DNA from: a virus
Reading direction: 5' to 3' (one strand)
IMG/VR virus record: IMGVR_UViG_3300020192_000001
Coordinates: 3,117-67,116 of that record
DNA: 64,000 nucleotides
Positions within the stretch are counted from its first letter, which is position 1. Each line of letters begins with the position of its first letter. The notes under the pieces were generated by a model. It was not told the DNA's origin, did no database searches, and saw nothing but the letters and a program-made list of their open reading frames with translations. Positions 1 to 64,000 of the stretch are shown here, in pieces. The translations under genes were made by a program, and so were the position numbers.

Positions 1-36
1 CAGCTTGTAGGGGTTAGGTCCATCGGTCTGTTCGAT
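1..36 (-). repeat. attC-like site (partial)
   Basis: Ends ...ggtccatcggtctGTTCGAT, like the end of site 1260-1394; GTTCGAT pairs with ATCGAAC at 396. Confidence 0.75.
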
Positions 37-423
37 TTATATCTTGTCCAAGGTGCGCTAGACAGCATGGGCGTGGCTCTCGCTGACCATCATCACGAAT
101 GGAGTGAAGGCGAGCGGGAAATCTACGATCAAGCAACTGAAATAATTAGGGCTTCGGCTGGCGGTTGTATGGAGACTGATTCGTTGGGCTCAAAGAAACA
201 TTCTTCTCTGATGCCTTTGATTGAATTGATCCTTCCGTGCGGCCTAATTTCAGGCCGATTACTCGCGTTGGGGTATTCTCCTTGGCGAGTTGCTTTAGTT
301 CACGGACATCTTGCGGTGTCCACTGCTTTCCGGTGTTGCGTGTGCTTTTGCTCATGTTTTGTTGTGGGTGAATGGCGCGATAGGCTTATTTCATTATCGA
401 ACGACAAGGTGAGATGCCGATGA
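1..423 (+). CDS. Antisense read-through ORF across cassette 1 (5' partial)
   Basis: Frame open from base 1 to TGA 421-423; reads AAC 400-402 as Asn; ATGA overlap with next gene. Confidence 0.4.
146..355 (-). CDS. Small bacterial-type hypothetical protein (canonical cassette gene)
   Basis: 69 aa, RNTGKQWT...[15 protein letters not shown] resembles a conserved small bacterial protein; lies wholly within one cassette. Confidence 0.65.
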   Translation of the reverse strand: MSKSTRNTGKQWTPQDVRELKQLAKENTPTRVIGLKLGRTEGSIQSKASEKNVSLSPTNQSPYNRQPKP

Positions 424-498
424 CCGCCGAAATTCCAGCTTTGATTCCACAACCCGGCCACCCGGCGGGCAGCGGTTATCTCGACCGCCTGGTTGGGC
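396..498 (-). repeat. attC-like site
   Basis: ATCGAAC gacaaggtgagatgccg...cggttatctcgaccgcctg GTTGGGC imperfect inverted repeat. Confidence 0.85.
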
Positions 499-950
499 CG
501 AAACGCTACTGGGCCACGCCGCCCGAAATGATGGAGGTTCTCAATGCGGAGTTCGAGTTCGACTACGATCCTTGTCCGCACCCAAGGCCGGAAGGCTTCG
601 ATGGCCTGCAAGTCCCGTGGGGGAAACGTAACTGGGTAAATCCGCCCTTCACTGGCGAACCGCGAGTGCCCGGAAAGCGAAAGCTCGGGCCGGTGGCGTG
701 GCTGAGAAAGGCCGTAGCTGAACGGGAAATTGGAAACATGACCGTGCTGATACTGCCGATCTACAACGTGCGGGCGATCTCAATGGCGGAGGACTTTGGG
801 GCGGAAATCCGATACTTCGGGAAGCCTCAATGGCTGGCACTTGAAGACGGGCAACCGAACCCGGCGCGGAAATCAGATTGGCATCCGTGCGTGCTCATTA
901 TTCTTCTGCCCAACACGGAGCTGACCAGCCCGAAGGGAGATCAATCGTGA
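420..950 (+). CDS. Phage DNA N6-adenine methyltransferase (Dam-like)
   Basis: WATP, FDYDPCP, DGL..PW and VNPPF motifs; starts in one attC and ends in the next (alternative start 414). Confidence 0.85.
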
Positions 951-1022
951 GCAACGAGATTGCACCCTCGCCGACGCCGCAAGACGCAAACCCGAAGGGT
1001 TTGGTCGAGCGGCTGGTTGGAA
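908..1022 (-). repeat. attC-like site
   Basis: GCCCAAC acggagctgacca...tggtcgagcggctg GTTGGAA. Confidence 0.85.
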
Positions 1023-1068
1023 TCCTGATGGGCACCAAACAATTCCCGCCGATAGGCGGCACTAAAAT

Positions 1069-1329
1069 ATGAACATCGACGGACTCAGACAAGATATGGA
1101 GATCGCATTCCAACGGGTCACTCAATACACCCTAATCGAAGACGAGGTTGAGGCCGTCTACCTCGGACTGACTCGACTGCGAGAAATTGAAAAAGCGGCG
1201 GAGATCGGAGACATCGCAGAAGTTCAGGTTTTGCTCGGAATCGAAAAAGCCCAACTGGATTCCAACGTCCGCGATCACTTGCCCCGGAAAGCTGGCACGC
1301 CCGATGCCGATACAAAGGAGAACGTATGA
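1069..1329 (+). CDS. Hypothetical cassette protein
   Basis: ATGA-coupled ORF ending in the attC loop. Confidence 0.6.
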   Translation: MNIDGLRQDMEIAFQRVTQYTLIEDEVEAVYLGLTRLREIEKAAEIGDIAEVQVLLGIEKAQLDSNVRDHLPRKAGTPDADTKENV

Positions 1330-1394
1330 GCATCCAGAAACCTTCGCATCGAAAGTGCCAGCTTGGAGGGGTTAAGTGGATCGCTCTGTTCGCT
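1260..1394 (-). repeat. attC-like site (AACGTCCGCGATCAC family)
   Basis: TTCCAAC gtccgcgatcactt...aagtggatcgctct GTTCGCT. Confidence 0.88.
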
Positions 1395-1595
1395 TTATTC
1401 GTTTGTGTGAATTGTGCAACCACTGCTCCCGGCCATCATGTTGATCGTGGCAACGCAGTCAGGCTTGTTAATGTAGCTTTCGCTGGATACCGCAATTTTC
1501 TTGTGGTTGGCAGCATGAAATGTCCATCGCCACTGGCGAGAGACATCGCGGTAAACAACGTAATACCCAATCGGGTTTGGAGTGCTCATATATGA
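1326..1595 (+). CDS. Antisense read-through ORF over the DUF1508-like gene
   Basis: Starts in the attC loop after AAGGAG; ATGA overlaps at both ends. Confidence 0.4.
   Translation: MSIQKPSHRKCQLGGVKWIALFALFVCVNCATTAPGHHVDRGNAVRLVNVAFAGYRNFLVVGSMKCPSPLARDIAVNNVIPNRVWSAHI
1395..1589 (-). CDS. YegP/DUF1508-family protein (canonical cassette gene)
   Basis: YRD..RQWRWTF.AANHKKIA.SSESY..K.DC...I pattern; stop abuts the attC R'' box. Confidence 0.8.
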   Translation of the reverse strand: MSTPNPIGYYVVYRDVSRQWRWTFHAANHKKIAVSSESYINKPDCVATINMMAGSSGCTIHTNE

Positions 1596-1828
1596 ATACT
1601 GTTAGTGTGTTAGAAAAATCACCGGCCTATCAAAGGGCGGATAACTCAGCGCGGATTTTGACCGTGATCGAAACAACGAACATGACACGCGGAAACGGCA
1701 CTGAAGAAGACCCTGTGCGAGTCGTAACGCAATATTGGACTCTCGATGGAACGCTTCTTGTCGAAGTGGACTCATATTCTTCTGCGAACGACAAAGTCAC
1801 CAACAAGGGGAGCGAAAATGAGCACTGA
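1592..1828 (+). CDS. Hypothetical phage protein
   Basis: VIETT..RGNGTEEDPVRVVTQYWTLDG pattern; coupled start. Confidence 0.65.
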   Translation: MNTVSVLEKSPAYQRADNSARILTVIETTNMTRGNGTEEDPVRVVTQYWTLDGTLLVEVDSYSSANDKVTNKGSENEH

Positions 1829-1882
1829 ATCCACGCCAGAAGTCCCGCGCTCCCCGCAGTTTGGTGGACTGCTTGGTTCGGC
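1783..1882 (-). repeat. attC-like site
   Basis: TGCGAAC gacaaagtcaccaac...tttggtggactgcttg GTTCGGC. Confidence 0.85.
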
Positions 1883-2177
1883 ATTTATCGTCGTGTTCGA
1901 TGATGAGCAAGGTTTGTGCGTGCCGCTTGGGTGGGACGGCGAATGCAGGGGGGCCATCTGCTGCAACCAAGGAAAAGTAGCCTTGTTCCCTGACCGGAAC
2001 TCTGCCCGTCGCGCAATCAACATATCGGCAAAGTTTGCCGCGCTCCGAAAATCGCAAGGCATTCCAGAAAACACCGACTTCTCGCCGGAGTGCCGAAAAT
2101 CAATCCGTGTCATGGAGTGTATGCCGAACGCCCAAGATGAGGGACAGCCGGAAAAAGGATGCCGCCATGCAAACTGA
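1818..2177 (+). CDS. Hypothetical cassette protein
   Basis: Start in attC loop after AAGGGGAG; ends in next attC. Confidence 0.6.
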   Translation: MSTESTPEVPRSPQFGGLLGSAFIVVFDDEQGLCVPLGWDGECRGAICCNQGKVALFPDRNSARRAINISAKFAALRKSQGIPENTDFSPECRKSIRVMECMPNAQDEGQPEKGCRHAN

Positions 2178-2215
2178 GCGCGTTCCGGCTGTTCCTCTCC
2201 ATCGCCTTGTTCGCG
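2123..2215 (-). repeat. attC-like site
   Basis: GCCGAAC gcccaagatgagggacagccggaa...ttccggctgttcctctccatcgcctt GTTCGCG. Confidence 0.85.
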
Positions 2216-2448
2216 GAATTTTTAAGGAGGTGCTTATGCAAACATGGCGGAGAAAGCCCGCCACCATGAGAGGTCCGATCCCTCTTGTGCCTCTCCAATC
2301 GCCACTAAGGCTCGGTGCCCGCCGGTGCACAAATGCAAGTCCTGCCTCGCGAGCAGGGCATCCGGCAATCTTTTCAGCGAACGCCACAGTGGAGCCATGC
2401 GGCCGGGATCCGCGCTCCGAAATCTCGCCAATCACCAAATCAAAATGA
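2167..2448 (+). CDS. Hypothetical short cassette ORF
   Basis: Starts in attC loop; AAC 2380 in frame; ATGA overlap at 2445. Confidence 0.35.
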   Translation: MQTERVPAVPLHRLVRGIFKEVLMQTWRRKPATMRGPIPLVPLQSPLRLGARRCTNASPASRAGHPAIFSANATVEPCGRDPRSEISPITKSK

Positions 2449-2497
2449 CAACTCCAATAAAAAGCGGGGCCGCATTGGCTCCCACGGCTGGTTCTGC
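2376..2497 (-). repeat. attC-like site
   Basis: AGCGAAC gccacagtggagccatgcggcc...ggccgcattggctcccacggctg GTTCTGC. Confidence 0.85.
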
Positions 2498-2861
2498 ATC
2501 TCTTGTCGAGCGGCAGGCGCAAGAACCGAAATTCGAGATGCCGGGGTGGGGTAACTCCATCACCGCCGGAGAACTCATCACATTCATGCTTCAGCGCGAA
2601 GGCACGCGTGAGGAGGCCATGGAAACGCTGGCGCAAACTCTGGCTGATCTCGGTATCAGCGGCGAAGAACTTGCTCACTGGCAGCGGAAGCCGGGAATCT
2701 GTCACGACTGCGGGGAAACCGATAATCGAACGCATCGCGAATGGGCCGCAAAGGCCGAGAGATTCCCGACGACTCCAATCGAAATGTATCGCGGATACCT
2801 GAAGTCCGATGTGCAGAACGTCCCAAGTCAGAAATCGCCACTCGGAAGCGGCGGAAAATAA
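2445..2861 (+). CDS. Hypothetical cassette protein (CxxC)
   Basis: Start in attC loop; CHDC motif; ends in next attC. Confidence 0.55.
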   Translation: MTTPIKSGAALAPTAGSASLVERQAQEPKFEMPGWGNSITAGELITFMLQREGTREEAMETLAQTLADLGISGEELAHWQRKPGICHDCGETDNRTHREWAAKAERFPTTPIEMYRGYLKSDVQNVPSQKSPLGSGGK

Positions 2862-2934
2862 TCAAATAGCTATGAAAAATAACCTCATCAAAACCGCCGC
2901 AATAGTGGCGATTTACTGCACTGCTTGGTTCGGA
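2813..2934 (-). repeat. attC-like site
   Basis: GCAGAAC gtcccaagtcagaaatcgccact...agtggcgatttactgcactgcttg GTTCGGA. Confidence 0.85.
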
Positions 2935-3165
2935 TTTTCTCACGCGCAAGAGTCCTCTATCGCAAGCGATCTTATTGTGACCAGCGGCCACATTACCCCC
3001 GTGGATAAAATCACATTCTCGCCGGGTATCACCATAAACACCGTGACCGGCGAGGTGACGATCCCGAAAAACGTCGCAATCCCCGAAGCCGCACGCGCAT
3101 TCTGGGTCGCTGTGGCAAAGGCTTTCCCGGAAGTAAAAAAAGCCATGATGGAGGACGGGAAATGA
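2872..3165 (+). CDS. Putative exported protein; signal peptide encoded by the attC arm
   Basis: MKNNLIKTAAIVAIYCTAWFGFSHA-Q signal-peptide-like N-terminus. Confidence 0.6.
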   Translation: MKNNLIKTAAIVAIYCTAWFGFSHAQESSIASDLIVTSGHITPVDKITFSPGITINTVTGEVTIPKNVAIPEAARAFWVAVAKAFPEVKKAMMEDGK

Positions 3166-3169
3166 GTAA

Positions 3170-3290
3170 GCCGAACGCACAAGGCCACCAATCCCAGCCG
3201 GGAGCGAGCGTGGCCGCAAAAGAAGGGATTGAATCAAATGGAATCTAAAACTCTCGGCGGGCTGGGATTAGGTGCGCCGCTTTGTTCTGC
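3170..3290 (-). repeat. attC-like site
   Basis: GCCGAAC gcacaaggccaccaatcccagcc...ggctgggattaggtgcgccgcttt GTTCTGC. Confidence 0.85.
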
Positions 3291-3609
3291 TATCCTTCGG
3301 CTCACGCTGAAACGGAAGTGGTTCGACATGATCGCCAGCGGAGAGAAGCGCGAGGAATACCGAACCCCGAAAAGGTGGATTCTGTCGCGGCTGGAAGGGA
3401 AGGACTATGGATCGGTTGAATTTCGCAATGGCTATGGGAAAGACGTGCCCGTCGTTACGCTGGAATATCTCGGATGGAGCTATGGCACTGGCCGCCGCGA
3501 GTGGGGAGGCACCGGATACAAGGTTGCTGTGATCCATATGGGGCGGATTTTGAGTAAGCAGAACGCTGCCCATGAGCCACAGCGGCAGGAAGGCACCGAT
3601 GCCAACTGA
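3238..3609 (+). CDS. ASCH/PUA-like domain protein
   Basis: LTLKRKWFDMIASGEKREEYR and F.NGY motifs. Confidence 0.8.
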   Translation: MESKTLGGLGLGAPLCSAILRLTLKRKWFDMIASGEKREEYRTPKRWILSRLEGKDYGSVEFRNGYGKDVPVVTLEYLGWSYGTGRREWGGTGYKVAVIHMGRILSKQNAAHEPQRQEGTDAN

Positions 3610-3646
3610 CCGCGTTCCCGATGTTGGCTCGATGGGCTTGTTCGCG
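3558..3646 (-). repeat. attC-like site
   Basis: GCAGAAC gctgcccatgagcca...tggctcgatgggctt GTTCGCG. Confidence 0.85.
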
Positions 3647-3883
3647 GATGATGGTGATGTAATGATGGAGTTCTCGGGAGGGCGTCTGGACGGAATGAAA
3701 GTTCTGATTTCAGAATGGCCGCAAGACCTCGCTTGGCCGGGAACTGAGGTCATGGATAAACCGTCGGGGCAGATATATCGATATCATGCCACGGCATCAG
3801 TCCGCTACCCCATTTACACACATAGGCCGGATGATTCAGCGAACGCCGAGTCCAGCAACGGCGAAAAGGAGGCACGACCATGA
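3599..3883 (+). CDS. Hypothetical cassette protein
   Basis: FSGGRLDG motif; attC-to-attC ORF. Confidence 0.6.
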   Translation: MPTDRVPDVGSMGLFADDGDVMMEFSGGRLDGMKVLISEWPQDLAWPGTEVMDKPSGQIYRYHATASVRYPIYTHRPDDSANAESSNGEKEARP

Positions 3884-3923
3884 GTGAGCCGTTGCCGCCG
3901 CTTGCTGGGACGCTTGGTTCCGC
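3838..3923 (-). repeat. attC-like site (GAGTCCAGCAACGGCG family)
   Basis: AGCGAAC gccgagtccagcaacggcg-AAAAGGAGG..ATGA..-cgccgcttgctgggacgcttg GTTCCGC; near copies at 6918, 47732, 50375. Confidence 0.88.
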
Positions 3924-4164
3924 GGATGGTCACGCGGTAAGGTGGGCTACGCGGAGTAAGGGGCGTGCGCCGTTCCAAGAACCTCGATGGACCAAATGGC
4001 ACGCTACCAGCGATGATTGCCAGACTCGGTGTGGGCTGCCTATCATAATAGCCACGTCCGCCGCATTCACTCCTGAAACCGATGATGAGAGCAGGGTGGA
4101 TTGCCATGGCTGCTTGCAGCAGCTTAACGCTGAGCACTCCCACCCCGCGACAACCGATGATTGA
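3880..4164 (+). CDS. Hypothetical Cys/His-rich cassette protein
   Basis: KWH...TRCG...VDC..C putative zinc finger. Confidence 0.6.
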   Translation: MSEPLPPLAGTLGSADGHAVRWATRSKGRAPFQEPRWTKWHATSDDCQTRCGLPIIIATSAAFTPETDDESRVDCHGCLQQLNAEHSHPATTDD

Positions 4165-4209
4165 AGCACTCCCCTGCGACCCGCGTTCGGCTGCATCCGC
4201 TGGTTATAC
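4122..4209 (-). repeat. attC-like site (degenerate arms)
   Basis: GCTTAAC...GTTATAC; weak hairpin, but GTTATAC pairs with GTATAAC at 4404. Confidence 0.6.
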
Positions 4210-4393
4210 GGCCTTGACTCCGCAGCAGCTAAAGGCGCGCGCGATAATCGCCGGAGACCTATATCGCGAGGGCCGGATCGAACGCACAGAATGCTTCCGC
4301 TTGGAGGTGGACTCTGCGGTAGGGAGAGACTCCGGCCCGGTGAAGTTCAAGGAGAACCGTGACTATGCCGAATGGCTGGAGGAAAACTCGTAA
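4157..4393 (+). CDS. Hypothetical cassette protein
   Basis: Start within attC; TAATG overlap with a short leader ORF. Confidence 0.55.
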   Translation: MIEALPCDPRSAASAGYTALTPQQLKARAIIAGDLYREGRIERTECFRLEVDSAVGRDSGPVKFKENRDYAEWLEENS

Positions 4394-4403
4394 TGGGAAG
4401 GCC

Positions 4404-4533
4404 GTATAACTACCAAGTCACCAATTCCGCCAACCCTAAACCTTGAATACTAAAATGGACAATAAAACAACGAATGATACCCCCGAAGCCCAAACTCCCG
4501 ACTTGGCGGAATTGGGTGGACTGCCTGTTCGGA
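4404..4533 (-). repeat. attC-like site
   Basis: GTATAAC taccaagtcaccaattccgccaa...ttggcggaattgggtggactgcct GTTCGGA. Confidence 0.85.
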
Positions 4534-4757
4534 TTCTTTGGGCCGACCAACTCCAATGTGAAAATATGTCGCTGCGTAACGAGAACGCCGCTCTGCGCGA
4601 TGCGATAAATGCGTTGCGCGACTTCGTCGCTGGCAAAAGACACGATAACAGGAGCATTTCTGAAATTCTCAATGGGGCCATGGGTATTCCGAACGAACCA
4701 GTGGAGCTACCGCCGAATAGTGGCTCCAAATCCGAGAATGGCGTTGTCGGCGGTTAG
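4455..4757 (+). CDS. Hypothetical coiled-coil cassette protein
   Basis: attC-to-attC ORF; LRNENAALRDAI heptads. Confidence 0.55.
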   Translation: MDNKTTNDTPEAQTPDLAELGGLPVRILWADQLQCENMSLRNENAALRDAINALRDFVAGKRHDNRSISEILNGAMGIPNEPVELPPNSGSKSENGVVGG

Positions 4758-4776
4758 CTCGCACGCCTTGTTCATC
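4688..4776 (-). repeat. attC-like site
   Basis: TCCGAAC gaaccagtggagctaccgccga...tcggcggttagctcgcacgcctt GTTCATC. Confidence 0.85.
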
Positions 4777-4807
4777 CTCTTCCGAATCACCAACCAAACA
4801 CAAAAAA

Positions 4808-5029
4808 ATGAGCAAATACGAAAACATAAATCCGATTGAAAAACTGCACGCCGGGGAGCCATATTTCTTCCTCCGTGCTCAAGACATGCACTCCAGCTAC
4901 GCCGTGCGTCATTACGCCGAAGCTGTGGGAGTGCTCGACCCAAAAGCGAGAGCTGAATGTCTGGCTTTTGCTGCACGCATGGAGACATGGCAGAATGAAA
5001 ACCCCGACAAAGTAAAACAGCCCGATTAG
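4808..5029 (+). CDS. Conserved-looking small phage protein
   Basis: EPYFFLRAQD...AVRHYA...A.RME.WQ..N..KVK.PD pattern. Confidence 0.7.
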   Translation: MSKYENINPIEKLHAGEPYFFLRAQDMHSSYAVRHYAEAVGVLDPKARAECLAFAARMETWQNENPDKVKQPD

Positions 5030-5032
5030 TCG

Positions 5033-5165
5033 GATGAACGCACCGATCACCGATCACTCACCCCTGACCACTCAAAACCATGAATAAAATTACGACTCCC
5101 CCGAAGCCAGAAACCTCGACCCCAGCCTCGACAGGTGAGGGATTTGGTGGATCGGATTGTTCGGC
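5033..5165 (-). repeat. attC-like site
   Basis: GATGAAC gcaccgatcaccga...ttggtggatcggatt GTTCGGC. Confidence 0.85.
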
Positions 5166-5361
5166 TGATTTGGCGATACTCAGGAAAGAATGCGAACATC
5201 GCATCGAAGTGTGCCGGGTAAATATCCTAGAAGCTGGGTTTGCTGTTCGGCACATGAGCCCGCGCCGCGCCGCCGAGCAACTGGATCAATGTGAGCATTA
5301 CGCAAGGTTAGCGGCTTACGACGCTCGCGAACTGACACGTAGGCTTCTGCCGGACGCATGA
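5080..5361 (+). CDS. Hypothetical cassette protein
   Basis: Start in attC loop; ATGA overlap with the MTase. Confidence 0.55.
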   Translation: MNKITTPPKPETSTPASTGEGFGGSDCSADLAILRKECEHRIEVCRVNILEAGFAVRHMSPRRAAEQLDQCEHYARLAAYDARELTRRLLPDA

Positions 5362-5449
5362 GTGCTGGCACCGACATGAGCGCGAAAGACGCCGCCTTCA
5401 CGCTGGACAGTGCCGCTCATGGCGGTTGTCCAGCCACGACTTGTTATGC
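5349..5449 (-). repeat. attC-like site with mutated core (AAC>GAC)
   Basis: GCCGGAC...catgagcg...cgctcatg...GTTATGC; GCCGAAC expected from the GTTCGGC at 5159. Confidence 0.7.
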
Positions 5450-6221
5450 CTCTTCTGAGTTGCCGAAAACCTCCGAATCCATGCTTGCTCTGATGGGCAA
5501 ATACGCGCTTCCGCATGGCTACTGGTATTCGCCACGGGTGATGCTCTATCGTGGAGACTGCGAGGAAATCGCGCCTATGCTCAGTAAAGTGGTCGATGCT
5601 GTGATCTCTGATCCTCCTTATGGAATCGCGGTGAACACCCGCAACGCCACTCGCTCAAATACTCCACCACACTCAAGAACAGTCGTGGCATCCAAGAACT
5701 GGCAACCCGTGGAAGGTGACGATAAAGACTTCGATCCGGCGACGTGGTTAAAGTGGCAAAGGGTTGTCCTCTGGGGTGCGAATAACTACGCAAGCAGCCT
5801 GCCTGATTCACCGTCATGGCTCGCATGGAACAAGCGGACACCAGAAGGCTTCAAGAAGTCGCAAGTGGAACTCGCGTGGATGCGTGGCGCGGGGAAATGC
5901 TCCTATCACTTCGATCATCAATGGCACGGAGTATGCCGTGATTCTGAACAGGCCGAAGGAAGCCTCCATCCCACGCAAAAGCCGGTCGCGCTTATGGCAT
6001 GGTGCATGGAAAAGGCGAAAGTTCCCGATGGCGGACTCGTCCTTGATCCGTTCATGGGGAGCGGAAGCACGGGCATTGCAGCCATCCGCACTGGACGGCG
6101 ATTCATCGGCATCGAGAAAGATCCGATCCACTTCAAAACGGCGCTGGAACGCATCCAGCAAGAACTCGCCCAGGGGGATCTTTTTCTTGGGCATAACGCA
6201 AAGAGCACCTATGACGCCTGA
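5358..6221 (+). CDS. DNA N4/N6 methyltransferase (beta class)
   Basis: LYRGDC, SDPPY, HPTQKP and LDPFMGSGST motifs. Confidence 0.92.
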   Translation: MSAGTDMSAKDAAFTLDSAAHGGCPATTCYASSELPKTSESMLALMGKYALPHGYWYSPRVMLYRGDCEEIAPMLSKVVDAVISDPPYGIAVNTRNATRSNTPPHSRTVVASKNWQPVEGDDKDFDPATWLKWQRVVLWGANNYASSLPDSPSWLAWNKRTPEGFKKSQVELAWMRGAGKCSYHFDHQWHGVCRDSEQAEGSLHPTQKPVALMAWCMEKAKVPDGGLVLDPFMGSGSTGIAAIRTGRRFIGIEKDPIHFKTALERIQQELAQGDLFLGHNAKSTYDA

Positions 6222-6311
6222 CACCGCCACCCCGCTGCAAATGGAGGCCCATAACGTCGCCCCCGCTCCGACTCTCAACGGGGCGGCATTAGGTGACTCG
6301 CCTTGTTGGAC
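6191..6311 (-). repeat. attC-like site
   Basis: GCATAAC gcaaagagcacctatg...cattaggtgactcgcctt GTTGGAC. Confidence 0.85.
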
Positions 6312-6963
6312 ATCTTCTTGCGGGCGCGTGACGCTGTATCATGGTCGCTGGCAAGACCTGCTGCCGCTGCCTGTGGACGCTATAATCACAGATCAGCCTT
6401 ACGGCACTGGATGGATACGCGGAGGCGGGAAAAAGGAAGGTGAGTTCAAGCGCAGGACGGAGAAAGCAGAATGGGACATCTTTGATGTGTCGTGGATGGA
6501 ACGCGCTCCCGGCATCGTGGCGGCATTCTGCCCGACGCAAGGCGTATGGGAAATGTGCCTGCGGATGGAAACTCCCCACGTCCTGAAATACCTGAAAACG
6601 AATCCGGCACCATTCGGCGCGGATCGTGAGCCGATAGTTAGCAGCCGCCCGCTGAGTGGATCGTGGGAGAAGGAAGCCTACAACGGTGACAACCCGCTGC
6701 ATCCATGCCAGAAGCCGCTGCCGCTCATGGGCTGGCTCATCCACGAACTGACCACGGAAGGCCAAACGGTCTGTGATCCGTTCATGGGAAGCGCAAGCAC
6801 TGGAATCGCCTGCATCCGCGCAAACCGCCGCTTCGTGGGTATCGAACAAGACCAGACGCACTACGCCACGGCCCTCGCCCGAATCAAAACCGAACTCGGA
6901 CAGGGGGATTTATTCTTGTCCAACGTTGAGTCCAGCAACGGCGAAAAGGAGGCCCGGCCATGA
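6211..6963 (+). CDS. DNA N4/N6 methyltransferase (beta class, DQPY variant)
   Basis: TDQPY, HPCQKP and CDPFMGSAST motifs; start in attC loop. Confidence 0.88.
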   Translation: MTPDTATPLQMEAHNVAPAPTLNGAALGDSPCWTSSCGRVTLYHGRWQDLLPLPVDAIITDQPYGTGWIRGGGKKEGEFKRRTEKAEWDIFDVSWMERAPGIVAAFCPTQGVWEMCLRMETPHVLKYLKTNPAPFGADREPIVSSRPLSGSWEKEAYNGDNPLHPCQKPLPLMGWLIHELTTEGQTVCDPFMGSASTGIACIRANRRFVGIEQDQTHYATALARIKTELGQGDLFLSNVESSNGEKEARP

Positions 6964-7003
6964 GTGAGACGTTGCCGCCGTTTGCTGCGACGTTTGGTTG
7001 TGC
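6918..7003 (-). repeat. attC-like site (GAGTCCAGCAACGGCG family)
   Basis: GTCCAAC...GTTGTGC, near copy of 3838-3923. Confidence 0.88.
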
Positions 7004-7025
7004 TTTTTGAAATCTCCGAATCACC

Positions 7026-7316
7026 ATGAAAACATACAAACCAGAAAGCAGCTTCCAAGCTACCAGCGACGCATCGATGGTCTATAGCCTCCGACATACC
7101 GGATGGCAAAAAGGCAAGCAAGTGTGGTCCAATGATGTAGCCATATCAATCACCGCTCACCACCTGACGGACGAGGAGCGGGCCGACATCGCCCTAACCA
7201 TTCAGGGCGCGATGAACGCAAAATATCTGCACAACGTCCGCGATCACCAGCAGCCGCTTGCTTCTGGCGCGGGGGATGCAGGCAACCATGCAAGCCAAGG
7301 GGAGGAGTCACGATGA
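7026..7316 (+). CDS. Hypothetical cassette protein
   Basis: ORF ends within the attC loop with ATGA overlap. Confidence 0.55.
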   Translation: MKTYKPESSFQATSDASMVYSLRHTGWQKGKQVWSNDVAISITAHHLTDEERADIALTIQGAMNAKYLHNVRDHQQPLASGAGDAGNHASQGEESR

Positions 7317-7393
7317 AACTCCCCAGCAAGAAACGCAGCCCCCGTGCCAGAAGTGCCGCAGGCACGGCTGTTTGGTGGATCGCTCTGTTGGCT
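7229..7393 (-). repeat. Long attC-like site (AACGTCCGCGATCAC family)
   Basis: GCACAAC...GTTGGCT, 165 bp; near copy of 38475 and 38975. Confidence 0.88.
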
Positions 7394-16438: not shown

Positions 16439-17404
16439 ATGATGACTCTTGCCACAGCACGGGCGAAATTCGTCAACCAGGCGACGAAAACCGGCGATCC
16501 TTACGCGGTGGACGTGCTGGAGAACATCAATTCCGTGATGGAGAGATTTCAGACCATGGGGAAATGGAAGTCCTGCTTTGTCGAGATCGCTCTGACGGTT
16601 TATGATGGGGTGGTGACGCTGCCTCGGCACTGCCAAAGCATGATGTTTTACCGCAAGAACAATGCGCCCATCGCGATCAAAAACCAATGGTTTGAATGGT
16701 TGCAATTCGGGTTGGGCTTCCGCGAAGTGGACAAGTGCATGTCCTTCGCCTTCGATCAAGGCTCACGCTTCTGTTCCTTCCGGGATTTCGCTGCACCGCG
16801 CAAGCTGCGAGCCAAGGCGATGTCCGGGGACGACGCCACCATTGCCGTTGTCTTCCAAGGCACGACCGCTGATGGTCGCCGAGTCTATACCGATGAACCC
16901 CCAGCCACACACCCAGTCAACGGGGCGAAGGTGACACTTTCCGGCGGAGTGGGGACTACGACCGAACTCTTTGCCGCCTTTGAGGGATTTTCCAAGCCTG
17001 CCACGCATGACTATGTGGAAATCTGGACGGTCAATCCGGTTGATAGCAGCGATGAAACGCTCATCGCCCTCTACGAACCCGGCGAGATCGCCCCGCAATA
17101 CCGCCGCTACAAGGTCGGCCCGCTCGAAGGGACAGACACCATGCACGCGATTTGTAAATTGCAATACGTGCCACTGGCCAGTGACATGGACATGCTTTTT
17201 CCGTCGAACACCGGCGCAATCAAAAACGGGCTCCTTGCCCTGAGTTTCGAGGATCAAGCCGAATTGGAAAGGTCCGATGGCTATTGGGCACGTGCCTTCG
17301 GCATCCTCAACAGCGAACTGGCCCAGGAACGCGGCGGAGCCAATGCCCCTGTGGTTTTTAATTTCGACGGTGGCCGACAACCTAAAATTGGAGCAATGAT
17401 GTAA
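16439..17404 (+). CDS. Putative head-tail adaptor/tail protein
   Basis: 321 aa; helical ends around a beta core; structural context. Confidence 0.5.
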   Translation: MMTLATARAKFVNQATKTGDPYAVDVLENINSVMERFQTMGKWKSCFVEIALTVYDGVVTLPRHCQSMMFYRKNNAPIAIKNQWFEWLQFGLGFREVDKCMSFAFDQGSRFCSFRDFAAPRKLRAKAMSGDDATIAVVFQGTTADGRRVYTDEPPATHPVNGAKVTLSGGVGTTTELFAAFEGFSKPATHDYVEIWTVNPVDSSDETLIALYEPGEIAPQYRRYKVGPLEGTDTMHAICKLQYVPLASDMDMLFPSNTGAIKNGLLALSFEDQAELERSDGYWARAFGILNSELAQERGGANAPVVFNFDGGRQPKIGAMM

Positions 17405-17405
17405 T

Positions 17406-19058
17406 ATGGCCGCAGGATTCTACATCGCCCCCGCCCGCCGCAGGGATGACTATTGGGAAAACCGGATGCGTCGAAGGTCGCCCGGAACGATCACGAAGAT
17501 TGAGACGCCCGATGGCGAGGAACTTGTGACCCGCAACTCGAAGGGCGATAATGTTGCCCGCTCTGGCGAAGAGGGAGACGACCCCATTGCCCTTGCCGTT
17601 TCTCAGCTTGCCCGCGATAACGCCTTGCCGCCCACCGTGCCAATTACGGTGCGCCGGCCCGATGGCCTGCCGCCCTCGAACGAGAATACTTCTTTTGTTC
17701 GTGAACCTTTTCAACCTCTCAGCGGCAAGACCGCCCAGACGCCTTATGGGACGCTCTCCTCGCGCCCGCAGACCGAGGAGGAACGCCTTGCCCGTGAGTG
17801 GACCGAAAACGTGACGCGGCCCGCCAGCGTAAACGGGCGGCCCGCCCAGCGCGGAGAGGATAATATCGTGCCAACGCCTCCGCCAAATCCCGCTGTGGCC
17901 AATGCCAGCCGGGAGCAAGTGGAATTACTCGGCCGGATTTTTCAAAATCCCGATGCCCTCAACCCATTAACAGGTTCGCGCATGGGCGACGATCCGGCTT
18001 ATCAGAAGTGGGCAGATGAGAATAACGTCAAAGAACCCGGCCAAGCCTTTGCTCAATTCCGCGACGACAAGGACGAAGAGGTAAGGGTCGCCGAATATCA
18101 AGCCGGTTTGCTGCGGAAGTTTTCCCAAGAATCCCGCGATGCCAGAACCGAAACCGCCGCAGGGCGGAGAGGCCAGGCTCCGCGCGAGCGGGTGACATCA
18201 ACCGTCCGGCGCTCTCCCGCATTCATGGAGGCTCTCAACGACAAGACGCGCCAGGCCGCGCTGCGGCTGGATCGGATCCAGCGCGGCGAAACTGGCGATG
18301 AAGACCTTCTCCTCTCCGACATGCAGGATTTGCAGAACGCATCTCAAGGCGGAGCGTTCACGGCCAAGAACTCCCAACAGCTTGCAGAAACTCAGGAATT
18401 TGAGGATAATAAACGCAAGCTGGCGGATGATACCCAGATCCGCATGGATCAGGAGTCGCTTGGGGAAGCTCTATCCAAGGCCCGAACGCCCTTGGAGATT
18501 GAGGAAGCGATTCGCAATCATGGACTGGCCGTATCCAACGCAAAAGGCAAGGCGATGATTGATCCTTACCTCGACGAATTGAAAAAGCAAGATCCTGCGG
18601 CTATGCAGCACGCGCGGGATTTGCGTAAACAAGGTGAAGACCCCGGCAAAGCCATGGATCGAGGAAAATACTACGCGGAATATAAAGGTCGTCTGGATGA
18701 ACTGCGAAAAGCGGGAGGATACGATGAGAATTACCTCGTCGAAAATGGCGTTCAAGATGCCAATGGCCGAATCGTTGACGGAACGAAGCTCGAAGGTCTC
18801 ATCCAGCGGCAACAAACGATTACCAGTCAGGTCGATGCGCTGCAAAAGCGACTTCAATCTTCCCAAATTGTAGAAGAGGAAGAGACGCGCACCATCAACA
18901 AGATAAACGAATTGCAGAAGAACCGTTTCAAAGCTCCCGTTACTTCATTTACTATTCCCGCTGGTTCTCCAATTATGAAAGCGCCAGATGGCCCAGTAAC
19001 GACGAGAGATGGTAAAAATTACATCAAAAATGGAAACACCCTTACCCCGGCTCCGTAA
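17406..19058 (+). CDS. Putative internal virion/ejection protein
   Basis: 550 aa charged helical protein in the late region. Confidence 0.5.
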   Translation: MAAGFYIAPARRRDDYWENRMRRRSPGTITKIETPDGEELVTRNSKGDNVARSGEEGDDPIALAVSQLARDNALPPTVPITVRRPDGLPPSNENTSFVREPFQPLSGKTAQTPYGTLSSRPQTEEERLAREWTENVTRPASVNGRPAQRGEDNIVPTPPPNPAVANASREQVELLGRIFQNPDALNPLTGSRMGDDPAYQKWADENNVKEPGQAFAQFRDDKDEEVRVAEYQAGLLRKFSQESRDARTETAAGRRGQAPRERVTSTVRRSPAFMEALNDKTRQAALRLDRIQRGETGDEDLLLSDMQDLQNASQGGAFTAKNSQQLAETQEFEDNKRKLADDTQIRMDQESLGEALSKARTPLEIEEAIRNHGLAVSNAKGKAMIDPYLDELKKQDPAAMQHARDLRKQGEDPGKAMDRGKYYAEYKGRLDELRKAGGYDENYLVENGVQDANGRIVDGTKLEGLIQRQQTITSQVDALQKRLQSSQIVEEEETRTINKINELQKNRFKAPVTSFTIPAGSPIMKAPDGPVTTRDGKNYIKNGNTLTPAP

Positions 19059-19061
19059 TCT

Positions 19062-19361
19062 TTACGGAATGCTGGAGTAAATCTCTTTCCTGATTTTTTC
19101 AGCTTTGGCTTCGTAGGCTTCCCTCTCCGCACGATTATCTTTTACCGCCTGTATGCTGCGCCTGAACGCCTCTGCCTCCGCATCCTTTTTTTGCTGCTTG
19201 GCCATGGCGGCCAACTGGAGGGCAATCATTTGCTGCTGCGCAATGATTTCATCGGCCTGTTCGGAACTCACCGTTTTGACGGGAAGCACGACCATATATT
19301 GCTGGGCCGAGCAAAACGAGACGGAGAGAAGAAGCATTGCGAGGAGTAGGGATGTTCTCAT
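19062..19361 (-). CDS. Putative exported protein (lone reverse gene)
   Basis: MRTSLLLAMLLLSVSFCSAQQ signal peptide; coiled coil. Confidence 0.6.
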   Translation of the reverse strand: MRTSLLLAMLLLSVSFCSAQQYMVVLPVKTVSSEQADEIIAQQQMIALQLAAMAKQQKKDAEAEAFRRSIQAVKDNRAEREAYEAKAEKIRKEIYSSIP

Positions 19362-19412
19362 GGCGGAAATATCCCGCTACTCTCTGTTCAAGTCAAGAGC
19401 GTTCTCTGTTGC

Positions 19413-20030
19413 ATGATTATGTTGGCCCTCGTGAACCCAAGCCGCACGCCGCCGGGGGCTTTCCGCTATCAACAGCCGGAAACGGGGCATGACTTTCAAT
19501 CCATATCGCACAGTGCCATCATGGATGAGATCGCAATTCACCGCGCGCGCAACTCCCTCGACCTCTCGCCAGGGTGGCAGGATCGCGTAGTCTCCGAGAT
19601 GTGCGCACAAAATGGGTGGACCGGGGCCGTGTGCTTTGACCGCGAGGCGGATGCTTCTCGGGGCATCAGTTCCGGCGATGTGAAGAACTTCCTCAACGTG
19701 CTGGGAAACGTGCTGGCCTCTGGCGGTTCGCTGGTCGAGCAAGAGGAGGCCGAACGCCGGGCCGCCATTTGCACCGAGTGCCCGCAAAATATCGAAGTGC
19801 CGGGATGTTTGGGAATGTGCCCCGGCAGCGTAGCAAAGTTGCTTTTGCGCTTTGCGGCTGCCTTCCAGGGCCGAACCTTGCAAACTTCCCGCGATGCGGA
19901 ACTAAAATCCTGCGGGGTCTGCGGGTGCGCCAATGCCGCCCAGGTCCATGTTTCGCTTGAGACCTTGGCGCGAGTGCGCGGGGATTTCGTGTTTCCCGCC
20001 CCCTGCTGGAAAAAACCGGAGTCAGAGTAA
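19413..20030 (+). CDS. Cys-rich hypothetical phage protein
   Basis: RAAIC.ECP.N, C..C, CGVCGC and CWK motifs. Confidence 0.65.
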   Translation: MIMLALVNPSRTPPGAFRYQQPETGHDFQSISHSAIMDEIAIHRARNSLDLSPGWQDRVVSEMCAQNGWTGAVCFDREADASRGISSGDVKNFLNVLGNVLASGGSLVEQEEAERRAAICTECPQNIEVPGCLGMCPGSVAKLLLRFAAAFQGRTLQTSRDAELKSCGVCGCANAAQVHVSLETLARVRGDFVFPAPCWKKPESE

Positions 20031-20057
20031 TTTCGGCTTTTCTTCCGCGCCCGGCTA

Positions 20058-20078
20058 CTGCAAGTTGATTGCAATATG
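20058..20078 (+). promoter_or_regulatory. TTGCAA-N5-TTGC motif
   Basis: CTGCAA GTTGA TTGCAA TATG upstream of TerL. Confidence 0.5.
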
Positions 20079-20096
20079 TTCACGGAAATCTAAGGG

Positions 20097-21929
20097 ATGG
20101 CCGACCGACGCCAGATCCTCGCCCCGGATGGCACCGTAGTCCCGCCGGGGCATACTCTCGCCTACGGCTTGGTGTGGCCGCCCGGATGGACCCCGGCCAT
20201 GATCGAGATCGCGCTCTTCCGCAGTGCGCGGCAGAAAAACAAGCCTACGGCGATGGCTCTCCATTTCCGCAACTTCTCGGAAATCACGTGGGGACCGGGA
20301 AACAAAAACGTCAATTTTCAGTGGCATCCGTGGGCGGAACGGATGCTGAGTGCCGCCACCCGCACGAATTTTCTGGCCGTGGCGGGTTGCGCTGGCAGCG
20401 GGAAGAGTGCTTTTTACGGGGGCCTTTGGGCGACAGGCTCTTTTATCGCGAGCCCGACCAACACGCTTGTCATTGTGTGCTCGACCACGATCAAGGGCGC
20501 GGAGGGCCGGATTTGGGGATACATCCGCGATGCGTGGACCGGCTCGGCCTATGCGCAACCGGGCCGCCTGGTGGATTCCATGCATGTGATCTATCCCGTG
20601 GACGCGCACGGGGAAATTATCTCCAAGCGCATGGGGATCCATCTTATCGCGGCGGAAAAAGGCAAAGAGAAGGAGGCGGGGGAAAAATTGAAGGGGTTGC
20701 ACGCGGAAAATGTGATCCTGATTCTTGACGAGTTGCCGCTTTTGAGCAAAGCCACCATCCGCACGGCCATCGCCAACCTTTCTCAGGCCCCGCATTTCCA
20801 GATCATCGGACTGGGAAACCCGGCTGACTACTTTGACCCGTTCAGCGAATTGGCGAAACCGAAAGACGGTTGGCAGGTTATCAACGTGAATAGCGAAGAG
20901 TGGGAGACGGAGCGTGGCCTCTGTCTGCATTTCGACGCGACGAAGAGCCCGAACATCCTTGCCAACAAGGTCATTTTCCCATTTTTGCCCACGCCGGCGC
21001 AGATGGAAACCGCTGCCGTGCGATGCGGGGGAGAAAATACCCTGGCCTTCTGGACGGAGTGGCGCGGGTTCTGGCCGCCGAGCGATGTCGCCAGCGGGAT
21101 TTACTCCTCGTCGGAGATCGTGCTTTACGGAGCCGATAAGTCGGTGGCGGATGCGGATTGGGACGGCACGCCGATTTCTTTGTCAGGATTAGACCTTGGG
21201 CTGGTGAATGGCGGCGACCGCTGTGTCGCGTACTTCGCAAAATATGGACTGCTCAAGATCGGGAAAGTCTGCCTTTGCTTCGGTGACTACGTTTACATCA
21301 ACGAGGATGTGCTGGATCAACGAAACCCTCGCGAAGTGCAAATCATAATGCGGTGGCGGCAGGAATGCGAAGCGCGGGGAGTGCTCCCGGCCAATGCAGG
21401 CTACGACGCATCCGGCGGCGGCATCCCCTACGGTGGCTTTATTGATCTCCTCTGGTCTCGCGACGTGCATAAGATTCGCTTTCACGAAACCCCCTCGTTG
21501 CTTCCCATTTCCGATACCGACCGCACCCCGGCCAAGGAACGCTATGTGAATCGCGTCACCGAATTATGGTTCTCGGGCAAATGGATGATCCGCAATGGGA
21601 TCGTGCGCGGCATTGGGCCCGACCTGGCCGGGGAACTCTGCGAACGCCGCTACGAGGCCATGGGCAGCGGCGGAACCCTGCGCCTCAAGGCGGAATCGAA
21701 GGACGATATGAAGAAGCGCACCAATGGGAAGTCCCCGGACATCGGCGATGCCTTCGCCATTGTGATTGATCTTGTGCGAAAGAAATTCCGGTTCAATGCC
21801 AACCATGCCGGTCTCACCAAGCCGGGAGAGCTTTCCCACTGGAAGAAACATTCCATCATGCGGGATATTCCAGATGGGGGGTTTCGTTCGCCAGCGCAAG
21901 CGGGGCCGCACGTGCTCCGGGCGGCCTAA
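20097..21929 (+). CDS. terL: Terminase large subunit
   Basis: Walker A GCAGSGKS, Walker B LILDE, GLGNP coupling motif, nuclease GLDLG...D and ESKDDMKKR..GKSPDIGDA. Confidence 0.92.
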   Translation: MADRRQILAPDGTVVPPGHTLAYGLVWPPGWTPAMIEIALFRSARQKNKPTAMALHFRNFSEITWGPGNKNVNFQWHPWAERMLSAATRTNFLAVAGCAGSGKSAFYGGLWATGSFIASPTNTLVIVCSTTIKGAEGRIWGYIRDAWTGSAYAQPGRLVDSMHVIYPVDAHGEIISKRMGIHLIAAEKGKEKEAGEKLKGLHAENVILILDELPLLSKATIRTAIANLSQAPHFQIIGLGNPADYFDPFSELAKPKDGWQVINVNSEEWETERGLCLHFDATKSPNILANKVIFPFLPTPAQMETAAVRCGGENTLAFWTEWRGFWPPSDVASGIYSSSEIVLYGADKSVADADWDGTPISLSGLDLGLVNGGDRCVAYFAKYGLLKIGKVCLCFGDYVYINEDVLDQRNPREVQIIMRWRQECEARGVLPANAGYDASGGGIPYGGFIDLLWSRDVHKIRFHETPSLLPISDTDRTPAKERYVNRVTELWFSGKWMIRNGIVRGIGPDLAGELCERRYEAMGSGGTLRLKAESKDDMKKRTNGKSPDIGDAFAIVIDLVRKKFRFNANHAGLTKPGELSHWKKHSIMRDIPDGGFRSPAQAGPHVLRAA

Positions 21930-21960
21930 ATATCAATTCTTGACAATCTTTCTTTGCGTA

Positions 21961-21981
21961 ATGCAAATTCCTTGCAGTAAA
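21961..21981 (+). promoter_or_regulatory. TTGCAA-N5-TTGC motif
   Basis: ATGCAA ATTCC TTGCAG TAAA upstream of gene 22014. Confidence 0.5.
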
Positions 21982-22013
21982 CAGAGAACAAAGGCATCTC
22001 TCTGTTCGCAAGA

Positions 22014-23174
22014 ATGATCTACGTTTTCCCTGTATCCACATCGGACAGTTCACTCATTGATCCGCTCCATGCGGCCATCAAGCACCTTGGCGGAATGCAG
22101 GGGCGCAAGTGTGTGGCCATCGGCGACCAATCGGCCCGCGATGCGGTGGATTATTTGGCGGATCGCCTGGAAAACCTCAACGCGAAGGTGGAGAAACACA
22201 TTTTCCCCTTCACGTGCGAAGATGGCTGGCCGCGCGCCTGCAATCGCTATTTCACGGTGGCCGCTGCCCTCATGGCCAAGCAAGACGAGCCTTTTTATTA
22301 TTTTGAACTGGACAACACCCCGATCAAAGCGGGTTGGCTCGATAAAATCGAAGGGGAATACATGGCCGGTCTCGCGCGGGGCAAGCCGTTCATGGGGTAT
22401 CTGGTGCCGCACCGCGTCAACCGCAATGGCGTATGGTCCGACGATGGCAATGTGATGAACGGCTCCGGCGTTTATCCCTCCCTCTATGGGCATGTGTCGC
22501 TCCTGATCCGCGAAGTGGCACGGCAAAGCGTTCCTTGGGACGTGTATATGCGATGGGAGATGGTGAACGATTGCAAGGATGCCAACGATTTTCTCTTATT
22601 TAACTGGCACTCAACCAATTACCGATGGAAGGATTGCCTTGATGAGGCAACGGGAGCCACCGCTCCCCGGCTGGTTTGCGATATTGATAAACGCCCCGGC
22701 GGCATCTTGCACAACGGGAAATCCGATCCGGTGGAGTCGCGGCATTTTATCGTGCATGGGTGCAAGGATGGCTCGCTCTCCCGCATGGTCGTGGCGGGGG
22801 AGATCGCCGCTCCACCGATTACCAGTTTTGAGGAAGTTTCCATTCCCGCCACCCCGGCGGCGGGTTGGGACTCCATCAAAGATGAATCATTGCAGGGTGG
22901 ACAAGCCTGGTTAAGTCGCGAGTCCCATAAACTCGTCATCGAGGGTTCAAATCCCTCCCCTGCAACCAATTCAATCGCGAATGGTGCGCAGGGAGATCCT
23001 GCGACTCGGGGAAGAAAACCCCGGCATGAAACAAACCGATTGATCCCCGCTTCGGCCAAGAAAAAGAAAAAGCGCAAGCTGAACCTCTCCGAGGCTGAAC
23101 GCGCCCGACGCTCCGAACACGCCCGCAAGATGACCGAGGCCCGGCAAAATAAGATCGTGAGGATGGCCGCATGA
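22014..23174 (+). CDS. Glycosyltransferase-like protein with basic C-terminal tail; contains an embedded tRNA
   Basis: YFELDNTP..GWLD, MNGSGVYP, PWD and VHGCKDGS GT-A-like motifs. Confidence 0.6.
   Translation: MIYVFPVSTSDSSLIDPLHAAIKHLGGMQGRKCVAIGDQSARDAVDYLADRLENLNAKVEKHIFPFTCEDGWPRACNRYFTVAAALMAKQDEPFYYFELDNTPIKAGWLDKIEGEYMAGLARGKPFMGYLVPHRVNRNGVWSDDGNVMNGSGVYPSLYGHVSLLIREVARQSVPWDVYMRWEMVNDCKDANDFLLFNWHSTNYRWKDCLDEATGATAPRLVCDIDKRPGGILHNGKSDPVESRHFIVHGCKDGSLSRMVVAGEIAAPPITSFEEVSIPATPAAGWDSIKDESLQGGQAWLSRESHKLVIEGSNPSPATNSIANGAQGDPATRGRKPRHETNRLIPASAKKKKKRKLNLSEAERARRSEHARKMTEARQNKIVRMAA
22891..22968 (+). tRNA. tRNA-Met(CAT)-like gene, possibly pseudo (C at position 33)
   Basis: Acceptor TGCAGGG/CCCTGCA+ACCA, D-loop GG, anticodon stem CGAGT/ACTCG with CAT at 22926-22928, T-arm GAGGG-TTCAAAT-CCCTC. 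Confidence 0.75.
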
Positions 23175-25423
23175 ATTCGATTTTCGACGACATTTTTGTC
23201 GCATGTGATCCGCCGGATTCTCCGACCGATCCCAACACCAATCGGCGCGAGTGGCAGGTTGCCTATCTCACCGGGCTCTGGATGAAGCTCTTGGTGGCCG
23301 ACAAGCAAAGCGCATCCAACCGCTCCGCCATCCAATCCCTCTTTGACAACGCGCCGCCCTACATCGAAGGATCCCGCCTCAACGAAGGGCTGGAATTCCT
23401 CGCCAATTTCAACCCCGGCGATGCCCGCGCGGCACTCAATGCCGCCATCTCGCCCTTCGTCGAAATGATGAAGGCCACGGAATTCCCTTTGCGCATCCGC
23501 ACAAACTGGGGGTCCGATGGCCAGCGCAGCAACCACGAGGGGGTGATGTCGGAGGAGTGGGGCCGCGTCGTTCACGGCTGGTCCTACTGGAACTTCAACT
23601 TCCTGCACTTGTCCAATATCTTTGTCGGCCACGGAGTCGGCATCGCGTATTTTCTCGATGATCGCAACTGGCAATATCGCGCTTCTGGCATGGCGGACTT
23701 CAAAATCCCGCGCATGTCCTACGCCAACGAGGATGAAATCGAGATTGCCGTTTGCGCCCGCGCCTACCTGCCGCACCAACTGCGCGCCTACATCACGGGC
23801 ACAAGCGTTGATCCTGGGTGGAATGTCGATGCCGTCGAAAGTGCCATCGCCGAAGCACTGAAAGGAGCGGATATGGGCTCCGACCTCAATCGGGAACTGA
23901 AACCCGAAATGCTGGCGGCGGAGATGAAAAACGGAGATCCCAGCCTGAGTTACGCGACCAACACGGTGATTCGATGCATCCATGCGTGGGGCCGCGAACC
24001 GGACGGCACCATCACCCAGCTTATCAGCCTGGAAAGCGGCACAAATAAGAATTTTCTCTACAAAAAAACGGGACGATTCAAGGCCATGGGTGATGCGTTT
24101 GTGTTTTTCACCCTCAATATCGGGATCAACGGCTATTACCATTCCGTGCGCGGGCTGGGGGAACAGATTTACAATCTGGCAATGGAACTCGCCCGGATGG
24201 AGTGCCGAGCCAGCGACAACGCCAAGGTGGCATCCAGCCTGCTTTTCCAATCTTTAGAAGAGGGCGCATTCACCGAGGCCGCCATTAACTTTATCGGCCC
24301 GTGCGGTCAACTGCATAAGGATGCGCAGATCGTGGCCTATGAATTCCCGGACGCGACCAAAACCATCTTCCCCGTGCTGAATGAACAGCGCACGCTTTTG
24401 CAAAACCACATTGGTCAGTATGCCGGGCCGGTCAGTTTCAACGACAGCCGGGTGCAAACGAAGTTCGAGGTAAAAGCCCGCATGGGCGAGAGTGCCAGCG
24501 TGAGCGCGACCTCCAGCACGCTTTTTTACGAGTCGCTGCAAAAACTCTTGCGGCAAATGCTGCGGCGATTCATTCGTCCTGACTACCGAGCGGACGAGCC
24601 GGGGGGCAAGGAAGTCTTCGATTTTGTTCGTCGGTGCATCAAGCGGGGGGTGCCGCTCGAAGCGATCCGGCGCATTGATGTTTCCCGCTGCGAAGTGGTC
24701 CGCGCCTTCGGGGGAGGAAGTTCCGCCGAGCAACAGCTCATCTGGGATTCCGTCAAGGAACTCATCCCCTCCATGCCCGCCGCCGGGCGCTATAAAGCTG
24801 CGCGCAATTATCTCGCATCCCTCATTGGCTACGACGCCACCGAGGAATACATGCCGAAACTTCCTGATCAAAGCGCAACCGGAGACGAGCAAATCGCCAA
24901 CGTGGAAAACACCCAGCTTGCCAACGGGGCCGCCATCCCGGTCTTGCCCACGGCACTGCACGCCGCCCAGGCCCCCATTCACCTTGAGCAGATTCAGCAA
25001 ATGCGACAGGCCATCGAGCAGGAAGAATCCCTCTTGGCGCAAATCTTTCCCGGCTTCATGGCCACACTGGAACACACCACCTTGCATGTGGAATACCTCA
25101 GTGCCGATCCTTTCTATGCGAAGGAAAGCGCGGAATACCGGAAGATTTTGCAGGAGGCCCAGGAAATCGCCAACAACGGGGCGAAGGAACTCCAGCGAGC
25201 CGACGAGAAGGCCGCCATGGAAGCGCAACAAGGCGGAGACGCCGCTCCCGAGGCGCAAATCAATCCGCAAGTGCTGGCGCGGGTCGAGGAAAACCGCATG
25301 AAGCTCGACGCGGCGGAACAATCCCACCAGCAAGCCCTGCGGCACCGCGAGGATAAATTCAAGCAGGAGCGATCCATCGCCGACGCCACCGCCGCAGCCA
25401 AGATGCTACGCGATCCCACCTAA
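23171..25423 (+). CDS. Portal protein (putative)
   Basis: 750 aa between TerL and scaffold/capsid; Q/E-rich helical C-terminus. Confidence 0.75.
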   Translation: MNSIFDDIFVACDPPDSPTDPNTNRREWQVAYLTGLWMKLLVADKQSASNRSAIQSLFDNAPPYIEGSRLNEGLEFLANFNPGDARAALNAAISPFVEMMKATEFPLRIRTNWGSDGQRSNHEGVMSEEWGRVVHGWSYWNFNFLHLSNIFVGHGVGIAYFLDDRNWQYRASGMADFKIPRMSYANEDEIEIAVCARAYLPHQLRAYITGTSVDPGWNVDAVESAIAEALKGADMGSDLNRELKPEMLAAEMKNGDPSLSYATNTVIRCIHAWGREPDGTITQLISLESGTNKNFLYKKTGRFKAMGDAFVFFTLNIGINGYYHSVRGLGEQIYNLAMELARMECRASDNAKVASSLLFQSLEEGAFTEAAINFIGPCGQLHKDAQIVAYEFPDATKTIFPVLNEQRTLLQNHIGQYAGPVSFNDSRVQTKFEVKARMGESASVSATSSTLFYESLQKLLRQMLRRFIRPDYRADEPGGKEVFDFVRRCIKRGVPLEAIRRIDVSRCEVVRAFGGGSSAEQQLIWDSVKELIPSMPAAGRYKAARNYLASLIGYDATEEYMPKLPDQSATGDEQIANVENTQLANGAAIPVLPTALHAAQAPIHLEQIQQMRQAIEQEESLLAQIFPGFMATLEHTTLHVEYLSADPFYAKESAEYRKILQEAQEIANNGAKELQRADEKAAMEAQQGGDAAPEAQINPQVLARVEENRMKLDAAEQSHQQALRHREDKFKQERSIADATAAAKMLRDPT

Positions 25424-25426
25424 TTT

Positions 25427-25726
25427 ATGATGACCGATCAAGACGTTTGGTATGCCAACGGCAAGGACAAACAACTCGCCGAAGCCCTGGCCAACCCTGT
25501 TCTACAAAAAGCCCTCGCCATGCTGATGATGGCAGGGATCCCCAGCGGACGCACCAGCGGAGATGTTCCCAAGGAAGCTCTGGATGGCGCATGGGGGAAG
25601 GGGTATTTCGCTTTTTATCTCGGCCTGCACGCGCTGGCCGCACAGCGGCCCGAACCCGTGCAAGCCAGAAAATCGCGGGAACTCGTCCGCGACGACCTCC
25701 CCCCCGTCATTCCCCCTAACTCTTAA
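25427..25726 (+). CDS. Hypothetical protein
   Basis: Small ORF after portal. Confidence 0.6.
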   Translation: MMTDQDVWYANGKDKQLAEALANPVLQKALAMLMMAGIPSGRTSGDVPKEALDGAWGKGYFAFYLGLHALAAQRPEPVQARKSRELVRDDLPPVIPPNS

Positions 25727-25738
25727 TTCTCAAATCCT

Positions 25739-26971
25739 ATGGACCTATCAAACATCCCCGAAACTGCGCCTACCGAACCCCAACCATCCACAGAGGGGCC
25801 GGTGACAGACATCGCCATCTCTGAGCCGGTCGCGGACGATACCCGCAACTTCATGGAGACCTTCATCGAGGATGCGGGCAGCCAGATGAATACCGGCGAG
25901 CCCAAATCTCCGGTGCAAAAGGACGCTGCCGTGGAAAAGAAACCCGGCGAGGGCGAAGCTGCCCCCGACAAAGAGGAAAAGCCGTCCGGCCAGGAAGATA
26001 AAGCCAAGCCGGCCGATGTGCTGGAAAAGACGCCGCCCAAAGGCATGAGCAAGGAAGCATCGAGGGTTTTTCACGAACTCAAGGATGAATTGCGCCAGGC
26101 CCGCAAACAAACCTCCGTCTTCGACGCGGAAAAGGCTTCTCTGACGGCCCGGATCACCGAACTGGAATCCACCACCGGCGATGCGGCCAAGTTGCGCGAA
26201 GACCTCACCGCGCGTGAGGAAAAGCTCTCGGAACAAGCCGCCGCCATCCAGTTGATCCGGCTGGAAAGCTCTGAACTCTGGAAAAGCGAGGTCGCCGCCC
26301 CCATGCAATCCGTGGTTGCCGCAACAATCGCCTTGGCCAAGGAATACGCCGACGTTCCCGAGGGTGAATTGCTTTCCGCCATCACCACCAATAACAAGCG
26401 CAAGCTGGATGAACTGCTGTCCGACATCCCGGAGTATGATCGTTTCGAGGCGCATACCCTGCGCAAGAAATACTCCGACATCGTAGCCCATCGCGACGAA
26501 TTGCAGAAAAGCGGTTCCGAACGCCTCACCCGCCTTCGCAGCGAGGAGCAACAGCGCGAACATGCCGAGATCGAACAGGACCGCCGCGAGCGCACCCGCC
26601 AGATCGAAACCACCATTCCCGCCGTGGAAAAAAACATCTCCCGATTCCTCGAAACCGATGCGGACAAACAGCGCATGAGCAAGGCCATGGAGATTGCCAA
26701 GTCCGACAGTCTGAACTCATACCCCGCCCACGTGCAGGCCGGGGCCGTGATGGCCGTGGCCGCTCTCCCGATCCTCATCCGCCGTCTGGATGCGCAATCC
26801 GCTCAAATTACCCAACTGAATACCGACATCGCAGGCTATCGCAAAAGCGACCCCGGCGCGGGCGGGGGCGGCCAGCAAAGTGTTGATGAAAACAGTTCAT
26901 CTTTCGATAGCGGAGACACTTTTGAGAGTGCCTTGGTGAAGTCCATTGCCGCCGGAAACGCCTCCCGATAA
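25739..26971 (+). CDS. Capsid scaffolding protein (putative)
   Basis: Acidic disordered N-terminus and long coiled coil; directly upstream of capsid gene. Confidence 0.7.
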   Translation: MDLSNIPETAPTEPQPSTEGPVTDIAISEPVADDTRNFMETFIEDAGSQMNTGEPKSPVQKDAAVEKKPGEGEAAPDKEEKPSGQEDKAKPADVLEKTPPKGMSKEASRVFHELKDELRQARKQTSVFDAEKASLTARITELESTTGDAAKLREDLTAREEKLSEQAAAIQLIRLESSELWKSEVAAPMQSVVAATIALAKEYADVPEGELLSAITTNNKRKLDELLSDIPEYDRFEAHTLRKKYSDIVAHRDELQKSGSERLTRLRSEEQQREHAEIEQDRRERTRQIETTIPAVEKNISRFLETDADKQRMSKAMEIAKSDSLNSYPAHVQAGAVMAVAALPILIRRLDAQSAQITQLNTDIAGYRKSDPGAGGGGQQSVDENSSSFDSGDTFESALVKSIAAGNASR

Positions 26972-26995
26972 TAATTCAAAATTTATCTTGCGTTA

Positions 26996-27016
26996 TTGCA
27001 AGTCACATGCGATAAG
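26996..27016 (+). promoter_or_regulatory. TTGCAA-N5-TTGC motif
   Basis: TTGCAA GTCAC ATGCGA TAAG upstream of the capsid leader. Confidence 0.5.
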
Positions 27017-27019
27017 CAA

Positions 27020-27225
27020 ATCGGAGGTTGGCTGACACCTCGGGCGAAAGCCCAAAAGACATCCGGTTCCGGTCTCGGTTCCTCATACCGATTCGAGCAA
27101 GCGGCCAGTCGCTCCGGCCACTAACGCGGAAACTATTCCGCACAAAAAAACCTCGAATCGGCACAACCCGGAAGTGCCACGGCCCTTGAAAAGCCAAAAC
27201 CCGCAAGGGACTCCGGAAAATCAAC
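27020..27225 (+). ncRNA. Candidate structured RNA / 5' leader of capsid gene
   Basis: GGGC-GAAA-GCCC hairpin; 10-bp stem CCGATTCGAG (27088)/CTCGAATCGG (27152) enclosing two hairpins. Confidence 0.35.
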
Positions 27226-28404
27226 ATGGCTTACAATCTCAATCCAACTCTGGTTTCCCTTACCGGAATGATCAGCAAGGACTTTTACCGGGAAAAAATC
27301 CGGTTCTCCAAATGGCTTTCTCTCATCCCTCGCGGGACGTGGGAAGACGAAGTCGGGTATTCCTATTCGGCGCTGCTTTTCAATCGCAGCTTTCCAACAG
27401 CGAATCCCACCTGGACCCGCATGGCGGCTCCTACTGGCAGCGGAAGCGGCACTTGCACCCCAACTCAGCTTGAGCTGACGACCGGCAGCACGACCCGCAG
27501 CATCGGCCTCGACATCATTGATGTGAAGTCCGAGGCGTTCTGTTCTCAGTTGATGCGATTCAACTACGAGATCAAGAAACAACTCTCGAACATCGTCGAG
27601 GGCTTCAAGGACAACATGAAGTTCGTTCTGGAGTCGAAGTATCAGGACGATTACACGAATACCACTGAGAACAAGCGCATCGCAAACAGCACCTTCTCGG
27701 CTGGCACTTCCAGCTTCCCCCTCACCGTGCCGACCAGCCCGGTGACTTTCGGAATGCTGAATGTGGTTCGCCAGGAACTCATCATCGCCGGCGCGGGTGA
27801 AGGTTCCTTCGGCATGGAAAACGGAGGCCCTGTCTTTATGGCCCTCGGTTCCATGGCTTCCATCGAAAACATCCTGCACAACAACCCCGACATCGTCGCC
27901 GACCTGCATTTCTCCAGCAAAGCGGATGACAACATTCGCGCCCTTGGGGTGGATCGCAGCTATCGCGGCTGGTATTTCGCGGCCATTGACTATCCCGCCC
28001 GCTGGGATTTCGCCGATGGTGCCTGGGTGCGTCGGTGGCCTTGGGCTGTCGATAGTCTTGCCACCTTTGGCGTCTCGACCAGCGTTGCCACCGCGTATAA
28101 CGACGCGGACTACGAGGACTTCTACATCATCCCGAACAAACGGGTGATGGAAGAACTCGTGCCAAAACCGATCAGCAGCTTCGGCAGCGGAACGGTCTGG
28201 AAGCCCGAAACCTTCGTTGCGGACGTAAACTGGAAGGTGATCCTCGACGAGGCAACCAACCCTTACGGTCGTATCGGTCGCTATTGGGGCAGCCTGGCCT
28301 TGGCCGCTGCGCCGATCCAGCCCCGCTTCGGCTACGTCATCCGCGCCAAACGCTGCGGTCTCGACCTCGGGCTCTCGACCTGCCCGACCTACAGCTACCC
28401 GTAA
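27226..28404 (+). CDS. Major capsid protein (putative)
   Basis: 392 aa after scaffold, strong codon bias, long leader, downstream hairpin. Confidence 0.75.
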   Translation: MAYNLNPTLVSLTGMISKDFYREKIRFSKWLSLIPRGTWEDEVGYSYSALLFNRSFPTANPTWTRMAAPTGSGSGTCTPTQLELTTGSTTRSIGLDIIDVKSEAFCSQLMRFNYEIKKQLSNIVEGFKDNMKFVLESKYQDDYTNTTENKRIANSTFSAGTSSFPLTVPTSPVTFGMLNVVRQELIIAGAGEGSFGMENGGPVFMALGSMASIENILHNNPDIVADLHFSSKADDNIRALGVDRSYRGWYFAAIDYPARWDFADGAWVRRWPWAVDSLATFGVSTSVATAYNDADYEDFYIIPNKRVMEELVPKPISSFGSGTVWKPETFVADVNWKVILDEATNPYGRIGRYWGSLALAAAPIQPRFGYVIRAKRCGLDLGLSTCPTYSYP

Positions 28405-28421
28405 GCGGTTTCATTCATACC

Positions 28422-28453
28422 CGCCCGCCGGGGCGTAAAATCTCCGGCGGGCG
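28422..28453 (+). terminator. GC-rich hairpin after capsid gene
   Basis: CGCCCGCCGG...CCGGCGGGCG stem; no U-tract. Confidence 0.35.
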
Positions 28454-28455
28454 CA

Positions 28456-28797
28456 ATGAGCGAAAACTCTAACGAAAGGAAACTTATGGACGACAAACTG
28501 ATTTTAGGAATGGCCGCTCCAGCCCTCGCTGGCGGCTTCATGCTCCCGGAGGGCTTTACCATCCCGGACGACACCAAAGAAGGCGATACCTTCGAGGCCC
28601 TCGTGACCCTCAAACTTGGATCCGGCGGAATGGCGATGCCTACCGCCGTGGATGGCATCCCGGTTTCAGCCGAAGCGGAAGACGATGAGATTCCCGACGA
28701 CGAGGCGGACGAGGCCATGCCCTTTGCGGATCGCGTGGAAAGCCGGATGCGCCCCATGAATCCCGACGAGGCTCCGGTTCAACAGGGAGATTATTAA
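28456..28797 (+). CDS. Acidic hypothetical protein
   Basis: ORF after capsid. Confidence 0.6.
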   Translation: MSENSNERKLMDDKLILGMAAPALAGGFMLPEGFTIPDDTKEGDTFEALVTLKLGSGGMAMPTAVDGIPVSAEAEDDEIPDDEADEAMPFADRVESRMRPMNPDEAPVQQGDY

Positions 28798-28803
28798 CGT
28801 GTC

Positions 28804-29109
28804 ATGTCGCTGTATCCAGAAGGAACGGCAGCATCAACAGGGGATAGTTTACTGCGAACTTTCAGAAAACTCCTCGAACGGGCAATTGAACTTTACGGAG
28901 ACAATATGACTTCCCCTTTTCCCGAAGGAGTAACCCCCAGCACCGGCGACAATCTTGAGCGCACTGCGATCAAGCTACTGAGTGTGCTTAATGGATCCAC
29001 CCTTACCGCAGCAGGCTTTGCCTCGCTTGATCTATCATTGCTCCCGACATCAGACCCCGGCGGCGGCAAACCTTGGCGCAATGGCGGTTTGATGCAAGTC
29101 GGCCCATAA
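28804..29109 (+). CDS. Hypothetical protein with internal duplication
   Basis: YPEGTAASTGDSLLRTFRKLL / FPEGVTPSTGDNLERTAIKLL; C-terminal LPTSDP. Confidence 0.6.
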   Translation: MSLYPEGTAASTGDSLLRTFRKLLERAIELYGDNMTSPFPEGVTPSTGDNLERTAIKLLSVLNGSTLTAAGFASLDLSLLPTSDPGGGKPWRNGGLMQVGP

Positions 29110-29117
29110 ACAATCTC

Positions 29118-30788
29118 ATGAAAAAACTACTCAGCATTTTCTGTCTTCTTCCGGCTTTCGCATTTGCGGCCAGCCCTACTCTTGGGCCTGGCGGTGCATG
29201 GGGCACCCCAACAATCACCAGCGGCACGCTGCAAGGCACCACGGTCAACACCGGCACAATCAGCGGCGGGGCGTTTGTCGGCGACGGCTCGGGGCTCACT
29301 AGCGTCGGGGTAGTCACTGCCGATGGCGGGGGGAAATTGGGAACCAGCGCAAGCGCAACCACTGGCGGAGCCGTGGGGTATAACGCAATCGCAACCGCTG
29401 GCGGGTCCGTGGGAAGCGACGCAAGCGCAACCACTGGCGGAGCCGTGGGGCAGAGCGCATCCGCAACCACTGGTGGAGCCGTGGGGCAGAGCGCATCCGC
29501 AACCACTGGATTTGCTGGCGGCGTAGGAGCCATCGCGGACGCTGGCGGCGTCAACTTTTCCAGCAACGGCATCAGCAGCACCTATTCCGGCAGCGGCATT
29601 GCCATCAACGCCATCGAACTCGCTAGCTCTAACGGCGCAATCCCGCCATCACGCACGGCGCAGCGGACGACATTTTCCAACACGACTGCGACAATCTCCG
29701 CAGGGACGGCTTATCTCGGCCAGACGGGCACGATGTCCGCGTCGAGGGTCGTCAACGTGCCGCTGGCTAACTCAGTGCCCGCAGGCTACCAGCTGGTCAT
29801 CGCGGACGAGAGCGGCACCGTGACCAACGCCAACACGGTGGTCCTGACCCGCGCAGGGTCCGATTTGCTTAACAACGCGACCACGGAGGCGATGGCGTCC
29901 GCCTACACCCACCGTCGGTTGATTTCCAACGGCACCAACGCATGGCTATTTGACGCGGGCGTTGCGCGGCTCGGCGCGGCAAGCAACACCTTTTCTGGCA
30001 ATCAGGTTGTCAACGGCAACGCCACATTCGGCGATGCGGCGGCGGATGAGTTTGTCGTAGCCGATGACGACCCGCGATTTTCCAACCTAACGGCGGCAAC
30101 TTTCGTCGCGGCTGCCGATGCCACGCTTGCCGTAAACGGGTTGGTAATGACTAACCACATTCTAAGGCGACTCAGTGAGTCAAGCCCCGTCGTGGCGGGG
30201 GAATTTTCCTACACATTTGCCGGATCAGGAGCCAGTTTTCTCAGTGCAAGAATTGTCGATCTGCGCACCGGGAACACAGCGAGTTCGCTCGCCGCCGCGA
30301 GAACTCCCCACACTGGCCAAAGCGCATACATGAACGGCGTTGCATCTAATACTAGCATGAATTGGGCCGTGCCTGTTGCGTTCAGCTTCCGCGTGCATTG
30401 CTTTGACTTATCAGCAGACTCTGTGCTGCGGTGCTATCTGGGGCGGACGATTAGTTCCACGACAGATGGAGATTCTAGCACTCGTGCTATCGGCATCCGC
30501 ATGATCGGTCGCCGCCTTTGGCTGGAGCGGCACGACGGCACAACCCTTGCCTCCACGGACACCGGGTATGATTTCCCTAACGTCACGGGAGCGACGATCG
30601 GGGTGGCAGTATTGTCTGACGGTGCTGGAAATGTGTCGCTTAACGTAAACGGTGCCCTCATTACATCGGTCACCGGAGGTCCAACCACCGCATCAAATGC
30701 CTCCGAAGCAGGAATCTGGATGGCGGCATCAAATCCCTCCACAGACGGATTATCCGTCATTATCGGAGGCATCGTCGTTACTTATTAA
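29118..30788 (+). CDS. Tail fibre/adhesin-like protein with signal peptide
   Basis: G/A/T/S-rich, 12-aa SASATTGGAVG repeats, N-terminal MKKLLSIFCLLPAFAFA. Confidence 0.65.
   Translation: MKKLLSIFCLLPAFAFAASPTLGPGGAWGTPTITSGTLQGTTVNTGTISGGAFVGDGSGLTSVGVVTADGGGKLGTSASATTGGAVGYNAIATAGGSVGSDASATTGGAVGQSASATTGGAVGQSASATTGFAGGVGAIADAGGVNFSSNGISSTYSGSGIAINAIELASSNGAIPPSRTAQRTTFSNTTATISAGTAYLGQTGTMSASRVVNVPLANSVPAGYQLVIADESGTVTNANTVVLTRAGSDLLNNATTEAMASAYTHRRLISNGTNAWLFDAGVARLGAASNTFSGNQVVNGNATFGDAAADEFVVADDDPRFSNLTAATFVAAADATLAVNGLVMTNHILRRLSESSPVVAGEFSYTFAGSGASFLSARIVDLRTGNTASSLAAARTPHTGQSAYMNGVASNTSMNWAVPVAFSFRVHCFDLSADSVLRCYLGRTISSTTDGDSSTRAIGIRMIGRRLWLERHDGTTLASTDTGYDFPNVTGATIGVAVLSDGAGNVSLNVNGALITSVTGGPTTASNASEAGIWMAASNPSTDGLSVIIGGIVVTY
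29346..29510 (+). repeat. 36-bp coding tandem repeat (~4.5 units)
   Basis: agcgca..cgcaaccactggcggagccgtgggg units. Confidence 0.8.
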
Positions 30789-30796
30789 AATTTATC

Positions 30797-31219
30797 ATGA
30801 AAAAACTAATCCTCATCCTCGCGGCCTGCGTGGTCGCGCTCACCCCGCAAATCAACGCTCAATCCATCCTCACGGATTCCGCGTTATCTCCTGCTGAGAC
30901 TCGGGCGGTGGCGATCCAAGACAACGCGCAATCGTTTCGGGACTCGATCATCGGCGAGATGCGTCACGCGGTCGGATTGTGGAGCGGAAGCTACGAAGAA
31001 AATCTGGCAACCGTCACCGCTCTCGGGCCGACGAAGACCGCCCAAAGTTTCGCGCTCTTTACGGGATTCGCGGGCGGCGTCAGGGCACTGCTCGTCAGCT
31101 TTGGTGATACCTCAGCCGTGGCGCAAGTGGACGCGTTACTCGCGCAAGTCCCAGCCCACACCACGGACGCCAACGGGATCATCACACTGACCGCGCCAAC
31201 GCCTGAGCCTGAGCCCTAA
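30797..31219 (+). CDS. Exported hypothetical protein
   Basis: MKKLILILAACVVALTPQINA signal peptide. Confidence 0.65.
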   Translation: MKKLILILAACVVALTPQINAQSILTDSALSPAETRAVAIQDNAQSFRDSIIGEMRHAVGLWSGSYEENLATVTALGPTKTAQSFALFTGFAGGVRALLVSFGDTSAVAQVDALLAQVPAHTTDANGIITLTAPTPEPEP

Positions 31220-31566
31220 TGAGATTCCTCACCGCCATATTCTGCATCGGCCTCGCGTCCTGCGCGAATACCATCCAGCTTCCCAACGGCTGCGTCGTGG
31301 ATGCGCTGTCGCACAAATACAGCGTGAGCGCCAAAGCGCAACTTGCGGGCAAGGCGGCGTTCAACGAGGTGCTGCTGGTGAGCTTCACGGACTCAAAATC
31401 CGGCCACGCGCTTTCCGTTTTCTCCGAAGGCATTAACCTTTGGGGTTACGATTATCTCCGCTCTTCGTGGGTGGTCTGGAAAAATTACACGGTGCCCCCC
31501 AGCGTAAATCAAGTCGCGTGGCGCATCTACCCTGCATATAGGGTCAAGCAAGCGCAGTGGCTCTAA
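31219..31566 (+). CDS. Putative lipoprotein
   Basis: LASC lipobox. Confidence 0.55.
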   Translation: MRFLTAIFCIGLASCANTIQLPNGCVVDALSHKYSVSAKAQLAGKAAFNEVLLVSFTDSKSGHALSVFSEGINLWGYDYLRSSWVVWKNYTVPPSVNQVAWRIYPAYRVKQAQWL

Positions 31567-31572
31567 AATACG

Positions 31573-31848
31573 ATGAACATCACCGACGTTACCGAACTAA
31601 CCACATTCGCCGCAGGGCAATCTGACCGATGGATGTTCGTGGCCTTGCTCGTAATCGGGATGGTCGTTGCCCTTACGTCTGGAGTTTGGATGACTCGATA
31701 TTTTACGGCCGAACTCAAGGCGGCGCGGCTGGAGTTCCAGCAGTTGTCAAAAATTTTTAACGCGCACTTGCTTGAATCAAACAAGGAGCTTGCTTCGCTT
31801 ATCGCAAAAAACACCGACGCCATGAACCGCGTCACATCAAAACTATGA
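31573..31848 (+). CDS. Membrane protein, holin-like
   Basis: One TM segment plus coiled coil; lysis region. Confidence 0.5.
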   Translation: MNITDVTELTTFAAGQSDRWMFVALLVIGMVVALTSGVWMTRYFTAELKAARLEFQQLSKIFNAHLLESNKELASLIAKNTDAMNRVTSKL

Positions 31849-32129
31849 AAACCCTGCTCCTCAAACTCCTTGGAATTTCCCAACCATTGCTGGATTTCTT
31901 CATGCCGCTTTTAACGCGGCAAATTGGCGACTCCTTATCTCGCCTGTTGCCGATTGCGCTGGAAATTGTGGCTGAACTGGCAACAAAAAAAAATTTGACC
32001 AATGCGGAAAAGCGGGCCGCAGCCGTGAACCGGCTCACCTCAGAAATCAAGGTCGAAGGCATTGCGGCAACCAACTCACTCATTAATTTTGCCATTGAAG
32101 CCGCAGTGCAGAAGCTAAAATCGAAATGA
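31845..32129 (+). CDS. Holin-like/hypothetical protein
   Basis: LTNAEKR..A...IE.AV pattern; lysis region. Confidence 0.45.
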   Translation: MKTLLLKLLGISQPLLDFFMPLLTRQIGDSLSRLLPIALEIVAELATKKNLTNAEKRAAAVNRLTSEIKVEGIAATNSLINFAIEAAVQKLKSK

Positions 32130-32416
32130 ATCCAGTACCCATGAAAACGCCGCAGCCGATCCTGTATATCGTCGTGGCAACCGCGTCTCTCCTTGCGCTT
32201 GGAACGTCCGGCACGATTTGCTGGCTGACCTTGCAGGGCGTGGATGTTTCGCCCGCGTTTCAGGCGACAGAACGCATCTTCATTGCGGCATCGTCCTTTA
32301 TGTTTGGGATGCTGGCAAATACGAGGTCGGCCGAAGCTAACCAAGACCACGTGCAAGAAACTTCCACGGAGACGATTCAGCGAAAATCTCCTGTCACAGA
32401 CGAAGATTTGAAATGA
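32126..32416 (+). CDS. Two-TM membrane protein
   Basis: Two hydrophobic segments, charged tail. Confidence 0.55.
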   Translation: MNPVPMKTPQPILYIVVATASLLALGTSGTICWLTLQGVDVSPAFQATERIFIAASSFMFGMLANTRSAEANQDHVQETSTETIQRKSPVTDEDLK

Positions 32417-32595
32417 AATGGCTCTTTAACAAATCTCTGTCGTGGATCGTGCAGGCGGGTTTCCGCAAGTTGCCTCCTGACATCCAAGACGAAGTTCGTA
32501 AAGCCATTAATGACACTTACCCAGATGGAGAAATCCGAAAGGCCGTTGCGGTCTTGAACAAGCGCGGAACGCCGATAGTCCCACACGACGCATAA
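32413..32595 (+). CDS. Hypothetical protein
   Basis: ATGA-coupled ORF. Confidence 0.45.
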   Translation: MKWLFNKSLSWIVQAGFRKLPPDIQDEVRKAINDTYPDGEIRKAVAVLNKRGTPIVPHDA

Positions 32596-32597
32596 TT

Positions 32598-33077
32598 ATG
32601 ACCGCTCCACAAAAGAACTTTCTCGCCGCCGTGCGAGAATCTTTGCTGCCCATTATCGCGGGCGCGATCTGCACTTTTACCGGATGCGCATCATTCCAAA
32701 GCGGCCCGGTCTTTTACGAGCCTGTCACCAAGATCGACAAGAACGGAAACGCCAGCGTCAAAATGGAAAAGGTTCTGGCCCTGGACGCCGACATTGAGGG
32801 CGACCGCATTGAGATCAAGACTCCCTCGACTTCCCTCATTGTTACGGCTCCGGTAGGCGTTTACACCGAAAGGGTAATACTCAATCGCAAGGGCGATGCC
32901 GTTCTCGGAACTGAGAGGATTCCCGCCCTCGCACGCATCGGAACCTCTCCGGTTATCAGCTCCAAGGGCACCGCCTTTCGGGAAGGGGCTGGGGCCATCG
33001 GCCAAACTATCGCTACGAGCGTGGCGGCTTCTGTCCTCGCCCCAATAGGAGGCAGCGCCATAGGAGTAATCAAATGA
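32598..33077 (+). CDS. Putative lipoprotein with C-terminal TM (spanin-like)
   Basis: FTGC lipobox-like motif; hydrophobic C-terminus. Confidence 0.45.
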   Translation: MTAPQKNFLAAVRESLLPIIAGAICTFTGCASFQSGPVFYEPVTKIDKNGNASVKMEKVLALDADIEGDRIEIKTPSTSLIVTAPVGVYTERVILNRKGDAVLGTERIPALARIGTSPVISSKGTAFREGAGAIGQTIATSVAASVLAPIGGSAIGVIK

Positions 33078-33213
33078 CGGCACCAAGCGGCAGCAGGATC
33101 GCATCGTTTATGTTGGCCTGCGCCATGTTCGCGGTGATCTGTTTTTGCCTGCGCTCCTGCCAAGGCCAGATTGATTACCACCGGCCTGTCGGGGCCATCC
33201 CGGAGGCATACAG

Positions 33214-33729
33214 ATGACCAAGGATCAAATCCGCGCCGCACTGGTCAAGATTGCCGCCGGGGAGGTCGGTCAGCGCGAGCAGGGCGGAAACAATAAGGGC
33301 GAAAGGGTGAGGCTCTACCAGTCAGCAACATGGCTGCATCCCGACGCCTGGCCGTGGTGCGCCGCGTTTGTTTGCTGGGCAATCAAGGGATGGCTCAAGG
33401 TGCCTGGCGTGGCGGAAGGCATGAGCTTAACCCGCCCGGAAAGCTGGCGTCCAAAAACGGCCGGCGCGTTTGATTATGCTCGCTGGGCGCGGGAAAAGAA
33501 TTTGCTGGTCCTGCCGGAAAGCGCGGAAGTGTTTCCGGGCGACATCGTAATTTATGATTTTTCGCACATCGGAATTATCACGGACCGGGCCATTGCGCGG
33601 TCGGTTTATATCGAGGCCATCGAGGGCAACACCAACGGCAAGGGCGACCGAGATTCAACCTCTGGCGATGGCGTCTGGAGGAAGACGCGGGCAAGGGGAC
33701 TCGCCAAGCAGTTCATCCGCCTGGTGTAA
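33214..33729 (+). CDS. Endolysin, CHAP-domain amidase
   Basis: E.GGNN.G, PWCAAFV.W, GDIVIYDFSHIGI and IEGNT motifs. Confidence 0.9.
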   Translation: MTKDQIRAALVKIAAGEVGQREQGGNNKGERVRLYQSATWLHPDAWPWCAAFVCWAIKGWLKVPGVAEGMSLTRPESWRPKTAGAFDYARWAREKNLLVLPESAEVFPGDIVIYDFSHIGIITDRAIARSVYIEAIEGNTNGKGDRDSTSGDGVWRKTRARGLAKQFIRLV

Positions 33730-33734
33730 CCCCC

Positions 33735-33947
33735 ATGAGCCGCCTTTCCAAAGAGAATGACAAGATTCTGACCTTCTGGGAGCGGTGGACGGAAGACTCC
33801 AGCCGCGTCACCAACGTCGTGCAGCGCGTCACCGTAGATGGCGTCTCCGTGCAGCTCTCGGCGGTGATCCATGCGGCCGGCCTGGAATTTAGAAAAGCCA
33901 AACTGCGCGAAGCAAAAGAGCGATTCGGGCAGGACGACGAGGCGTAG
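33735..33947 (+). CDS. Hypothetical protein
   Basis: Last gene of the late operon. Confidence 0.45.
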   Translation: MSRLSKENDKILTFWERWTEDSSRVTNVVQRVTVDGVSVQLSAVIHAAGLEFRKAKLREAKERFGQDDEA

Positions 33948-34018
33948 ATTCTTCTGGGGGAGGACATCGTATGGCTGCCCCTTGCCGATATGATTGCGGG
34001 GCTTTGAAAAACCCCCTG

Positions 34019-34210
34019 CTACTTCTTGACGGCCTTCTGGATCTTGCGCTTGCCTCGGTCCTTGAGTGCTTCGCATTCTGCTTGCGCTTTATCGCTTGCC
34101 TCTTGGATCAAATCACAAACCATCGCGGAGAATGATTGCCGGTTCTTTTTGGAAAGAGCCTTTCCGGCCAGGCGAATATCTGGAGACATCGAAACGCCAA
34201 TGCCCTTCAT
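34019..34210 (-). CDS. Ribbon-helix-helix regulator (repressor-like)
   Basis: IGVSMSPDI..GK.L.....SFS.MV.DLI RHH pattern; divergent orientation. Confidence 0.65.
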   Translation of the reverse strand: MKGIGVSMSPDIRLAGKALSKKNRQSFSAMVCDLIQEASDKAQAECEALKDRGKRKIQKAVKK

Positions 34211-34337
34211 TTTCTCGCAAGCTGTCTTTTTTAGGATTCATGTCAATCTTTTAATGTTATTTATCAATAATTGTCAACATTTGCTTTTATGAATCTTTTT
34301 TATTGTAGCCTTATCAAGTGTTGATAATGTCTAGGAA
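34211..34337. promoter_or_regulatory. Divergent promoter/operator region
   Basis: AT-rich, with several TRTCAA/TTGATA boxes between two RHH genes. Confidence 0.55.
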
Positions 34338-34508
34338 ATGGCTAGAAAGAAGATCCCTGCAACGAAAAAAATCACGGTAGCTGGCGTATCGTTTCCTCCC
34401 GAAATCTTGAAGCAGGGGAAGCAACTCGCTTTTCAGAGCGGAGTTTCCTTTTCAAAAATGGTTTCGGATTTAGTGCGCGTAAGGCTGGAACTGGAGGCCG
34501 CAAAATGA
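34338..34508 (+). CDS. Ribbon-helix-helix regulator (Cro-position; absent from ORF track)
   Basis: MARKKIPATKKITVAGVSFPPEILKQGKQLAFQSGVSFSKMVSDLVRVRLELEAAK, paralogous to 34019-34210. Confidence 0.65.
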   Translation: MARKKIPATKKITVAGVSFPPEILKQGKQLAFQSGVSFSKMVSDLVRVRLELEAAK

Positions 34509-34569
34509 AACCTGCCGGACTCCACGCCACGCTGACAAAGCTGGCCCCAAAATTTACCAAAGCCAGCGA

Positions 34570-34776
34570 ATGGCCAATCTCAAAACGCAAATGAGCCCGC
34601 TTTTCATTCTCTTCGGCTTGCTGGCCATCGCGATCTACGGGGCGGCCGGATGCGAACGTGCCCGATGCAATGCGCAATGGCGCAAATGGAACGACAACTA
34701 TCGCGACGGTGACGCGCCTGACGGCATGGACCGGAGCGGATTCACCGCATCGGACAGAAAGAAATTCAATTTATGA
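34570..34776 (+). CDS. Small membrane protein/lipoprotein
   Basis: Hydrophobic stretch followed by AAGC. Confidence 0.45.
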   Translation: MANLKTQMSPLFILFGLLAIAIYGAAGCERARCNAQWRKWNDNYRDGDAPDGMDRSGFTASDRKKFNL

Positions 34777-35078
34777 ACGATCCCTACATCATTGCGGCGG
34801 GGATCGGTGCCTGCATCGGCGGCGCCATCGCCACTTTTATCATGCTGCTTATCTGGTGGCGCGTAGAGGATAGCTACATCGAATCGGTGGACCTGCACCG
34901 CTTCATAGCGATGCAGGCTTACCGCGAAAAGCGAACTGCGCAGCATGAATGCGCCGACCTCATTGAGGAAAACGACCGCCTCTTTCAAATGCTCAACGGC
35001 ACGGGCGATGATAGTGACGCCGCTTTCGCCCGCGCCAGGGACTACGCCAACAGCCCGTTTTTCAAACCCCGCGAGTAA
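34773..35078 (+). CDS. Membrane-anchored hypothetical protein
   Basis: N-terminal TM segment. Confidence 0.55.
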   Translation: MNDPYIIAAGIGACIGGAIATFIMLLIWWRVEDSYIESVDLHRFIAMQAYREKRTAQHECADLIEENDRLFQMLNGTGDDSDAAFARARDYANSPFFKPRE

Positions 35079-35146
35079 TTTCCCAAGACCCTACTAAGGA
35101 TGTCCACCCCCAAGAATCACCCAAATAACCAACCAAATAACCTAGT

Positions 35147-35671
35147 ATGAGCTTCGTCTGTGAAATTCTAAAAGCTGTCCCTGGATATGAGGGCCGTTAT
35201 GAAGTGTCTAACCTGGGTTACGTTCGTAGTATTTCCCGATACACAGGGCACCAGAACATCCGTGGTCGGAAGCTCAAAGGGTTTCACAACAATGCAGGCT
35301 ACCTGCATGTGAATCTCTGGATCAGCAACGTCTCCCATAAAGACTCAGTTCATCGATTAGTCTGCACTGCGTTCAATGGGACAACGGAAATACAACGCCC
35401 CGAAGTGAACCACAAAGACGGTAATAAGAATAATAATGCCGCTAGCAATCTGGAGTGGATCACCAGAAAGGAAAATCAACTCCATGCGGCAGATTTGAAT
35501 TTGAAGCCCCACGGAGAAAGTTCCCACCTTGCGAAATTGACACTTGATCAAGTAGTTGAAATCCGAGGGCTCAAAGGAACAGCACCACAAAAAACCATCG
35601 GGGCAGCCTTTGGAGTATCTCAAACCTGCATTTCCAAAATCTTCCGCAATCAAAAGTGGAGGAACAACTAA
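35147..35671 (+). CDS. NUMOD4-HNH homing endonuclease
   Basis: VPGYEGRYEVSNLGYVRS, VHRLV..AF and VNHKDGNKNNN..SNLEW motifs; lower GC. Confidence 0.92.
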   Translation: MSFVCEILKAVPGYEGRYEVSNLGYVRSISRYTGHQNIRGRKLKGFHNNAGYLHVNLWISNVSHKDSVHRLVCTAFNGTTEIQRPEVNHKDGNKNNNAASNLEWITRKENQLHAADLNLKPHGESSHLAKLTLDQVVEIRGLKGTAPQKTIGAAFGVSQTCISKIFRNQKWRNN

Positions 35672-35683
35672 CCAAAAAAACAC

Positions 35684-36757
35684 ATGAATGAACAAACCAC
35701 TGAACTGATAATCCATCCCGCACGCCCGACGTCCTCTGGACAAATGACCGCATTTTCTTCTGAGAATGCCTTCGAAGCGGCGCAACGAATGGCAAAAGCC
35801 CTATGCTCTTCAAATCTGGTCCCGGAATCTTTTCGCGGCCCTAACAATATCGGCAGCGTCCTCATTGCGCTGGAAATCTCTCAGCGACTTGGGGCATCCC
35901 CGCTGATGATTATGCAAAACCTGAATGTCATCCACGGTCGCCCGTCTTGGTCGTCTCAGTTCATTATTGCTGCGCTCAATAGCTGCGGACGATTCAGTCC
36001 TCTGCGATATGAAATGACAGGAGAAGGAGACAACCGGACGTGCATTGCTTGGGTTGTTGACCTCGCCGCCGGAGAACGGCTTGACGGTCCCCCTGTCTCA
36101 ATCGCAATAGCCAAAAAAGAAGGCTGGTTCCAAAAGAGCGGATCCAAATGGCAAACCATGCCGGAACTGATGCTTCGCTATCGCGCGGCAGCATTCTTTG
36201 GACGCCTCTATGCTCCAGATATTTTGATGGGAATGCAGTCGGATGATGAAGTCTTGGATGTTGGCCCACCAAAACACCGCACAGCTATTGCGTCGGCTTC
36301 GATCCCAACTATCGAAGTGCAAGAAGTGCAGGCATTGCCTGCGCCACCGCTGACGGGTGGAGAAGGCATTCCAAGTGCGCAAACTGCACCCGAGGTTGAG
36401 ACCAAAGCAGCCCAATCCACTGGAGCCGTAGCCGTCAAACCCGCAGTTCCCGCCGAAAAGGCAGCCAAGGCCAAGGTGCTGGAGAAAAAGCCCGCCGCGA
36501 AAAAAGAGCCTGAGCCTGAGCCCGAAGCCCTCTCCGAAATCGCCGCCAAGGGGAAAAAGATGGTGGAGGACGCAGGGCACACCGTAGCGGACTTCATTCG
36601 CGCGGCCCAGGCCAACGACTGGCTTGCCAAGGAATTCGACCCCGACACCACGAGCATTGCCGCCTTCGGCGACGAAAACCTCGTAGAATACACCAGCGAT
36701 CAAAACTGGCAGACTGTCGTTGACGAAATGAAACTCATCGTGGACGCCGCCAAATGA
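35684..36757 (+). CDS. RecT-like single-strand annealing recombinase
   Basis: S.LVP..F, MQNL.VIHGRPSW and SKWQTMPELMLRYRA motifs. Confidence 0.75.
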   Translation: MNEQTTELIIHPARPTSSGQMTAFSSENAFEAAQRMAKALCSSNLVPESFRGPNNIGSVLIALEISQRLGASPLMIMQNLNVIHGRPSWSSQFIIAALNSCGRFSPLRYEMTGEGDNRTCIAWVVDLAAGERLDGPPVSIAIAKKEGWFQKSGSKWQTMPELMLRYRAAAFFGRLYAPDILMGMQSDDEVLDVGPPKHRTAIASASIPTIEVQEVQALPAPPLTGGEGIPSAQTAPEVETKAAQSTGAVAVKPAVPAEKAAKAKVLEKKPAAKKEPEPEPEALSEIAAKGKKMVEDAGHTVADFIRAAQANDWLAKEFDPDTTSIAAFGDENLVEYTSDQNWQTVVDEMKLIVDAAK

Positions 36758-37518
36758 GTGCCATCGTCGTAAAAAATATAGATAATGTCCTCCCCTCTTG
36801 TACGGCGGAGTACGAGCTACTCAAGGCACAAGCTTTGGTAGTCTGCCGCGCTGTGGTGGCCGTAACAGAGGCCGAGTCGCAGCAGATAGCCGTGTCCGCC
36901 GTGGGCAAGATTAAGGGATTGCTGAAAATGGTGGAAACCAGCCGAGTGGACGTAAAGGCCCCCGTGCTGAAACTCTGCAAGGACATTGACGCCTTCGCAA
37001 AAGCCCTCGTTGCCGAATTGGAGGAAGAGGCGGGGCGCATCGAGAAAACACTGATCCGGCCCTACGTGCAGGTTGAGCAGGAGAAGGCGGCAGCCCGCCA
37101 GCGACTGGCCGACGATCTGGCGCGCAAGCAGCGCGAGAAAGCCGAGGCACAGGCCAGAGAGGCAGAGGCCGAACGCCAACGGTTCTTGCGGGAGGCGCAG
37201 GCCGCCACCAGCGCAGCCGAGGCGCAAGCCCTCGCCGCCGCCGCCCAAGCCAAGGCGGAGGAAGCCGCCGCCGCAACCGAGCGGATGGAAAACACTCAGG
37301 CCCGCGTCGTAGCGGCACCAGCCAAAGCCGCTGGCATGACCGTGCGCAAGGTCTGGCGGTTTGAGGTGACGGACATCGCAGCCCTTTATAAGGCGCGTCC
37401 ATCGCTCTGTGTGCTCCAAGAAAGCGCAAGCGCAATCAACGCCGAGATGCGGGGAGGGATGCGCCAATGCGCAGGACTCCGCATCTGGGAAGAAGTGGGA
37501 ACCACCGTGCGGGCGTGA
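36754..37518 (+). CDS. Coiled-coil phage protein (Gam/Gp157-like)
   Basis: KAPVL...K.ID, Ala-rich coil, RKVWRFEV.D...GLRIWEE. Confidence 0.55.
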   Translation: MSAIVVKNIDNVLPSCTAEYELLKAQALVVCRAVVAVTEAESQQIAVSAVGKIKGLLKMVETSRVDVKAPVLKLCKDIDAFAKALVAELEEEAGRIEKTLIRPYVQVEQEKAAARQRLADDLARKQREKAEAQAREAEAERQRFLREAQAATSAAEAQALAAAAQAKAEEAAAATERMENTQARVVAAPAKAAGMTVRKVWRFEVTDIAALYKARPSLCVLQESASAINAEMRGGMRQCAGLRIWEEVGTTVRA

Positions 37519-37558
37519 TGCCCCGATTTGTTAGCGACCAACACCGAAAGAACCAAAA

Positions 37559-37897
37559 ATGCAAACAGTAACAGTATATGGTGCAAGTGATGACCTCATT
37601 GAAATCGAGGGGGACATCCGAGACGAAATCAGCGCAGACAGTGACATGCCGTGCAAGCTGGCATTCTCGGATGGGACTGTCCTTAACGTGGTATATGACG
37701 AAGATGGATGCTGGAGAGTAACCCGCATCGCCGCAGGAACGGCCGCAATGCAGAAGATCGAAGCCGAAGGGTCGGACACTGACAACTATTCCGACCGAGT
37801 TACTCTCAATGGTGACATCAAATGGGTGGTGGCAGGGTACTGTATTACAAAAGTTGAACCAACCAGCGGCGTGGCTGAGATGGAGGCACGACCATGA
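37559..37897 (+). CDS. Conserved-looking phage hypothetical protein
   Basis: VTVYGASDDLIEIEGDI motif. Confidence 0.7.
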   Translation: MQTVTVYGASDDLIEIEGDIRDEISADSDMPCKLAFSDGTVLNVVYDEDGCWRVTRIAAGTAAMQKIEAEGSDTDNYSDRVTLNGDIKWVVAGYCITKVEPTSGVAEMEARP

Positions 37898-38562
37898 GTG
37901 CGCCGTTGCCGACGCATGGTGCGGTGGTCGAAATCAATATGACGGACGGCTACATCAACACGCTCTTCAAGGCTACTAATTTTGGTCCTCAGGGAGAAAC
38001 TCCGAGAGGCCGACGCGGACTGATGGTCGAGTGTGTCCTGAAATATGCCAGCCTCTACGTAGACGGCAGCACGATAACCAATATATGCAAAAAGGCCGGA
38101 CTCATTGGCGATTGCGGCGCAACGCACGCTGGGATTCGCTGGGCATTCAAGCAAATGTACCGGAGCGGTGGAACAACGATCATAGAGCGACTCCATCCGC
38201 CGAACGTCGAGTCTTGGCAGCCCCACCCGAACCACAATAAATCTATGTCACAAAATCAAACGCCTGAATCACCGCAACCCGTAGCCGAAGCTGAGAGCTT
38301 GGTGGGGGTTGCCAACGACGTCTTGTTAGCACTAAGGATTCGCTCTTTGATAGCGGACAAGGAAATGGTCACGGCGACGGCTAATTTGGACCTTGCAAGA
38401 GGCGGGGAATGGCGACTCGACTATTCTGCATGGCAGGGGCAACTCAACGTGGAGATCGACGCTTTGTTTTCTGAGGCTAACGTCCGCGATCACCGGCAGC
38501 CGCTTGCTTCTGGCGCGGGGGATGCGGGCACCCATGCAATCCAGGGGGAGGAGTCACGATGA
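37894..38562 (+). CDS. Chimeric ORF reading through an attC (internal ATG 38245)
   Basis: No stop in attC 38199-38331, so two cassette ORFs are fused. Confidence 0.5.
   Translation: MSAPLPTHGAVVEINMTDGYINTLFKATNFGPQGETPRGRRGLMVECVLKYASLYVDGSTITNICKKAGLIGDCGATHAGIRWAFKQMYRSGGTTIIERLHPPNVESWQPHPNHNKSMSQNQTPESPQPVAEAESLVGVANDVLLALRIRSLIADKEMVTATANLDLARGGEWRLDYSAWQGQLNVEIDALFSEANVRDHRQPLASGAGDAGTHAIQGEESR
38199..38331 (-). repeat. attC-like site
   Basis: GCCGAAC gtcgagtcttggcagccccacc...ggtgggggttgccaacgacgtctt GTTAGCA. Confidence 0.85.
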
Positions 38563-38638
38563 ATCTCCCCGACAAGAAAGCATCCCCCGTGCCAGAAGTG
38601 CCGAAGGCACGGCTGTTTGGTGCATCGCTTTGTTCGCG
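38475..38638 (-). repeat. Long attC-like site (AACGTCCGCGATCAC family)
   Basis: GGCTAAC...GTTCGCG; near-identical to 38975-39138. Confidence 0.9.
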
Positions 38639-39062
38639 TTTTTCCTCTTCATTCACACGCAATCTCCCGCTTGCCATCTGGATAATATACCCATCGTTCC
38701 CAATCCGTTGGTTTCGGCCCTCGCTGCACAATGTAGAGAAACTTACCGTTGATCGCCTTTGCGATCTCTGCATTGACGGTGTGTATCCATTCGATATAGC
38801 GAGGAATAATCTCTCTCGCTGGCTTCCCCGCCCATTCTATCTTTTGAGCCTGAACCTGATTCCGACTCTTAAGATACTGAGAAACATCGAAATGAATTGT
38901 GACGGAAACGCCGCCACCAAAGTCGCATTGAAATGTGAGAATATCGTTCATGTTGAAAGCGCGACTATATTTTCAGCGAACGTCCGCGATCACCAGCAGC
39001 CGCCTGCTTCTGGCGCGGGGGATGCAGGCACCCATGCAATCCAGGGGGAGGAGTCACGATGA
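38559..39062 (+). CDS. Antisense read-through ORF
   Basis: attC loop to attC loop, stop-free opposite 38649-38951. Confidence 0.4.
   Translation: MNLPDKKASPVPEVPKARLFGASLCSRFSSSFTRNLPLAIWIIYPSFPIRWFRPSLHNVEKLTVDRLCDLCIDGVYPFDIARNNLSRWLPRPFYLLSLNLIPTLKILRNIEMNCDGNAATKVALKCENIVHVESATIFSANVRDHQQPPASGAGDAGTHAIQGEESR
38649..38951 (-). CDS. Hypothetical protein (canonical cassette gene)
   Basis: 100 aa filling the cassette; stop just before attC. Confidence 0.65.
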   Translation of the reverse strand: MNDILTFQCDFGGGVSVTIHFDVSQYLKSRNQVQAQKIEWAGKPAREIIPRYIEWIHTVNAEIAKAINGKFLYIVQRGPKPTDWERWVYYPDGKREIACE

Positions 39063-39138
39063 ATCTCCCCGACAAGAAAGCATCCCCCGTGCCAGAAGTG
39101 CCGAAGGCACGGCTGTTTGGTGGATCGCTCTGTTCGCA
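38975..39138 (-). repeat. Long attC-like site (AACGTCCGCGATCAC family)
   Basis: AGCGAAC...GTTCGCA. Confidence 0.9.
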
Positions 39139-39757
39139 TTTATTCTCGTTATTCTTCGATTGTTTTGATGTGGGCACCGTGAGGTCTCTTAGGAATAGCC
39201 GAGACAATATCGTGTATAGTGGGCTTCCCCCAGAGATGGTTAAGGAAGTGGACATGCGATCCGCCGATGAAATGGCCATCATCGCGACTGTCACGGGTAT
39301 CAAACGTAAGAAGGTGCCATATATCAGGTTTGTGAGCGCACACAAAGAAATGAAAAATGGCTCTTCCAGAATCCTTGGTAAGTTGATTGTAAAGCTGGCT
39401 AAGATCGTGCGGTGTTCCGATCTTCTCGCGAGCATTCACCCAAAGATGGTCAACGTTATTGTCCTCGAAGACGGGTGTGTGGAGATATCCGAGAGACCCG
39501 CACCCAATAATCATATGGGATATGTCCGAGTGTCGGAGTGTAAGTTGATGACAGAACTTCATCGCTTCGCGCTTCTTGGTTATGGCGAAAAGCTCCGTAA
39601 GATTCTCGGGAGGGCGATTTTTGTAAAACTCGAAAAATGCATCAATCACGGAAATTTGGATGACCTTATATTTTCAGCGAACGTCCCCGGTCAGGAATCC
39701 CCGCCTGCTTCTGGCGTGGGAGATGCAGGCAACCAATCACAAAAACCAACCAAATAA
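39059..39757 (+). CDS. Antisense read-through ORF
   Basis: 232 stop-free codons opposite 39149-39649. Confidence 0.4.
   Translation: MNLPDKKASPVPEVPKARLFGGSLCSHLFSLFFDCFDVGTVRSLRNSRDNIVYSGLPPEMVKEVDMRSADEMAIIATVTGIKRKKVPYIRFVSAHKEMKNGSSRILGKLIVKLAKIVRCSDLLASIHPKMVNVIVLEDGCVEISERPAPNNHMGYVRVSECKLMTELHRFALLGYGEKLRKILGRAIFVKLEKCINHGNLDDLIFSANVPGQESPPASGVGDAGNQSQKPTK
39149..39649 (-). CDS. Hypothetical protein (canonical cassette gene)
   Basis: 166 aa; WHLLTFD.RD...HF.GGSHVHFLNHLW; lower GC. Confidence 0.7.
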   Translation of the reverse strand: MIDAFFEFYKNRPPENLTELFAITKKREAMKFCHQLTLRHSDISHMIIGCGSLGYLHTPVFEDNNVDHLWVNAREKIGTPHDLSQLYNQLTKDSGRAIFHFFVCAHKPDIWHLLTFDTRDSRDDGHFIGGSHVHFLNHLWGKPTIHDIVSAIPKRPHGAHIKTIEE

Positions 39758-39843
39758 TAAAACATCATGAAAAACGAAAATAGCGCATCTCCCATGCCAG
39801 AAGTCCCGGAGGGACGGGGATTTGCTGGACCGGTCTGTTCGCG
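39676..39843 (-). repeat. Long attC-like site (related family)
   Basis: AGCGAAC gtccccggtcaggaatccccg...cggggatttgctggaccggtct GTTCGCG, with compensatory changes relative to 38975. Confidence 0.88.
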
Positions 39844-40102
39844 CCTCATTTTTTTACTTCCTGAAAGTGGTAGTGATACAATGGAGCACTCTGGCAATCG
39901 GCAAACTCTCTACAGTCAATTATCTCGTTGGTATCCTCTGCTTTCAGACTTATATGGCAGTTGGGAAAAATATCCAGAAGCACGGAAGGGGTGGGAAAAA
40001 AGACTGAATTTTCCCCTTGAAGCCGGAATTCTCCAATGGATTTCGGAAGGCCGTCCACGTAAAGAGTGGCCTCGCGAAGATGAACTAAGGGCTCGGCGAT
40101 GA
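39767..40102 (+). CDS. Antisense read-through ORF
   Basis: Starts in attC loop; ATGA relay at 40099. Confidence 0.35.
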   Translation: MKNENSASPMPEVPEGRGFAGPVCSRLIFLLPESGSDTMEHSGNRQTLYSQLSRWYPLLSDLYGSWEKYPEARKGWEKRLNFPLEAGILQWISEGRPRKEWPREDELRARR

Positions 40103-40136
40103 CTAAGTTGCACAATTCAGAATCGAATTCATTCAT
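39846..40136 (-). CDS. Hypothetical protein (canonical cassette gene)
   Basis: 96 aa filling the cassette; stop abuts attC. Confidence 0.65.
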   Translation of the reverse strand: MNEFDSELCNLVIAEPLVHLREATLYVDGLPKSIGEFRLQGENSVFFPTPSVLLDIFPNCHISLKAEDTNEIIDCREFADCQSAPLYHYHFQEVKK

Positions 40137-40848
40137 GGTTAATCAGGGGGTTATTATTTCTGCGAACGTCCGCGATCACCGGCACCTACCCGCTGGCGCG
40201 ACGGGTGCCGGGAGCGAAGCGACCAAGCACTCGGCGTGCCAGCGGGTAGGTGTTCGGTGGATCGCATTGTTGGCATTTTTATTTTATGTGCCGCTCAATC
40301 TCGCCCAGGGCAGCCAAAACAGCCTTGTGCTTAAATGTGACGTTCTCTCCCACCGATTCCAAAAGAACGGAGTCGAAATTGGTGTCGCTCATCACTCTGA
40401 AATCAAGGGAGCGGTAATCAACCCAAGCCTGAATAATCTCCTTCTGGCGCGACTTCGAGAACAAGGGGATACTGGTGAAGACGGCCTTCTTCAAATCATC
40501 GAAAGTAGCTTTGTAGGACGTTTCTCCGTCCTCGGAGGATTCCACCAAATCTCTTATCATTTCGATCTGGGAGCGGACTCCGTTGATGGAACGCCTACGG
40601 TCCAAATGACAGGCAAACCAGAACCCGAGCATGGACGAAGCGAGCCATCCAATCGGGATAATAATATCCTTGGCGGTGATAAAGCAGGCGAGGAGTGGTG
40701 GAAGGATCATACAATCTGGTATTCTTGGTATCCCGCAGTCTTCTTTGCGTTGTGCATCGCGTATCTAAAAATCACTGACGAACTCCGCTGGCAGTGGAAG
40801 TGGAATTGGGGGCCATGGTGGAGAAAGCGTTTTTCTTCTGCCAACTAA
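40099..40848 (+). CDS. Antisense read-through ORF across attC and last cassette
   Basis: Reads AAC 40165 and AAC 40843 in frame; stops 4 bp before ATG 40853. Confidence 0.4.
   Translation: MTKLHNSESNSFMVNQGVIISANVRDHRHLPAGATGAGSEATKHSACQRVGVRWIALLAFLFYVPLNLAQGSQNSLVLKCDVLSHRFQKNGVEIGVAHHSEIKGAVINPSLNNLLLARLREQGDTGEDGLLQIIESSFVGRFSVLGGFHQISYHFDLGADSVDGTPTVQMTGKPEPEHGRSEPSNRDNNILGGDKAGEEWWKDHTIWYSWYPAVFFALCIAYLKITDELRWQWKWNWGPWWRKRFSSAN
40161..40275 (-). repeat. attC-like site (AACGTCCGCGATCAC family)
   Basis: TGCGAAC gtccgcgatcaccggcacctacccgctggc...gccagcgggtaggtgttcggtggatcgcatt GTTGGCA. Confidence 0.9.
40279..40710 (-). CDS. Membrane-anchored hypothetical protein (canonical cassette gene)
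   Basis: N-terminal TM then helical domain; stop abuts attC. Confidence 0.65.
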   Translation of the reverse strand: MILPPLLACFITAKDIIIPIGWLASSMLGFWFACHLDRRRSINGVRSQIEMIRDLVESSEDGETSYKATFDDLKKAVFTSIPLFSKSRQKEIIQAWVDYRSLDFRVMSDTNFDSVLLESVGENVTFKHKAVLAALGEIERHIK

Positions 40849-40852
40849 TATT

Positions 40853-41797
40853 ATGCCAAGCACATATAGAGAAGCAGGCGAGGAAGTCTGCGCCCTTGCA
40901 AAAATCCTCATGATCAAGTACCATCAGGAACTTGACGAGGCCGGGGTTAAGGTGGACTTCTGCTTTGCCTTCGGGGAACTGGACGAACAGAGCGAGAAGA
41001 AGGCCCCGGCAATTATGCAAAACGGCTATCGAGCCCTTGGAGTGCCCCGCAAGCTCAGCCTCAAAGACAGGGTGATGGGGCGCGGTGACTGCGAGATCAC
41101 GCTCGACGGAGACGAGTGGCCTAGAATGTCGCCCGAAGAGCAGGCGGCCTTGCTTGATCACGAACTTGAACACTTCGAGTGCGCCCGCGACAAGACCGGC
41201 GGGTTCATTTTTGACGATATTGGCCGTCCTGTCCTTAAGCTGCGAATCCACGACCGGCAGATGGGATGGTTCGACAACATCGCTTCGCGTCACGGCCTCG
41301 CGAGCACAGAGATTAAGGACTTCCGCAAGCTCTTCTCGGAAGGCGGAAACACGTATGTTCCCTATGTTTCCTACGAGGGGGCATTGCTGGAAGATCATCA
41401 CAAGTCACTGCATCCGCCGGAAGATCCCAAGCCGCCGGCCGCCATCAGAAAGCTCGTCCCGAAGCGGAAGGACGGCCCAGAACCGGAGCCGGAAATGAAA
41501 ATGACGGTCAGTGTGAACGGCGGCCCCGCCCGCGAGATGAACAGCCAGGAACTCACCAAGGACATTCAATCGAACTTCTTTCATACCCAGCCGGATGGCG
41601 ACGAGGAAATTCTAAAAAATGCCATCGCAACCATCAAGGCGGAGGGACGGGCTTCCGTTGCGCTCCTGCAAAGCCGAATGCGAATTGGCTTCGCCACGGC
41701 ATCCCGGATGATTGATACCTTAGTGCAACGGCGGATTATTCGCCCCAAGGCAGGCTCCGACGACTACGAGATTGATGGCGTGGAGGAGGCACAATGA
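40853..41797 (+). CDS. Phage metallopeptidase-like protein fused to FtsK-gamma domain
   Basis: ALLDHELEH and R.HD motifs; C-terminal RASVALLQSRMRIGFATASRMIDTL winged helix. Confidence 0.75.
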   Translation: MPSTYREAGEEVCALAKILMIKYHQELDEAGVKVDFCFAFGELDEQSEKKAPAIMQNGYRALGVPRKLSLKDRVMGRGDCEITLDGDEWPRMSPEEQAALLDHELEHFECARDKTGGFIFDDIGRPVLKLRIHDRQMGWFDNIASRHGLASTEIKDFRKLFSEGGNTYVPYVSYEGALLEDHHKSLHPPEDPKPPAAIRKLVPKRKDGPEPEPEMKMTVSVNGGPAREMNSQELTKDIQSNFFHTQPDGDEEILKNAIATIKAEGRASVALLQSRMRIGFATASRMIDTLVQRRIIRPKAGSDDYEIDGVEEAQ

Positions 41798-43020
41798 TCC
41801 GCGCGCTTACGTCAGCAAGCAACATTGACCGGCGCCAGAAATGCCCCGGCAGTGCGTTCGCTGAAAGCCTTTTTTCCGAGCCGGAAGACAGCGCAGACTC
41901 GAAGGAGGGAACGCTCCTGCACGGCCACAGCGCGGATTCCGACAAGGACCGCGCCGACCTCACCAGTGAACAACGCGAGATCCTCGAAAAGGCCGCTCGC
42001 ACGGACAAGCAGATTTTCTCGGCTCTACATACCTCCTGCAACATGCCGGAGGATGAACCCTTCGACGAAGGGAACGAACGCGAGATGTGGTTTTTCCGTG
42101 GATTGAAAAAACTCTTCCCCGGCCATTGTGATTACTGGAGATTCTACCCTCGGACGAAAATCCTTGTCATCATTGACCGGAAATTTGGCCGCAAGGAAGT
42201 GACCCCGGCGGAGGCAAACATGCAGCTCCGCTGTTACGCAGTGATGGGGGCGAAGCTCTGGAACCCCGAGAAAGTCCTTGTGGCAATCAATCAGCCTCGC
42301 CTTGGATTCGAGGCTTGCGTGACGCTCGCTGAATACACCAGCGAGCAAATCCCCGCCGCTCGCGACCATATTCTCCGCGTCTGGGATGGCAGCCACAATG
42401 CCGACGCCTCCCCCCGCGCGGAGGCTGTCCGTGAGTCCGAAGCGCAAGAACAGTGCCGCTACTGCCGCGCCCGCCTGCATTGCGATGCCTACCGCGCGAA
42501 ATATGAGTGGCTGGCCGGTCCGTCGCAGACCGGGAAGGACGCTTTCGTGGCCAAACTCTCAACCCTCACCGATGATGGGCTCGATGCCGTCTGGCGGGCG
42601 GTGGTCTTTGCCAAGTTGATCGAAAAGGAAGCCAAAGCCGAAATCATCGCCCGGCAGCCAGCGGGAGGAATGCCAATGTATGAACTCTCCGACACCGGCA
42701 ACACCTCGACAATCAACGACACGCCCCGCGCGATGCGGTTGCTCCAAAATGCCGGATTGAGCGAGGGGGAGATTATGGATTGCGCCAAGCTGACGAAGGA
42801 AAAACTGGCCGAGAAAATCCAGGTGCGCGAAAGCCTAACGATGGTGGCGGCCAAAAAGCGGCTCAACGCCATCCTTGAGCCGGTCCTCACCATCACGGCC
42901 AAATCTCCGAGTCTCAAACGCATCCCAACGTCTGCGAGAGTGCCCTTGCCGCCAGCGGAAAAACCCGCCGACGCCAGAGTGCTCGACAACGGCACGGACG
43001 ATCAGCTTTTTCCGCGATGA
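41794..43020 (+). CDS. PD-(D/E)XK exonuclease, DUF2800/Cas4-like
   Basis: CPGS, EGT.LH, GHCD, IIDRKFG, N.QL..YA and CRYCRA...C motifs. Confidence 0.8.
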   Translation: MIRALTSASNIDRRQKCPGSAFAESLFSEPEDSADSKEGTLLHGHSADSDKDRADLTSEQREILEKAARTDKQIFSALHTSCNMPEDEPFDEGNEREMWFFRGLKKLFPGHCDYWRFYPRTKILVIIDRKFGRKEVTPAEANMQLRCYAVMGAKLWNPEKVLVAINQPRLGFEACVTLAEYTSEQIPAARDHILRVWDGSHNADASPRAEAVRESEAQEQCRYCRARLHCDAYRAKYEWLAGPSQTGKDAFVAKLSTLTDDGLDAVWRAVVFAKLIEKEAKAEIIARQPAGGMPMYELSDTGNTSTINDTPRAMRLLQNAGLSEGEIMDCAKLTKEKLAEKIQVRESLTMVAAKKRLNAILEPVLTITAKSPSLKRIPTSARVPLPPAEKPADARVLDNGTDDQLFPR

Positions 43021-43319
43021 GCACGGCAAATGACATCCTGGCCGATGAGATCGAGAAAGCAGCGGCCCCGCGACCACTATTGAACCGCAAGGCCGTCCGC
43101 GCCCTTTTGCTGCACGAGTATGCCAACTGGGGCAGAGCACGAACCCGGCACCGAGTAGCCAAGGCCACCTTGGACGAGATCATGGATCACCTCCATACGA
43201 GCGTTACCCGCTTTATCATCGGCCAGGCCAGCCAGGGATTCCCCGGACGGCAGGGCGGGGCGCGTGTGTGCCAGCGGGAGAGAAGAGGAGGACCGCATGA
43301 AGCTGATTCCCAAAGATAA
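43017..43319 (+). CDS. Hypothetical protein
   Basis: ATGA-coupled ORF. Confidence 0.5.
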   Translation: MSTANDILADEIEKAAAPRPLLNRKAVRALLLHEYANWGRARTRHRVAKATLDEIMDHLHTSVTRFIIGQASQGFPGRQGGARVCQRERRGGPHEADSQR

Positions 43320-43779
43320 ACGGACGGAGTGGGAATTCCACGTTCCCGGCGATCCAAAAGGCCAGCCTCGGCCCAAGGCATTCGCCCGCAAGATGGGGAC
43401 AGCCTACGTTGCCCGCGTCTATACCCCCGGCACCGCCGAAGAGTGGAAATCCGCCATCGCGACATCGGTAAAGGAAATTGGACTCGCCGGACGCATGATA
43501 ACCGGCCCCGTCAGCCTGCGCATGGAATGTGTTTTTGCACGGCCAAAAAGCCACTTTGGCAGCGGCAAAAACTCGGCACTGGTAAAAGCCTCCGCCCCGC
43601 CCCACCACACCGCCAAGCCCGATCTCGACAACATCACCAAAGCAGCCAAGGACGCGCTAACCCACGTCGGCGTATGGCGGGACGACTCCCAAGTGACGAC
43701 CGCCCACCTCACCAAATGCTACGCCGTCGGCAACGGGCCCTCTTCAACCCAATTCACGGTTTTCCAAATCTTAATCTGA
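43297..43779 (+). CDS. rusA: RusA-family Holliday junction resolvase
   Basis: VPGDPKGQPRP and KPDLDNITKA.KDAL...WRDDSQV motifs. Confidence 0.9.
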   Translation: MKLIPKDKRTEWEFHVPGDPKGQPRPKAFARKMGTAYVARVYTPGTAEEWKSAIATSVKEIGLAGRMITGPVSLRMECVFARPKSHFGSGKNSALVKASAPPHHTAKPDLDNITKAAKDALTHVGVWRDDSQVTTAHLTKCYAVGNGPSSTQFTVFQILI

Positions 43780-43782
43780 ATC

Positions 43783-44064
43783 ATGACCGAATCCCTGCTC
43801 AACACCAACCAACTCGCCGCCGCTATTGGCCGGGGGCCTGTTTACGTCTGGCTCATGAAGCGCCATGGCTATCGGTTTCTCTACGGGATGCGCACGACCC
43901 AGAAACACGCTCTCGCTTGGCTGGCCGAGCACCCGGAATTTCGGGCAACTCAGGTAAAGAAATCGCCAAAACGCACGCCGAAAGGTCTCTCGCCGTCAAT
44001 ACGATTTACAAGCAATGTGCCCAAGAATGTGCCCGAGGTCGGCTACTTTCGCCTCTGGTCGTAA
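43783..44064 (+). CDS. Small DNA-binding-like protein
   Basis: LLNTNQLAAAIGR...YV..MK wHTH-like N-terminus. Confidence 0.45.
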   Translation: MTESLLNTNQLAAAIGRGPVYVWLMKRHGYRFLYGMRTTQKHALAWLAEHPEFRATQVKKSPKRTPKGLSPSIRFTSNVPKNVPEVGYFRLWS

Positions 44065-45266
44065 TGGCGGATTCCCCTCCAGAAATCGAATCTCGCGCCT
44101 ACCAGGCGCGGGCACAGGCTGCCATTGTTGCTTGCCGGGCTGGAATCGTCAAAGCCCCGGCAGGATCCGGCAAGACAGTGATCGGGGCAATGGCGGTCTT
44201 GCGCTGGGCGGCCCCCAGGGCGCGTCTCAGCCGCCGCAAGATGCGGGTAGCCTGCCGAGCAAACACGATTGAGCAAACAGAGCAATGGGCCAAGGCGTTC
44301 TCCCGGTTTCCTCAGATTTCCGAAGCGTGCGAAATCACGATTGGTTGCTATGCGGCCGGCGCATCGGTGCAGGCCGCTGACTTGGCCATATTCGACGAGT
44401 GCCACCACATCGCGGCCATGGAGTTTCGCAAGATTCTTGATGGCTTCACGGGCTGGCGGTGGGGATTCTCCGCCACGCCGGACAGGGAGGACGAGCTTGC
44501 TCCCGACGTTTATCAGTTACTTGGTCCGATTGTCTGCGAGATCACGCGCGAGGAAGTGCAGGCGGTCGGGGGCATCGTAGCCGCCCGAGTACTGATCCAC
44601 CAGCCGAACCGGGCGAAAGAGATGGAGGAAGCCGTCCGCTTGCTCGCACAACCGATGTTCGAGGAGAGAGCGCGGAAGATGCGGGCCTATCTCAAAGGCG
44701 CGTGGGACGACAAAGAGCAAATGAGCCGCTGCATCTGGCAGTGCCTCCAAGACATCGCCATCGTCGAGAACACGGCCCGAAACAAGGCCATCGTGGAGAT
44801 CGCCAGCCAACACGCGGAGGACTCTCTCATCATTTTGATCGGACGGGTGGACCATGGCACGGCTCTTGCCCAAAGGATTCCGGGATCAGTGCTGGTGCAT
44901 TCCGGCATGACTCGCAAGGGGAGCACATCACCGGAGCGTCCGCAGGGGTGGACGCGCAAGGAGGCTCTCGTGGCGTTTTCCGCCGGCGAAATCCGCACAA
45001 TCTTTGCGACTTCTCTGGCAGACGAGGGGCTCGACGTGCCGAGGGCAAATGCCTTGATCATGGCAGCGGCCGGCCGGTCCGCCGCCAAAGCCGAACAACG
45101 GACAGGCCGGGTGCTACGCGCATACCACGACAAAACCCACGGGACAATTCACGACTTCATGGACATCCAGCATTACTTCATCGGCGCGCAATCTAAGCAG
45201 CGCATCGCCACATACCGACAACTCGGCTACGCGGTGACCTTCGCCATTGAGGAGGGCCGGCCATGA
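44064..45266 (+). CDS. Superfamily 2 DNA helicase
   Basis: RAYQ, APAGSGKT, DECHH, SATP.RED, EGLDVP and QRTGRVLR motifs. Confidence 0.92.
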   Translation: MADSPPEIESRAYQARAQAAIVACRAGIVKAPAGSGKTVIGAMAVLRWAAPRARLSRRKMRVACRANTIEQTEQWAKAFSRFPQISEACEITIGCYAAGASVQAADLAIFDECHHIAAMEFRKILDGFTGWRWGFSATPDREDELAPDVYQLLGPIVCEITREEVQAVGGIVAARVLIHQPNRAKEMEEAVRLLAQPMFEERARKMRAYLKGAWDDKEQMSRCIWQCLQDIAIVENTARNKAIVEIASQHAEDSLIILIGRVDHGTALAQRIPGSVLVHSGMTRKGSTSPERPQGWTRKEALVAFSAGEIRTIFATSLADEGLDVPRANALIMAAAGRSAAKAEQRTGRVLRAYHDKTHGTIHDFMDIQHYFIGAQSKQRIATYRQLGYAVTFAIEEGRP

Positions 45267-46921
45267 ATCTCGCCGAAAAGCTCAAAGCAAAGCGGGACGC
45301 CAAAGCCAATGGCGCCCCGGCCCAAGCCACACACCAGCTTTCTGAGGAGGAAGCACGGCAATACGGCATTTCTGAGGCCCAACCCGAAGAGCCCGAAGTT
45401 CGCGCGTCTTTGCATCAGCCTCGCAAGCGGAATTATTTACCGGAAATCCACCAGTCTCTGCCGCAGAGCGACGACGCCGAGAGAGGCGTTATCGGATCCA
45501 TCCTACTCTCTCCGACCAGAGGAATGCACATGGTGGAAAGCGCCATTGGAAAAGCACATTTCCACAATCCTGTACACCAGTTGATCTTTGGATCTTTGCA
45601 GGAAATGTTTTCCGCTGGAATCCCTATAGATCTCATCACCGTCACTCAATACCTCAACGATAAACGCCGCCTCGATGAAGCTGGCGGAGCCTCCTACATC
45701 ACAGACATCTTTGTTTTTGTTCCGACCGCATCGAACCTGAGTTACTACCTCGCACTGCTTTGCGAAAAGTTCGTGCTTCGCGAACTCATAGCGTCAGGCA
45801 CGGTTTCCGTATCTGACGCCTTTTCCGGCGCATTCACGGCGGACGAACTACTTGACCGCGAAGAGGAACGCATCCGGGCAATCCGCTCCATGGGAAGCCG
45901 AAATGGAAAACTCCCCGAGCTCGACGACATGACCATGCTCATTGGCTCGAATCTACCGGCCCCTCCGCCGGAGCTCGTACGGGGCCTTCTCCATCAAGGA
46001 TCTAAAATCATCGTTGGCGGAACCAGCAAAGGCCGGAAAACGTTTTCCCTGATGGACCTTGGCATATCGGTGGCCTGCGGGACGCCCTGGTGGGAGTTTC
46101 CCACCATCCAAGGCCGGGTCTGCTACCTCAACTTCGAGATCCAACGGCCGTTCTTCGCTAAACGATTTGAGGACATTTGCCGCAAATTGGGAGTGATGCC
46201 CAAGCCAGGCCAGTTCATGAGTTGGACGCTGCGCGGCATGGTGGAGGGTCTGGAAAAAATGAGCGACCAGCTCATACGAAGCCTCACTCAATACGATTTC
46301 TCTCTGATCATCGTGGATCCCATTTACAAAGCTCTTGGCGACCGGGACGAGAACAAAGCGGGCGACGTGGCCAGCCTCTGCAACGAACTGGAGCGCATCG
46401 CTGTGCGCACTGGTGCCGCCATAGCCTTCGGTGCCCACTATTCCAAGGGCAACCAGGCGGCAAAGGAAGCGATTGACCGTATCGGTGGCTCTGGAGTCTT
46501 CGCTCGCGACCCGGATTCCATCCTCACCATGACGCCACACGAGGAGGAAGAATGCTTCACGGTGGACGCGACCTTGCGCAACTTCCCGCCTTGTGCTCCG
46601 TTCGTGGTGCATTGGGAATGGCCGATATTCGTCCGTGACGAGATGGCCGACCCTGAGCAGCTCAAGAAGCCCAAAAAGGCCCTTGGTTCCGGCAAGTATG
46701 AAGAGAAATTCGCAGACTCCGATGTGCTCGATCTCATGCACTCCAACAACATCAGCCGATCCCCGACCGAATTGAAACGCTGGTCGATGGATCAACTGCA
46801 AATGTCGCAAAGCACGTTCAAGCGCATCTGGAAGAGGATCAAAAGTTCGGTATATCTCGAAAATCAAAACGGGCGTTTCCGCCTCTCAGCCATCTACTCG
46901 GCAACCATCACCCCAAAATGA
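45263..46921 (+). CDS. Replicative helicase: DnaB N-terminal domain fused to RepA/AAA_25 ATPase
   Basis: LPQS.DAERGVIGSIL...PIDLITV...GGASY.....VPTASN; GGTSKGRKT, YLNFE, IVDP and H.SKG motifs. Confidence 0.8.
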   Translation: MNLAEKLKAKRDAKANGAPAQATHQLSEEEARQYGISEAQPEEPEVRASLHQPRKRNYLPEIHQSLPQSDDAERGVIGSILLSPTRGMHMVESAIGKAHFHNPVHQLIFGSLQEMFSAGIPIDLITVTQYLNDKRRLDEAGGASYITDIFVFVPTASNLSYYLALLCEKFVLRELIASGTVSVSDAFSGAFTADELLDREEERIRAIRSMGSRNGKLPELDDMTMLIGSNLPAPPPELVRGLLHQGSKIIVGGTSKGRKTFSLMDLGISVACGTPWWEFPTIQGRVCYLNFEIQRPFFAKRFEDICRKLGVMPKPGQFMSWTLRGMVEGLEKMSDQLIRSLTQYDFSLIIVDPIYKALGDRDENKAGDVASLCNELERIAVRTGAAIAFGAHYSKGNQAAKEAIDRIGGSGVFARDPDSILTMTPHEEEECFTVDATLRNFPPCAPFVVHWEWPIFVRDEMADPEQLKKPKKALGSGKYEEKFADSDVLDLMHSNNISRSPTELKRWSMDQLQMSQSTFKRIWKRIKSSVYLENQNGRFRLSAIYSATITPK

Positions 46922-47469
46922 GATACACACTCACAGGACAGCTTCCCGCACACCAATACTGCTTGGTTGATAGCACCCACACCCACAAAGATCCTATCGG
47001 CTTCCTCCCTGCGGTCTGGTACGGGCTAGTCGCCTACCCAGGGCGAATGTGGGGATGCACGGTGATGCTGGAGTCTGGCGCAATTTTTCGGAACCTTCCG
47101 CCTCACGCCATTGCGTTCGATCCAGAGCCGGATGGCGTGTGGACCCCGCAGGATGCCCAAACATGGGACTGCTACGGGTGGGATTTTACGACCCTGGAAT
47201 ACGACTATCTGCGAGGCTTGGAATGTCGCGTAAAAGCCAATGGAAAAGACCACATCGGAGAATATCTTTTCACCGTTGCTCCGGTCGGGGATGCGTACAG
47301 CGCGGCTCCAGATCAGGCCAAGGAATTTACGTTCGTGAAACTGGACAACGGGTGGCTCACAATCCAGCCGACCAATCACACGGTATTCCGCGAGCGGAGT
47401 TTCACGGGCAGCCAGATGGAGTTTCCTGCCGGGCTGAAACGACAGACAACCGTATGGACCGTCGAATGA
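46918..47469 (+). CDS. Conserved-looking phage hypothetical protein
   Basis: LESGA.FRNLP.HA, WDCY, GEYLFT and LDNG....QPTN motifs. Confidence 0.7.
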   Translation: MRYTLTGQLPAHQYCLVDSTHTHKDPIGFLPAVWYGLVAYPGRMWGCTVMLESGAIFRNLPPHAIAFDPEPDGVWTPQDAQTWDCYGWDFTTLEYDYLRGLECRVKANGKDHIGEYLFTVAPVGDAYSAAPDQAKEFTFVKLDNGWLTIQPTNHTVFRERSFTGSQMEFPAGLKRQTTVWTVE

Positions 47470-47777
47470 CGCCCAGCCCCAAAATAATCATGGACACGGA
47501 ATCCGCGACTTGTTCTCCATCTTTGCGTTGGGGTAGGACTTTGCCCACCCAAAACGGATATTTCTGGTATCGGGAACATGTTCAGCACCGTGCGGTAATC
47601 TACGATGTTTCGGCCACGGCTCGCTTTGGCTTTGTTCAGAAATGGGACGGAACCACGAAGGACATCAAAGAAATGCACGGATGGTGGGCTGGGCCAATCC
47701 TCAAGCCCGATTCCCCTCCTCTTCCTTCTTTGGAGAACGTCCAGTCCAGCAACGGCGAAAAGGAGTCGCGACCATGA
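47466..47777 (+). CDS. Hypothetical cassette protein
   Basis: PTQNGYFWYR...WAGPI..P; bounded by GTTCTCC 47512 / GGAGAAC 47732. Confidence 0.6.
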   Translation: MTPSPKIIMDTESATCSPSLRWGRTLPTQNGYFWYREHVQHRAVIYDVSATARFGFVQKWDGTTKDIKEMHGWWAGPILKPDSPPLPSLENVQSSNGEKESRP

Positions 47778-47817
47778 GTGAGCCGTTGCCGCCGTTTGCT
47801 GCGACGCCTGGTTGGCC
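47732..47817 (-). repeat. attC-like site (GAGTCCAGCAACGGCG family)
   Basis: GGAGAAC...GTTGGCC. Confidence 0.88.
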
Positions 47818-47858
47818 CGTGGCAGATTTCGGGCTTGAAAATAAATAATAAAACCCGC

Positions 47859-47886
47859 TTGACGTTGCGCCACGTCGTGATACTTT
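47859..47886 (+). promoter_or_regulatory. Sigma70-like promoter inside cassette
   Basis: TTGACG-N16-TACTTT with TGn extension and A-rich UP region. Confidence 0.55.
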
Positions 47887-47932
47887 CTCACGTGTCGGAG
47901 GGAATAAATCCTTCGGCGAAACCAAAAACACC

Positions 47933-48424
47933 ATGAACAAAAAATTCCACAATCCAGCTGAGGCGGAAGCCTACGGAGGAAAAATGAAGGCTAGGGGATG
48001 GCCTGAGGTTTCAGTCAGGATCATTCCTGCCGCGTCAGCCGTGGTAAACCTGAAGCCATCCACAGCGGGCGTTGAAGCGGAAATCTCCGCATACGCCGCA
48101 AACGGCGAAACCCTCGGAACCAAGGCTCTTAATTGGGCGAAATCCTCTCCTTGGTGGGAAGACGACATCACCCACGCGGTCACTTGCCTCGGCAGTGACC
48201 TCGAAGACGGAAATGGAAATGGCGCGTCGATAACGCAAGCCACCCTTTTTCTAAAAAGGCTCACAGCGGCGATGTCGAGGGCACCAAAAATCGAAGTTCA
48301 AGTAACTCCCGAGACCCCGCAACAGTGGGAAATCGTCTGCGGTGGAGACATCGCTTCTCCCGATACTGACAGTGCCGAAACCTTTGGCGCATCAAGCGGC
48401 TCTGACGGCTGGAGATGCGATTAA
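47933..48424 (+). CDS. Hypothetical protein
   Basis: First ORF after the promoter. Confidence 0.6.
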   Translation: MNKKFHNPAEAEAYGGKMKARGWPEVSVRIIPAASAVVNLKPSTAGVEAEISAYAANGETLGTKALNWAKSSPWWEDDITHAVTCLGSDLEDGNGNGASITQATLFLKRLTAAMSRAPKIEVQVTPETPQQWEIVCGGDIASPDTDSAETFGASSGSDGWRCD

Positions 48425-48453
48425 ACCAACCAACAACCAGAACCAAAAATACC

Positions 48454-48759
48454 ATGATCATAAACACAACACCCCACGCAATTAACCTACCTGGACTCAC
48501 CGTACAGCCCTCGGGCAACGCAGTTCGAGTTTCCGTCACCCTCTCCGAGGCAGGCACCCACGACGGCATCAGCCTTGTCCGGGGCGCATACGGAGAAGTC
48601 ACCGGCCTCCCGGCAGAACAAGATGGCGTCCTCTACATCGTCTCTGCGCTGGTTCGCGCCGCCTTGCCAACCCGCAGAGACTTGGCGAGCCCCGCCAAGC
48701 TCACCCGCGATGACAAGGGCAACATAACAGGGTGTGAGGCACTGGAGGTCAATTCGTGA
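48454..48759 (+). CDS. Conserved-looking phage hypothetical protein
   Basis: IINTTPHAI, GLP...DGVLYIVS.LV, R.DL.SP and RD..G.I.GC..L motifs. Confidence 0.75.
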   Translation: MIINTTPHAINLPGLTVQPSGNAVRVSVTLSEAGTHDGISLVRGAYGEVTGLPAEQDGVLYIVSALVRAALPTRRDLASPAKLTRDDKGNITGCEALEVNS

Positions 48760-49361
48760 GAATTTCAAACTTAGGAGACAAGTTGGATGAAATCCTCGCG
48801 GCCTTGGCCGTTGCAAACCCGCGTCTGGCAGCGACCTGCCCGCCAGTGGCGTGGGCAGAGGACTCGGGGGATCGCTGGTCAATCGGCATTGACTGGTCGT
48901 ACGGGGAGCGGCCAAACGCGAAGCTGCAACTTGAGACGTTCTTAAAAAACGCTCCCGCTCCCGCTCCCGCAATCGCGGCAAAAGTGCGCGATTTTAGTTT
49001 TGCCGATCTTCGCCCACCCACGGCGGCAGACGAAGCGGCAAAGAAGGCTAAGATAGATTCAGCCATGGCGGCAAGGGCAGTCAAAGAAGCCGCAAAAAGG
49101 GAGTTTCTTGCGGTCCTTGAAACAGCAAAAGAGAAGGGGATTGTCCGGTTCTGCGGCAGTAAACTATCCGGCGACGGACATATCATCGTTTGTGGGGTGC
49201 GTGTATCAGACTCCGTGTGGTCAACGTCCGAACCTTACCGCGATGAGGAAAGATACGGGGCGCGAACAGGCATGGCGAGAAGCGACGTGTCTTACAGTCG
49301 AGAAGAGCATCCGCTAATCAGCGCGGATGAGCTACAGGCAATCATCGCATCTGAGAAATGA
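48756..49361 (+). CDS. Hypothetical protein
   Basis: GTGA-coupled ORF. Confidence 0.55.
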   Translation: MRISNLGDKLDEILAALAVANPRLAATCPPVAWAEDSGDRWSIGIDWSYGERPNAKLQLETFLKNAPAPAPAIAAKVRDFSFADLRPPTAADEAAKKAKIDSAMAARAVKEAAKREFLAVLETAKEKGIVRFCGSKLSGDGHIIVCGVRVSDSVWSTSEPYRDEERYGARTGMARSDVSYSREEHPLISADELQAIIASEK

Positions 49362-49537
49362 CCGCCCGCGAAATGCAGGCCCGCGCCACCGCGAAACGGT
49401 GGGGCGGCATGACGGCGGAAGAAAAGTCCGCCGAAATGTCCCGCGTCCGAAAAACCGGGATCAAAAACTCTGCCAAAAAGAAAGGCTCCACTCGGCGGCC
49501 CAACGACAAGGTCAGAGACGGCGGAGGTGAGGCGTGA
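49358..49537 (+). CDS. Small basic protein (absent from ORF track)
   Basis: MTAREMQARATAKRWGGMTAEEKSAEM...RRPNDKVRDGGGEA; ends in attC. Confidence 0.55.
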   Translation: MTAREMQARATAKRWGGMTAEEKSAEMSRVRKTGIKNSAKKKGSTRRPNDKVRDGGGEA

Positions 49538-49584
49538 TCTCGCGTGCAGCGTTGCCCGCCGTTCTCTGGACCGTCTTGTTGGAC
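49498..49584 (-). repeat. attC-like site (most canonical example)
   Basis: Minus strand reads GTCCAACAAGACGGTCCAGAGAACGGCGG...CCGCCGTCTCTGACCTTGTCGTTGGGC. Confidence 0.9.
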
Positions 49585-49595
49585 ATTTTTTTGTG

Positions 49596-50414
49596 ATGCA
49601 ATACCAAGATACACTCCCAAGCGTAATCCCGAAGCGGCTCCTGTGCTGGTTCTCGTGCGGTGCCGCGTCTGCGGTGGCTGCCAAAATGGCTATCGCAATG
49701 CACAAGGGGCCAGAACCTGTCGAAGTGCTTTATTGCGAACTTGCGAACGAGCATCCCGATAACGAGAGATTCCGTGGCGATGTTGAGAAATGGCTCGGGC
49801 ATCCAATCAAGGGGCTCCGATCTGCGGAGTATCCGACGATGGACATCTATCATGTGTTCAAGCGCGAGCAGTATATCAGCGGGATCGCCGGAGCAACCTG
49901 CACAAAGCATCTCAAGAGGGAGGTGCGGATGGCTTACGAAAGCCCCTCCGACATTCATGTGTTTGGATACACGGTAGATGAAGGTAGCCGCATCAGCCAG
50001 TTCGAGCGCGAGAATCCGAACATGAGGCTGCAATGGGTGCTCCGCGACCTGGGCATCACAAAGCAGGACTGCTACGCCGTGGTGAAAGATGCCGGAATCG
50101 AACTGCCTGCGATGTATCGGATGGGATACAACAACAACTGCATCGGTTGTGTGAAGGGCGGCGCGGGCTATTGGAACAAAATCAGGCGCGACTTCCCGGA
50201 CCACTTTCAAAAGGCAGCATTGGAATCGCGGCGGCTTGGTGTGCGACTCGTAAAGCACGCCGGGGAAAGATGCTATCTCGACGAACTGCCGCCGAACGCA
50301 GGGAACTACGCTTTCGAGGGTGACATAGACTGCGGGCCGCAATGCGTGCAGCCCACGAGCGACGATCTTGATATGTCCAACGCCGAGTCCAGCAACGGCG
50401 AGGAGGGCCGTTGA
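49596..50414 (+). CDS. PAPS reductase-family (adenine nucleotide alpha-hydrolase) protein
   Basis: WFSCGAASAVA, EHPDN.RF, CT..LK and P.MY.MGY.NNCIGCVKGG.GYW motifs. Confidence 0.8.
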   Translation: MQYQDTLPSVIPKRLLCWFSCGAASAVAAKMAIAMHKGPEPVEVLYCELANEHPDNERFRGDVEKWLGHPIKGLRSAEYPTMDIYHVFKREQYISGIAGATCTKHLKREVRMAYESPSDIHVFGYTVDEGSRISQFERENPNMRLQWVLRDLGITKQDCYAVVKDAGIELPAMYRMGYNNNCIGCVKGGAGYWNKIRRDFPDHFQKAALESRRLGVRLVKHAGERCYLDELPPNAGNYAFEGDIDCGPQCVQPTSDDLDMSNAESSNGEEGR

Positions 50415-50460
50415 ATCCATGATCAGGATGCCCGCCGTTTGCTGCGACGCCTGGTTGGCC
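50375..50460 (-). repeat. attC-like site (GAGTCCAGCAACGGCG family)
   Basis: GTCCAAC...GTTGGCC. Confidence 0.88.
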
Positions 50461-50501
50461 CGTGGCAGATTTCGGGCTTGAAAATAAATCAAAATAATCC
50501 C

Positions 50502-50530
50502 TTGACTCTTACCGCGTCACGCTGTAATCT
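50502..50530 (+). promoter_or_regulatory. Sigma70-like promoter
   Basis: TTGACT-N17-TAATCT with A-rich UP region. Confidence 0.6.
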
Positions 50531-50539
50531 GATTGCGAA

Positions 50540-51244
50540 ATGAAAACCACCATTACCATCACCTACAGCGTCGAAACCACATACAAGGGCAACGAGTCCA
50601 ACCCGTTTGAGAACCCAGCCAACACCCTCGAAGAAGCCGAGGCTATGTTTGCGAAATTCATCAGCTTCCCGGAAGACAATCTCATTGAGGTTGAACTGGT
50701 CGAGCTGGGCGGAGAAGCGAAATCCCTGAAAACCTGGAACCGTGAAATGAAAACCACGCCATCCAACGATAACCTACTCGCCGCCGCCTGCACCCTGGCA
50801 CACGCAGTCGATCAGCTTAAAGCCCTCGCCACTGGCGAGCTCATCCCAAATGCCTTCGCCGGAATCTGGGAAAATGAGCCAGCCATGATCGCACCAACCA
50901 TGGAGTCCATCGCCCGCCAGATCAAAGACGCTCAAACCCTGCTCGCCATAAACCAAATAACCAAAATGACCAACCATCCATATCCATTCGCCGCTCTTCG
51001 TGACATGCTCCAATGTCAGATCGGTGAAGAAAAATCAGCACTTATCGCCTGGGCTACTGACTCCGATGATGATGAACGTGCTCGCGCCGTAGAAGCAGCG
51101 TTTGGGATCAGCCGCGAAAAGTGGGAAATGCTGCAAGCTGACGCGCCTTCCGGAATCACATATCCCGCATGGGCATATGCGCTGGCCATCATGGCAGAGG
51201 AGCGCCGCCTAAAAGTAATCAGCGAAGAGGAGGACGAAGCATGA
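50540..51244 (+). CDS. Hypothetical protein
   Basis: 234 aa after promoter; internal MKTT/MTN stretches suggest fused small genes. Confidence 0.55.
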   Translation: MKTTITITYSVETTYKGNESNPFENPANTLEEAEAMFAKFISFPEDNLIEVELVELGGEAKSLKTWNREMKTTPSNDNLLAAACTLAHAVDQLKALATGELIPNAFAGIWENEPAMIAPTMESIARQIKDAQTLLAINQITKMTNHPYPFAALRDMLQCQIGEEKSALIAWATDSDDDERARAVEAAFGISREKWEMLQADAPSGITYPAWAYALAIMAEERRLKVISEEEDEA

Positions 51245-51606
51245 GCTTCGTTGATCGACACCGCCGAATAACCGCGACTAATCCTCCAACCCCAACCCCA
51301 AAAACAATGAAAACAATCAACCTCAAGCACAGCCTCGCCAGTTGCGGGAACCTCATGCCTCAACAGGATGGCGCAAAGCCCGGCTACCGGAACGGCTGCA
51401 TGACAATCGCCGTAACGGGATTGCCGGACACTGCCACGCACTCAGACGCGAAGCGAGTCGTCGAAAACGTAATGATGCCATCATGGCTCGACAATGTGGG
51501 CGCATCGCAAGCCGGAAAAAACCTCTACCGCGCCGAAAACCTCACGCCGGATCAGCTCGCCGCCGCGCCAGATTGGTATCGCGAAAAATACTGCCAACCC
51601 GCATGA
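51241..51606 (+). CDS. Hypothetical protein
   Basis: Coupled ORF (alternative start 51307). Confidence 0.5.
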   Translation: MSFVDRHRRITATNPPTPTPKTMKTINLKHSLASCGNLMPQQDGAKPGYRNGCMTIAVTGLPDTATHSDAKRVVENVMMPSWLDNVGASQAGKNLYRAENLTPDQLAAAPDWYREKYCQPA

Positions 51607-51806
51607 CCGGAGCCGAATACAAATCCGCCCGGAAGCAACGCGGCACCCAGCAGGGTGTCGCGGATGCGCTCGGTGTCGCGCTCTCAACCGTCCAGCGCCG
51701 GGAGGCTGGGGAATGGGACATCACGCCGGAAGCCGCGCTTGCGATCCTGGCCGTGAAGCTCCCCAATAAACGGGGCCTCCGCCCGCCGGCACCCCACTCC
51801 ATTTGA
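51603..51806 (+). CDS. XRE/Cro-type HTH protein
   Basis: MTGAEYKSARKQRGTQQGVADALGVALSTVQRREAG. Confidence 0.8.
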   Translation: MTGAEYKSARKQRGTQQGVADALGVALSTVQRREAGEWDITPEAALAILAVKLPNKRGLRPPAPHSI

Positions 51807-51810
51807 ATCT

Positions 51811-52119
51811 ATGACAACACCCACACCCACAGCAACCGTAACCAGCATCAACATCACCGACACTGTCCTGACCTCCAATTTTATGAACATATATCTCATC
51901 GCTCAGACACAAAATGCCAGATACGACACCTTCGACTCTGCCATCGTGGCTGCACCATCGGAACAAGCGGCCAAAGAAATCACCCCGGATGGCAATCCTT
52001 GGGATTCCCCATGGAGCGGATGGTGCTCTTCGGCAGAACACGTCACCGTCAAATTGCTCGGCACGGCGACAGAAGGCACGGAGGCCGGGGTGATTCTCGG
52101 ATCCTTTAATGCCGGCTAA
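51811..52119 (+). CDS. Conserved-looking phage hypothetical protein
   Basis: YDTFDSAIVAA.SE..A...P and GVILGSFNAG motifs. Confidence 0.7.
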   Translation: MTTPTPTATVTSINITDTVLTSNFMNIYLIAQTQNARYDTFDSAIVAAPSEQAAKEITPDGNPWDSPWSGWCSSAEHVTVKLLGTATEGTEAGVILGSFNAG

Positions 52120-52129
52120 ACAGTGACCT

Positions 52130-52366
52130 ATGAAAACCCAAAAGCAGTTCAAAAACTCGAAGCCTTACCTCGCCGCGTGCTCCATGCCTCCCGGCCTTTC
52201 TCACCACCCTGACAGGTCTCAACCTTTCAACATTACCCAATCTGAGGTTGTTTCATGGCTGATCCAGCAGCCCGACATCCTCGCCTTTATTTTCAGCAAA
52301 GCCTCCCAATCCGGTGCTATCAAATTCGACATCCCATCCCAAACCTGGGCCGGAATTAACCCATGA
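52130..52366 (+). CDS. Hypothetical protein
   Basis: MPP.L.H.....F.I.QSEVV.WL pattern. Confidence 0.55.
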   Translation: MKTQKQFKNSKPYLAACSMPPGLSHHPDRSQPFNITQSEVVSWLIQQPDILAFIFSKASQSGAIKFDIPSQTWAGINP

Positions 52367-52387
52367 TTTCCTCCAAAAATACCCTCA

Positions 52388-52556
52388 AAAGGTTCATGGA
52401 GGTTCATGGTTTCTGCTCCGTGAACCTAAAAGTCCATGGACCTAGCCTGAAAACAGGGTTCAGGGTCACGGTATACAAGTATTACCTGTGACCCCTGACC
52501 CTTTCCAAGTTTGGATTTCGGCTATGGCGATTGGGTTCAAGCTGCCTTGAACCCTC
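52388..52556. repeat. Cluster of direct and inverted RGGTTCA-like repeats (candidate origin)
   Basis: AGGTTCATGG x2, TGAACCT, GGGTTCAGGGTCAC/GTGACCCCTGACCC, GGGTTCAA/TTGAACCC. Confidence 0.5.
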
Positions 52557-52582
52557 CGAAGAAAAAAAGCTCTCCCATAAAT

Positions 52583-52603
52583 TTGCAAATCACTTGCATC
52601 TTG
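52583..52603 (+). promoter_or_regulatory. TTGCAA-N5-TTGC motif
   Basis: TTGCAA ATCAC TTGCAT upstream of putative TerS. Confidence 0.5.
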
Positions 52604-52677
52604 ACTTTTTTCCGGCCAGCGCAATTATCGCCTCGTGCCCTCGATCCCCAAAAAATCCCAGCCCACTCCTCGCCGCC

Positions 52678-53280
52678 ATGCCTGCCCCCGTTGACTGGTC
52701 CTCCGTCGGCGGTATCGTCGCCGTCGAGATGCTCGTCCGACAACTCGGCCCCCGCGAAGCCTCCCGCCAACTCAACTTGTCCCCGAAATCCTCCGAAGCC
52801 CTTCGCAGGATGTCTTCCCGCCGCAAATGGTGGGCCGACAAGCCCGCCCCTCGCTACTCCCCAAGCCACGCTGATGTCCCCGACCATGTCCCCAAGGCCG
52901 ATAAATCCCGAAATCCGGGACAAATCGTCCAAAAACCCATGTCCCCGTTTGTCCCCACGGCCTCCCAGGCCCTCGAAAACTGCCATTTGGAAAACGGACG
53001 CCGGGGCCGCGTAGCCGCTAGTATGCTCTCCCGCAAGGCTTTAGAACATCTAGCCAATCAGGAGCCCGCTTCCATCGTCGCCTCGTCACGCCAGGCAAAA
53101 GACCTCAACGAGGTATCCGCCAAGGCTGGGGGATGGTCCGACGACGCCACCGGGGCGAAAATCACCATGAATATCGCCCTCCTCGGCACGGCCCTCCCGG
53201 ATGGCCTCAAAGGCAACTACATTTTCGCGGATGAGGCCGATATTCCGATTCAGATCGAAACTGAACCGGCAAGCAATTAG
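52678..53280 (+). CDS. Putative terminase small subunit
   Basis: VDW...HTH...LRRMSSRRKW N-terminus typical of TerS-like proteins; precedes a long noncoding skew-switch region. Confidence 0.45.
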   Translation: MPAPVDWSSVGGIVAVEMLVRQLGPREASRQLNLSPKSSEALRRMSSRRKWWADKPAPRYSPSHADVPDHVPKADKSRNPGQIVQKPMSPFVPTASQALENCHLENGRRGRVAASMLSRKALEHLANQEPASIVASSRQAKDLNEVSAKAGGWSDDATGAKITMNIALLGTALPDGLKGNYIFADEADIPIQIETEPASN

Positions 53281-54012
53281 CCGCTTTGCCGTCCACTCCT
53301 CGCTTGACCGTATCGGGCAAGGGGGTTAACGCGGTCGGTAGTCCAGAGGCACCTTCACGGGCATCCTGACGCAATGTTTTTTCGCGGAAATGCCGGATTT
53401 GAGCGATTTCGGCGATTATCGGGGCGAGGCCGGCTAAATCCCCAACCTGTCTGGCTCGGCCTGAGCCCATTCTCAAGCCATCCCGGAACCTGGTCCGGCC
53501 AAGAATCACCGCGCGGCCGGCGGAATTCCCGGCGGATCCTGTGCCATCCGAGAAAATCTTCCCCACCGGCCCGATTCAAAAGGGTTCCAACAGGGTAGTG
53601 GGGAGCCATCCCTGATTTCAATCCGGAATCCTGGGAATTCAATTCACCCTGTTTACGTAGGTAAAACGCCCATAACATCATATAATGCCATTTAGATATA
53701 GTGGAGATGTTTCTCTCTGTATTTCCTGAGCGGTGGGGAGCCATCCCTATTTCTGATTCCTCAACCAGGTTTCATCCAATCTATCCGGTGTTGTCGGTCA
53801 ATGGGATCGGACAGAGACAATCGACACGCACAAGCCATGCCTCTCGGTGCCACGCTTGGGGCAGGGAGGGGCACAGAGCAAGCGGGCGGGCAGGCTTGGG
53901 GCAGGGGGGCACCACCACCACCCGTCCACCCCCCACCATGCCGGTGCGCTGGCCCGACATCTATCAATACCCCCCATTAAAAAAATAATTAAAAAATATC
54001 GGGAATTGGTAT

Positions 54013-54033
54013 TTGCAAATGTCTTGCAATAGT
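54013..54033 (+). promoter_or_regulatory. TTGCAA-N5-TTGC motif
   Basis: TTGCAA ATGTC TTGCAA TAGT upstream of the giant gene. Confidence 0.55.
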
Positions 54034-54061
54034 GGGGGGAAAGTGTAGAGATTTGCGAACC

Positions 54062-57000
54062 ATGGCGGAAACTGAGATTGATTTTTACGGGGATTTCGTT
54101 GCAAGCGGGGTCAAGTATAAGGGATTGAAGGGGGGAAAACCGCTTGAAGAAAGTGGTGTGGATTTTTACGGGGATTTTGTTGCGAATGGGGTGAAGTATA
54201 AAGGGTTGCAAGATGAGGAGATGGAGGAAGAAGAGGTTCCAAAGTTTGATTCGGTGGTTGAAGGTGCGTATGAGGACGCGAAGCTGCCGGATTATCTGAG
54301 GCCATTGGTTCCGGATGGAATAGAGCCTGGGGTTGACAGGGTGAGACAGGAAGTGTCGCGGATTGGCGACCGTATAAATTTGGGAATTTCCGAGTTTGCG
54401 CCTAGGGCGAATGCGGCAGCGGCGCAGGCGTTATCATTGGCGACGAGGATACCGGAGTTACCGATGAGTGTTGTGGATGCGGTGAGTGGGACTGAGTTGG
54501 TGAAAGGGTATCAGGAAAAGAATACTCCGGGGCGAATGTTGGCGGAAGAAGCCCTGCGGAGTACAGCGAGGGCGCAAGAATTTTCAGAGGCAGGCAAGGC
54601 GTTGGGAGGAGGGGCGGAAATTCCGTTGGTAGGGGGAACGGCAGGGGATTTGTTGCAGGAAGCGATTCCGACAGGGCTGCAAGCGGTGATGGACATTGCA
54701 TTTTCAGGGGGAACGGGAGCCGTGAAGGGTTTAGTTGCTCCGGCGAAGACAGGGCTTGAATATATCATTCGGAACGCGACGAGTCCGGCGATGAAGCGTG
54801 TTGGGGCGTTGGCAGGAACCCAGTCGGGGCTTTCGACGCTGAATCAGGAGATGGCGCAGCGGATGGAGAAAGGAGCGGAGTTGTTTGACGCGCAGGGGCA
54901 GGCGATACCCGAGGCCGCATTGGTAGGGGTGACGACGGCGGTATTCACGATGTTGGGCGGGATGACCGGAGCGGAATCGGTGTTGAAGGAATCTGGTGCG
55001 CAGGGGTTAAAGCAGCGGATTGCGGCAATTTTGAAAGAAGGGGCGTTGCAAGAAGCGCCGGAAGAAATGGCGGACGAGGCTGGCGGGCAGATCGCATCAT
55101 TTATTGCCGAAGAGTTTGATGCGAGTGTGGAGAAGGCGGGGACGATGGCGGAGCGGCTGGCGGCAAAGGTGGACGTGGGGCAACTGGCTAAAGCTGGATT
55201 GCTGGGAGGCATTGTTGGTTCAGGTATAACGGGTATTGGGCAATCGGCTGAGGCAATTCAAGGGGCACGAGGGGAGAGAATTGCTGAGATGATTGCGCCG
55301 GTGGTGGCTGAGGCTGCGCAGAGTGGAGCTTCGTTGACGGCGGAGGCGTTGGTGACGAAGGCGAAAGAGGCGGCAGCAGAGCCGCCGCCGGTCGAGCCAG
55401 CACCAACCGATGAAGTTGATTCTGTCTATGTTGAGCCGAGCCTTGAGGAAAAGAAACGAGGACTGCAAGGGTTGATTGATGCCGAGCCAGAGGGAAGTGA
55501 AGTGAGGGAGCAGGCGGAGGGGGAGTTGCGGGAGATAATTGCTGAGGAAAAAAAGTTTCAACAGGAGGAGACCAATGAGCGGAGTGAACCGAAGCAAGAG
55601 CCGCCGGTTGAACCCGGTGAAGTGGCGACACCACAATCAGGAGGGGTTGAAGCAAATCCGCCGGGGGAGACTGTGGTTGAGGGCGAAGGAACTGGCGAGG
55701 AAGTTGGGGGTGAGGTTCCTGCCGTAAGCAAGCCGGCCGAGCAGATGGGCCCGGAGGTCAAGGTTGCTACGGAAGGAACAGAGCGGGAACAGTCCGCCGG
55801 GCTGGATGTTATAGCCTCATGGGATGAGGATTCCATGGAGCATCAGAAAGCCGTCCGTGAATTCATGCGCAGTCGGATCGCAGAGAAAAGGCCAATTTTC
55901 CCGAATCGTTCTCTTGGCTTTGAATATGCCGCCGACAACTCCGGCCTACCGCGCGGCCTGCCGAGTGCCGCCGTGGCCATCGCGAACTTGCAGCCGGGCG
56001 ACAGTATCCGGTGGCGTGGAAAGCAGTGGGCCGTTGACAAAACCAGCAAGTCGCAACTCACGATTAAATCCGGCGATGTGATTGTGAGGATCAAACCAAC
56101 CGGAGCCAAGTGGGAAGCGTTTGTGCGAGACATGGATGGGGAACTCATTGGGCACGCGCACGGCGCACTGGCCCCGGACCTCATGAGGGCATGGCTCCGC
56201 GATCCAATTTCAAATCAGGCGGCCTTCGCGCCATTGACAACAGAGCAAAACAATGAAGAATCAATCAGCAGTGAAACAGGAACCCCGCAAACCATTCAGC
56301 CTGGCAGCCCGCCAGAAGTCGCTGGAGCGGCTGAAAGCCAACCTTCGGAACAATCCGGGGATGGCGAAGGAATTCGAGGCGGTGACGAGAACGCAGTCGC
56401 CAAGCGTGTTGCTCGGGAAGCCGACGCAAGAAGCCGCGTAGCCGCGTTTGAGCGGGAGAACAGCCCGCTTTATACGGGGGCGATGGCGTCTCACCGTGAG
56501 GCTAAGGTTGGCTCATTGGGTGGTGGATTTGAGATCAGCCTCGATGAGCCGAATATAATTCTTACGGACTACGCCAAGCTGGCGGAATCAATGGCCGACC
56601 TTGGAAAGAGGGGGATTGACCCGGCTGGATGGCTTCACCTTGCCATTGACGAGGAACTGAGCCACGTCAGAGATTACAATGCCGAGTCGGACAAGATGGA
56701 TCGGCGGGTATTGCTGGATCGTTTGGAGCAGCAGCTTGACGCGGCGGATTTCAAGGCACTCAGCCTTCTTCGGCCGACAGAGAACGGATTTCACCGCATG
56801 ACGGAATTGCTGCGGATGATTGATCAGGTCCGTCGATTGGGGACTTTCAGTGAAGCGGTTTTCAAGGATCAGAATAACGGGCGTCTCAATGAGGCCATTG
56901 CGAGGGTTGAGGAGATTGCCGGGCGGAGATTCCCGGCATCCATTGAAGATCACCTTGCGAAGATGCGCCAATTTGAGGGAGCGGTTGCCGGGACTGATGA

Positions 57001-60000
57001 ATTCTCCGGCCAGGTGCAGGAAGACAATGGCGAGAACGAGATTGAAGAGGAGCCGCCCGCACCAAAAAAAGCCCCCGCTCCGAAAGCCGGGCCCGTCATC
57101 AGTGAGAATCTCAAAAAAGCACTGGACGATGAATTTGCGGGCTTGCTGGCCATCGCCCCGAACCGCCTCATGGCCGCGTTGCCGGTGCCGGAGCCGCAGG
57201 CGGGTATCCCACAAGAAAAAATCCCCGGCTTCCTCAATCTGGCGAACATGATGTTGGGTGAGAACATTGACACGCCGGAGAAAATGGCGCGAGTTCTCCA
57301 GGATCAATTCAAGGGCCGGGCGAACAAATACAGTCAATCCCTTTGGAATGCGATGGCCATGGTCCAGCCCGAACTGAACGGCGTTCACGATTGGAACGCG
57401 GTCTATGACGGGTTGGAGGCCAACGGCGAGGAGGGATCCCAGCGGGTAAAATCGAAGATCATCACCTACACCACCGCCGGGGGCGAAACGAAAACCGGCA
57501 TTCTCCTGCCCGCGAATTCCACCATCACCGGCGGCAATGCCATCACCCGCGAGGAAATCACCGCCCGGACTCCCTTCGTGCAGGCCCTGCGCGCGGGCAA
57601 CCGCGTGGAAAGTGCAGACCGGCGCGTCCGCTTCGCCCTCAAAGACAACCGCGTGGAACTTCGCGTTCCCTCCGCCCGGCAGACCGGCGGCCAATTCTGG
57701 CGCAACCCCGTGCTCAACTCCGCCATGGAGGGCGGTCAGTTTGTCGAAAAAGGCGCGTGGATGGTGGGTCAGGTCGAGGACATCGACAAGACGCTGAAAT
57801 TCCTCAAGGATTCGGATGTTGCCATTTACTCCTTTGCCAACACACTCCCCAGCGGCGAGGGGATGGACCCGGTTGACTCAGGCATCAATGCGGTGTATGG
57901 AGATGGCAATGCACCCCTCGCCAACACAGACGCCATTCGGGACACCCTTCGATTCCGTCCGCTCGAAGAATCCGAAATTGATGGCCCTCTCAGAGCAAGG
58001 TTGGAACTGGCTGATCAGTATTTTTCTTCAACAGTGGGAACTGGCCCGAGCGGAGGACTTCGGCGCGGAAATATTCGTGGAATGCGAACCGGAATGGACG
58101 AAGGTCCAACATCTTTCTCCGGTTTTGCGCGAGGAGTTGAGGAACTTTTCGGAAAGCGAGTGGTCTTCGTGGCCGGACTATTTGAGGAAATCCCATCTGG
58201 ATTCACTTTCTCAACCAAATTCCCCGAAACCCTCTTTCTAAACGTCGAGGGGAAATACCCCGCAGCGTTCCTGTTGGGGCATGAGTTTGGACACAGCCTG
58301 CAAGCAGGTAATTCCGCCCTCTATGCGGAACTCTCCGACTTCATTCTTTCCAAAGCAAGTGACTGGTCGGACTACGCAAAAGCACGGCTTGCAAACTACG
58401 CGGTGGAAAAACACCCGCGCGAATTCGTCAACGACTTCATCGGCAGCCAGTTCAACGACGCCACCTTCTGGAAAGAACTGGCCGGCACGGATGGCAACCT
58501 GTTCGAGCGGACGATCCGCGCCGCCATCGCCTTCCTGAATTCTCTCAAAAGCCGCGTCTCTTCCATGACGCGCGACGTGCGCCCCTACTTCGACAACATT
58601 GAGGAAGTGCGCAGAAAACTGGCCGAGGCCCTGCTTGAGTACCGCCGGGTTGGCAATCTGGACGCCACCTGGGGCGCATCCAGCGATGTTGAACTCGTGG
58701 CCGGGGACCAAGAGAATACCCGCCACGCCGCGCTGGAAGCGAAGTTCAACGCGGGGACGATCACAGAGGCTGAGACGGAAGAGGCGAAGGGGTTGGTGGA
58801 TGAGGCAATAGTTGGTGCTGTCCGCTCAATGCCAAAAGTCGTGTCCGGTGATACTGTAGATGGACTAGTGGTTCGCGACCACACCCCAAACCAAGGTTCT
58901 GTTCGGGCGAGCATTGACGACCCAGAGTTTCTGGGGTTTAGGGAGTTTCCGATGTCTTGGTTGACGACCAAAGCCGGTAAAGAACAAAAACTGGCCGACG
59001 CAATCACTGAAAGCGGGGAGATAAACCCGCTGATAGTGGTGGTCTCAGGGTCTGAGGAAGGCCCCGCTTATGTCCTGGAGGGGGCGCATCGAATTGACGC
59101 ACTTGCAACTTTAGGCAAAACATCTTTTCCGGCACAAGTTGTTTTTGACTCATCAGAAACCGCCCCGTTCACCGGCGTCCCGCTGGCCGAGCGGTTCGAC
59201 CCCAAAAGCACTGACTCCCGCCACGCCACTTTGGAAGCGAAGCACAACGCGGGCACGATCACGGAGGCTGAGACGGCGGAGGCTCAGGCTTTGGTGGATG
59301 CGGCGGCGAGAACTGAAGCTGAATCAATTAGAGACCAGTTTACCGGAGAGCTTTTGAAACATGAGCATGAATACTACGGGATCAGAGCCATTGACGGGCA
59401 TATTGTTAAAGTTGGACAAAAACTGCGCCCATCGAATGTTTGGAACGACGGCGATAAGACCCGCGAAAAATTAGCGGGCACATCATCTGTAGGAATCACG
59501 GATTACGACAATATTAAAGACCTCCACGAAGAAATAACTGAGGCGATGAACCTCATGGGAATTTCCCCACGCGGGTTTGGAAGGGTTACAGGCAACAGGT
59601 ATTTGGGAGACCAGATTTCGCTTATTGGAGGTCCAAACTCAATGGGCGGAGAAGATATTAAAGAGTCAATTATTGTTAACGCTAAAGTTGTCTCGGTAAT
59701 GGACTTTCCTAGATCCGCCGACCCATTCACCGGCGTCCCGCTGGCCGAGCGGTTCGACCCCAAAAGCGACAGCACCCTTCGCGCCATTGATCCGAAACTC
59801 CTAGCCGGACCCGACCGGGAGCGATTTTCCATCACGGCCCTGGTGCAACTCCTGCGCGAGTTTGGCAACTATCCCACCGTGAACACCCGGCTGGTCTCCT
59901 CCTATGGCCGCTTTGTTGGGGGGGCGCTGAATGCCGTGCAAATTCGCACCCGGCTTTTGTGGGACAAGCCGCTCGCCGCCCGCGTCTTGGGGCATGAAAT

Positions 60001-63000
60001 CGGACATTTTATTGATCTTGCCGTCCGCCCGGAGGGTAAAGGCAAACGGTTTCATGTCCGCTGGCAACCGTTGGTGAATTTCAAAAAGGAAATTGAATTG
60101 CGCAAGACACTCAAGGATGCCGCCCGCGCCCTCTCGCGCGACATGCGCGGGGATTTCGTAAAGGGGGATCCTTACCGCGACAAGCCCACCGAACTTTTCG
60201 CCGATGCCATGTCCGCGATCCTCACCCGGCCCGCATGGACCAAGAATAATCACCCGCTGATTTTTGGCACGTTCCAAAGGATGCTGGACGGCAAGCCAGA
60301 CTTCAAAAAAGCCTACGACGATCTCACCAGCTTCCTGCGCACCGGCGAACTCGACGCGCGCGTGGCCGAGCAGTTGGATGATTCCATCGCCCGGAGCATT
60401 GAGGCGTCCGCAGATTTAGCCGACCCAAAAAAGACAAACCTTTCCCAAAAGCTCAAGCAATGGCTGGTCTCGAAGTGGCACCGCGCCAGCCAGCTTGAAC
60501 AGGAGCGCAACATCAGCGAGCGCAAGATTGACAAGCTGGAGGATGGCGAACTTTTTGCCGCGCGCGTGGGGGCGATTATCTCCAGCGATCTCAAGGAAAA
60601 AGTGCAACCCTTCCTCGATAAAATTTCCGGGGGCGGCATGGAAGCCCGCAAGGTCTTTGGGCGTTGGCTCACAAATAACCGCGTGGTAAAGGAACGTCGG
60701 GCCGCCGGGCAATGGTTGGAACAAGAACCCGCCAAGGGAATTGAAGTCTTGCAGGCCATCATTGATCTGGATTCCCGCCTCGAAGCCAAATGGCAACCGC
60801 AACTTGATGCGCTCAAAGCCAGTCCTACCGGCGATGGAGTCTATGATTTTGCCGCCGCCATGATGCGCGAAGTGTCCGAGACCGCAGAAAAAAGCGCGTC
60901 TTACCTTGGCCGCATTGAAGAGGCATTGGAGAAAATCGGAGACAACCCCGGCGGCCAGGCATTGCTTACCGCCTTCAACGTGCGAGGCATGTTGCTCAAC
61001 CCCTCCGGCATCACCCCGGAGAGTGCGCAGGCCCAGCTTGACAGCATCGAGGCCGATCTCACCCCGGAGGAATTCACCGCCTTGCAGGAGGCCGCCCGCA
61101 ATTTCTTCGACATCGTGCATGAACGCATGGTGGCAGCCCGCCGCATCGGCTTGATCTCCACCGATACGTGGACCGAGATCATCGAGCCCAACCGATACAA
61201 CTACGTTCCCTTCGCCGTCATGGATTACTTCGAGGGCAAGGTCGGAGCAGGCATAAAAGCACAGTATGGCACAACCAAAGACATTGTGGATCCCTACATG
61301 GCCGCACAGTTGAAAATGGGATCCCTGAACCACTGGATGCAACGGCAAATGCAAGTGCTCTATTTGCAGGAGATTTACGACAAAGCCGGAATGGCACTCC
61401 TGCCCACGCGCAAGCTGAAAAACTCCGCCGAGTTGGATAAAATCCGGCATGAGGGGCGCGACGACGACACCAGCCGCCTCACCCTTTGGCAGGATGGCAA
61501 GGCATGGCTCATAGAATTCCCCGAAGACCCAGGCAAGAGCTTTGAAACTGCCTCGGAGCGTCCCGCCTTCTATCAAGACCTGGCCGCAATCTACAATGTC
61601 GCCTTCACCCTGCCGCAATCGCTGCCGCTCGTGGGTGGAAAAACAATTCCCATTGGCCGGGTGCCGCAATATGTGTTGCAGACGTACACCACGCTTTCGC
61701 CCAGTTTCCTCTTTTTCCGCAACGTCATCCGCTCGCTGCGCACCGATGCCAACCGCATCGGTTGGAAGGCCCGCCTCAAGCAAACCGCCACCGGCATGGG
61801 GGAATCCTATCGCCTTGCCGCCAACTACGCCGAAGCTGCTTTTGGCGGTGCCATGCTGCCCGAAGTGAAGCGGATGGTCGAAACCAGTGCCTTGCCTCCT
61901 CCGCAAATCTCCCGTGCTTTTTATCACGATCCGGCCTTACTCAACGAGATGCTCCTCAATGGGGGCATCACCGCCCTGCAACTCGGCAATAGCAAGGCAG
62001 TGACTCCATGGGTAAAATGGCGGAAACTGGAGAAGCTATCCGCCATTCTGGAATCCCAACAAAAAATCCAAGCCTACCTTGCCACGAATTCCAAAACGGG
62101 AAACCCCGCGCTTTCTACCGCCGTGGCTCGCCGGGCCGGTATCCCAAACCCTGGCGTTTACGGCCAATACTCGCAGGCGTTCGAGATGATTTTCCCCTGG
62201 ACCCGCGTGATGGTGCAAGGTTTGCGGTCATCTTTGAATGTCGCCCGCGATCCCGAACTTGGGAAAGGCTTTCTTGCCCGCACCATGATTACGGAGATGA
62301 TCCCTCGCATTGCCATGTACGCCATCGCCTCCGGGCTCATCTCCCGTTGGCTCACCGGCGGGGACGATGACGACGAGGACACTTCCCCGCTTGCCACCCT
62401 GGCCGAATTCTTCCGCCGAGCCTCCCCCTACAAGCTGGCCATTGATAACCTCGTGCCGCTTGGCTGGTATGATCCCGATACCGGGGAATATCATCCGCTC
62501 ACCGCCACCTTTGGCAAACGGCCTTCCGAGATTCCGCAGCAGTGGCAGGCGTGGAGTCTGCGGATGCCTTCCTCCGAAGAAGGCAAAATGTGGGGGGGAC
62601 TGCTTTGGAACATCCTCAGTGGCACGTCGGAAAAAATCGCCATGCCCGGCAAGGGCGTGATCGAGAATGCGGGAAGTTGGTTGGCGGGTAATTCCGTGCA
62701 ACTGAGTCCGGTCTTCAATGTGGCTCAGCAGCAATTTGAGCTTTGGATTCAAGGGCGCAACTCCATCGACAGCTTCCGCAATATGCCCGTGGCCAACCCC
62801 GATATGTACGAGGCGGGGGGCATGGACCGGGTTCAAGCAAATATCGGGGCCCTCTTTAATCAATTCAGCGATTTGGGCGGGTTATTTGGAGGGATTTCGC
62901 AAATGCTCGGACTCGATCCGCGCGCACTCGATCCCGGAAAAGTGAGGCCGGGTATCCCGGCGGCATTAAAATCTTTGCCCCTTCGGGTCTTCTCTTTTGA

Positions 63001-63355
63001 TAACTACGCCGCTTATCGTGGCAGCCGGGCCGAGTCCATCGAGACCGAACAGAACGCCGCCAAAGCCCGCATGATGATGTCGGGCAACGTGCGGGCACTC
63101 TACGACTTTTATTTCCGCAACCTTAGCCGACAGGACGAACTTACCCCGACCGACAAGCGCCGATTCGAGGCCGCACGGGGCTGGAAAACCCATGTCTGGA
63201 AGGATAAACGCCACCCCTCATCATACAGCACCAAGACGTTGCAAGCCGCCGCGCAGAAAAACAACAAAGGGCAGATTGCCACCCTCACCCGAGATTTGGA
63301 TACCGTTTCACAACCCTACGTTTCGCGCTTTCAAAATGCCGCTCAAGGTAAATAA
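54062..63355 (+). CDS. Giant (~3100 aa) polyvalent/internal virion protein
   Basis: HEFGH and HEIGH zincin motifs, ParB-like INPLIVV...VLEGAHRIDA, helical LPD38-like C-terminus, internal repeats. Confidence 0.8.
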   Translation: MAETEIDFYGDFVASGVKYKGLKGGKPLEESGVDFYGDFVANGVKYKGLQDEEMEEEEVPKFDSVVEGAYEDAKLPDYLRPLVPDGIEPGVDRVRQEVSRIGDRINLGISEFAPRANAAAAQALSLATRIPELPMSVVDAVSGTELVKGYQEKNTPGRMLAEEALRSTARAQEFSEAGKALGGGAEIPLVGGTAGDLLQEAIPTGLQAVMDIAFSGGTGAVKGLVAPAKTGLEYIIRNATSPAMKRVGALAGTQSGLSTLNQEMAQRMEKGAELFDAQGQAIPEAALVGVTTAVFTMLGGMTGAESVLKESGAQGLKQRIAAILKEGALQEAPEEMADEAGGQIASFIAEEFDASVEKAGTMAERLAAKVDVGQLAKAGLLGGIVGSGITGIGQSAEAIQGARGERIAEMIAPVVAEAAQSGASLTAEALVTKAKEAAAEPPPVEPAPTDEVDSVYVEPSLEEKKRGLQGLIDAEPEGSEVREQAEGELREIIAEEKKFQQEETNERSEPKQEPPVEPGEVATPQSGGVEANPPGETVVEGEGTGEEVGGEVPAVSKPAEQMGPEVKVATEGTEREQSAGLDVIASWDEDSMEHQKAVREFMRSRIAEKRPIFPNRSLGFEYAADNSGLPRGLPSAAVAIANLQPGDSIRWRGKQWAVDKTSKSQLTIKSGDVIVRIKPTGAKWEAFVRDMDGELIGHAHGALAPDLMRAWLRDPISNQAAFAPLTTEQNNEESISSETGTPQTIQPGSPPEVAGAAESQPSEQSGDGEGIRGGDENAVAKRVAREADARSRVAAFERENSPLYTGAMASHREAKVGSLGGGFEISLDEPNIILTDYAKLAESMADLGKRGIDPAGWLHLAIDEELSHVRDYNAESDKMDRRVLLDRLEQQLDAADFKALSLLRPTENGFHRMTELLRMIDQVRRLGTFSEAVFKDQNNGRLNEAIARVEEIAGRRFPASIEDHLAKMRQFEGAVAGTDEFSGQVQEDNGENEIEEEPPAPKKAPAPKAGPVISENLKKALDDEFAGLLAIAPNRLMAALPVPEPQAGIPQEKIPGFLNLANMMLGENIDTPEKMARVLQDQFKGRANKYSQSLWNAMAMVQPELNGVHDWNAVYDGLEANGEEGSQRVKSKIITYTTAGGETKTGILLPANSTITGGNAITREEITARTPFVQALRAGNRVESADRRVRFALKDNRVELRVPSARQTGGQFWRNPVLNSAMEGGQFVEKGAWMVGQVEDIDKTLKFLKDSDVAIYSFANTLPSGEGMDPVDSGINAVYGDGNAPLANTDAIRDTLRFRPLEESEIDGPLRARLELADQYFSSTVGTGPSGGLRRGNIRGMRTGMDEGPTSFSGFARGVEELFGKRVVFVAGLFEEIPSGFTFSTKFPETLFLNVEGKYPAAFLLGHEFGHSLQAGNSALYAELSDFILSKASDWSDYAKARLANYAVEKHPREFVNDFIGSQFNDATFWKELAGTDGNLFERTIRAAIAFLNSLKSRVSSMTRDVRPYFDNIEEVRRKLAEALLEYRRVGNLDATWGASSDVELVAGDQENTRHAALEAKFNAGTITEAETEEAKGLVDEAIVGAVRSMPKVVSGDTVDGLVVRDHTPNQGSVRASIDDPEFLGFREFPMSWLTTKAGKEQKLADAITESGEINPLIVVVSGSEEGPAYVLEGAHRIDALATLGKTSFPAQVVFDSSETAPFTGVPLAERFDPKSTDSRHATLEAKHNAGTITEAETAEAQALVDAAARTEAESIRDQFTGELLKHEHEYYGIRAIDGHIVKVGQKLRPSNVWNDGDKTREKLAGTSSVGITDYDNIKDLHEEITEAMNLMGISPRGFGRVTGNRYLGDQISLIGGPNSMGGEDIKESIIVNAKVVSVMDFPRSADPFTGVPLAERFDPKSDSTLRAIDPKLLAGPDRERFSITALVQLLREFGNYPTVNTRLVSSYGRFVGGALNAVQIRTRLLWDKPLAARVLGHEIGHFIDLAVRPEGKGKRFHVRWQPLVNFKKEIELRKTLKDAARALSRDMRGDFVKGDPYRDKPTELFADAMSAILTRPAWTKNNHPLIFGTFQRMLDGKPDFKKAYDDLTSFLRTGELDARVAEQLDDSIARSIEASADLADPKKTNLSQKLKQWLVSKWHRASQLEQERNISERKIDKLEDGELFAARVGAIISSDLKEKVQPFLDKISGGGMEARKVFGRWLTNNRVVKERRAAGQWLEQEPAKGIEVLQAIIDLDSRLEAKWQPQLDALKASPTGDGVYDFAAAMMREVSETAEKSASYLGRIEEALEKIGDNPGGQALLTAFNVRGMLLNPSGITPESAQAQLDSIEADLTPEEFTALQEAARNFFDIVHERMVAARRIGLISTDTWTEIIEPNRYNYVPFAVMDYFEGKVGAGIKAQYGTTKDIVDPYMAAQLKMGSLNHWMQRQMQVLYLQEIYDKAGMALLPTRKLKNSAELDKIRHEGRDDDTSRLTLWQDGKAWLIEFPEDPGKSFETASERPAFYQDLAAIYNVAFTLPQSLPLVGGKTIPIGRVPQYVLQTYTTLSPSFLFFRNVIRSLRTDANRIGWKARLKQTATGMGESYRLAANYAEAAFGGAMLPEVKRMVETSALPPPQISRAFYHDPALLNEMLLNGGITALQLGNSKAVTPWVKWRKLEKLSAILESQQKIQAYLATNSKTGNPALSTAVARRAGIPNPGVYGQYSQAFEMIFPWTRVMVQGLRSSLNVARDPELGKGFLARTMITEMIPRIAMYAIASGLISRWLTGGDDDDEDTSPLATLAEFFRRASPYKLAIDNLVPLGWYDPDTGEYHPLTATFGKRPSEIPQQWQAWSLRMPSSEEGKMWGGLLWNILSGTSEKIAMPGKGVIENAGSWLAGNSVQLSPVFNVAQQQFELWIQGRNSIDSFRNMPVANPDMYEAGGMDRVQANIGALFNQFSDLGGLFGGISQMLGLDPRALDPGKVRPGIPAALKSLPLRVFSFDNYAAYRGSRAESIETEQNAAKARMMMSGNVRALYDFYFRNLSRQDELTPTDKRRFEAARGWKTHVWKDKRHPSSYSTKTLQAAAQKNNKGQIATLTRDLDTVSQPYVSRFQNAAQGK
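54080..54208 (+). repeat. N-terminal coding duplication
   Basis: DFYGDFVASGVKYKGL / DFYGDFVANGVKYKGL. Confidence 0.8.
58719..59767 (+). repeat. Two tandem modules with conserved flanks and unrelated cores
   Basis: Left flank ~58719-58802 and 59217-59300; 42-bp identical right flank 59168-59209 and 59726-59767. Confidence 0.85.
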
Positions 63356-63374
63356 TCACCCAAACCCAAAAACC

Positions 63375-63494
63375 ATGAACAAACCAAAGCAACCCGCATC
63401 CGCACCGAAACCCATTCAATCTGCTTCCGCGCCCAAGGCGACCGTGAAGCCATGGGGCGACCGCCATCGCGACAGCCTCAAGAAGAGCAAGTAA
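63375..63494 (+). CDS. Small basic peptide
   Basis: MNKPKQPASAPKPIQSASAPK... Confidence 0.35.
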   Translation: MNKPKQPASAPKPIQSASAPKATVKPWGDRHRDSLKKSK

Positions 63495-63498
63495 AGGC

Positions 63499-64000
63499 GT
63501 GCAGCCTTGCATTGTCACCCTCGGGCGACACGGCGACATTTTGAACTCCCTCGGCATTGCCTGGGAGATTTTTTCGCGCACAAAGCAGCCGGTAGGCTTT
63601 CTTGTCGCGCAGGAATTCGCTTCCACCCTGGATGGCGCATCCTACGTGCGCCCGATTCAATGGCCGGGCGATTACAGCCAGCTTCAACCTGCCGTCGAAC
63701 GCATCCGCTCCGGCGGATGGCTCCCCGTCCTCGCGCAAGCCTACGGCAGCCCGGCCTACGAGGAACGCCGCACGCAATCCTATCAGCGAGAAGCCTGGCG
63801 CGTGGCTGGGATGCTGGAGCACTTCGGCACCATGCCCCTCGTGCTGGACCAGCGCGACCCTGAGCGCGAGTCCGAACTTGTAAAAAAAGTCCTACCAGAT
63901 TCAAAGCCGTTCATCCTCCTTTGCTCTTCCGGCGTTTCCTCTCCCATCCCTAAACTCAACGGGCTCGCCGACACCCTGCGGGCTCAACTCCCCGGCCACA
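63499..64000 (+). CDS. Glycosyltransferase, GT9-like (3' partial)
   Basis: GTG start; IVTLGRHGDILNSL motif; open to the window end. Confidence 0.65.
   Translation, partial: MQPCIVTLGRHGDILNSLGIAWEIFSRTKQPVGFLVAQEFASTLDGASYVRPIQWPGDYSQLQPAVERIRSGGWLPVLAQAYGSPAYEERRTQSYQREAWRVAGMLEHFGTMPLVLDQRDPERESELVKKVLPDSKPFILLCSSGVSSPIPKLNGLADTLRAQLPGH

Follow-up and report, generated by a model that had tools for sequence, protein, structure and literature searches.

Seven backward bacterial cassettes in phage operons are bridged by open reading frames on the phage-sense strand

RESULTS

Seven bacterial cassettes lie backward inside the operons of a 67-kb phage, and the phage-sense strand is stop-free across them. 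We show the anatomy of this arrangement, together with a statistical excess of open frames, in a window of 64 000 nt, the whole stretch of phage DNA first described; coordinates are window positions. A relay of plus-strand overlay ORFs probably shields the downstream phage genes, and the overlay products would be by-products rather than genes.

Minus-strand cassette genes

Judged by homology, five of the seven minus-strand ORFs can be taken as real genes. Gene 1 (146–355, 69 aa) is small and helix-turn-helix-like, and its residues 8–56 match phrog_323, ‘transcriptional regulator, D5-like’ (E 7.9e-9), with Pfam HTH_38 reaching just E 0.088. Gene 2 (1395–1589, 64 aa) is a DUF1508 protein (PF07411, E 9.5e-7; phrog_1422, E 8.7e-8); its Pfam score of 29.1 bits, over a cut-off of 22, upholds the label ‘DUF1508-like’ from a preliminary description of this DNA. 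Gene 3 (7446–7892, 148 aa), a predicted membrane protein, belongs to a small conserved family with five relatives (34–44% identity, E 1.4e-25 to 6.5e-14) and a conserved PHYKFVQFLTVLCAGMLGLS block. Two relatives, 71% and 66% identical, match gene 5 (39149–39649, 166 aa, GTG start) over its full length. The single relative of gene 7 (40279–40710, 143 aa) has 70% identity and a mismatch pattern typical for a coding frame.

The preliminary description had called all seven protein-like; homology supports this for five, and no homologue was found for genes 4 and 6, neither of which has a Pfam or PHROG match. Gene 4 (38649–38951, 100 aa) has a pLDDT of 0.73 in Atlas's own structure model. For gene 6 (39846–40136, 96 aa), Atlas structure matches (TM 0.60–0.66) suggest a PilZ-like fold, as a lead only.

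All 14 ORFs of the preliminary description, the seven minus-strand genes and their overlays, are present. The minus-strand ORFs end 0–8 nt from an attC site in five of seven cases, 50 nt away for 7446 and 110 nt away for 146. The GC content of the seven cassette bodies is 0.44–0.49, compared with about 0.56 for the genome. In a bacterial array, genes likewise lie opposite the motif strand; stops abound in the antisense frames there. The proximity to attC, lower GC content and canonical cassette orientation that had been described are all confirmed.

attC sites and their origin

Using motif and model searches, we show that the repeats are genuine integron attC sites and that the cassettes are of integron origin. 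A two-box motif derived from the phage repeats was searched against the genome collection; Verrucomicrobiota MAGs account for 27 of its 35 loci, and motif-bearing arrays in this search reach 8 sites in 8 kb. In all four tested motif-bearing Verrucomicrobiota genomes, an integron integrase exceeds the TIGR02249 cut-off. An attC model (R1), built almost entirely from Verrucomicrobiota arrays in genomes encoding IntI, detects 24 attCs with E ≤ 0.04 across the window, every one on the plus strand; the same Verrucomicrobiota-based model finds no independent minus-strand attC there. The phage has about 28 attC sites in three regions, and their recombining (bottom) strand is the phage coding strand. 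The preliminary description had proposed host integron cassettes, with which this attC type, found in IntI-encoding Verrucomicrobiota arrays, agrees. Judged by attC type only, the presumed host belongs to the Verrucomicrobiota. The complete phage genome yielded neither a tyrosine nor a serine recombinase, which leaves the earlier suggestion that the sense genes are expressed in the lysogen unsupported. Since the phage is without an integrase of its own, its attC sites constitute a cluster of attC sites lacking an integrase (CALIN).

The sites bounding the seven cassettes, all on the plus strand, differ in type. The attC whose 3′ part occupies 1–35 starts 97 bases before the window, according to a hairpin scan of the whole genome, and in the frame table its loop holds the ATG of overlay 1, 32 bases before the window. 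attC 397–500 (R1 E 0.0031) contains both the overlay 1 stop (421–423) and the ATG (414) of a methyltransferase-like plus-strand gene. attC 1261–1396 (E 8.4e-16) carries AAAGGAG and ATG 1326 in its loop, the ATG forming an ATGA with the upstream stop at 1327–1329. Phage-type attCs at 7230–7395 (E 1e-13, containing GGGGAGGAG), 38476–38640 (E 2.8e-14) and 38976–39140 (E 6.7e-16) have ATGA junctions at 7313–7316, 38559–38562 and 39059–39062, respectively; 38976–39140 is 94% identical to 38476–38654 (family D1). The arms of attC 39677–39845 match bacterial attCs, and its tip is a 73–75 nt replacement with stop 39755–39757 and ATG 39767; the same arms also occur with bacterial-type tips of 31–33 nt. 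Finally, the bacterial-type attC 40162–40277 (E 1.8e-30) shares 91–94% identity with attCs in a Terrimicrobiaceae MAG; it has no junction and is read through in frame.

Bacterial attCs that share the arms of phage attCs have short tips without a Shine-Dalgarno (SD)-ATG. Most phage cassettes hold plus-strand phage genes with start codons inside attC loops, and T-rich tails lie 3′ of the attCs on the plus strand (7.7 of 15 bases versus 3.0 expected).

Anatomy of the plus-strand overlays

Six of the seven minus-strand ORFs lie wholly under one stop-free plus-strand frame, and the lone plus-strand stop over the seventh, gene 6, falls at the ATGA relay 40099–40102, in agreement with the stop-free or ATGA-relayed cover first described. 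Overlay starts and stops, often ATGA, sit in enlarged attC loops bearing an SD motif. Both ends of each overlay are translated attC arms, and the overlays begin with hydrophobic segments from the attC 3′ arm. The odd composition ascribed to the plus-strand products in the preliminary description was judged by eye.

Overlay 1 (1–423), open at the window edge as had been noted, has its real start upstream of the window, ends in attC 397–500 and contains 0 stops versus 4.3 expected in its frame. Its part 70–183 matches phrog_29001 (E 1.5e-9, residues 2–39 of plus-strand ORF 67–423) and could itself be a genuine small gene; the remainder runs antisense over gene 1. Overlay 2 (1326–1595) is followed by an overlapping plus-strand ORF (1520–1828) that terminates in attC 1784–1884. 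The frame of overlay 3 (7313–7894) is not codon-aligned with its gene (null P 0.011), and a one-residue variant of overlay 4 (38559–39062) is protein P0018 in the protein library. Overlay 5 (39059–39757) has nine relatives that are attC-to-attC read-through ORFs. Overlay 6a (39767–40102) ends at the ATGA within gene 6; overlay 6b/7 (40099–40848) then crosses attC 40162 and gene 7 to TAA 40846–40848, with 0 stops versus 6.25 expected (P 0.0008). None of the seven overlay products has a Pfam match, and the stretch behind the single PHROG match overlaps the minus-strand gene solely in that gene's last 38 bases. The predicted lack of plus-strand matches fails for overlay 5, with its relatives, and for ORF 67–423, with its PHROG match.

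The frame of entry into attC is nearly always the same. Of the 23 attCs reached by an open frame of 40 codons or more, 21 are entered with AAC read as a codon (binomial 1.1e-8). A stop in the AAC-codon frame lies inside 26 of 28 phage attCs; among 84 bacterial attCs, 51 leave this frame open. The relay has flaws: a 9-nt gap (39758–39766) with no SD motif before ATG 39767, just a weak SD-like AAGGG ahead of ATG 40099, two overlapping ORFs needed across cassette 1397–1783, and 1–5 stops in the best frame of 10 of the 25 phage cassette bodies.

Openness of the antisense frames compared with chance

As a null model for the open frames, we shuffled synonymous codons according to their usage in 61 bacterial cassette genes, which carry the same attC type as the phage. 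For the six open genes, the probability that any antisense frame is open was 0.092, 0.218, 0.011, 0.223, 0.0035 and 0.0008, and the joint probability, assuming independence, was 1.3e-10. Simulating the antisense frames, as the preliminary description had proposed, places their openness beyond chance. At the gene level, 6/7 have an open antisense frame here versus 4/61 bacterial cassette genes (Fisher 1.3e-5), and none of those four frames exceeds 106 aa. At the body level, a bottom-strand frame is open in 15/25 phage cassettes versus 2/74 bacterial ones, which include one duplicate pair (Fisher 1.9e-9). The remaining two plus-strand frames of the seven cassettes contain 1–13 stops.

The avoidance of stop-making codons is specific to each gene's overlay frame. 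TTA, CTA and TCA account for 0/63 Leu and Ser codons in the four genes with codon-aligned overlays versus 18/66 in the other three, and for dicodons that create stops in the other frame, the counts are 1 versus 31. A metagenome contig runs counter to the general openness: left of a phage-type attC, its canonical gene is closed, with 3–5 stops in the two best frames, and the gene to the right has 1 stop in 610 nt.

Substitution patterns in cassette 5

Overlay 5 has nine diverged database relatives, antisense images that span attC to attC. Position 1 of the plus-strand codon takes 86–87% of the single-step mismatches counted against the three closest plus-strand relatives; the simulated share is 0.82 (range 0.75–0.91) if the minus strand codes and 0.58 (0.39–0.69) if the plus strand codes. 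The plus-strand identity, 0.48–0.54, is as simulated without plus-strand constraint beyond openness. This test covers one of the seven overlays, with plus- and minus-strand relatives of different lineages and a simple simulation. In these nine relatives, the patterns are those expected if purifying selection acts on the minus frame only, the plus frame simply staying open. The preliminary description saw in such frames raw material for new phage genes, which is just a possibility; the cassette 5 patterns fit minus-frame selection.

Insertion of four cassettes ahead of a phage stop codon

Four cassettes (38479–40842) were inserted directly ahead of the stop codon of a phage gene (phrog_18088, 37894–38562, plus strand), whose last 27 codons are now the 5′ arm of attC 38476. 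A population variant without them, represented by one 431-nt contig from one sequencing run (X5), joins 38478 to 40843. The insert ends on its right side with AAC (40843–40845 on the plus strand; GTT on the opposite strand), the same triplet as AAC 38479–38481, giving three shared letters (microhomology) at the joint. The empty site reads GCT AAC TAA, the end of the phrog_18088 gene without cassettes, and the last overlay ORF terminates at the gene's original TAA (40846–40848). The downstream plus-strand phage gene (40853–41797) starts 4 nt past this TAA, without an SD motif, in a replication/recombination operon (RecT/exonuclease/nuclease/helicase) where nuclease and helicase genes come next.

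DISCUSSION

A proposed translational relay across foreign DNA

The seven bacterial-orientation genes, antisense to phage transcription, are bridged by an unbroken chain of plus-strand ORFs. Each ORF starts at an SD and ATG in the enlarged loop of its own cassette's attC, reads the attC 3′ arm and then the gene in antisense, crosses into the following attC in one constant frame and stops within its loop, usually at an ATGA shared with the next start. The chain would keep ribosomes moving along the phage mRNA. The attC hairpins look terminator-like because T-rich tracts come after them on the phage strand; moving ribosomes would melt these hairpins, and ribosome cover would deny Rho naked RNA. 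All four candidate host genomes contain Rho-like genes, one of them above the curated cut-off. At its end, the chain would pass ribosomes on to the downstream gene that is coupled to it. A cassette breaking the chain would be lost, and any later stop purged. The selective reason may be Rho, terminator hairpins, coupling or mRNA decay. Open frames are apparently kept so that ribosomes traverse foreign DNA, and not for new proteins. From the relay's end and the coupled gene, with which it is consistent, we infer polarity avoidance as the cause. The preliminary description had combined translatability with polarity: the first stands, with frames open beyond chance and frame-specifically, and the second is a plausible purpose.

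Could the openness instead be inherent to these cassette families everywhere, the phage having taken the cassettes unchanged? The nine cassette 5 relatives are also open from attC to attC, and a bacterial MAG contig has two short open cassettes and one attC loop with an SD-ATG. Because the search could return only relatives with a gene call on the plus-strand ORF, the nine provide no rate. Openness is rare, however, in arrays of the same attC type (2/74 bodies; 4/61 genes, none above 106 aa), and the SD-ATGA junction loops, like the reused phage stop codon, belong to the phage setting, making this reading rather unlikely. We consider it unlikely, by a little more, that the plus-strand ORFs are functional or emerging proteins, overprinted or de novo, kept open for their products. 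Their long frames, strong SD-ATG starts and hydrophobic opening segments would suit such proteins, as would the phrog_29001 match of ORF 67–423 and the recurrence of the cassette 5 open frame in nine diverged database clusters. But the cassette 5 identity and position-1 share (0.86–0.87) agree with the simulated unconstrained values, Pfam matches are absent and the single PHROG match barely touches a minus-strand gene, and every overlay's two ends are attC arms.

That the minus-strand ORFs are spurious and the plus-strand ORFs the real conserved genes is very improbable. Elsewhere in this phage, long minus-strand ORFs opposite real plus-strand genes are indeed spurious (for example 6289–6861, 190 aa, opposite a methyltransferase; PHROG matches in 0/10 such minus ORFs versus 5/10 plus ORFs), and the cassette 5 plus-strand ORF has database relatives. 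Against this stand the DUF1508 and phrog_323 matches on the minus frame, the gene 3 minus-frame relatives at 34–44% identity, mismatch patterns of genes 5 and 7 that fit minus-strand coding, and bacterial arrays with genes on that strand; homology and mismatch patterns largely refute it for five of the seven. Least credible of all is chance or base composition. On this view antisense openness is common in GC-rich DNA; the genome is about 56% GC and antisense ORFs of 100–200 aa do occur opposite its real genes, but the seven cassettes have low GC content, their other two plus frames carry stops and the joint null probability is about 1e-10. The shuffle null, cassette GC and frame-specific codon avoidance refute it.

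Relation to known systems

The available text of Qi et al. 2023 (PMC9892861) describes 17 CALINs in virulent and temperate phages, every one containing two or more attC sites. Like them, the present phage has attC sites and cassettes without intI, DNA methyltransferase cassettes and GTT-type motifs at array edges; unlike them, it has about 28 sites in three regions and an identified host attC family. That text is silent on start codons in attC loops, a fixed attC frame and open antisense frames. IntI also inserts cassettes outside att sites, at genomic attG sites with a short G-W-T core, as Loot et al. (bioRxiv 10.1101/2022.09.11.507474) describe. Our insert is similarly AAC-bounded (GTT on the opposite strand) with a 3-nt shared core, but its target is a phage gene's last sense codon and is known from sequence alone.

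Carvalho et al. 2024 (PMC11511950) report that in integron arrays downstream expression is under the control of cassette translation and rose 2-fold when translation was extended to attC; they cite Jacquier et al. 2009 for attC hairpins impeding translation. We likewise propose that translation of one cassette sets downstream expression. The translation described there is of the sense strand, from the Pc promoter, in bacteria, whereas in this phage operon it is the antisense strand that stays translatable, and its junctions lie in attC loops.

As in overprinted or antisense overlapping genes, two long opposite-strand ORFs share one stretch of DNA; unlike in those genes, the second frame in the tested cassette appears free of sequence constraint and only stop-free. 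PeSLs, the mobile promoter/stem-loop cassettes of T4-type phages, are promoter elements unrelated to integrons that place repeated stem-loops at gene boundaries and shuffle small phage genes in modular fashion. Repeated stem-loops also mark gene boundaries here, but these elements are integron attC sites of the host family.

Minus-strand cassette genes in a plus-strand phage

The virus record is 67,116 bp long, carries 127-bp direct terminal repeats and is rated complete, the window being its bases 3117-67116. Its recognisable phage genes lie on the plus strand and comprise a RecT-like protein and an exonuclease (35684-37518), a DUF2800/PD-(D/E)XK nuclease, two helicases and a DnaB-like helicase (41794-46921), and several DNA methyltransferases. 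We recovered all 14 ORFs of the preliminary description: seven minus-strand cassette genes (genes 1-7; 146-355, 1395-1589, 7446-7892, 38649-38951, 39149-39649, 39846-40136 and 40279-40710) and the stop-free plus-strand ORFs, here called overlays, that lie antisense to them (1-423, 1326-1595, 7313-7894, 38559-39062, 39059-39757, 39767-40102 and 40099-40848). The seven cassette bodies have a GC content of 0.44-0.49, like that of bacterial cassettes (median about 0.46) and unlike that of the rest of the phage.

Homology supports five of the seven minus-strand ORFs as real genes. Gene 1 matches phrog_323 over a domain at about 188-334; gene 2, earlier called DUF1508-like, is indeed a member of PF07411 (29.1 bits against a Pfam gathering cut-off of 22); gene 3 belongs to a membrane-protein family with five relatives at 34-44% identity; and genes 5 and 7 have two relatives at 66-71% and one relative at 70% identity, respectively. 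Sequence relatives of genes 4 and 6 were not found; their Atlas models are of moderate confidence, and a PilZ-like fold serves as a lead only. An Atlas feature search with two minus-strand proteins gave no usable match. Homologue DNA was obtained neither from viral contigs for gene 5 (166-aa query) and the queries A1 and A4, nor from metagenome contigs with A2, and a search of 401 genomes from the candidate host phylum yielded no relatives of A1 or A4, a result that does not imply their absence.

The repeats are attC sites of a bacterial integron family

A repeat search and a hairpin scan showed that the repeats between these genes are long imperfect palindromes that begin with xxxAAC and end with GTTxxx at every site. 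They have the R''-L''...L'-R' box architecture of attC sites, with AAC and GTT ends and a variable centre, and their L boxes covary (GCGATCACC/GGTGGATCGC, CCGGTCAGG/GCTGGACCGG and CCGATGACC/GGTCCATCGG). The strands are asymmetric: single-base bulges fall in the 3' arm of the plus-strand folds, and a covariance model scored one attC site at 131 bits on the plus strand versus 43 for its reverse. Trained on 27 sites from bacteria plus one each from a virus and the window, this model located 24 plus-strand attC sites in the window at E <= 0.04; its minus-strand matches were weak mirror images of three of these and nothing else. It missed one member of the repeat family (37855-37933), and three further attC sites lie in the 3.1 kb upstream of the window. 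An Rfam search returned one tRNA as its sole match.

The same family occurs in the arrays of integrase-encoding bacterial genomes. A two-box pattern derived from the phage repeats found 35 loci in the genome collection, 27 of them in Verrucomicrobiota MAGs (Terrimicrobiaceae, Chthoniobacterales and others) with up to eight attC sites in 8 kb, and all four attC-bearing genomes tested encode an integron integrase above the TIGR02249 cut-off. The phage attC at 40162 is 91-94% identical to attC sites of one such MAG, G001. The term 'bottom' strand follows the convention of the attC literature. The bacterial array L095 carries its cassette genes on the strand that does not bear the attC motif; it follows that the phage plus strand is the bottom strand of attC, and the canonical cassette orientation proposed for the seven minus-strand ORFs is borne out.

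A complete integron, with intI, attI and Pc beside the array, was not found. No tyrosine or serine recombinase was detected in the complete genome, and because PF00589 has no match anywhere in its 67,116 bp, the attC cluster is a CALIN, a cluster of attC sites lacking an integrase, rather than an integron. A search of four candidate host genomes with the DNA of 38400-40900 matched attC sites and no cassette contents. The candidate host of the phage is assigned solely by attC type; its attC type reaches a depth of 500-770, versus about 5-15 for the phage in the same metagenome runs, so these samples are rich in bacteria that carry this attC family.

Of the 67 single matches that a 15-mer of the attC had in viral contigs, only those in L004 and L033 proved to be related attC sites. 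L004 is a 49-kb viral contig in which, oriented 212-2742, an attC of bacterial type is accompanied by a canonical gene of 306 aa whose antisense frames are closed and by a divergent ORF of 440 aa, possibly a recombinase; within a record classed as viral, this region resembles the end of an ordinary integron. Among 13 loci from a junction-motif scan of metagenomes, only the 1,787-bp contig L140 contains an attC, which is 95% identical to the phage 7230-type, has the same SD-ATGA loop and is flanked by two different canonical genes. A further locus, L120 (the short contig C337 of the bacterial MAG bin G002; 137-382, 1324-1636 and 2078-2169), accounts for both cassette bodies that are open in the bacterial control set; it also has an attC loop with AAAGGAGG...ATG and may be phage-type DNA in a MAG.

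attC loops contain the junctions of a proposed plus-strand ORF relay

At nearly every attC, the incoming plus-strand ORF ends in the apical loop and the outgoing ORF begins there, often as an overlapping ATGA. Stops that overlap or adjoin the next start, the arrangement expected of translational coupling, occur as ATGA at 38559, 39059 and 40099, the last inside gene 6, and likewise at 1326, 7313 and 37894. Strong SD motifs precede several starts: GGGGGAGGAG at 38559 and 39059, GGGGAGGAG at 7313 and AAAGGAG at 1326. The relay has gaps of 9 nt (39758-39766) and 4 nt (40849-40852); counting against it, the junction with the 9-nt gap has no SD motif, and some phage cassettes need two or three ORFs rather than one. 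In bacteria, attC sites that share these arms end in short tips (31-33 nt) lacking SD and start signals, and the phage loops look like replacements or insertions. The frame in which an attC is entered is also constrained: the AAC is read as a codon in 21 of the 23 sites whose incoming frame is 40 codons or longer (binomial 1.1e-8). On the viral contigs L033, L124, L126 and L127, plus-strand genes, including methyltransferases, also begin in attC loops. In 2872-3165 and other loop-started ORFs, the 3' arm encodes a hydrophobic N-terminus (for example MKNNLIKTAAIVAIYCTAWFGFSHAQ and ...WIALLALF...), which by eye looks like a signal peptide or membrane anchor.

Antisense frames are open beyond chance

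We compared the openness of the cassette genes with a null in which synonymous codons were shuffled at the frequencies seen in 61 bacterial cassette genes that belong to the same attC family. The probability that any antisense frame would be open was 0.092, 0.218, 0.011, 0.223, 0.0035 and 0.0008 for the six genes that are fully open, with a product of 1.3e-10 assuming independence; the seventh has one antisense stop against 4.85 expected. Bacterial controls had an open antisense frame in 4 of 61 cassette genes, all of at most 106 aa, and open cassette bodies numbered 2 of 74 in bacteria (one pair duplicated) versus 15 of 25 in the phage. The openness is not due to chance. Elsewhere in this 56% GC genome, long spurious minus-strand ORFs opposite real plus-strand genes are common; consequently, ORF length is not used as an argument, and the case is made from the low-GC cassettes and the controls.

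The codons TTA, CTA and TCA are missing (0 of 63 Leu and Ser codons) from the four genes with a codon-aligned overlay. The same codons make up 18 of 66 in the other three genes, and dicodons that give stops in the other frame number 1 in these three non-aligned genes versus 31 in the four aligned ones. We reject a general codon-usage bias because the avoidance is specific to the overlay frame. An alternative genetic code is rejected because the long phage genes are unbroken under table 11. In L140, the right canonical gene has one antisense stop in 610 nt; the left one is closed, which counts against our reading.

The minus frame is under protein-level selection in cassette 5

The overlays had been expected to lack database matches. 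Unexpectedly, an exhaustive search with overlay 5 (39059-39757) returned nine relatives at 29-53% identity and two self-like entries. These start inside attC arms or read across them, and their last residues, '...ANV', translate the beginning of the next attC; they are read-through ORFs like overlay 5 that gene finders have called as genes. Of the single-step mismatches to the three nearest relatives, 86-87% are at plus codon position 1, the wobble base of the minus-strand gene, and the position-1 share in the minus-strand relatives is 61-66%. A simple substitution simulation, covering overlay 5 only (one of the seven cassettes), gave position-1 shares of 0.82 (0.75-0.91) for plus and 0.56 (0.44-0.68) for minus relatives when the minus frame was coding, and 0.58 (0.39-0.69) and 0.78 (0.70-0.86), respectively, when the plus frame was coding. 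At 70% minus identity, simulated plus identity was 0.46 (0.38-0.54), and 0.48-0.54 was observed. None of the plus-strand relatives is exactly antisense to the library entries P0001 or P0002 (88% codon-compatible at most), and the two frames were accordingly compared across different lineages. From the mismatch patterns and the simulation, the minus frame is therefore under protein-level selection, and the plus frame is merely kept open. Gene 7 likewise shows a coding-type mismatch pattern on the minus frame.

A functional overprinted gene should show purifying selection on its own frame, and none was seen in overlay 5, the one of seven tested. Its openness recurs in at least nine lineages with mutual identities of at most 50%; no rate of openness follows from these relatives because the search could return called plus-strand ORFs only. 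In cassette 1, overlay 1 matches phrog_29001 at 70-183, outside the matched domain of gene 1 (about 188-334), so the overlay is probably in part a real plus-strand gene, and the cassette is better described as a plus-strand gene whose frame continues over a convergent minus-strand gene. The library entries P0011 and P0018, listed as predicted proteins, correspond to overlay ORFs from this phage or from contigs nearly identical to it. Since overlays and minus-strand genes are both filed in public collections, both strands of the same DNA are represented there as 'proteins'.

A single empty-site contig with cassette gain or loss at the AA|C point

Contigs of four metagenome runs were aligned to 37000-42000, and uncovered parts in runs X6 and X7 were not counted as evidence. 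In one 431-nt contig of run X5 (depth 6.3), 38478 is linked to 40843 and a three-letter AAC is common to both sides. In this empty-site variant, gene 37894 ends in GCT AAC TAA and gene 40853, which has no SD motif, begins 4 nt later. In the window, four cassettes (2,364 bp) lie between that AAC and the TAA, and the chain 38559 > 39059 > 39767 > 40099 terminates at the very TAA that ends the empty-site gene. Cassettes have thus been gained or lost exactly at the AA|C (G|TT) point, as seen in a single contig. Other joints in metagenome contigs have short sides or lack the letters in between and were not relied on; they suggest that array content differs between samples. Contigs from run X2 that belong to a phage variant of 97% identity diverge after 38200 and rejoin at the attC at 38976 (38200-38977 and 37915-38979), which suggests different cassette content in another sample.

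A proposed ribosome chain through structured transcripts

On the plus-strand transcript, each canonical cassette brings an attC hairpin of -60 to -94 kcal/mol as RNA. A T-rich tract follows the attC on the plus strand (7.7 of 15 bases versus 3.0 expected), as it does at bacterial attC sites, and the candidate hosts encode Rho-like proteins. In integron arrays, the available text of PMC11511950 reports that cassette translation sets downstream expression, with polar effects on the sense strand. If stops were present, several hundred bases 3' of a hairpin would be left untranslated. From the stable hairpins, the T-tracts, the RNA that stops would leave untranslated, the Rho-like proteins and the reported polarity, we infer a chain that would be maintained for translation, so that ribosomes could melt the attC hairpins and cover the RNA on their way to the coupled downstream gene. 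A promoter and terminator scan of 37800-41200 stayed at chance level, with a method blind to stems as long as those of attC sites.

The open frames may have been filtered at capture or kept open by the purging of stops that arose later. The evidence favours a filter at capture for the cassette at the bacterial-type attC 40162, which adjoins a 563-bp open body, and long maintenance for the cassette 5 family, where openness recurs deeply. The preliminary interpretation, in which captured integron cassettes with open antisense frames supply new phage genes, is supported in part: the integron-type cassettes and the open frames are borne out, and the supply of new genes is no more than a possibility. 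We tentatively entertain, as a serious possibility that falls short of a favoured conclusion, that phages of integron-bearing hosts run a cassette system of their own. Its attC sites would double as gene junctions, with stop, SD motif and start placed in the loop, and all its cassettes would obey a frame rule akin to exon phase, such that even reversed bacterial cassettes fit into operons with the ribosome chain intact, their antisense frames selected purely for translatability and neither coding nor non-coding as usually meant.

Phage-borne CALINs are described in the available text of PMC9892861, and IntI-driven insertion at GWT genome sites known as attG in that of bioRxiv 2022.09.11.507474. 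We found no description of attC-loop junctions, the frame rule or maintained antisense frames in the literature outside subscription journals and supplements. If true, such a system would show how a virulent-type phage tolerates host integron recombination within essential operons, and that selection can act on a reading frame solely to keep stops out. It would bear on the travel of cassettes between bacteria via phages, on the reading of 'overlapping genes' and of many 'hypothetical proteins' in virus databases, where several overlays are filed as proteins, and on translated, functionless ORFs as a standing reservoir for new genes. It would also tie integron structure directly and testably to transcription-translation coupling.

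Other features of the phage genome

At least four plus-strand genes in cassettes or at array edges (414-950, 5358-6221, 6211-6963 and 8720-9295) match phage DNA methyltransferase families, an echo of the methyltransferase cassettes reported for phage CALINs in the available text of PMC9892861. A megablast of window 9000-33000 against the phage collection gave no match. A tRNA-Met gene (anticodon CAT) at 22891-22968 lies within the 386-codon plus-strand ORF 22014-23174, which is therefore probably over-extended or not real in that part. A 36-nt period repeat occurs in five overlapping copies at 29338-29553, within the plus-strand ORF 29073-30788. One plus-strand ORF of 3,107 codons (54032-63355) contains repeats at a spacing of roughly 500 bp (58719/59217 and 59160/59718), and GC skew is very high (0.37) at 54001-56000. 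Distant from the main arrays, a PAPS-reductase-like plus-strand gene (phrog_424, E 2e-41; 49499-50462) lies exactly between two attC sites, with its GTG start within the first and its stop within the second.

Follow-up and report, generated by a model that had tools for sequence, protein, structure and literature searches.

A shared codon phase at the crossover cores of probable integrase-less cassette arrays in a phage genome

Does the crossover triplet AAC of the hairpins in this phage hold a fixed position in the reading frames of the genes that enter them, as a first-pass annotation had claimed, and what would such a phase do for the genes? The DNA analysed here, called the window, is a stretch of 64,000 nucleotides (IMGVR_UViG_3300020192_000001:3117-67116) that covers most of a complete phage genome of 67,116 bp. 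Hairpins of the attC type form three arrays on this genome, in a single orientation throughout, and about 30 of its small accessory genes are kept as integron-type cassettes, read backwards. The complete 67,116-bp genome has no gene for a tyrosine recombinase or integrase; the recombination functions that it does encode are a RecT-like annealing protein, two exonucleases and a RusA-like resolvase. The three arrays are probably CALINs, that is, integrase-less arrays of integron-type gene cassettes.

Hairpins of the three arrays

Constrained DNA folds of the + strand have the geometry of an integron bottom strand. Beyond an L-box stem of 3-6 bp, a single-base bulge is found on the 3' arm of 24 of the 26 hairpins (14 G, 7 C, 2 A and 1 T); next along comes a single bulged T in 12 hairpins, and in 4 a loop whose 3' arm carries an extra T. 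Compensatory changes occur at 8 of 13 pairs (RNAalifold). The spacers fall short of the 5-6 nt reported for attC, and few of the cores fit the extended consensus RYYYAAC / GTTRRRY: 5 of the 26 on the left and 4 of the 26 on the right. A covariance model, R1, trained on 12 sites, recovers 12 additional sites at E <= 0.009 and two more weakly, on the + strand only: on their reverse strand these sites stay at or below 17.4 bits, versus up to 87.6.

The inventory of AAC cores in the whole genome comes to 33, made up of the 26 hairpins detected by a constrained-fold scan and an HMM, a hairpin with a GAC core, the weak hairpin 4126/4203, three hairpins that precede the window, and two bare cores without hairpin, 8540 and 40843. 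In the following list, frame 0 is the frame in which AAC is an Asn codon, and a relay is a short ORF that enters a core after the main gene has stopped.

Array 1
1..36, +: attC right arm cut by the window start, GTT 30, a right-end HMM match; AAC 94 nt before the window (pair 3022/3146, genome coordinates), frame 0 open 169 codons
396..498, +: attC hairpin, AAC 400, GTT 492, R1 62.6 bits (training sequence); tail NDKVRCR, stop 421-423 on ATGA, start 420; frame 0 open at least 133 codons, antisense to minus-strand gene 146-355
908..1022, +: attC hairpin, AAC 912, GTT 1016, R1 29.5 bits, not in training; Dam-like gene 414-950 passes the AAC and stops on GTGA
1260..1394, +: attC hairpin, AAC 1264, GTT 1388, R1 19.6 bits; gene 1069-1329 passes the AAC, ATGA at 1326; X6 contigs diverge just upstream of 1264
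1783..1882, +: attC hairpin, AAC 1787, GTT 1876; crossed by gene 1592-1828, whose stop overlaps the next start by 11 nt
2123..2215, +: attC hairpin, AAC 2127, GTT 2209; gene 1818-2177 reads through
2376..2497, +: attC hairpin, AAC 2380, GTT 2491, R1 30.3 bits, not in training; frame 0 open over 133 codons but scoring weakly as coding, with ATGA at 2445
2813..2934, +: attC hairpin, AAC 2817, GTT 2928; gene 2475-2861 reads through, next start 2872
3162..3248, +: relay mini-ORF, ATG 3162 on the stop of gene 2872-3165 (ATGA), AAC 3174 in frame 0; its stop lies 11 nt inside the next gene
3170..3290, +: attC hairpin, AAC 3174, GTT 3284, R1 36.6 bits, not in training
3558..3646, +: attC hairpin, AAC 3562, GTT 3640; gene 3238-3609 reads through
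3838..3923, +: attC hairpin of family D2, AAC 3842, GTT 3917; crossed by gene 3599-3883, which has the tail NAESSNGEKEARP, with ATGA at 3880
4122..4209, +: weak or decayed attC, AAC 4126, GTT 4203, placed by the flank rule and by eye; no R1 match at E <= 10; GTT flank fits the next core 4/4, left flank fits the previous GTT flank only 2/4; ORF 3880-4164 in frame
4393..4446, +: relay mini-ORF, ATG 4393 overlapping the TAA of gene 4157-4393, AAC 4408 in frame 0
4404..4533, +: attC hairpin, AAC 4408, GTT 4527, R1 only 12.6 bits (E 0.53)
4688..4776, +: attC hairpin, AAC 4692, GTT 4770; gene 4455-4757 reads through
5033..5165, +: attC hairpin, AAC 5037, GTT 5159, entered by relay ORF 5034-5087; main gene 4808-5029 stops 8 nt before
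5349..5449, +: attC with mutated core, GAC 5353, GTT 5443, R1 12.6 bits (E 0.52), both flanks 4/4; in ORF 5080-5361 the core is an Asp codon (frame 0), with ATGA at 5358
6191..6311, +: attC hairpin, AAC 6195, GTT 6305; N6_N4 methylase gene 5358-6221 reads through
6918..7003, +: attC hairpin, AAC 6922, GTT 6997; methylase gene 6211-6963 reads through, tail NVESSNGEKEARP
7229..7393, +: attC hairpin, AAC 7233, GTT 7387; crossed by gene 7026-7316, with ATGA at 7313
7899..8000, +: relay mini-ORF, ATG 7899, 4 nt past the stop of ORF 7313-7894, AAC 7932 in frame 0
7928..8026, +: attC hairpin, AAC 7932, GTT 8020, found by fold and R1, and the site of three contig joints
8230..8277, +: relay mini-ORF, AAC 8239 in frame 0; the TAA of main gene 8058-8240 overlaps the core
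8235..8360, +: attC hairpin, AAC 8239, GTT 8354, R1 29.5 bits, not in training
8540..8542, +: bare AAC core at the end of array 1 (attI-like position), flank 4/4 with that of GTT 8354, in frame within ORF 8261-8554
Arrays 2 and 3
37858..37926, +: decayed attC remnant without R boxes, family D2 (62% identity), where genes 37559-37897 and 37924-38562 meet; partial R1 match (model positions 13-76, E 0.28); no core in register, nearby AACs out of frame
38199..38331, +: attC hairpin, AAC 38203, GTT 38325; ORF 37924-38562 spans the whole hairpin in frame 0, no stop
38475..38638, +: attC hairpin, AAC 38479, GTT 38632; ATGA at 38559
38975..39138, +: attC hairpin, AAC 38979, GTT 39132; frame 0 open 166 codons, better-scoring cassette ORF on the minus strand
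39676..39843, +: attC hairpin, AAC 39680, GTT 39837, R1 15.3 bits (E 0.11); frame 0 open 241 codons, over a minus-strand ORF
40099..40848, +: ORF across a hairpin and the last cassette, its start sharing an ATGA with the stop of ORF 39767-40102; AAC 40165 in frame 0; ends one codon past bare core 40843
40161..40275, +: attC hairpin (I9), AAC 40165, GTT 40269
40843..40845, +: bare AAC core at the end of array 2, in frame, TAA directly after, flank 4/4
47732..47817, +: attC hairpin, AAC 47736, GTT 47811, R1 87.6 bits; gene 47541-47777 reads through, tail NVQSSNGEKESRP
49498..49584, +: attC hairpin, AAC 49502, GTT 49578; gene 49358-49537 reads through
50375..50460, +: attC hairpin, AAC 50379, GTT 50454; PAPS-reductase-like gene 49593-50414 reads through

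Codon phase at the cores

At 32 of the 33 cores, the longest open + frame upstream is frame 0, and at 28 of the 33 it stays open over 40 codons or more. The exception is core 49502, with 62 open codons in frame 2 versus 49 in frame 0; the called gene is nonetheless in frame 0. An ORF reads through 27 cores and passes the AAC in frame 0 at each of them, and no gene crosses any of the 33 cores of the genome in frame 1 or 2. At the six relay cores (3174, 4408, 5037, 7932, 8239 and 40165), the main gene stops near the core and a short ORF re-enters from an ATG in frame 0. Such an ATG, within -12..+8 nt of the main stop, is present in frame 0 in 6/6 cases, and in 0/6 for frame 1 and 0/6 for frame 2, the background chance being 0.119 per site. 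These counts confirm the claim of the first-pass annotation that AAC is an in-frame codon at all 30 junctions it had checked. The 15 codon contexts that it had named are all where it had placed them:

LSN-DK 400, LPN-TE 912, DSN-VR 1264, SAN-DK 1787, MPN-AQ 2127, VQN-VP 2817, KQN-AA 3562, SAN-AE 3842
GHN-AK 6195, LSN-VE 6922, LHN-VR 7233, EAN-VR 38479, LEN-VQ 47736, RPN-DK 49502, MSN-AE 50379

Its Asp at the mutant core is found as well, and each of its five leader ATGs (3162, 4393, 5034, 7899 and 8230) is in frame 0 with its own AAC; a sixth leader, at 40099, can be added.

Not all of these frames are equally clear genes. A + gene with a positive score on a crude coding measure spans only 17 of the 27 read-through cores; the coding status of the other 10 frames is weak or doubtful, several of them being antisense to better-scoring minus-strand ORFs. 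Nor is the expectation of 1/3, proposed earlier for the phase, a suitable one: in 32 genes of the phage outside the arrays, 296 of 651 AACs are in frame, and the correct null is consequently 0.455. The probability under this null is about 1e-6 for 17 cores, 6.9e-7 for 18 and 1.3e-9 for 26, with the reservation that the copies are not fully independent. The partner GTT serves as an internal control: the frame of the downstream gene is mixed there, about 5 / 6 / 9 for the clear-gene sites among the 26. At most sites the frame-0 stop overlaps the next start, as ATGA or GTGA or over 8-11 nt, and frames 1 and 2 at the hairpin arm are not closed by stops.

The suggestion that related arrays obey the same rule was borne out in part. 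Among seven sites in four other viral records, five are read through in frame 0 and one has a relay; at the seventh, core 1862 of record G004, a 308-codon ORF crosses in frame 2. A “universal” phase is established for this phage genome and for only a handful of related records. No published statement of such a frame rule was found in the literature.

The cassette unit and its reordering

Where a cassette begins and ends can be read from the bases that flank the cores. The four bases past the GTT of one hairpin are complementary to the four before the AAC of the next hairpin at 4/4 positions in 20 of 30 pairs, 3/4 in 9 and 2/4 in 1, a mean of 3.63 of 4. Compared within its own hairpin, a flank shows no complementarity (mean 1.77 of 4, n=31). 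Shuffled partners give 1.66, and the observed total was reached in 0 of 100,000 shuffles. Since the flanks pair between cassettes and not within hairpins, the mobile unit runs from AA/C to AA/C, and a gene that crosses the AAC thus ends inside the next cassette.

In assembled contigs from other microbial-mat runs, the source of all the population evidence, cassettes are missing or stand in another order, with the break exactly at an AAC core. Twelve joints were found over four runs, of which five are core-to-core (1786->7932 in X6, 7931->8239, 8539->7932, 3560->3841 and 8244->3568); these have only 3-6 letters in common and link hairpins of different families. Contigs of X4 and X5 continue into a different attC beyond AACG at 3565. 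Taken as a set, the five core-to-core joints put cassettes 7932-8238 and 3562-3841 last in the array of X3 and X4, with the same depth as the main genotype. The other seven joints are not core-to-core, and contigs also break just past GTT (1882), at 5361 and at 6229, so that some rearrangements depart from the simple rule.

The homologues of the cassette genes bear on the same question. In the family of gene 3238-3609, N stands at the boundary in 84 of 121 rows and is followed by unrelated tails; one member, P0121 (92% identical), ends in a tail that is seen here after other genes. The methylase family has N at the boundary in 43 of 120, and certain tails recur on unrelated protein bodies. Homologues with different tails that diverge exactly after the Asn, as had been anticipated, are thus seen in two cassette protein families. 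Fast drift of unconstrained attC sequence could be another source of tail divergence taken alone; the shared tails and the contig joints argue for swapping of cassettes. Flank match, contig joints and homologue tails together support the earlier prediction that cassette genes take their tail and stop from the attC that follows.

A model of the arrays and its alternatives

In the model that we propose, the coding (+) strand of the phage would be the recombinogenic “bottom” strand of every attC, and its genes would consequently run in the direction opposite to those of ordinary integron cassettes. Each gene would begin in the loop of a hairpin, which holds its RBS and ATG, continue through the 3' arm into its body and cross the boundary AA/C, its last 2-30 codons and stop being supplied by the hairpin of the next cassette; this stop would mostly overlap the next start (ATGA, or an overlap of 8 or 11 nt). 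Because the crossover always falls after positions 1-2 of the Asn codon, any cassette could follow any other: after any reshuffle the upstream gene would still reach a designed stop, and with the common phase each stop would go on overlapping the next start. As the phage carries no integrase, the cutting would presumably be done by an integron integrase of the host or of another element. In this model the tails would be translated, and translational coupling would follow from the overlaps. As a whole, this explanation by backwards, frame-locked cassette arrays without integrase is the likely one.

Four published systems provide points of comparison. The 17 phage CALINs of Qi et al. 2023 (PMC9892861), with two or a few attC sites each, resemble the present arrays in having attC sites without intI and DNA methyltransferase cassettes, and their sites are regarded as substrates of bacterial integron integrases. 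Their cassettes point the way that they do in bacteria or, in one phage, in “divergent directions”, unlike the roughly 31 sites in three arrays found here, where all genes are read from the bottom strand; the available part of that text mentions neither reversed polarity, nor genes that cross the crossover, nor codon phase. The VCRs of Vibrio cholerae (PMC5027507) are similar to the phage sites in being long attCs with large variable loops, alike within an array, with core flanks that come from neighbouring cassettes and extrahelical G and T on the bottom strand; unlike here, chromosomal arrays of this type have top-strand genes, normally ending before or within their own attC, and possess intI and attI. 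A further parallel is given by ORF-11 and ORF-18 of the class 1 attI1 (PMC8876359), short ORFs over the crossover that receive an in-phase stop from the inserted cassette and aid the next gene through termination-reinitiation. They concern one site, one leader peptide and the normal orientation, whereas here the same logic would extend to every attC, full-length genes and reversed cassettes. Finally, the attC sites embedded in protein-coding sequence by Nivina et al. 2020 (PMC7439510) are synthetic; the phage arrays are natural, with a fixed phase.

The alternative that survives best, though we consider it unlikely, accepts real attC sites and mobile cassettes but sees in the fixed frame a passive by-product and not a selected interface. 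Its sources could be common descent of the cassettes, a conserved Asn ending protein families, or sequence constraints on the R box. Several attCs are indeed near-duplicates (families D2-D4), and two protein families conserve the N of the boundary. In ordinary genes AAC is already in frame at a rate of 0.455, and drift alone could make the tails diverge. Yet the rule spans unrelated genes and unrelated attC families, the relay ATGs choose frame 0 alone, stops in the arm do not impose it, the frame-0 stop coincides with the next start at most sites, and the GTT side follows no such rule.

Homologous recombination by the RecT-type system of the phage over conserved hairpin arms, the likeness to attC being convergent, is a distinctly less probable account. 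It would suit a phage with these recombination genes and without tyrosine recombinase, and some contig breakpoints lie inside or just past hairpins and not at cores. However, core-to-core joints have only 3-6 letters in common between hairpins of different families, the flank complementarity across cassettes requires a cut at a fixed point of the R box on a folded strand, and the two bulges are placed where integron integrases need them.

That the hairpins act as RNA only (processing sites, terminators or translation regulators), with no recombination of DNA, is very improbable. The mRNA has the sequence of the + strand, the loops hold start codons and RBS, and the + folds are the more stable in sum (-627 versus -602 kcal/mol); but complementary cassette ends and alternative orders joined at AAC are facts of DNA, and no Rfam family matches the hairpins. 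As sole explanation it is already contradicted; an RNA role may exist beside recombination. Chance, or ORFs picked by eye, is refuted by the frame counts, despite six cases that depend on short ORFs and ten on weakly coding frames, and has a negligible probability: frame 0 is the longest open frame at all cores but one, the 17 well-supported genes alone give about 1e-6 under the 0.455 null, and the rule was replicated at five of seven sites in four other viral records.

Hairpins, cassettes and the crossover point

The application of a constrained DNA fold to all AAC...GTT pairs (2,112 pairs) brings 26 hairpins to the top of the scan. They form three arrays:

400-8354, + strand, array 1 of attC-type hairpins
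38203-40269, + strand, array 2
47736-50454, + strand, array 3

Two other approaches were rejected: inverted-repeat scans, exact or loosely scored, missed sites on account of bulges, and an HMM of the left end drifted toward one subfamily. With an HMM of the right end, 25 copies are detected in the genome, 24 of them inside the window, and every copy lies on the + strand. A covariance model trained on 12 of the hairpins, R1, recovers 12 of the 14 others at E <= 0.009, the last two having E-values of 0.11 and 0.53, and it also picks up a site whose core is GAC (E 0.52) and a decayed remnant (E 0.28). All R1 sites are on the + strand, with scores of up to 87.6 bits, versus at most 17.4 bits on the reverse strand of those sites, and compensatory changes are seen in 8 of the 13 consensus pairs.

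An R box with 5'-AAC at its left end, the core, and GTT-3' at its right end closes an imperfect hairpin in 26 of 26 cases. In 24 folds the layout after this box is the same: an internal loop, a stem of 3-6 bp, and a single-base bulge on the 3' arm of the + strand. This first bulge is a G in 14 of the 24 sites, the stem between the two bulges has 4-6 bp in 18, and the second bulge on the 3' arm is a single T in 12 sites; 4 others have a loop containing an extra T there. According to Nivina et al. 2016 (PMC5027507), this is the look of the recombined bottom strand of attC, whose extrahelical bases, a G in L'' and a T some 6 bp beyond it, lie on the arm facing its AAC; the same text gives the central unpaired spacer between the R and L boxes as 5-6 nt per arm. 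An internal loop lies at the spacer position in nearly all of our folds, mostly with a size of 2-5 nt. The + strand folds thus show bottom-strand geometry, so the coding strand of the phage corresponds to the bottom strand of attC, and its genes are antisense to those of normal cassettes.

In a normal integron cassette, the gene is on the top strand and the attC site is downstream of it. This polarity is absent here: the genes read the strand that has bottom-strand geometry, and their starts lie in the hairpin loops. Summed over sites, the + strand folds are slightly more stable (-627 versus -602 kcal/mol). The extended consensus RYYYAAC / GTTRRRY is mostly absent, fitting fully at 5 of the 26 left cores and 4 of the 26 right ones, and the base adjoining the AAC is a G in 15 of the 26 hairpins. 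The total length of attC sites is 57-141 bp, and their terminal structure is variable; the hairpins of the phage measure 86-168 nt, some of them above the published range, and their loops vary widely. The sequence that follows two of the sites is duplicated (47789-47863 and 50432-50506, 92% identical over 75 nt) and then diverges.

Complementarity of the flanks at cassette ends is a classical mark of integron cassettes. The four bases after the GTT of one hairpin were compared with the four bases before the AAC of the next, in 30 consecutive pairs: they are complementary at all four positions in 20 pairs, at three in 9, and at two in 1. The mean match to the next cassette is 3.63 of 4, compared with 1.77 for the hairpin's own flanks (n = 31) and 1.66 for shuffled partners, and the observed total was reached in none of 100,000 partner shuffles. 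Because the crossover cuts the R box in two, a cassette carries half of its own R box at each end, and the flank rule places the crossover at the left AAC of the + strand. By the same rule, the GAC-core site (5353/5443) stood out, as did a weak site (4126/4203) and two bare cores, AAC without hairpin, at 8540 (the end of array 1) and 40843 (the end of array 2).

Codon phase at the AAC core

The first-pass annotation had claimed that the AAC is an in-frame codon at each of 30 junctions. Let frame 0 be the frame in which the AAC is read as an Asn codon. At 32 of the 33 cores of the whole genome, the + frame that stays open longest upstream is frame 0; at 28 cores it stays open for 40 codons or more. 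An open frame crosses the core, or reads through, in 27 cases, every one of them in frame 0, and in 17 of the 27 the core is crossed by a gene that has a positive score by a simple coding measure. At six cores (3174, 4408, 5037, 7932, 8239 and 40165) the gene stops just before or on the core, and an ATG reading frame would act as a relay: an ATG in frame 0 is present within -12..+8 nt of the main stop in 6 of 6, and an ATG in frame 1 or 2 in 0 of 6, the chance of a relay ATG being 0.119 per site for an interval that was picked after the data were seen. The junction is ATGA twice, TAATG once, a gap of 4 nt twice and an overlap of 11 nt once.

None of the 33 cores of the genome is crossed by a gene in frame 1 or 2. 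A fair null for the share of AAC triplets in frame, taken from 32 ordinary genes of the phage, is 0.455; under this null, the 17 cases have a probability of about 1e-6 if they are independent. The claim is thus confirmed by 27 of 27 read-through cores and 6 of 6 relay ATGs in frame 0. The companion claim, that of a frame-fixed cassette array, is supported at the DNA level: the cassettes are of integron type, read backwards, and cut at an in-phase AAC.

Applied to five other viral records searched whole, R1 finds 7 sites in 4 of them. At five sites an open frame of 104-225 codons passes through in frame 0, one is a relay in which a stop is followed by ATG-CCG-AAC, and one, a truncated site, is crossed in frame 2 by an ORF of 308 codons whose stop lies 5 nt later on an ATGA.

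On the other side of the hairpin, the frame of the downstream gene relative to the GTT is mixed, as expected if loop, 3' arm and gene body form one cassette. At most of the 26 sites, the reading in frame 0 ends on ATGA or GTGA, or overlaps the next start by 8 or 11 nt. A stop that overlaps or abuts the following start is a mark of translationally coupled operons, and these overlaps are predicted to couple the translation of the cassette genes.

In four cassettes, frame 0 of the + strand is open for 133-250 codons over a gene of the minus strand that is better supported, by coding score only in the three cassettes of array 2:

1-423, + strand, open frame 0; minus-strand gene at 146-355, a phrog_323 regulator (E 8e-9)
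38559-39062, + strand, open frame 0; minus-strand gene at 38649-38951 (support: coding score)
39059-39757, + strand, open frame 0; minus-strand gene at 39149-39649 (support: coding score)
40099-40848, + strand, open frame 0; minus-strand gene at 40279-40710 (support: coding score)

Three of these cassettes have frame 0 in codon-aligned antisense register, with a minus-strand gene free of TTA, CTA and TCA, an absence that codon usage gives with P 0.62, 0.19 and 0.11. The ORFs of array 2 have no Pfam or PHROGs match on either strand.

Tails of homologues and cassette order in natural samples

If a tail is supplied by the next hairpin, homologues may be compared beyond the Asn. Gene 3238-3609 has 168 relatives at E <= 1e-8, and the best 120 were aligned with the query. 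In these 121 rows, the boundary column holds an N in 84, an earlier end in 12 and another residue in 25; the N sits after a conserved C-terminal motif, and is followed, among the same best 120 of 168 relatives, by 0-40 residues that have no similarity between rows. The relative P0121, 92% identical to this gene, bears the tail that is seen in the window after gene 3599-3883, and variants of that tail follow window genes 6211-6963, 47541-47777 and 49593-50414. The search with methylase 6211-6963 yields 220 relatives at E <= 1e-10: among the best 120, an N is at the boundary in 43 and a few residues later in 7, 37 have no tail, and in 33 a tail is present but that N is not. Some tail beginnings are common to both protein families and to the window.

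Closely related proteins differ in their N-terminal leaders as well, as far as the residues encoded at the GTT. Rapid drift of the hairpin sequence must therefore play a part, and tail divergence alone is not a proof of swapping. In a metagenomic methylase, P0004, the N-terminal leader of gene 5358-6221 (encoded at 5358-5460) precedes a body like that of 6211-6963; the change from one to the other falls at residues whose codons come right after the GTT of the GAC-core hairpin.

Array 1 is present in 13 sequencing runs, 12 from microbial mats and one from freshwater sediment (a small share), one of which may be the source sample. The Logan contigs of four other runs, which are assembled contigs and not reads, were compared with positions 1-8700; parts of array 1 that lack contig cover in some runs carry no evidential weight. 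Twelve joints were obtained, and five of them are core-to-core: 1786->7932, 3560->3841, 7931->8239, 8539->7932 and 8244->3568. The two sides of such a joint share only AAC, AACA or GAACGC, that is, 3-6 letters, with one mismatch at 8244->3568, and a k-mer assembler cannot produce joins of such short overlap from repeats. Four further joints have only their right side at a core or 2 nt before it, and three are inside hairpin repeats.

Combined, the contigs of runs X3 and X4 read ...3560|3841...7931|8239...8539|7932...8238|3562..., with the same depth as the main genotype. This alternative order puts two cassettes beside the bare core 8540, from which we infer a probable excision followed by reinsertion at an attI-like end. 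In contigs of X4 and of a further run, X5, the gene body is kept at 3565 and a different hairpin follows the AACG; other contigs diverge a little before a core (1264, 3840). Breakpoints are also found away from AAC cores, at 1882 (just after GTT+6, in three runs), 5361 and 6229, so not every difference obeys a simple core-to-core rule. [quoted passage not shown]

A possible integron grammar in a phage genome

Integrons are bacterial devices that hold promoterless genes in front of a recombination site, and their expression is a matter of distance from one promoter; a complete integron has intI, a tyrosine recombinase with the IntI insertion, beside attI and the Pc promoter. The phage genome, an IMG/VR virus record of which the window covers bases 3117-67116, is rated complete, at 67,116 bp with direct terminal repeats of 127 bp, and a six-frame search of the whole 67 kb gave 0 matches to PF00589 and TIGR02249, while the controls matched. 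There being no intI, the genome carries CALINs, clusters of attC sites without integrase, and not integrons. A fragment of the related viral record G007 has an attC of the same family at 3456-3558 and, on the same strand at 3898-4149, a C-terminal remnant of a tyrosine recombinase of Xer/IntI type that is interrupted by stops (PF00589 E 1e-15; TIGR02249 E 2e-11; XerC E 3e-13). The remnant lies about 340 nt downstream of the hairpin, the place expected for intI in the flipped view.

Searches for relatives gave one distant locus with the metallopeptidase and two partial contigs with the terminase, all without arrays, and one contig of 3.8 kb with the primase in a metagenome collection; a terminase tblastn search against GenBank phages gave no match. 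Among the 18 loci of a methylase alignment (32-53% identical), no convincing arrays were seen in the 11 scanned. A degenerate pattern of 18 letters was rejected, its 109 viral and at least 120 genomic stretches being almost all due to chance; on its loci, R1 finds no site in 100 from the genome set, and in the 100 viral ones it finds 5 sites, spread over 3 loci.

Phage CALINs with methylase cassettes, whose sites are usable by IntI1, were described by Qi et al. 2023. The main text of that paper, as far as it was accessible, makes no mention of reversed genes, of genes that cross the crossover or of a codon phase; its supplementary tables, on the 17 CALINs and their contexts, might show reversed genes. 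In a full-text literature search, no description of a phase rule for attC sites turned up. The nearest functional precedent is ORF-11 of attI1, a short ORF across the attI1 crossover that receives an in-phase stop from the inserted cassette and aids the next gene by termination-reinitiation (review PMC8876359).

Our tentative proposal, to which we give slightly less than an even chance, is that uncultured phages have their own integron grammar. Cassettes would be used backwards, the attC loop would give ribosome-binding site, start and stop, and a standard codon phase at the crossover would make the cassettes interchangeable in-frame modules of one ribosome-coupled chain; the + frame would be kept open over genes of the opposite strand so that ribosomes pass, and a borrowed host integrase would reshuffle anti-defence genes between infections. 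A phage of lytic type appears to use the grammar of integron recombination in reverse for accessory genes, among which are at least three DNA methylases, and the codon-phase convention appears to make each junction translationally safe. If true, this would explain a quick shuffling of early phage genes without loss of expression, and would predict chimeric C-terminal tails in many metagenomic proteins. It also provides a sequence rule for finding arrays: an AAC in phase, a stop on the next start, and flanks that are complementary across cassettes. A phage that lacks an integrase raises the question of which integrase acts on its sites.

The + strand carries nearly all the genes of the phage. 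These encode a RecT-like protein, exonucleases, a RusA-like resolvase, a primase/helicase and a helicase, and a Dam-like methylase and two N6_N4 methylases are among its small early genes. A search of Rfam matches only a tRNA (RF00005, 54.5 bits) at 22891-22965, inside a well-scoring ORF at 22014-23174. Five tandem units of 36 nt lie at 29338-29553, within ORF 29118-30788, and a glycosyltransferase ORF with a DXD sugar-binding region is found at 9819-10409 (best Pfam rows PF12919 and PF04488). A single ORF of about 3,100 codons, at 54062-63355, has internal repeats about 500 nt apart (58719/59217 and 59160/59718).

Follow-up and report, generated by a model that had tools for sequence, protein, structure and literature searches.

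The complete 67-kb genome of a phage was found to carry 28 attC-like hairpins in three arrays, and every one of them was matched on the gene strand by the same covariance model (R1). We consider it probable that these hairpins are genuine attC sites, which would form three integrase-less arrays (CALINs) of inverted polarity with phase-locked, linked cassettes in a virulent-looking phage. The window, that is, the whole stretch of 64,000 nucleotides that was analysed, represents most of this genome. An initial annotation of the window had described attC loops that carry a ribosome-binding site (RBS) and an overlapping stop and start; this observation was confirmed, and its extent is wider than was described there.

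Hairpin arrays in the phage genome

A first, crude inverted-repeat scan was strand-symmetric and noisy. A stricter, bulge-aware scan missed the family of the element at position 3838 and returned only background in related phages (17 matches on the plus and 23 on the minus strand in 1.15 Mb); the covariance model R1, built from hairpins of the plus strand of the phage, was used in its place. In the window R1 gave 25 matches with E < 1e-5, all on the plus strand; the best minus-strand match scored 10.5 bits (E = 1.2). A polarity-aware scan gave 14 matches on the plus strand and none on the minus strand, as against 0–2 per strand in 20 shuffles. On the basis of this comparison and of the strand bias of R1, the number of hairpins is far above chance. 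The elements and the features associated with them are listed below (window coordinates, strand, feature, R1 score, stop and start codons).

-98 to 36 (1 to 36 in the window), +, attC-like element, 3' part; 55.5 bits (L196 3018-3152); ATGA overlap at -32
396-498, +, attC-like element; 62.5 bits; upstream TGA 421 overlaps ATG 420
420-950, +, DNA-methyltransferase-like ORF; phrog_111 match at residues 30-113; start in element 396-498
908-1022, +, attC-like element; 44.2 bits; AAGGGAG-N7-GTGA, overlap at 947
1260-1394, +, attC-like element; 55.9 bits; AAAGGAG-N5-ATGA, overlap at 1326; right arm encodes a hydrophobic N-terminus
1783-1882, +, attC-like element; 80.6 bits; start 1818, 8 nt ahead of stop 1826
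2123-2215, +, attC-like element, outside the training set; 40.1 bits; start 2167, 8 nt ahead of stop 2175
2376-2497, +, attC-like element, outside the training set; 28.9 bits; ATGA overlap at 2445
2813-2934, +, attC-like element; 56.7 bits; TAA 2859, ATG 2872 (+13)
3170-3290, +, attC-like element, outside the training set; 42.9 bits; start 3238, 8 nt ahead of stop 3246
3558-3646, +, attC-like element; 52.0 bits; start 3599, 8 nt ahead of stop 3607
3838-3923, +, element from which this study started; 68.0 bits; AAC 3842-3844, AAGGAGG 3866-3872, 7 nt, ATGA 3880-3883, GTT 3917-3919; the TGA of the ATGA closes ORF 3572/3599-3883 and its ATG opens ORF 3880-4164
4404-4533, +, attC-like element, outside the training set; 34.5 bits; TTGA overlap at 4443, or ATG 4455 at +11
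4688-4776, +, attC-like element; 53.1 bits; upstream ORF ends inside (TAG 4755), next start outside, at 4808
5033-5165, +, attC-like element; 57.1 bits; upstream gene ends ahead of the element (5029), loop start 5080
5358-6221, +, N6_N4 DNA methylase ORF; Pfam PF01555; ends in element 6191-6311
6191-6311, +, attC-like element, outside the training set; 32.0 bits; start 6211, 8 nt ahead of the stop
6918-7003, +, attC-like element of the 3838 family; 68.7 bits; AAGGAGG...ATGA, the ATGA at 6960; next gene 7026
7229-7393, +, attC-like element; 76.1 bits; GGGGAGGAG-N5-ATGA, overlap at 7313
7928-8026, +, attC-like element, outside the training set; 39.3 bits; loop without a start
8235-8360, +, attC-like element; 61.2 bits; starts 8261/8270/8279 around stop 8275
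8540-8542, +, bare AAC without a hairpin, end of array 1
38475-38638, +, attC-like element; 73.3 bits; GGGGAGGAG-N5-ATGA, overlap at 38559
38975-39138, +, attC-like element; 77.4 bits; GGGGAGGAG-N5-ATGA, overlap at 39059
39676-39843, +, attC-like element; 71.3 bits; TAA 39755, start 39767 (+12)
40161-40275, +, attC-like element; 62.9 bits; ORF 40135-40848 reads through the whole element in the AAC frame, with no loop stop
47732-47817, +, attC-like element of the 3838 family; 71.1 bits; AAGGAG...ATGA, the ATGA at 47774
49498-49584, +, attC-like element; 69.4 bits; GTGA at 49534, the GTG overlapping the upstream TGA
50375-50460, +, attC-like element; 67.3 bits; PAPS-reductase-like ORF ends in the loop (TGA 50412), no long ORF begins there

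Separately, a repeated hairpin plus TTGAC block lies 3' of element 47732-47817.

An Rfam search of the hairpins gave no family match, and Megablast of window positions 1–9000 against GenBank phages gave no match. A scan of viral contigs with a single primase protein found nothing; the related phages considered here were obtained by an alignment-based primase scan of viral contigs. Viral contigs gave no match to the pattern of the 3838 family. The pattern of the 7229 family gave 4 matches in viral contigs and at least 120 in genome contigs; since none among those listed has the AA...GTT context, they were taken as chance matches in GC-rich genomes. The matches listed for genome contigs include no bacterial integron that shares an attC family with the phage. 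Pfam returned nothing for 9 of 10 cassette ORFs, and of 10 large backbone proteins compared with PHROGs 7 had no match, while a codon-usage score was too noisy for small cassette ORFs such as 3880-4164. No RNA run was present among the sequencing runs that hold the stretch.

Searches of the 67-kb record with TIGR02249 and PF00589 gave no match, and the record therefore has no integron integrase and no other tyrosine recombinase by these profiles; a search of the phage for a Y1 transposase was likewise negative. Four of five related records also have no tyrosine recombinase, and the short Xer-like recombinase of one relative scores far below all NCBIfam cut-offs; it is not an integron integrase. 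The arrays class as CALINs, the set of integrase gene, adjacent attI and promoter that makes a complete integron not being present.

Anatomy and covariation of the hairpins

In all folds we found an R box, an unpaired spacer, an L box and a long stem. The left AAC and the right GTT are invariant in the 19 aligned elements, and the next pair outward is a standard pair in 14 of these. The core-box consensus of attC sites is RYYY/RRRY, from which the bases flanking AAC/GTT deviate in part. Inward of AAC/GTT, the folds show an internal loop of 3–5 nt followed by a 6-bp helix, which corresponds to the unpaired spacer. Helix 2 is 87.9% paired, with a change on both sides at 8 of its 12 pairs.

Two extrahelical bases, G and then T about 6 bp further in, characterize attC sites and were found here as well. 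The first, present in 18 of 20 elements (13 G, 5 C), is located on the 3' arm at a distance of 11–12 nt from GTT; the second, present in 12 of 20 (11 T, 1 C), is at 18 nt, and five more elements have one extra 3' base at 15–17 nt. The attCs of plasmid R388 have the same bulge layout on their bottom strand. The distance from AAC to GTT varies between 77 and 160 nt and the loops are unrelated between families, as is expected of a variable terminal structure.

Over 17 pairs in 19 sequences, 87.7% of the cells are paired, compared with 74% after shuffling and 20–49% after sliding, and the 46 double-sided changes were reached by none of 500 shuffles. On R388 (33.9 kb), R1 found only the two real attCs, with 35.5 and 33.4 bits (E = 4e-8 and 2e-7; next E = 1), on the strand opposite dfrB2 and orfA. 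In the published CALIN of phage TJE1 it found one attC (27.9 bits, E = 1e-5), also opposite the gene strand, and a second one weakly. A single model of sequence and structure therefore recognizes the phage hairpins together with bona fide attCs. Anatomy, covariation and this cross-detection bear out the initial annotation in calling the hairpins attC-type recombination sites, and they support the view that these are genuine sites.

Inverted polarity and the cassette boundary

The canonical arrangement, in which the cassette ORF lies on the top strand and the attC at its 3' end, is not the one seen here. Since R1 finds the R388 attCs opposite the cassette genes, the phage genes lie on the attC bottom strand and the polarity is inverted. 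It follows from this position of the genes that the crossover falls at the left AAC box, and hence that one cassette comprises the loop start, the N-terminus encoded by the right arm and the gene body. Every attC goes with the gene that begins inside it, and what the neighbouring cassette contributes to the upstream protein is the C-terminal tail. The initial annotation had put the cassette boundary on the wrong arm: both polarity and breakpoints place it at the left AAC.

Cassette rearrangement in relatives and metagenomes

The related phages L137 and L139, with backbones about 97% identical, agree in sequence as far as the AACG of one element, past which their cassettes differ. In L139, AAC-type boxes bound an additional cassette of about 823 bp, the 279-codon ORF of which ends in the resident loop. 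It should be noted that some differences between related phages end away from the elements.

Joints between two AAC boxes occur in contigs of metagenome runs X3, X4 and X6, at 1786>7932 (in run X6), 3560>3841, 7931>8239 and 8539>7932; these are short contigs with 25–64 letters on the shorter side, and the breakpoints are resolved to a few bases. The four joints share only 3–6 letters, connecting elements of different families at the same box position. In runs X3 and X4, cassette 3562-3841 is missing from its place, and cassette 7932-8238, which carries element 7928-8026, is placed elsewhere, its AAC being joined to the bare AAC at 8540. A fifth joint departs from the AAC box of 8239. We set aside the joints 1838>3840, 1882>6955, 2935>3562 and 3901>7233 and those of the 7229 region, in which the intervening letters are unknown or the matches are to other repeat copies. 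Cassettes have thus been gained, lost and reordered by crossovers in the core box, and these natural rearrangements, which occur at the AAC box, support the use of the hairpins as recombination sites in nature.

Reading phase at the boxes

The left-box AAC is a codon of the upstream ORF at 27 of the 28 sites here and in all 18 distinct elements of related phages; in the same proportions, no other frame stays open further upstream than that of AAC. The stop of this frame lies 7–27 codons past AAC in 27 of the 28. When the elements are reduced to 17 sequence families, the binomial probability of at least 16 of 17 with a chance of 1/3 is 2.7e-7. Relative to GTT in the right box, the start phase varies, with phases 0, 1 and 2 occurring 4, 8 and 5 times, respectively. 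The crossover is thus phase-locked, the phase being fixed at the left box and not at the right one. Three genes supported by homology, namely those of the N6_N4 methylase, the phrog_111 methyltransferase and the phrog_424 PAPS reductase, cross AAC and end in a loop.

Stop and start codons in the loops

A start codon lies between 8 nt before and 13 nt after the stop at 24 of the 28 sites, and at 13 of the 28 the two overlap as ATGA, GTGA or TTGA. In related phages, 9 of 18 elements have overlaps (8 by 4 nt, and one in which the ATG overlaps by 11 nt) and 6 of 18 have the start at +7 to +27. Four of the 28 elements lack a start close to the stop and four more open only 16–33 codons, and these eight were counted against the explanation that we prefer. 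For ORF 420-950 there is no start outside the element and ahead of the conserved motif.

The initial annotation had reported an RBS-like motif followed by ATGA or GTGA in the loops at 3838, 6918, 47732, 7229, 38475, 38975, 1260 and 908, and the motif is present at each of them. The signal peptide that it assigned to the start at 2872 also holds, since ORF 2872-3165 starts within 2813-2934 and has a signal-peptide-like N-terminus. The same is true of the relay from 49534: its ORF of 20 codons ends in TGATG (49594-49598), at the PAPS-reductase-like start 49596, the ATG of which begins an ORF with a phrog_424 PAPS-reductase match at residue 3. This ORF has an alternative in-frame GTG at 49527. 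The proposal that the two arms are peptide-coding segments is supported: both arms are translated, with stop and start meeting in the loop, and the same is found in relatives. As a caveat, the starts at 6960, 47774 and 49534 open only 16, 24 and 20 codons, respectively.

In a crude gene chain we counted 28 four-base overlaps among 94 junctions, 22 of the 28 lying away from the elements. Such overlaps are the general style of the phage, and those in the loops may simply mirror its compactness. When the elements were folded as RNA, the mean unpaired probability was 0.63 at the start codons and 0.44 in the SD region. Because the start codons are already fairly open, the melting of the hairpin by upstream ribosomes, suggested earlier, may be unnecessary.

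Model and alternative explanations

We propose that the first base of a cassette would be the C of the left AAC box, with its own attC hairpin coming first. A ribosome-binding region and a start codon would follow in the loop, which is free in sequence, and then the right arm and the gene body. The cassette would usually have no stop of its own: its ORF would cross the next AA|C, with AAC as a codon, and would run to a stop in the neighbour's loop, at or beside the start codon of that neighbour. Since every cassette end and every attC start would be in the same phase, excision and reinsertion would restore an in-frame stop beside the next start, and a chain of small genes could stay translationally linked in any order. 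The recombination is presumably performed by an integron integrase, most plausibly one of the host, which may also use the bare AAC at 8540. Ribosomes that terminate in the loop may start again there, or may unfold the hairpin to the benefit of the next gene, and we infer that this termination-reinitiation is the reason why the phase is kept.

One explanation that dispenses with part of this model accepts real attC sites and gives the stop/start layout no special role: tight packing would bring stop and start together, and the phase would only avoid long aberrant C-terminal extensions. The many four-base overlaps away from the elements are in line with this, as are the loop starts that give 16–24 codons and the start codons that are mostly unpaired in RNA folds. 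Neither the tail nor the N-terminal peptides are conserved, and between the elements at 7229 and 38475 a 1-nt indel places the right arm in a different frame. However, a start at the stop is not required merely to avoid read-through, and such a start is found beside the stop in 24 of 28 loops. The phase lock (27/28 and 18/18) extends over 17 sequence families and the same layout is present in phages with primases 42–56% identical, which argues for selection on the junction itself. We therefore regard the absence of a special role as rather unlikely.

Two other explanations do without an integron integrase. Cassettes could be shuffled by homologous or microhomology recombination between hairpin repeats, using a phage exonuclease and annealing, as has been proposed for the promoter stem-loops of T4-type phages; the phage does encode an exonuclease (phrog_69 match) and no integrase, long identical stretches exist within element families, and the differences between phages that end away from elements would fit. 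This is nevertheless improbable, given that the AAC joints share 3–6 letters, connect different families and fall at the same box position, that compensatory changes have preserved the extrahelical bases and the box spacing characteristic of sites recognized by an integrase, and that R1 cross-detects real attCs. Alternatively, the hairpins might act at the RNA level only, as processing sites, terminators or attenuators between early genes, with an incidental likeness to attC. They are very stable as RNA (-23 to -96 kcal/mol), and T-rich runs lie 3' of several right boxes; yet the elements were not flagged in a terminator scan, which takes loops of 3–8 nt only and gave counts near the shuffle level, and they match no Rfam family. 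A promoter scan returned nothing specific, with one of the five promoter-like matches on the plus strand lying within an element. An RNA-only role would leave both the cassette rearrangements at AAC and the strand-specific cross-detection of attCs unexplained, and we give it very little credence.

Integrase-less attC arrays with phase-locked cassettes remain the reading that we prefer. A more far-reaching version, which we put forward tentatively and would rate slightly short of even, is that of a phage lineage with a plug-and-play inverted integron: stop-less ORFs, each with its own attC carrying a start, would be joined by a host integrase at a phase-locked AA|C, so that any order regenerates a stop beside a start. 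A promoter-poor chain would then stay coupled, and selection would act on one and the same element in three capacities simultaneously, as a single-stranded DNA site, as coding arms and as a place of ribosome hand-over.

The recombination site is here built into the coding and translation-start architecture, with one phase over unrelated families and divergent phages. If the coupling is functional, it would provide a simple rule that keeps each new gene expressed in any order, and virulent phages would exploit host integrases to shuffle accessory genes. The layout could serve as a design template for reorderable synthetic operons, and the arrays offer a large, easily assayed set of attCs whose loops carry defined extra functions.

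Comparison with known systems

In T4-type phages, promoter-early stem-loops have been proposed to mediate modular gene shuffling by homologous recombination. The likeness lies in repeated stem-loops between small accessory genes and in gene shuffling; in contrast, the T4-type stem-loops bear promoters and depend on homology, whereas those described here are built like attC sites and break at a single position. Integron cassettes are usually viewed as promoterless genes with a non-coding or barely coding attC, and the present arrangement bears on how distal cassettes are translated past hairpins.

The initial annotation stated that the classical attC is non-coding, which is too strong: ORF-11/ORF-18 in attI1 and short ORFs in attCs are described as aiding downstream translation, with termination-reinitiation relieving the hairpin (Hanau-Bercot 2002; Jacquier 2009, cited via PMC8876359). 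In those cases, as here, a frame crosses the recombination site, the stop comes from the neighbouring cassette and a restart is proposed. The cases presented in the cited part of PMC8876359 concern one site or occasional attCs of canonical polarity and aid cassettes without an RBS, whereas here nearly every attC is involved, full-length proteins cross it and the next start lies inside its own attC.

In class 1 arrays, the translation of a cassette affects the expression of the next one (bioRxiv 10.1101/2024.03.26.586746), a linkage that resembles the one proposed here. In the part of that report cited here, the attC is a minor determinant, the effect is mostly at the mRNA level and no overlap of stop and start in a loop is described. 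The bare AAC at 8540 (GTT on the other strand) fits the GWT consensus of attG sites, at least as given in the portion of bioRxiv 10.1101/2022.09.11.507474 used here, and, like them, is joined to a cassette in other samples.

The closest relatives are the phage CALINs of Qi et al. 2023 (PMC9892861), where, in the sections cited, a CALIN is called from at least two sites. Both have imperfect AAC/GTT hairpins in which the spacer is unpaired, two bases are extrahelical and the loop varies. Both also form co-oriented arrays in which a cassette has about one ORF, include DNA methyltransferases among the cargo and reside in a phage without an integrase. TJE1 is described there with 3 attC sites and 4 ORFs, as against 28 sites in three arrays here. 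Under the same model, TJE1 and R388 have the opposite gene polarity, the genes of the present phage being on the bottom strand. In further contrast to the CALINs as that account presents them, the sites described here lie within coding sequence and are phase-locked.

Architecture and Identity of the attC-like Elements

Folded as DNA, each element (named here by its start coordinate, negative values lying 5′ of the window) has an AAC/GTT closing helix, an unpaired spacer of 3–5 nt, a 6-bp helix, a long imperfect stem and a variable top. Of the 20 elements identified by then, 18 have a single base bulged from the 3′ arm 11–12 nt before GTT (13 G, 5 C); 12 of the 20 have a second bulged base at 18 nt (11 T), and 5 more have one extra 3′ base at 15–17 nt. 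In an alignment of the 19 elements then known, wholly within the window, the 17-pair outer structure is 87.7% paired, compared with 74% in column shuffles and 20–49% when slid, and 46 cells are changed on both sides, a value reached by 0 of 500 shuffles.

A covariance model built from this alignment on the + strand (R1) gave 25 matches in the window at E < 10−5, all on the + strand and six of them new, with a best minus-strand match of 10.5 bits. The first 3.3 kb of the genome yielded three further elements, all outside the training set. The resulting 28 elements form 17 sequence families at 70% identity and lie in three arrays, at about −947 to 8360 (21 elements), 38475–40275 (4) and 47732–50460 (3). 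The cassettes, measured from AAC to AAC, span about 250–1770 bp, are mostly single-gene, and carry an N6_N4 DNA methylase, a second methyltransferase-like protein and a PAPS-reductase-like protein, among others.

Searched with R1, plasmid R388 (33.9 kb) gave matches at exactly its two attC sites (35.5 and 33.4 bits, both minus-strand), and no other match scored below E = 1; the cassettes dfrB2 and orfA are on the + strand, as read on which the extra bases of attC are in the 5′ arm. In phage TJE1, for which Qi et al. (PMC9892861) validated an integrase-free attC cluster (CALIN) by experiment, R1 gave a 27.9-bit match at the junction that follows the methyltransferase gene, again on the non-gene strand; a second match was weak. 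By this reciprocal test of sequence and structure the phage elements are attC-like, and the case for the hairpins as recombination sites is strong. The gene-bearing strand of the phage corresponds to the attC bottom strand, an inverted polarity by comparison with R388 and TJE1, in both of which the genes lie opposite the R1 strand. With genes on the bottom strand, the crossover would fall in the 5′ box (AA|C), and each cassette would open with its own hairpin and end just before the next one.

Two side observations concern the family of element 3838. A 75-nt block (47789–47863 and 50432–50506, copies 92% identical) directly follows two of its attCs on the 3′ side; within it are TTGAC, an A-rich stretch and a small GC hairpin, features that could make it a portable promoter region. 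The copies are separated by 2.6 kb that looks like a single large inserted unit. At 37855–37933, the start region of ORF 37894–38562, which has an ATGA overlap with the preceding gene, contains about 30 nt that match this family's loop and right arm almost perfectly, with no left arm; the stretch is possibly the remnant of an attC, or else the origin of that loop.

Genomic Context and Related Phages

The record is a single 67,116-bp virus sequence with a 127-nt terminal overlap, rated complete (window, bases 3117–67116), and all long ORFs are on the + strand. PHROGs families were assigned to the following genes and to none of seven other large proteins.

Genes assigned by PHROGs
41794–43020, +, exonuclease
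43329–45266, +, helicase
45263–46921, +, primase/helicase

The phage record contains no integron integrase (TIGR02249), other tyrosine recombinase (PF00589) or Y1 transposase, and megablast found no similar GenBank phage. Related phages, found via the primase, have 2–6 attC-like sites each, in a single cluster; all 28 R1 matches, and those of one further search, fall on the gene strand. Four of five such records lack a tyrosine recombinase; the fifth (L130) encodes a short (189 aa) Xer-like one at 8593–9162 (+), about 3 kb past its two attC-like sites. We rejected it as an integron integrase; it scores far below all curated cut-offs. A genome-contig scan, swamped by chance matches, showed no bacterial integron with these attC families among the matches listed.

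By crude scoring, a Shine-Dalgarno motif is not recognisable at most backbone genes, in contrast to many cassette starts, which carry either such a motif or an A-rich leader. The pattern is a hint that the host relies little on Shine-Dalgarno motifs. A tRNA-Met (CAT) at 22891–22968 (+; Rfam, 54.5 bits, and ARAGORN) lies within a strongly coding-looking 386-codon ORF (22014–23174), so that one of the two calls is questionable. A single ORF of about 3100 codons occupies 54032–63355 (+); GC skew is unusually high at the 5′ end (0.37 over 54001–56000), and internal repeats lie about 500 nt apart (58719/59217; 59160/59718). Within ORF 29073–30788, a 36-nt (12-codon) unit is repeated five times in tandem at 29338–29553 (+).

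Phase and Rearrangement at the Left Box

The frame of the AAC codon is the longest upstream-open frame in 27 of the 28 elements, the exception being 49498 (P = 2.7 × 10−7 for at least 16 of 17 at a chance of 1/3, with the 17 families taken as independent), and in 18/18 distinct elements of the related phages (28 R1 matches minus 10 duplicates, L138 being identical to L137 and four L139/L140 sites repeating L137). Relative to the right-box GTT, loop starts have no fixed phase (0, 1 and 2 in 4, 8 and 5 cases). The AAC phase agrees with a cassette boundary at the left box, and natural rearrangements agree independently.

L137, L139 and L140 have backbones 94–99% identical and different cassette contents. 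L137 and L139 share an identical sequence as far as one element's AACG, beyond which their hairpins and genes differ. An additional cassette in L139, about 823 bp long and made up of an attC and an ORF of 279 codons, sits at the AAC of an element that L137 has in otherwise identical form; this ORF crosses the next box and ends at the stop of the resident loop. In four other metagenome runs containing this phage's array, contig joints 1786>7932, 3560>3841, 7931>8239 and 8539>7932 run from AAC to AAC with 3–6 shared letters each, and a fifth leads from the AAC box of 8239 to a 3558-type hairpin (12 joints listed, 7 uninterpretable and set aside; contigs short, the shorter side 25–64 letters). 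These five joints imply that cassette 3562–3841 has been lost from its position and that cassettes 7932 and 8239 are ordered differently. Array 1 ends in a bare AAC at 8540 without a hairpin (CTAAC/AGGTTG, 8536–8545), which other samples show linked to a cassette. The site conforms to the GWT sites of genomic insertion described for integrases (bioRxiv 10.1101/2022.09.11.507474), and the array may first have inserted there.

The initial annotation had placed the cassette boundary at the wrong arm: polarity, phase and the AAC breakpoints put the crossover at the left box. Its interpretation holds in part, with boundary and polarity corrected: the hairpins as recombination sites have strong support, and ribosome hand-over is plausible.

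Stop/Start Junctions and Proposed Translational Coupling

In element 3838–3923 (+), AAC at 3842 is followed by AAGGAGG (3866–3872), 7 nt, ATGA (3880–3883) and the right arm to GTT at 3917; the TGA ends the upstream ORF and the ATG opens ORF 3880–4164. Such loop motifs, proposed at the outset as translation-coupling modules, were found at every other site named, together with a signal-peptide-like start at 2872 and a 20-codon frame from GTG 49534 to TGATG, whose ATG 49596 starts the PAPS-reductase match (phrog_424, from residue 3).

The AAC frame meets a stop 7–27 codons past AAC, that is, in the loop, in 27/28 elements; at 40161 the ORF reads straight through. Three homology-supported genes read across AAC and end in the loop. 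Stop and start overlap by 4 nt (ATGA, GTGA, TTGA) in 13 of the 28; the start lies 8 nt 5′ of the stop in 7, 5 nt 5′ in 2 and 12–13 nt 3′ in 2, and a nearby start is absent in 4 (4688, 7928, 40161, 50375). Loop starts open ORFs of at least 41 codons in 20 cases and of 16–33 codons in 4 (−906, 6960, 47774, 49534; at 49534 an alternative in-frame GTG at 49527 is available for the long ORF). The related phages share the layout, with overlaps at 9 of 18 sites (of 4 nt in 8 and of 11 nt, at an ATG, in one) and starts at +7 to +27 in 6 of 18. The methyltransferase-like ORF has no possible start from the hairpin to its conserved motif; true starts therefore do lie within hairpins rather than outside attC.

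The peptides encoded by the arms are not conserved. The right arms of 38475 and 38975 are shifted in frame relative to 7229 by a 1-nt indel at 87–97% nucleotide identity, and spacer length varies among families, shifting the frame relative to the helix. The constraint is on structure and openness of the frame, and the peptide sequence is free of it.

Of 94 junctions in a crude gene chain, 28 show the 4-nt overlap, 22 of them away from the elements; by itself, the overlap is a general habit of this phage. What sets the system apart is that stop and start occupy a recombination site's loop, which is free in sequence, and that the crossover is phase-locked, so that the junction is regenerated by any cassette order. 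As RNA, the hairpins are predicted to be very stable (−23 to −96 kcal/mol); the start codons are fairly accessible, unpaired with a mean probability of 0.63, and the 9 nt preceding them are half paired (0.44). We infer coupling at the junctions, at which ribosome hand-over is plausible.

Comparison with Known Systems

Taking classical attC sites as non-coding was too strong: the text of PMC8876359 reports short translated ORFs in attC and describes how these and ORF-11 in attI1 relieve the hairpin by termination–reinitiation. Array expression is likewise described as shaped by cassette translation (text of bioRxiv 10.1101/2024.03.26.586746), and phage CALINs recombined by IntI1 are published (article text of PMC9892861). 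Full-text literature searches, supplementary tables of PMC9892861 aside, yielded no account of arrays that combine inverted polarity with a phase-locked crossover and place each gene start in that gene's own attC. The attC/CALIN class is already known, and what is new is a variant with inverted polarity, phase lock and starts in its own attC.
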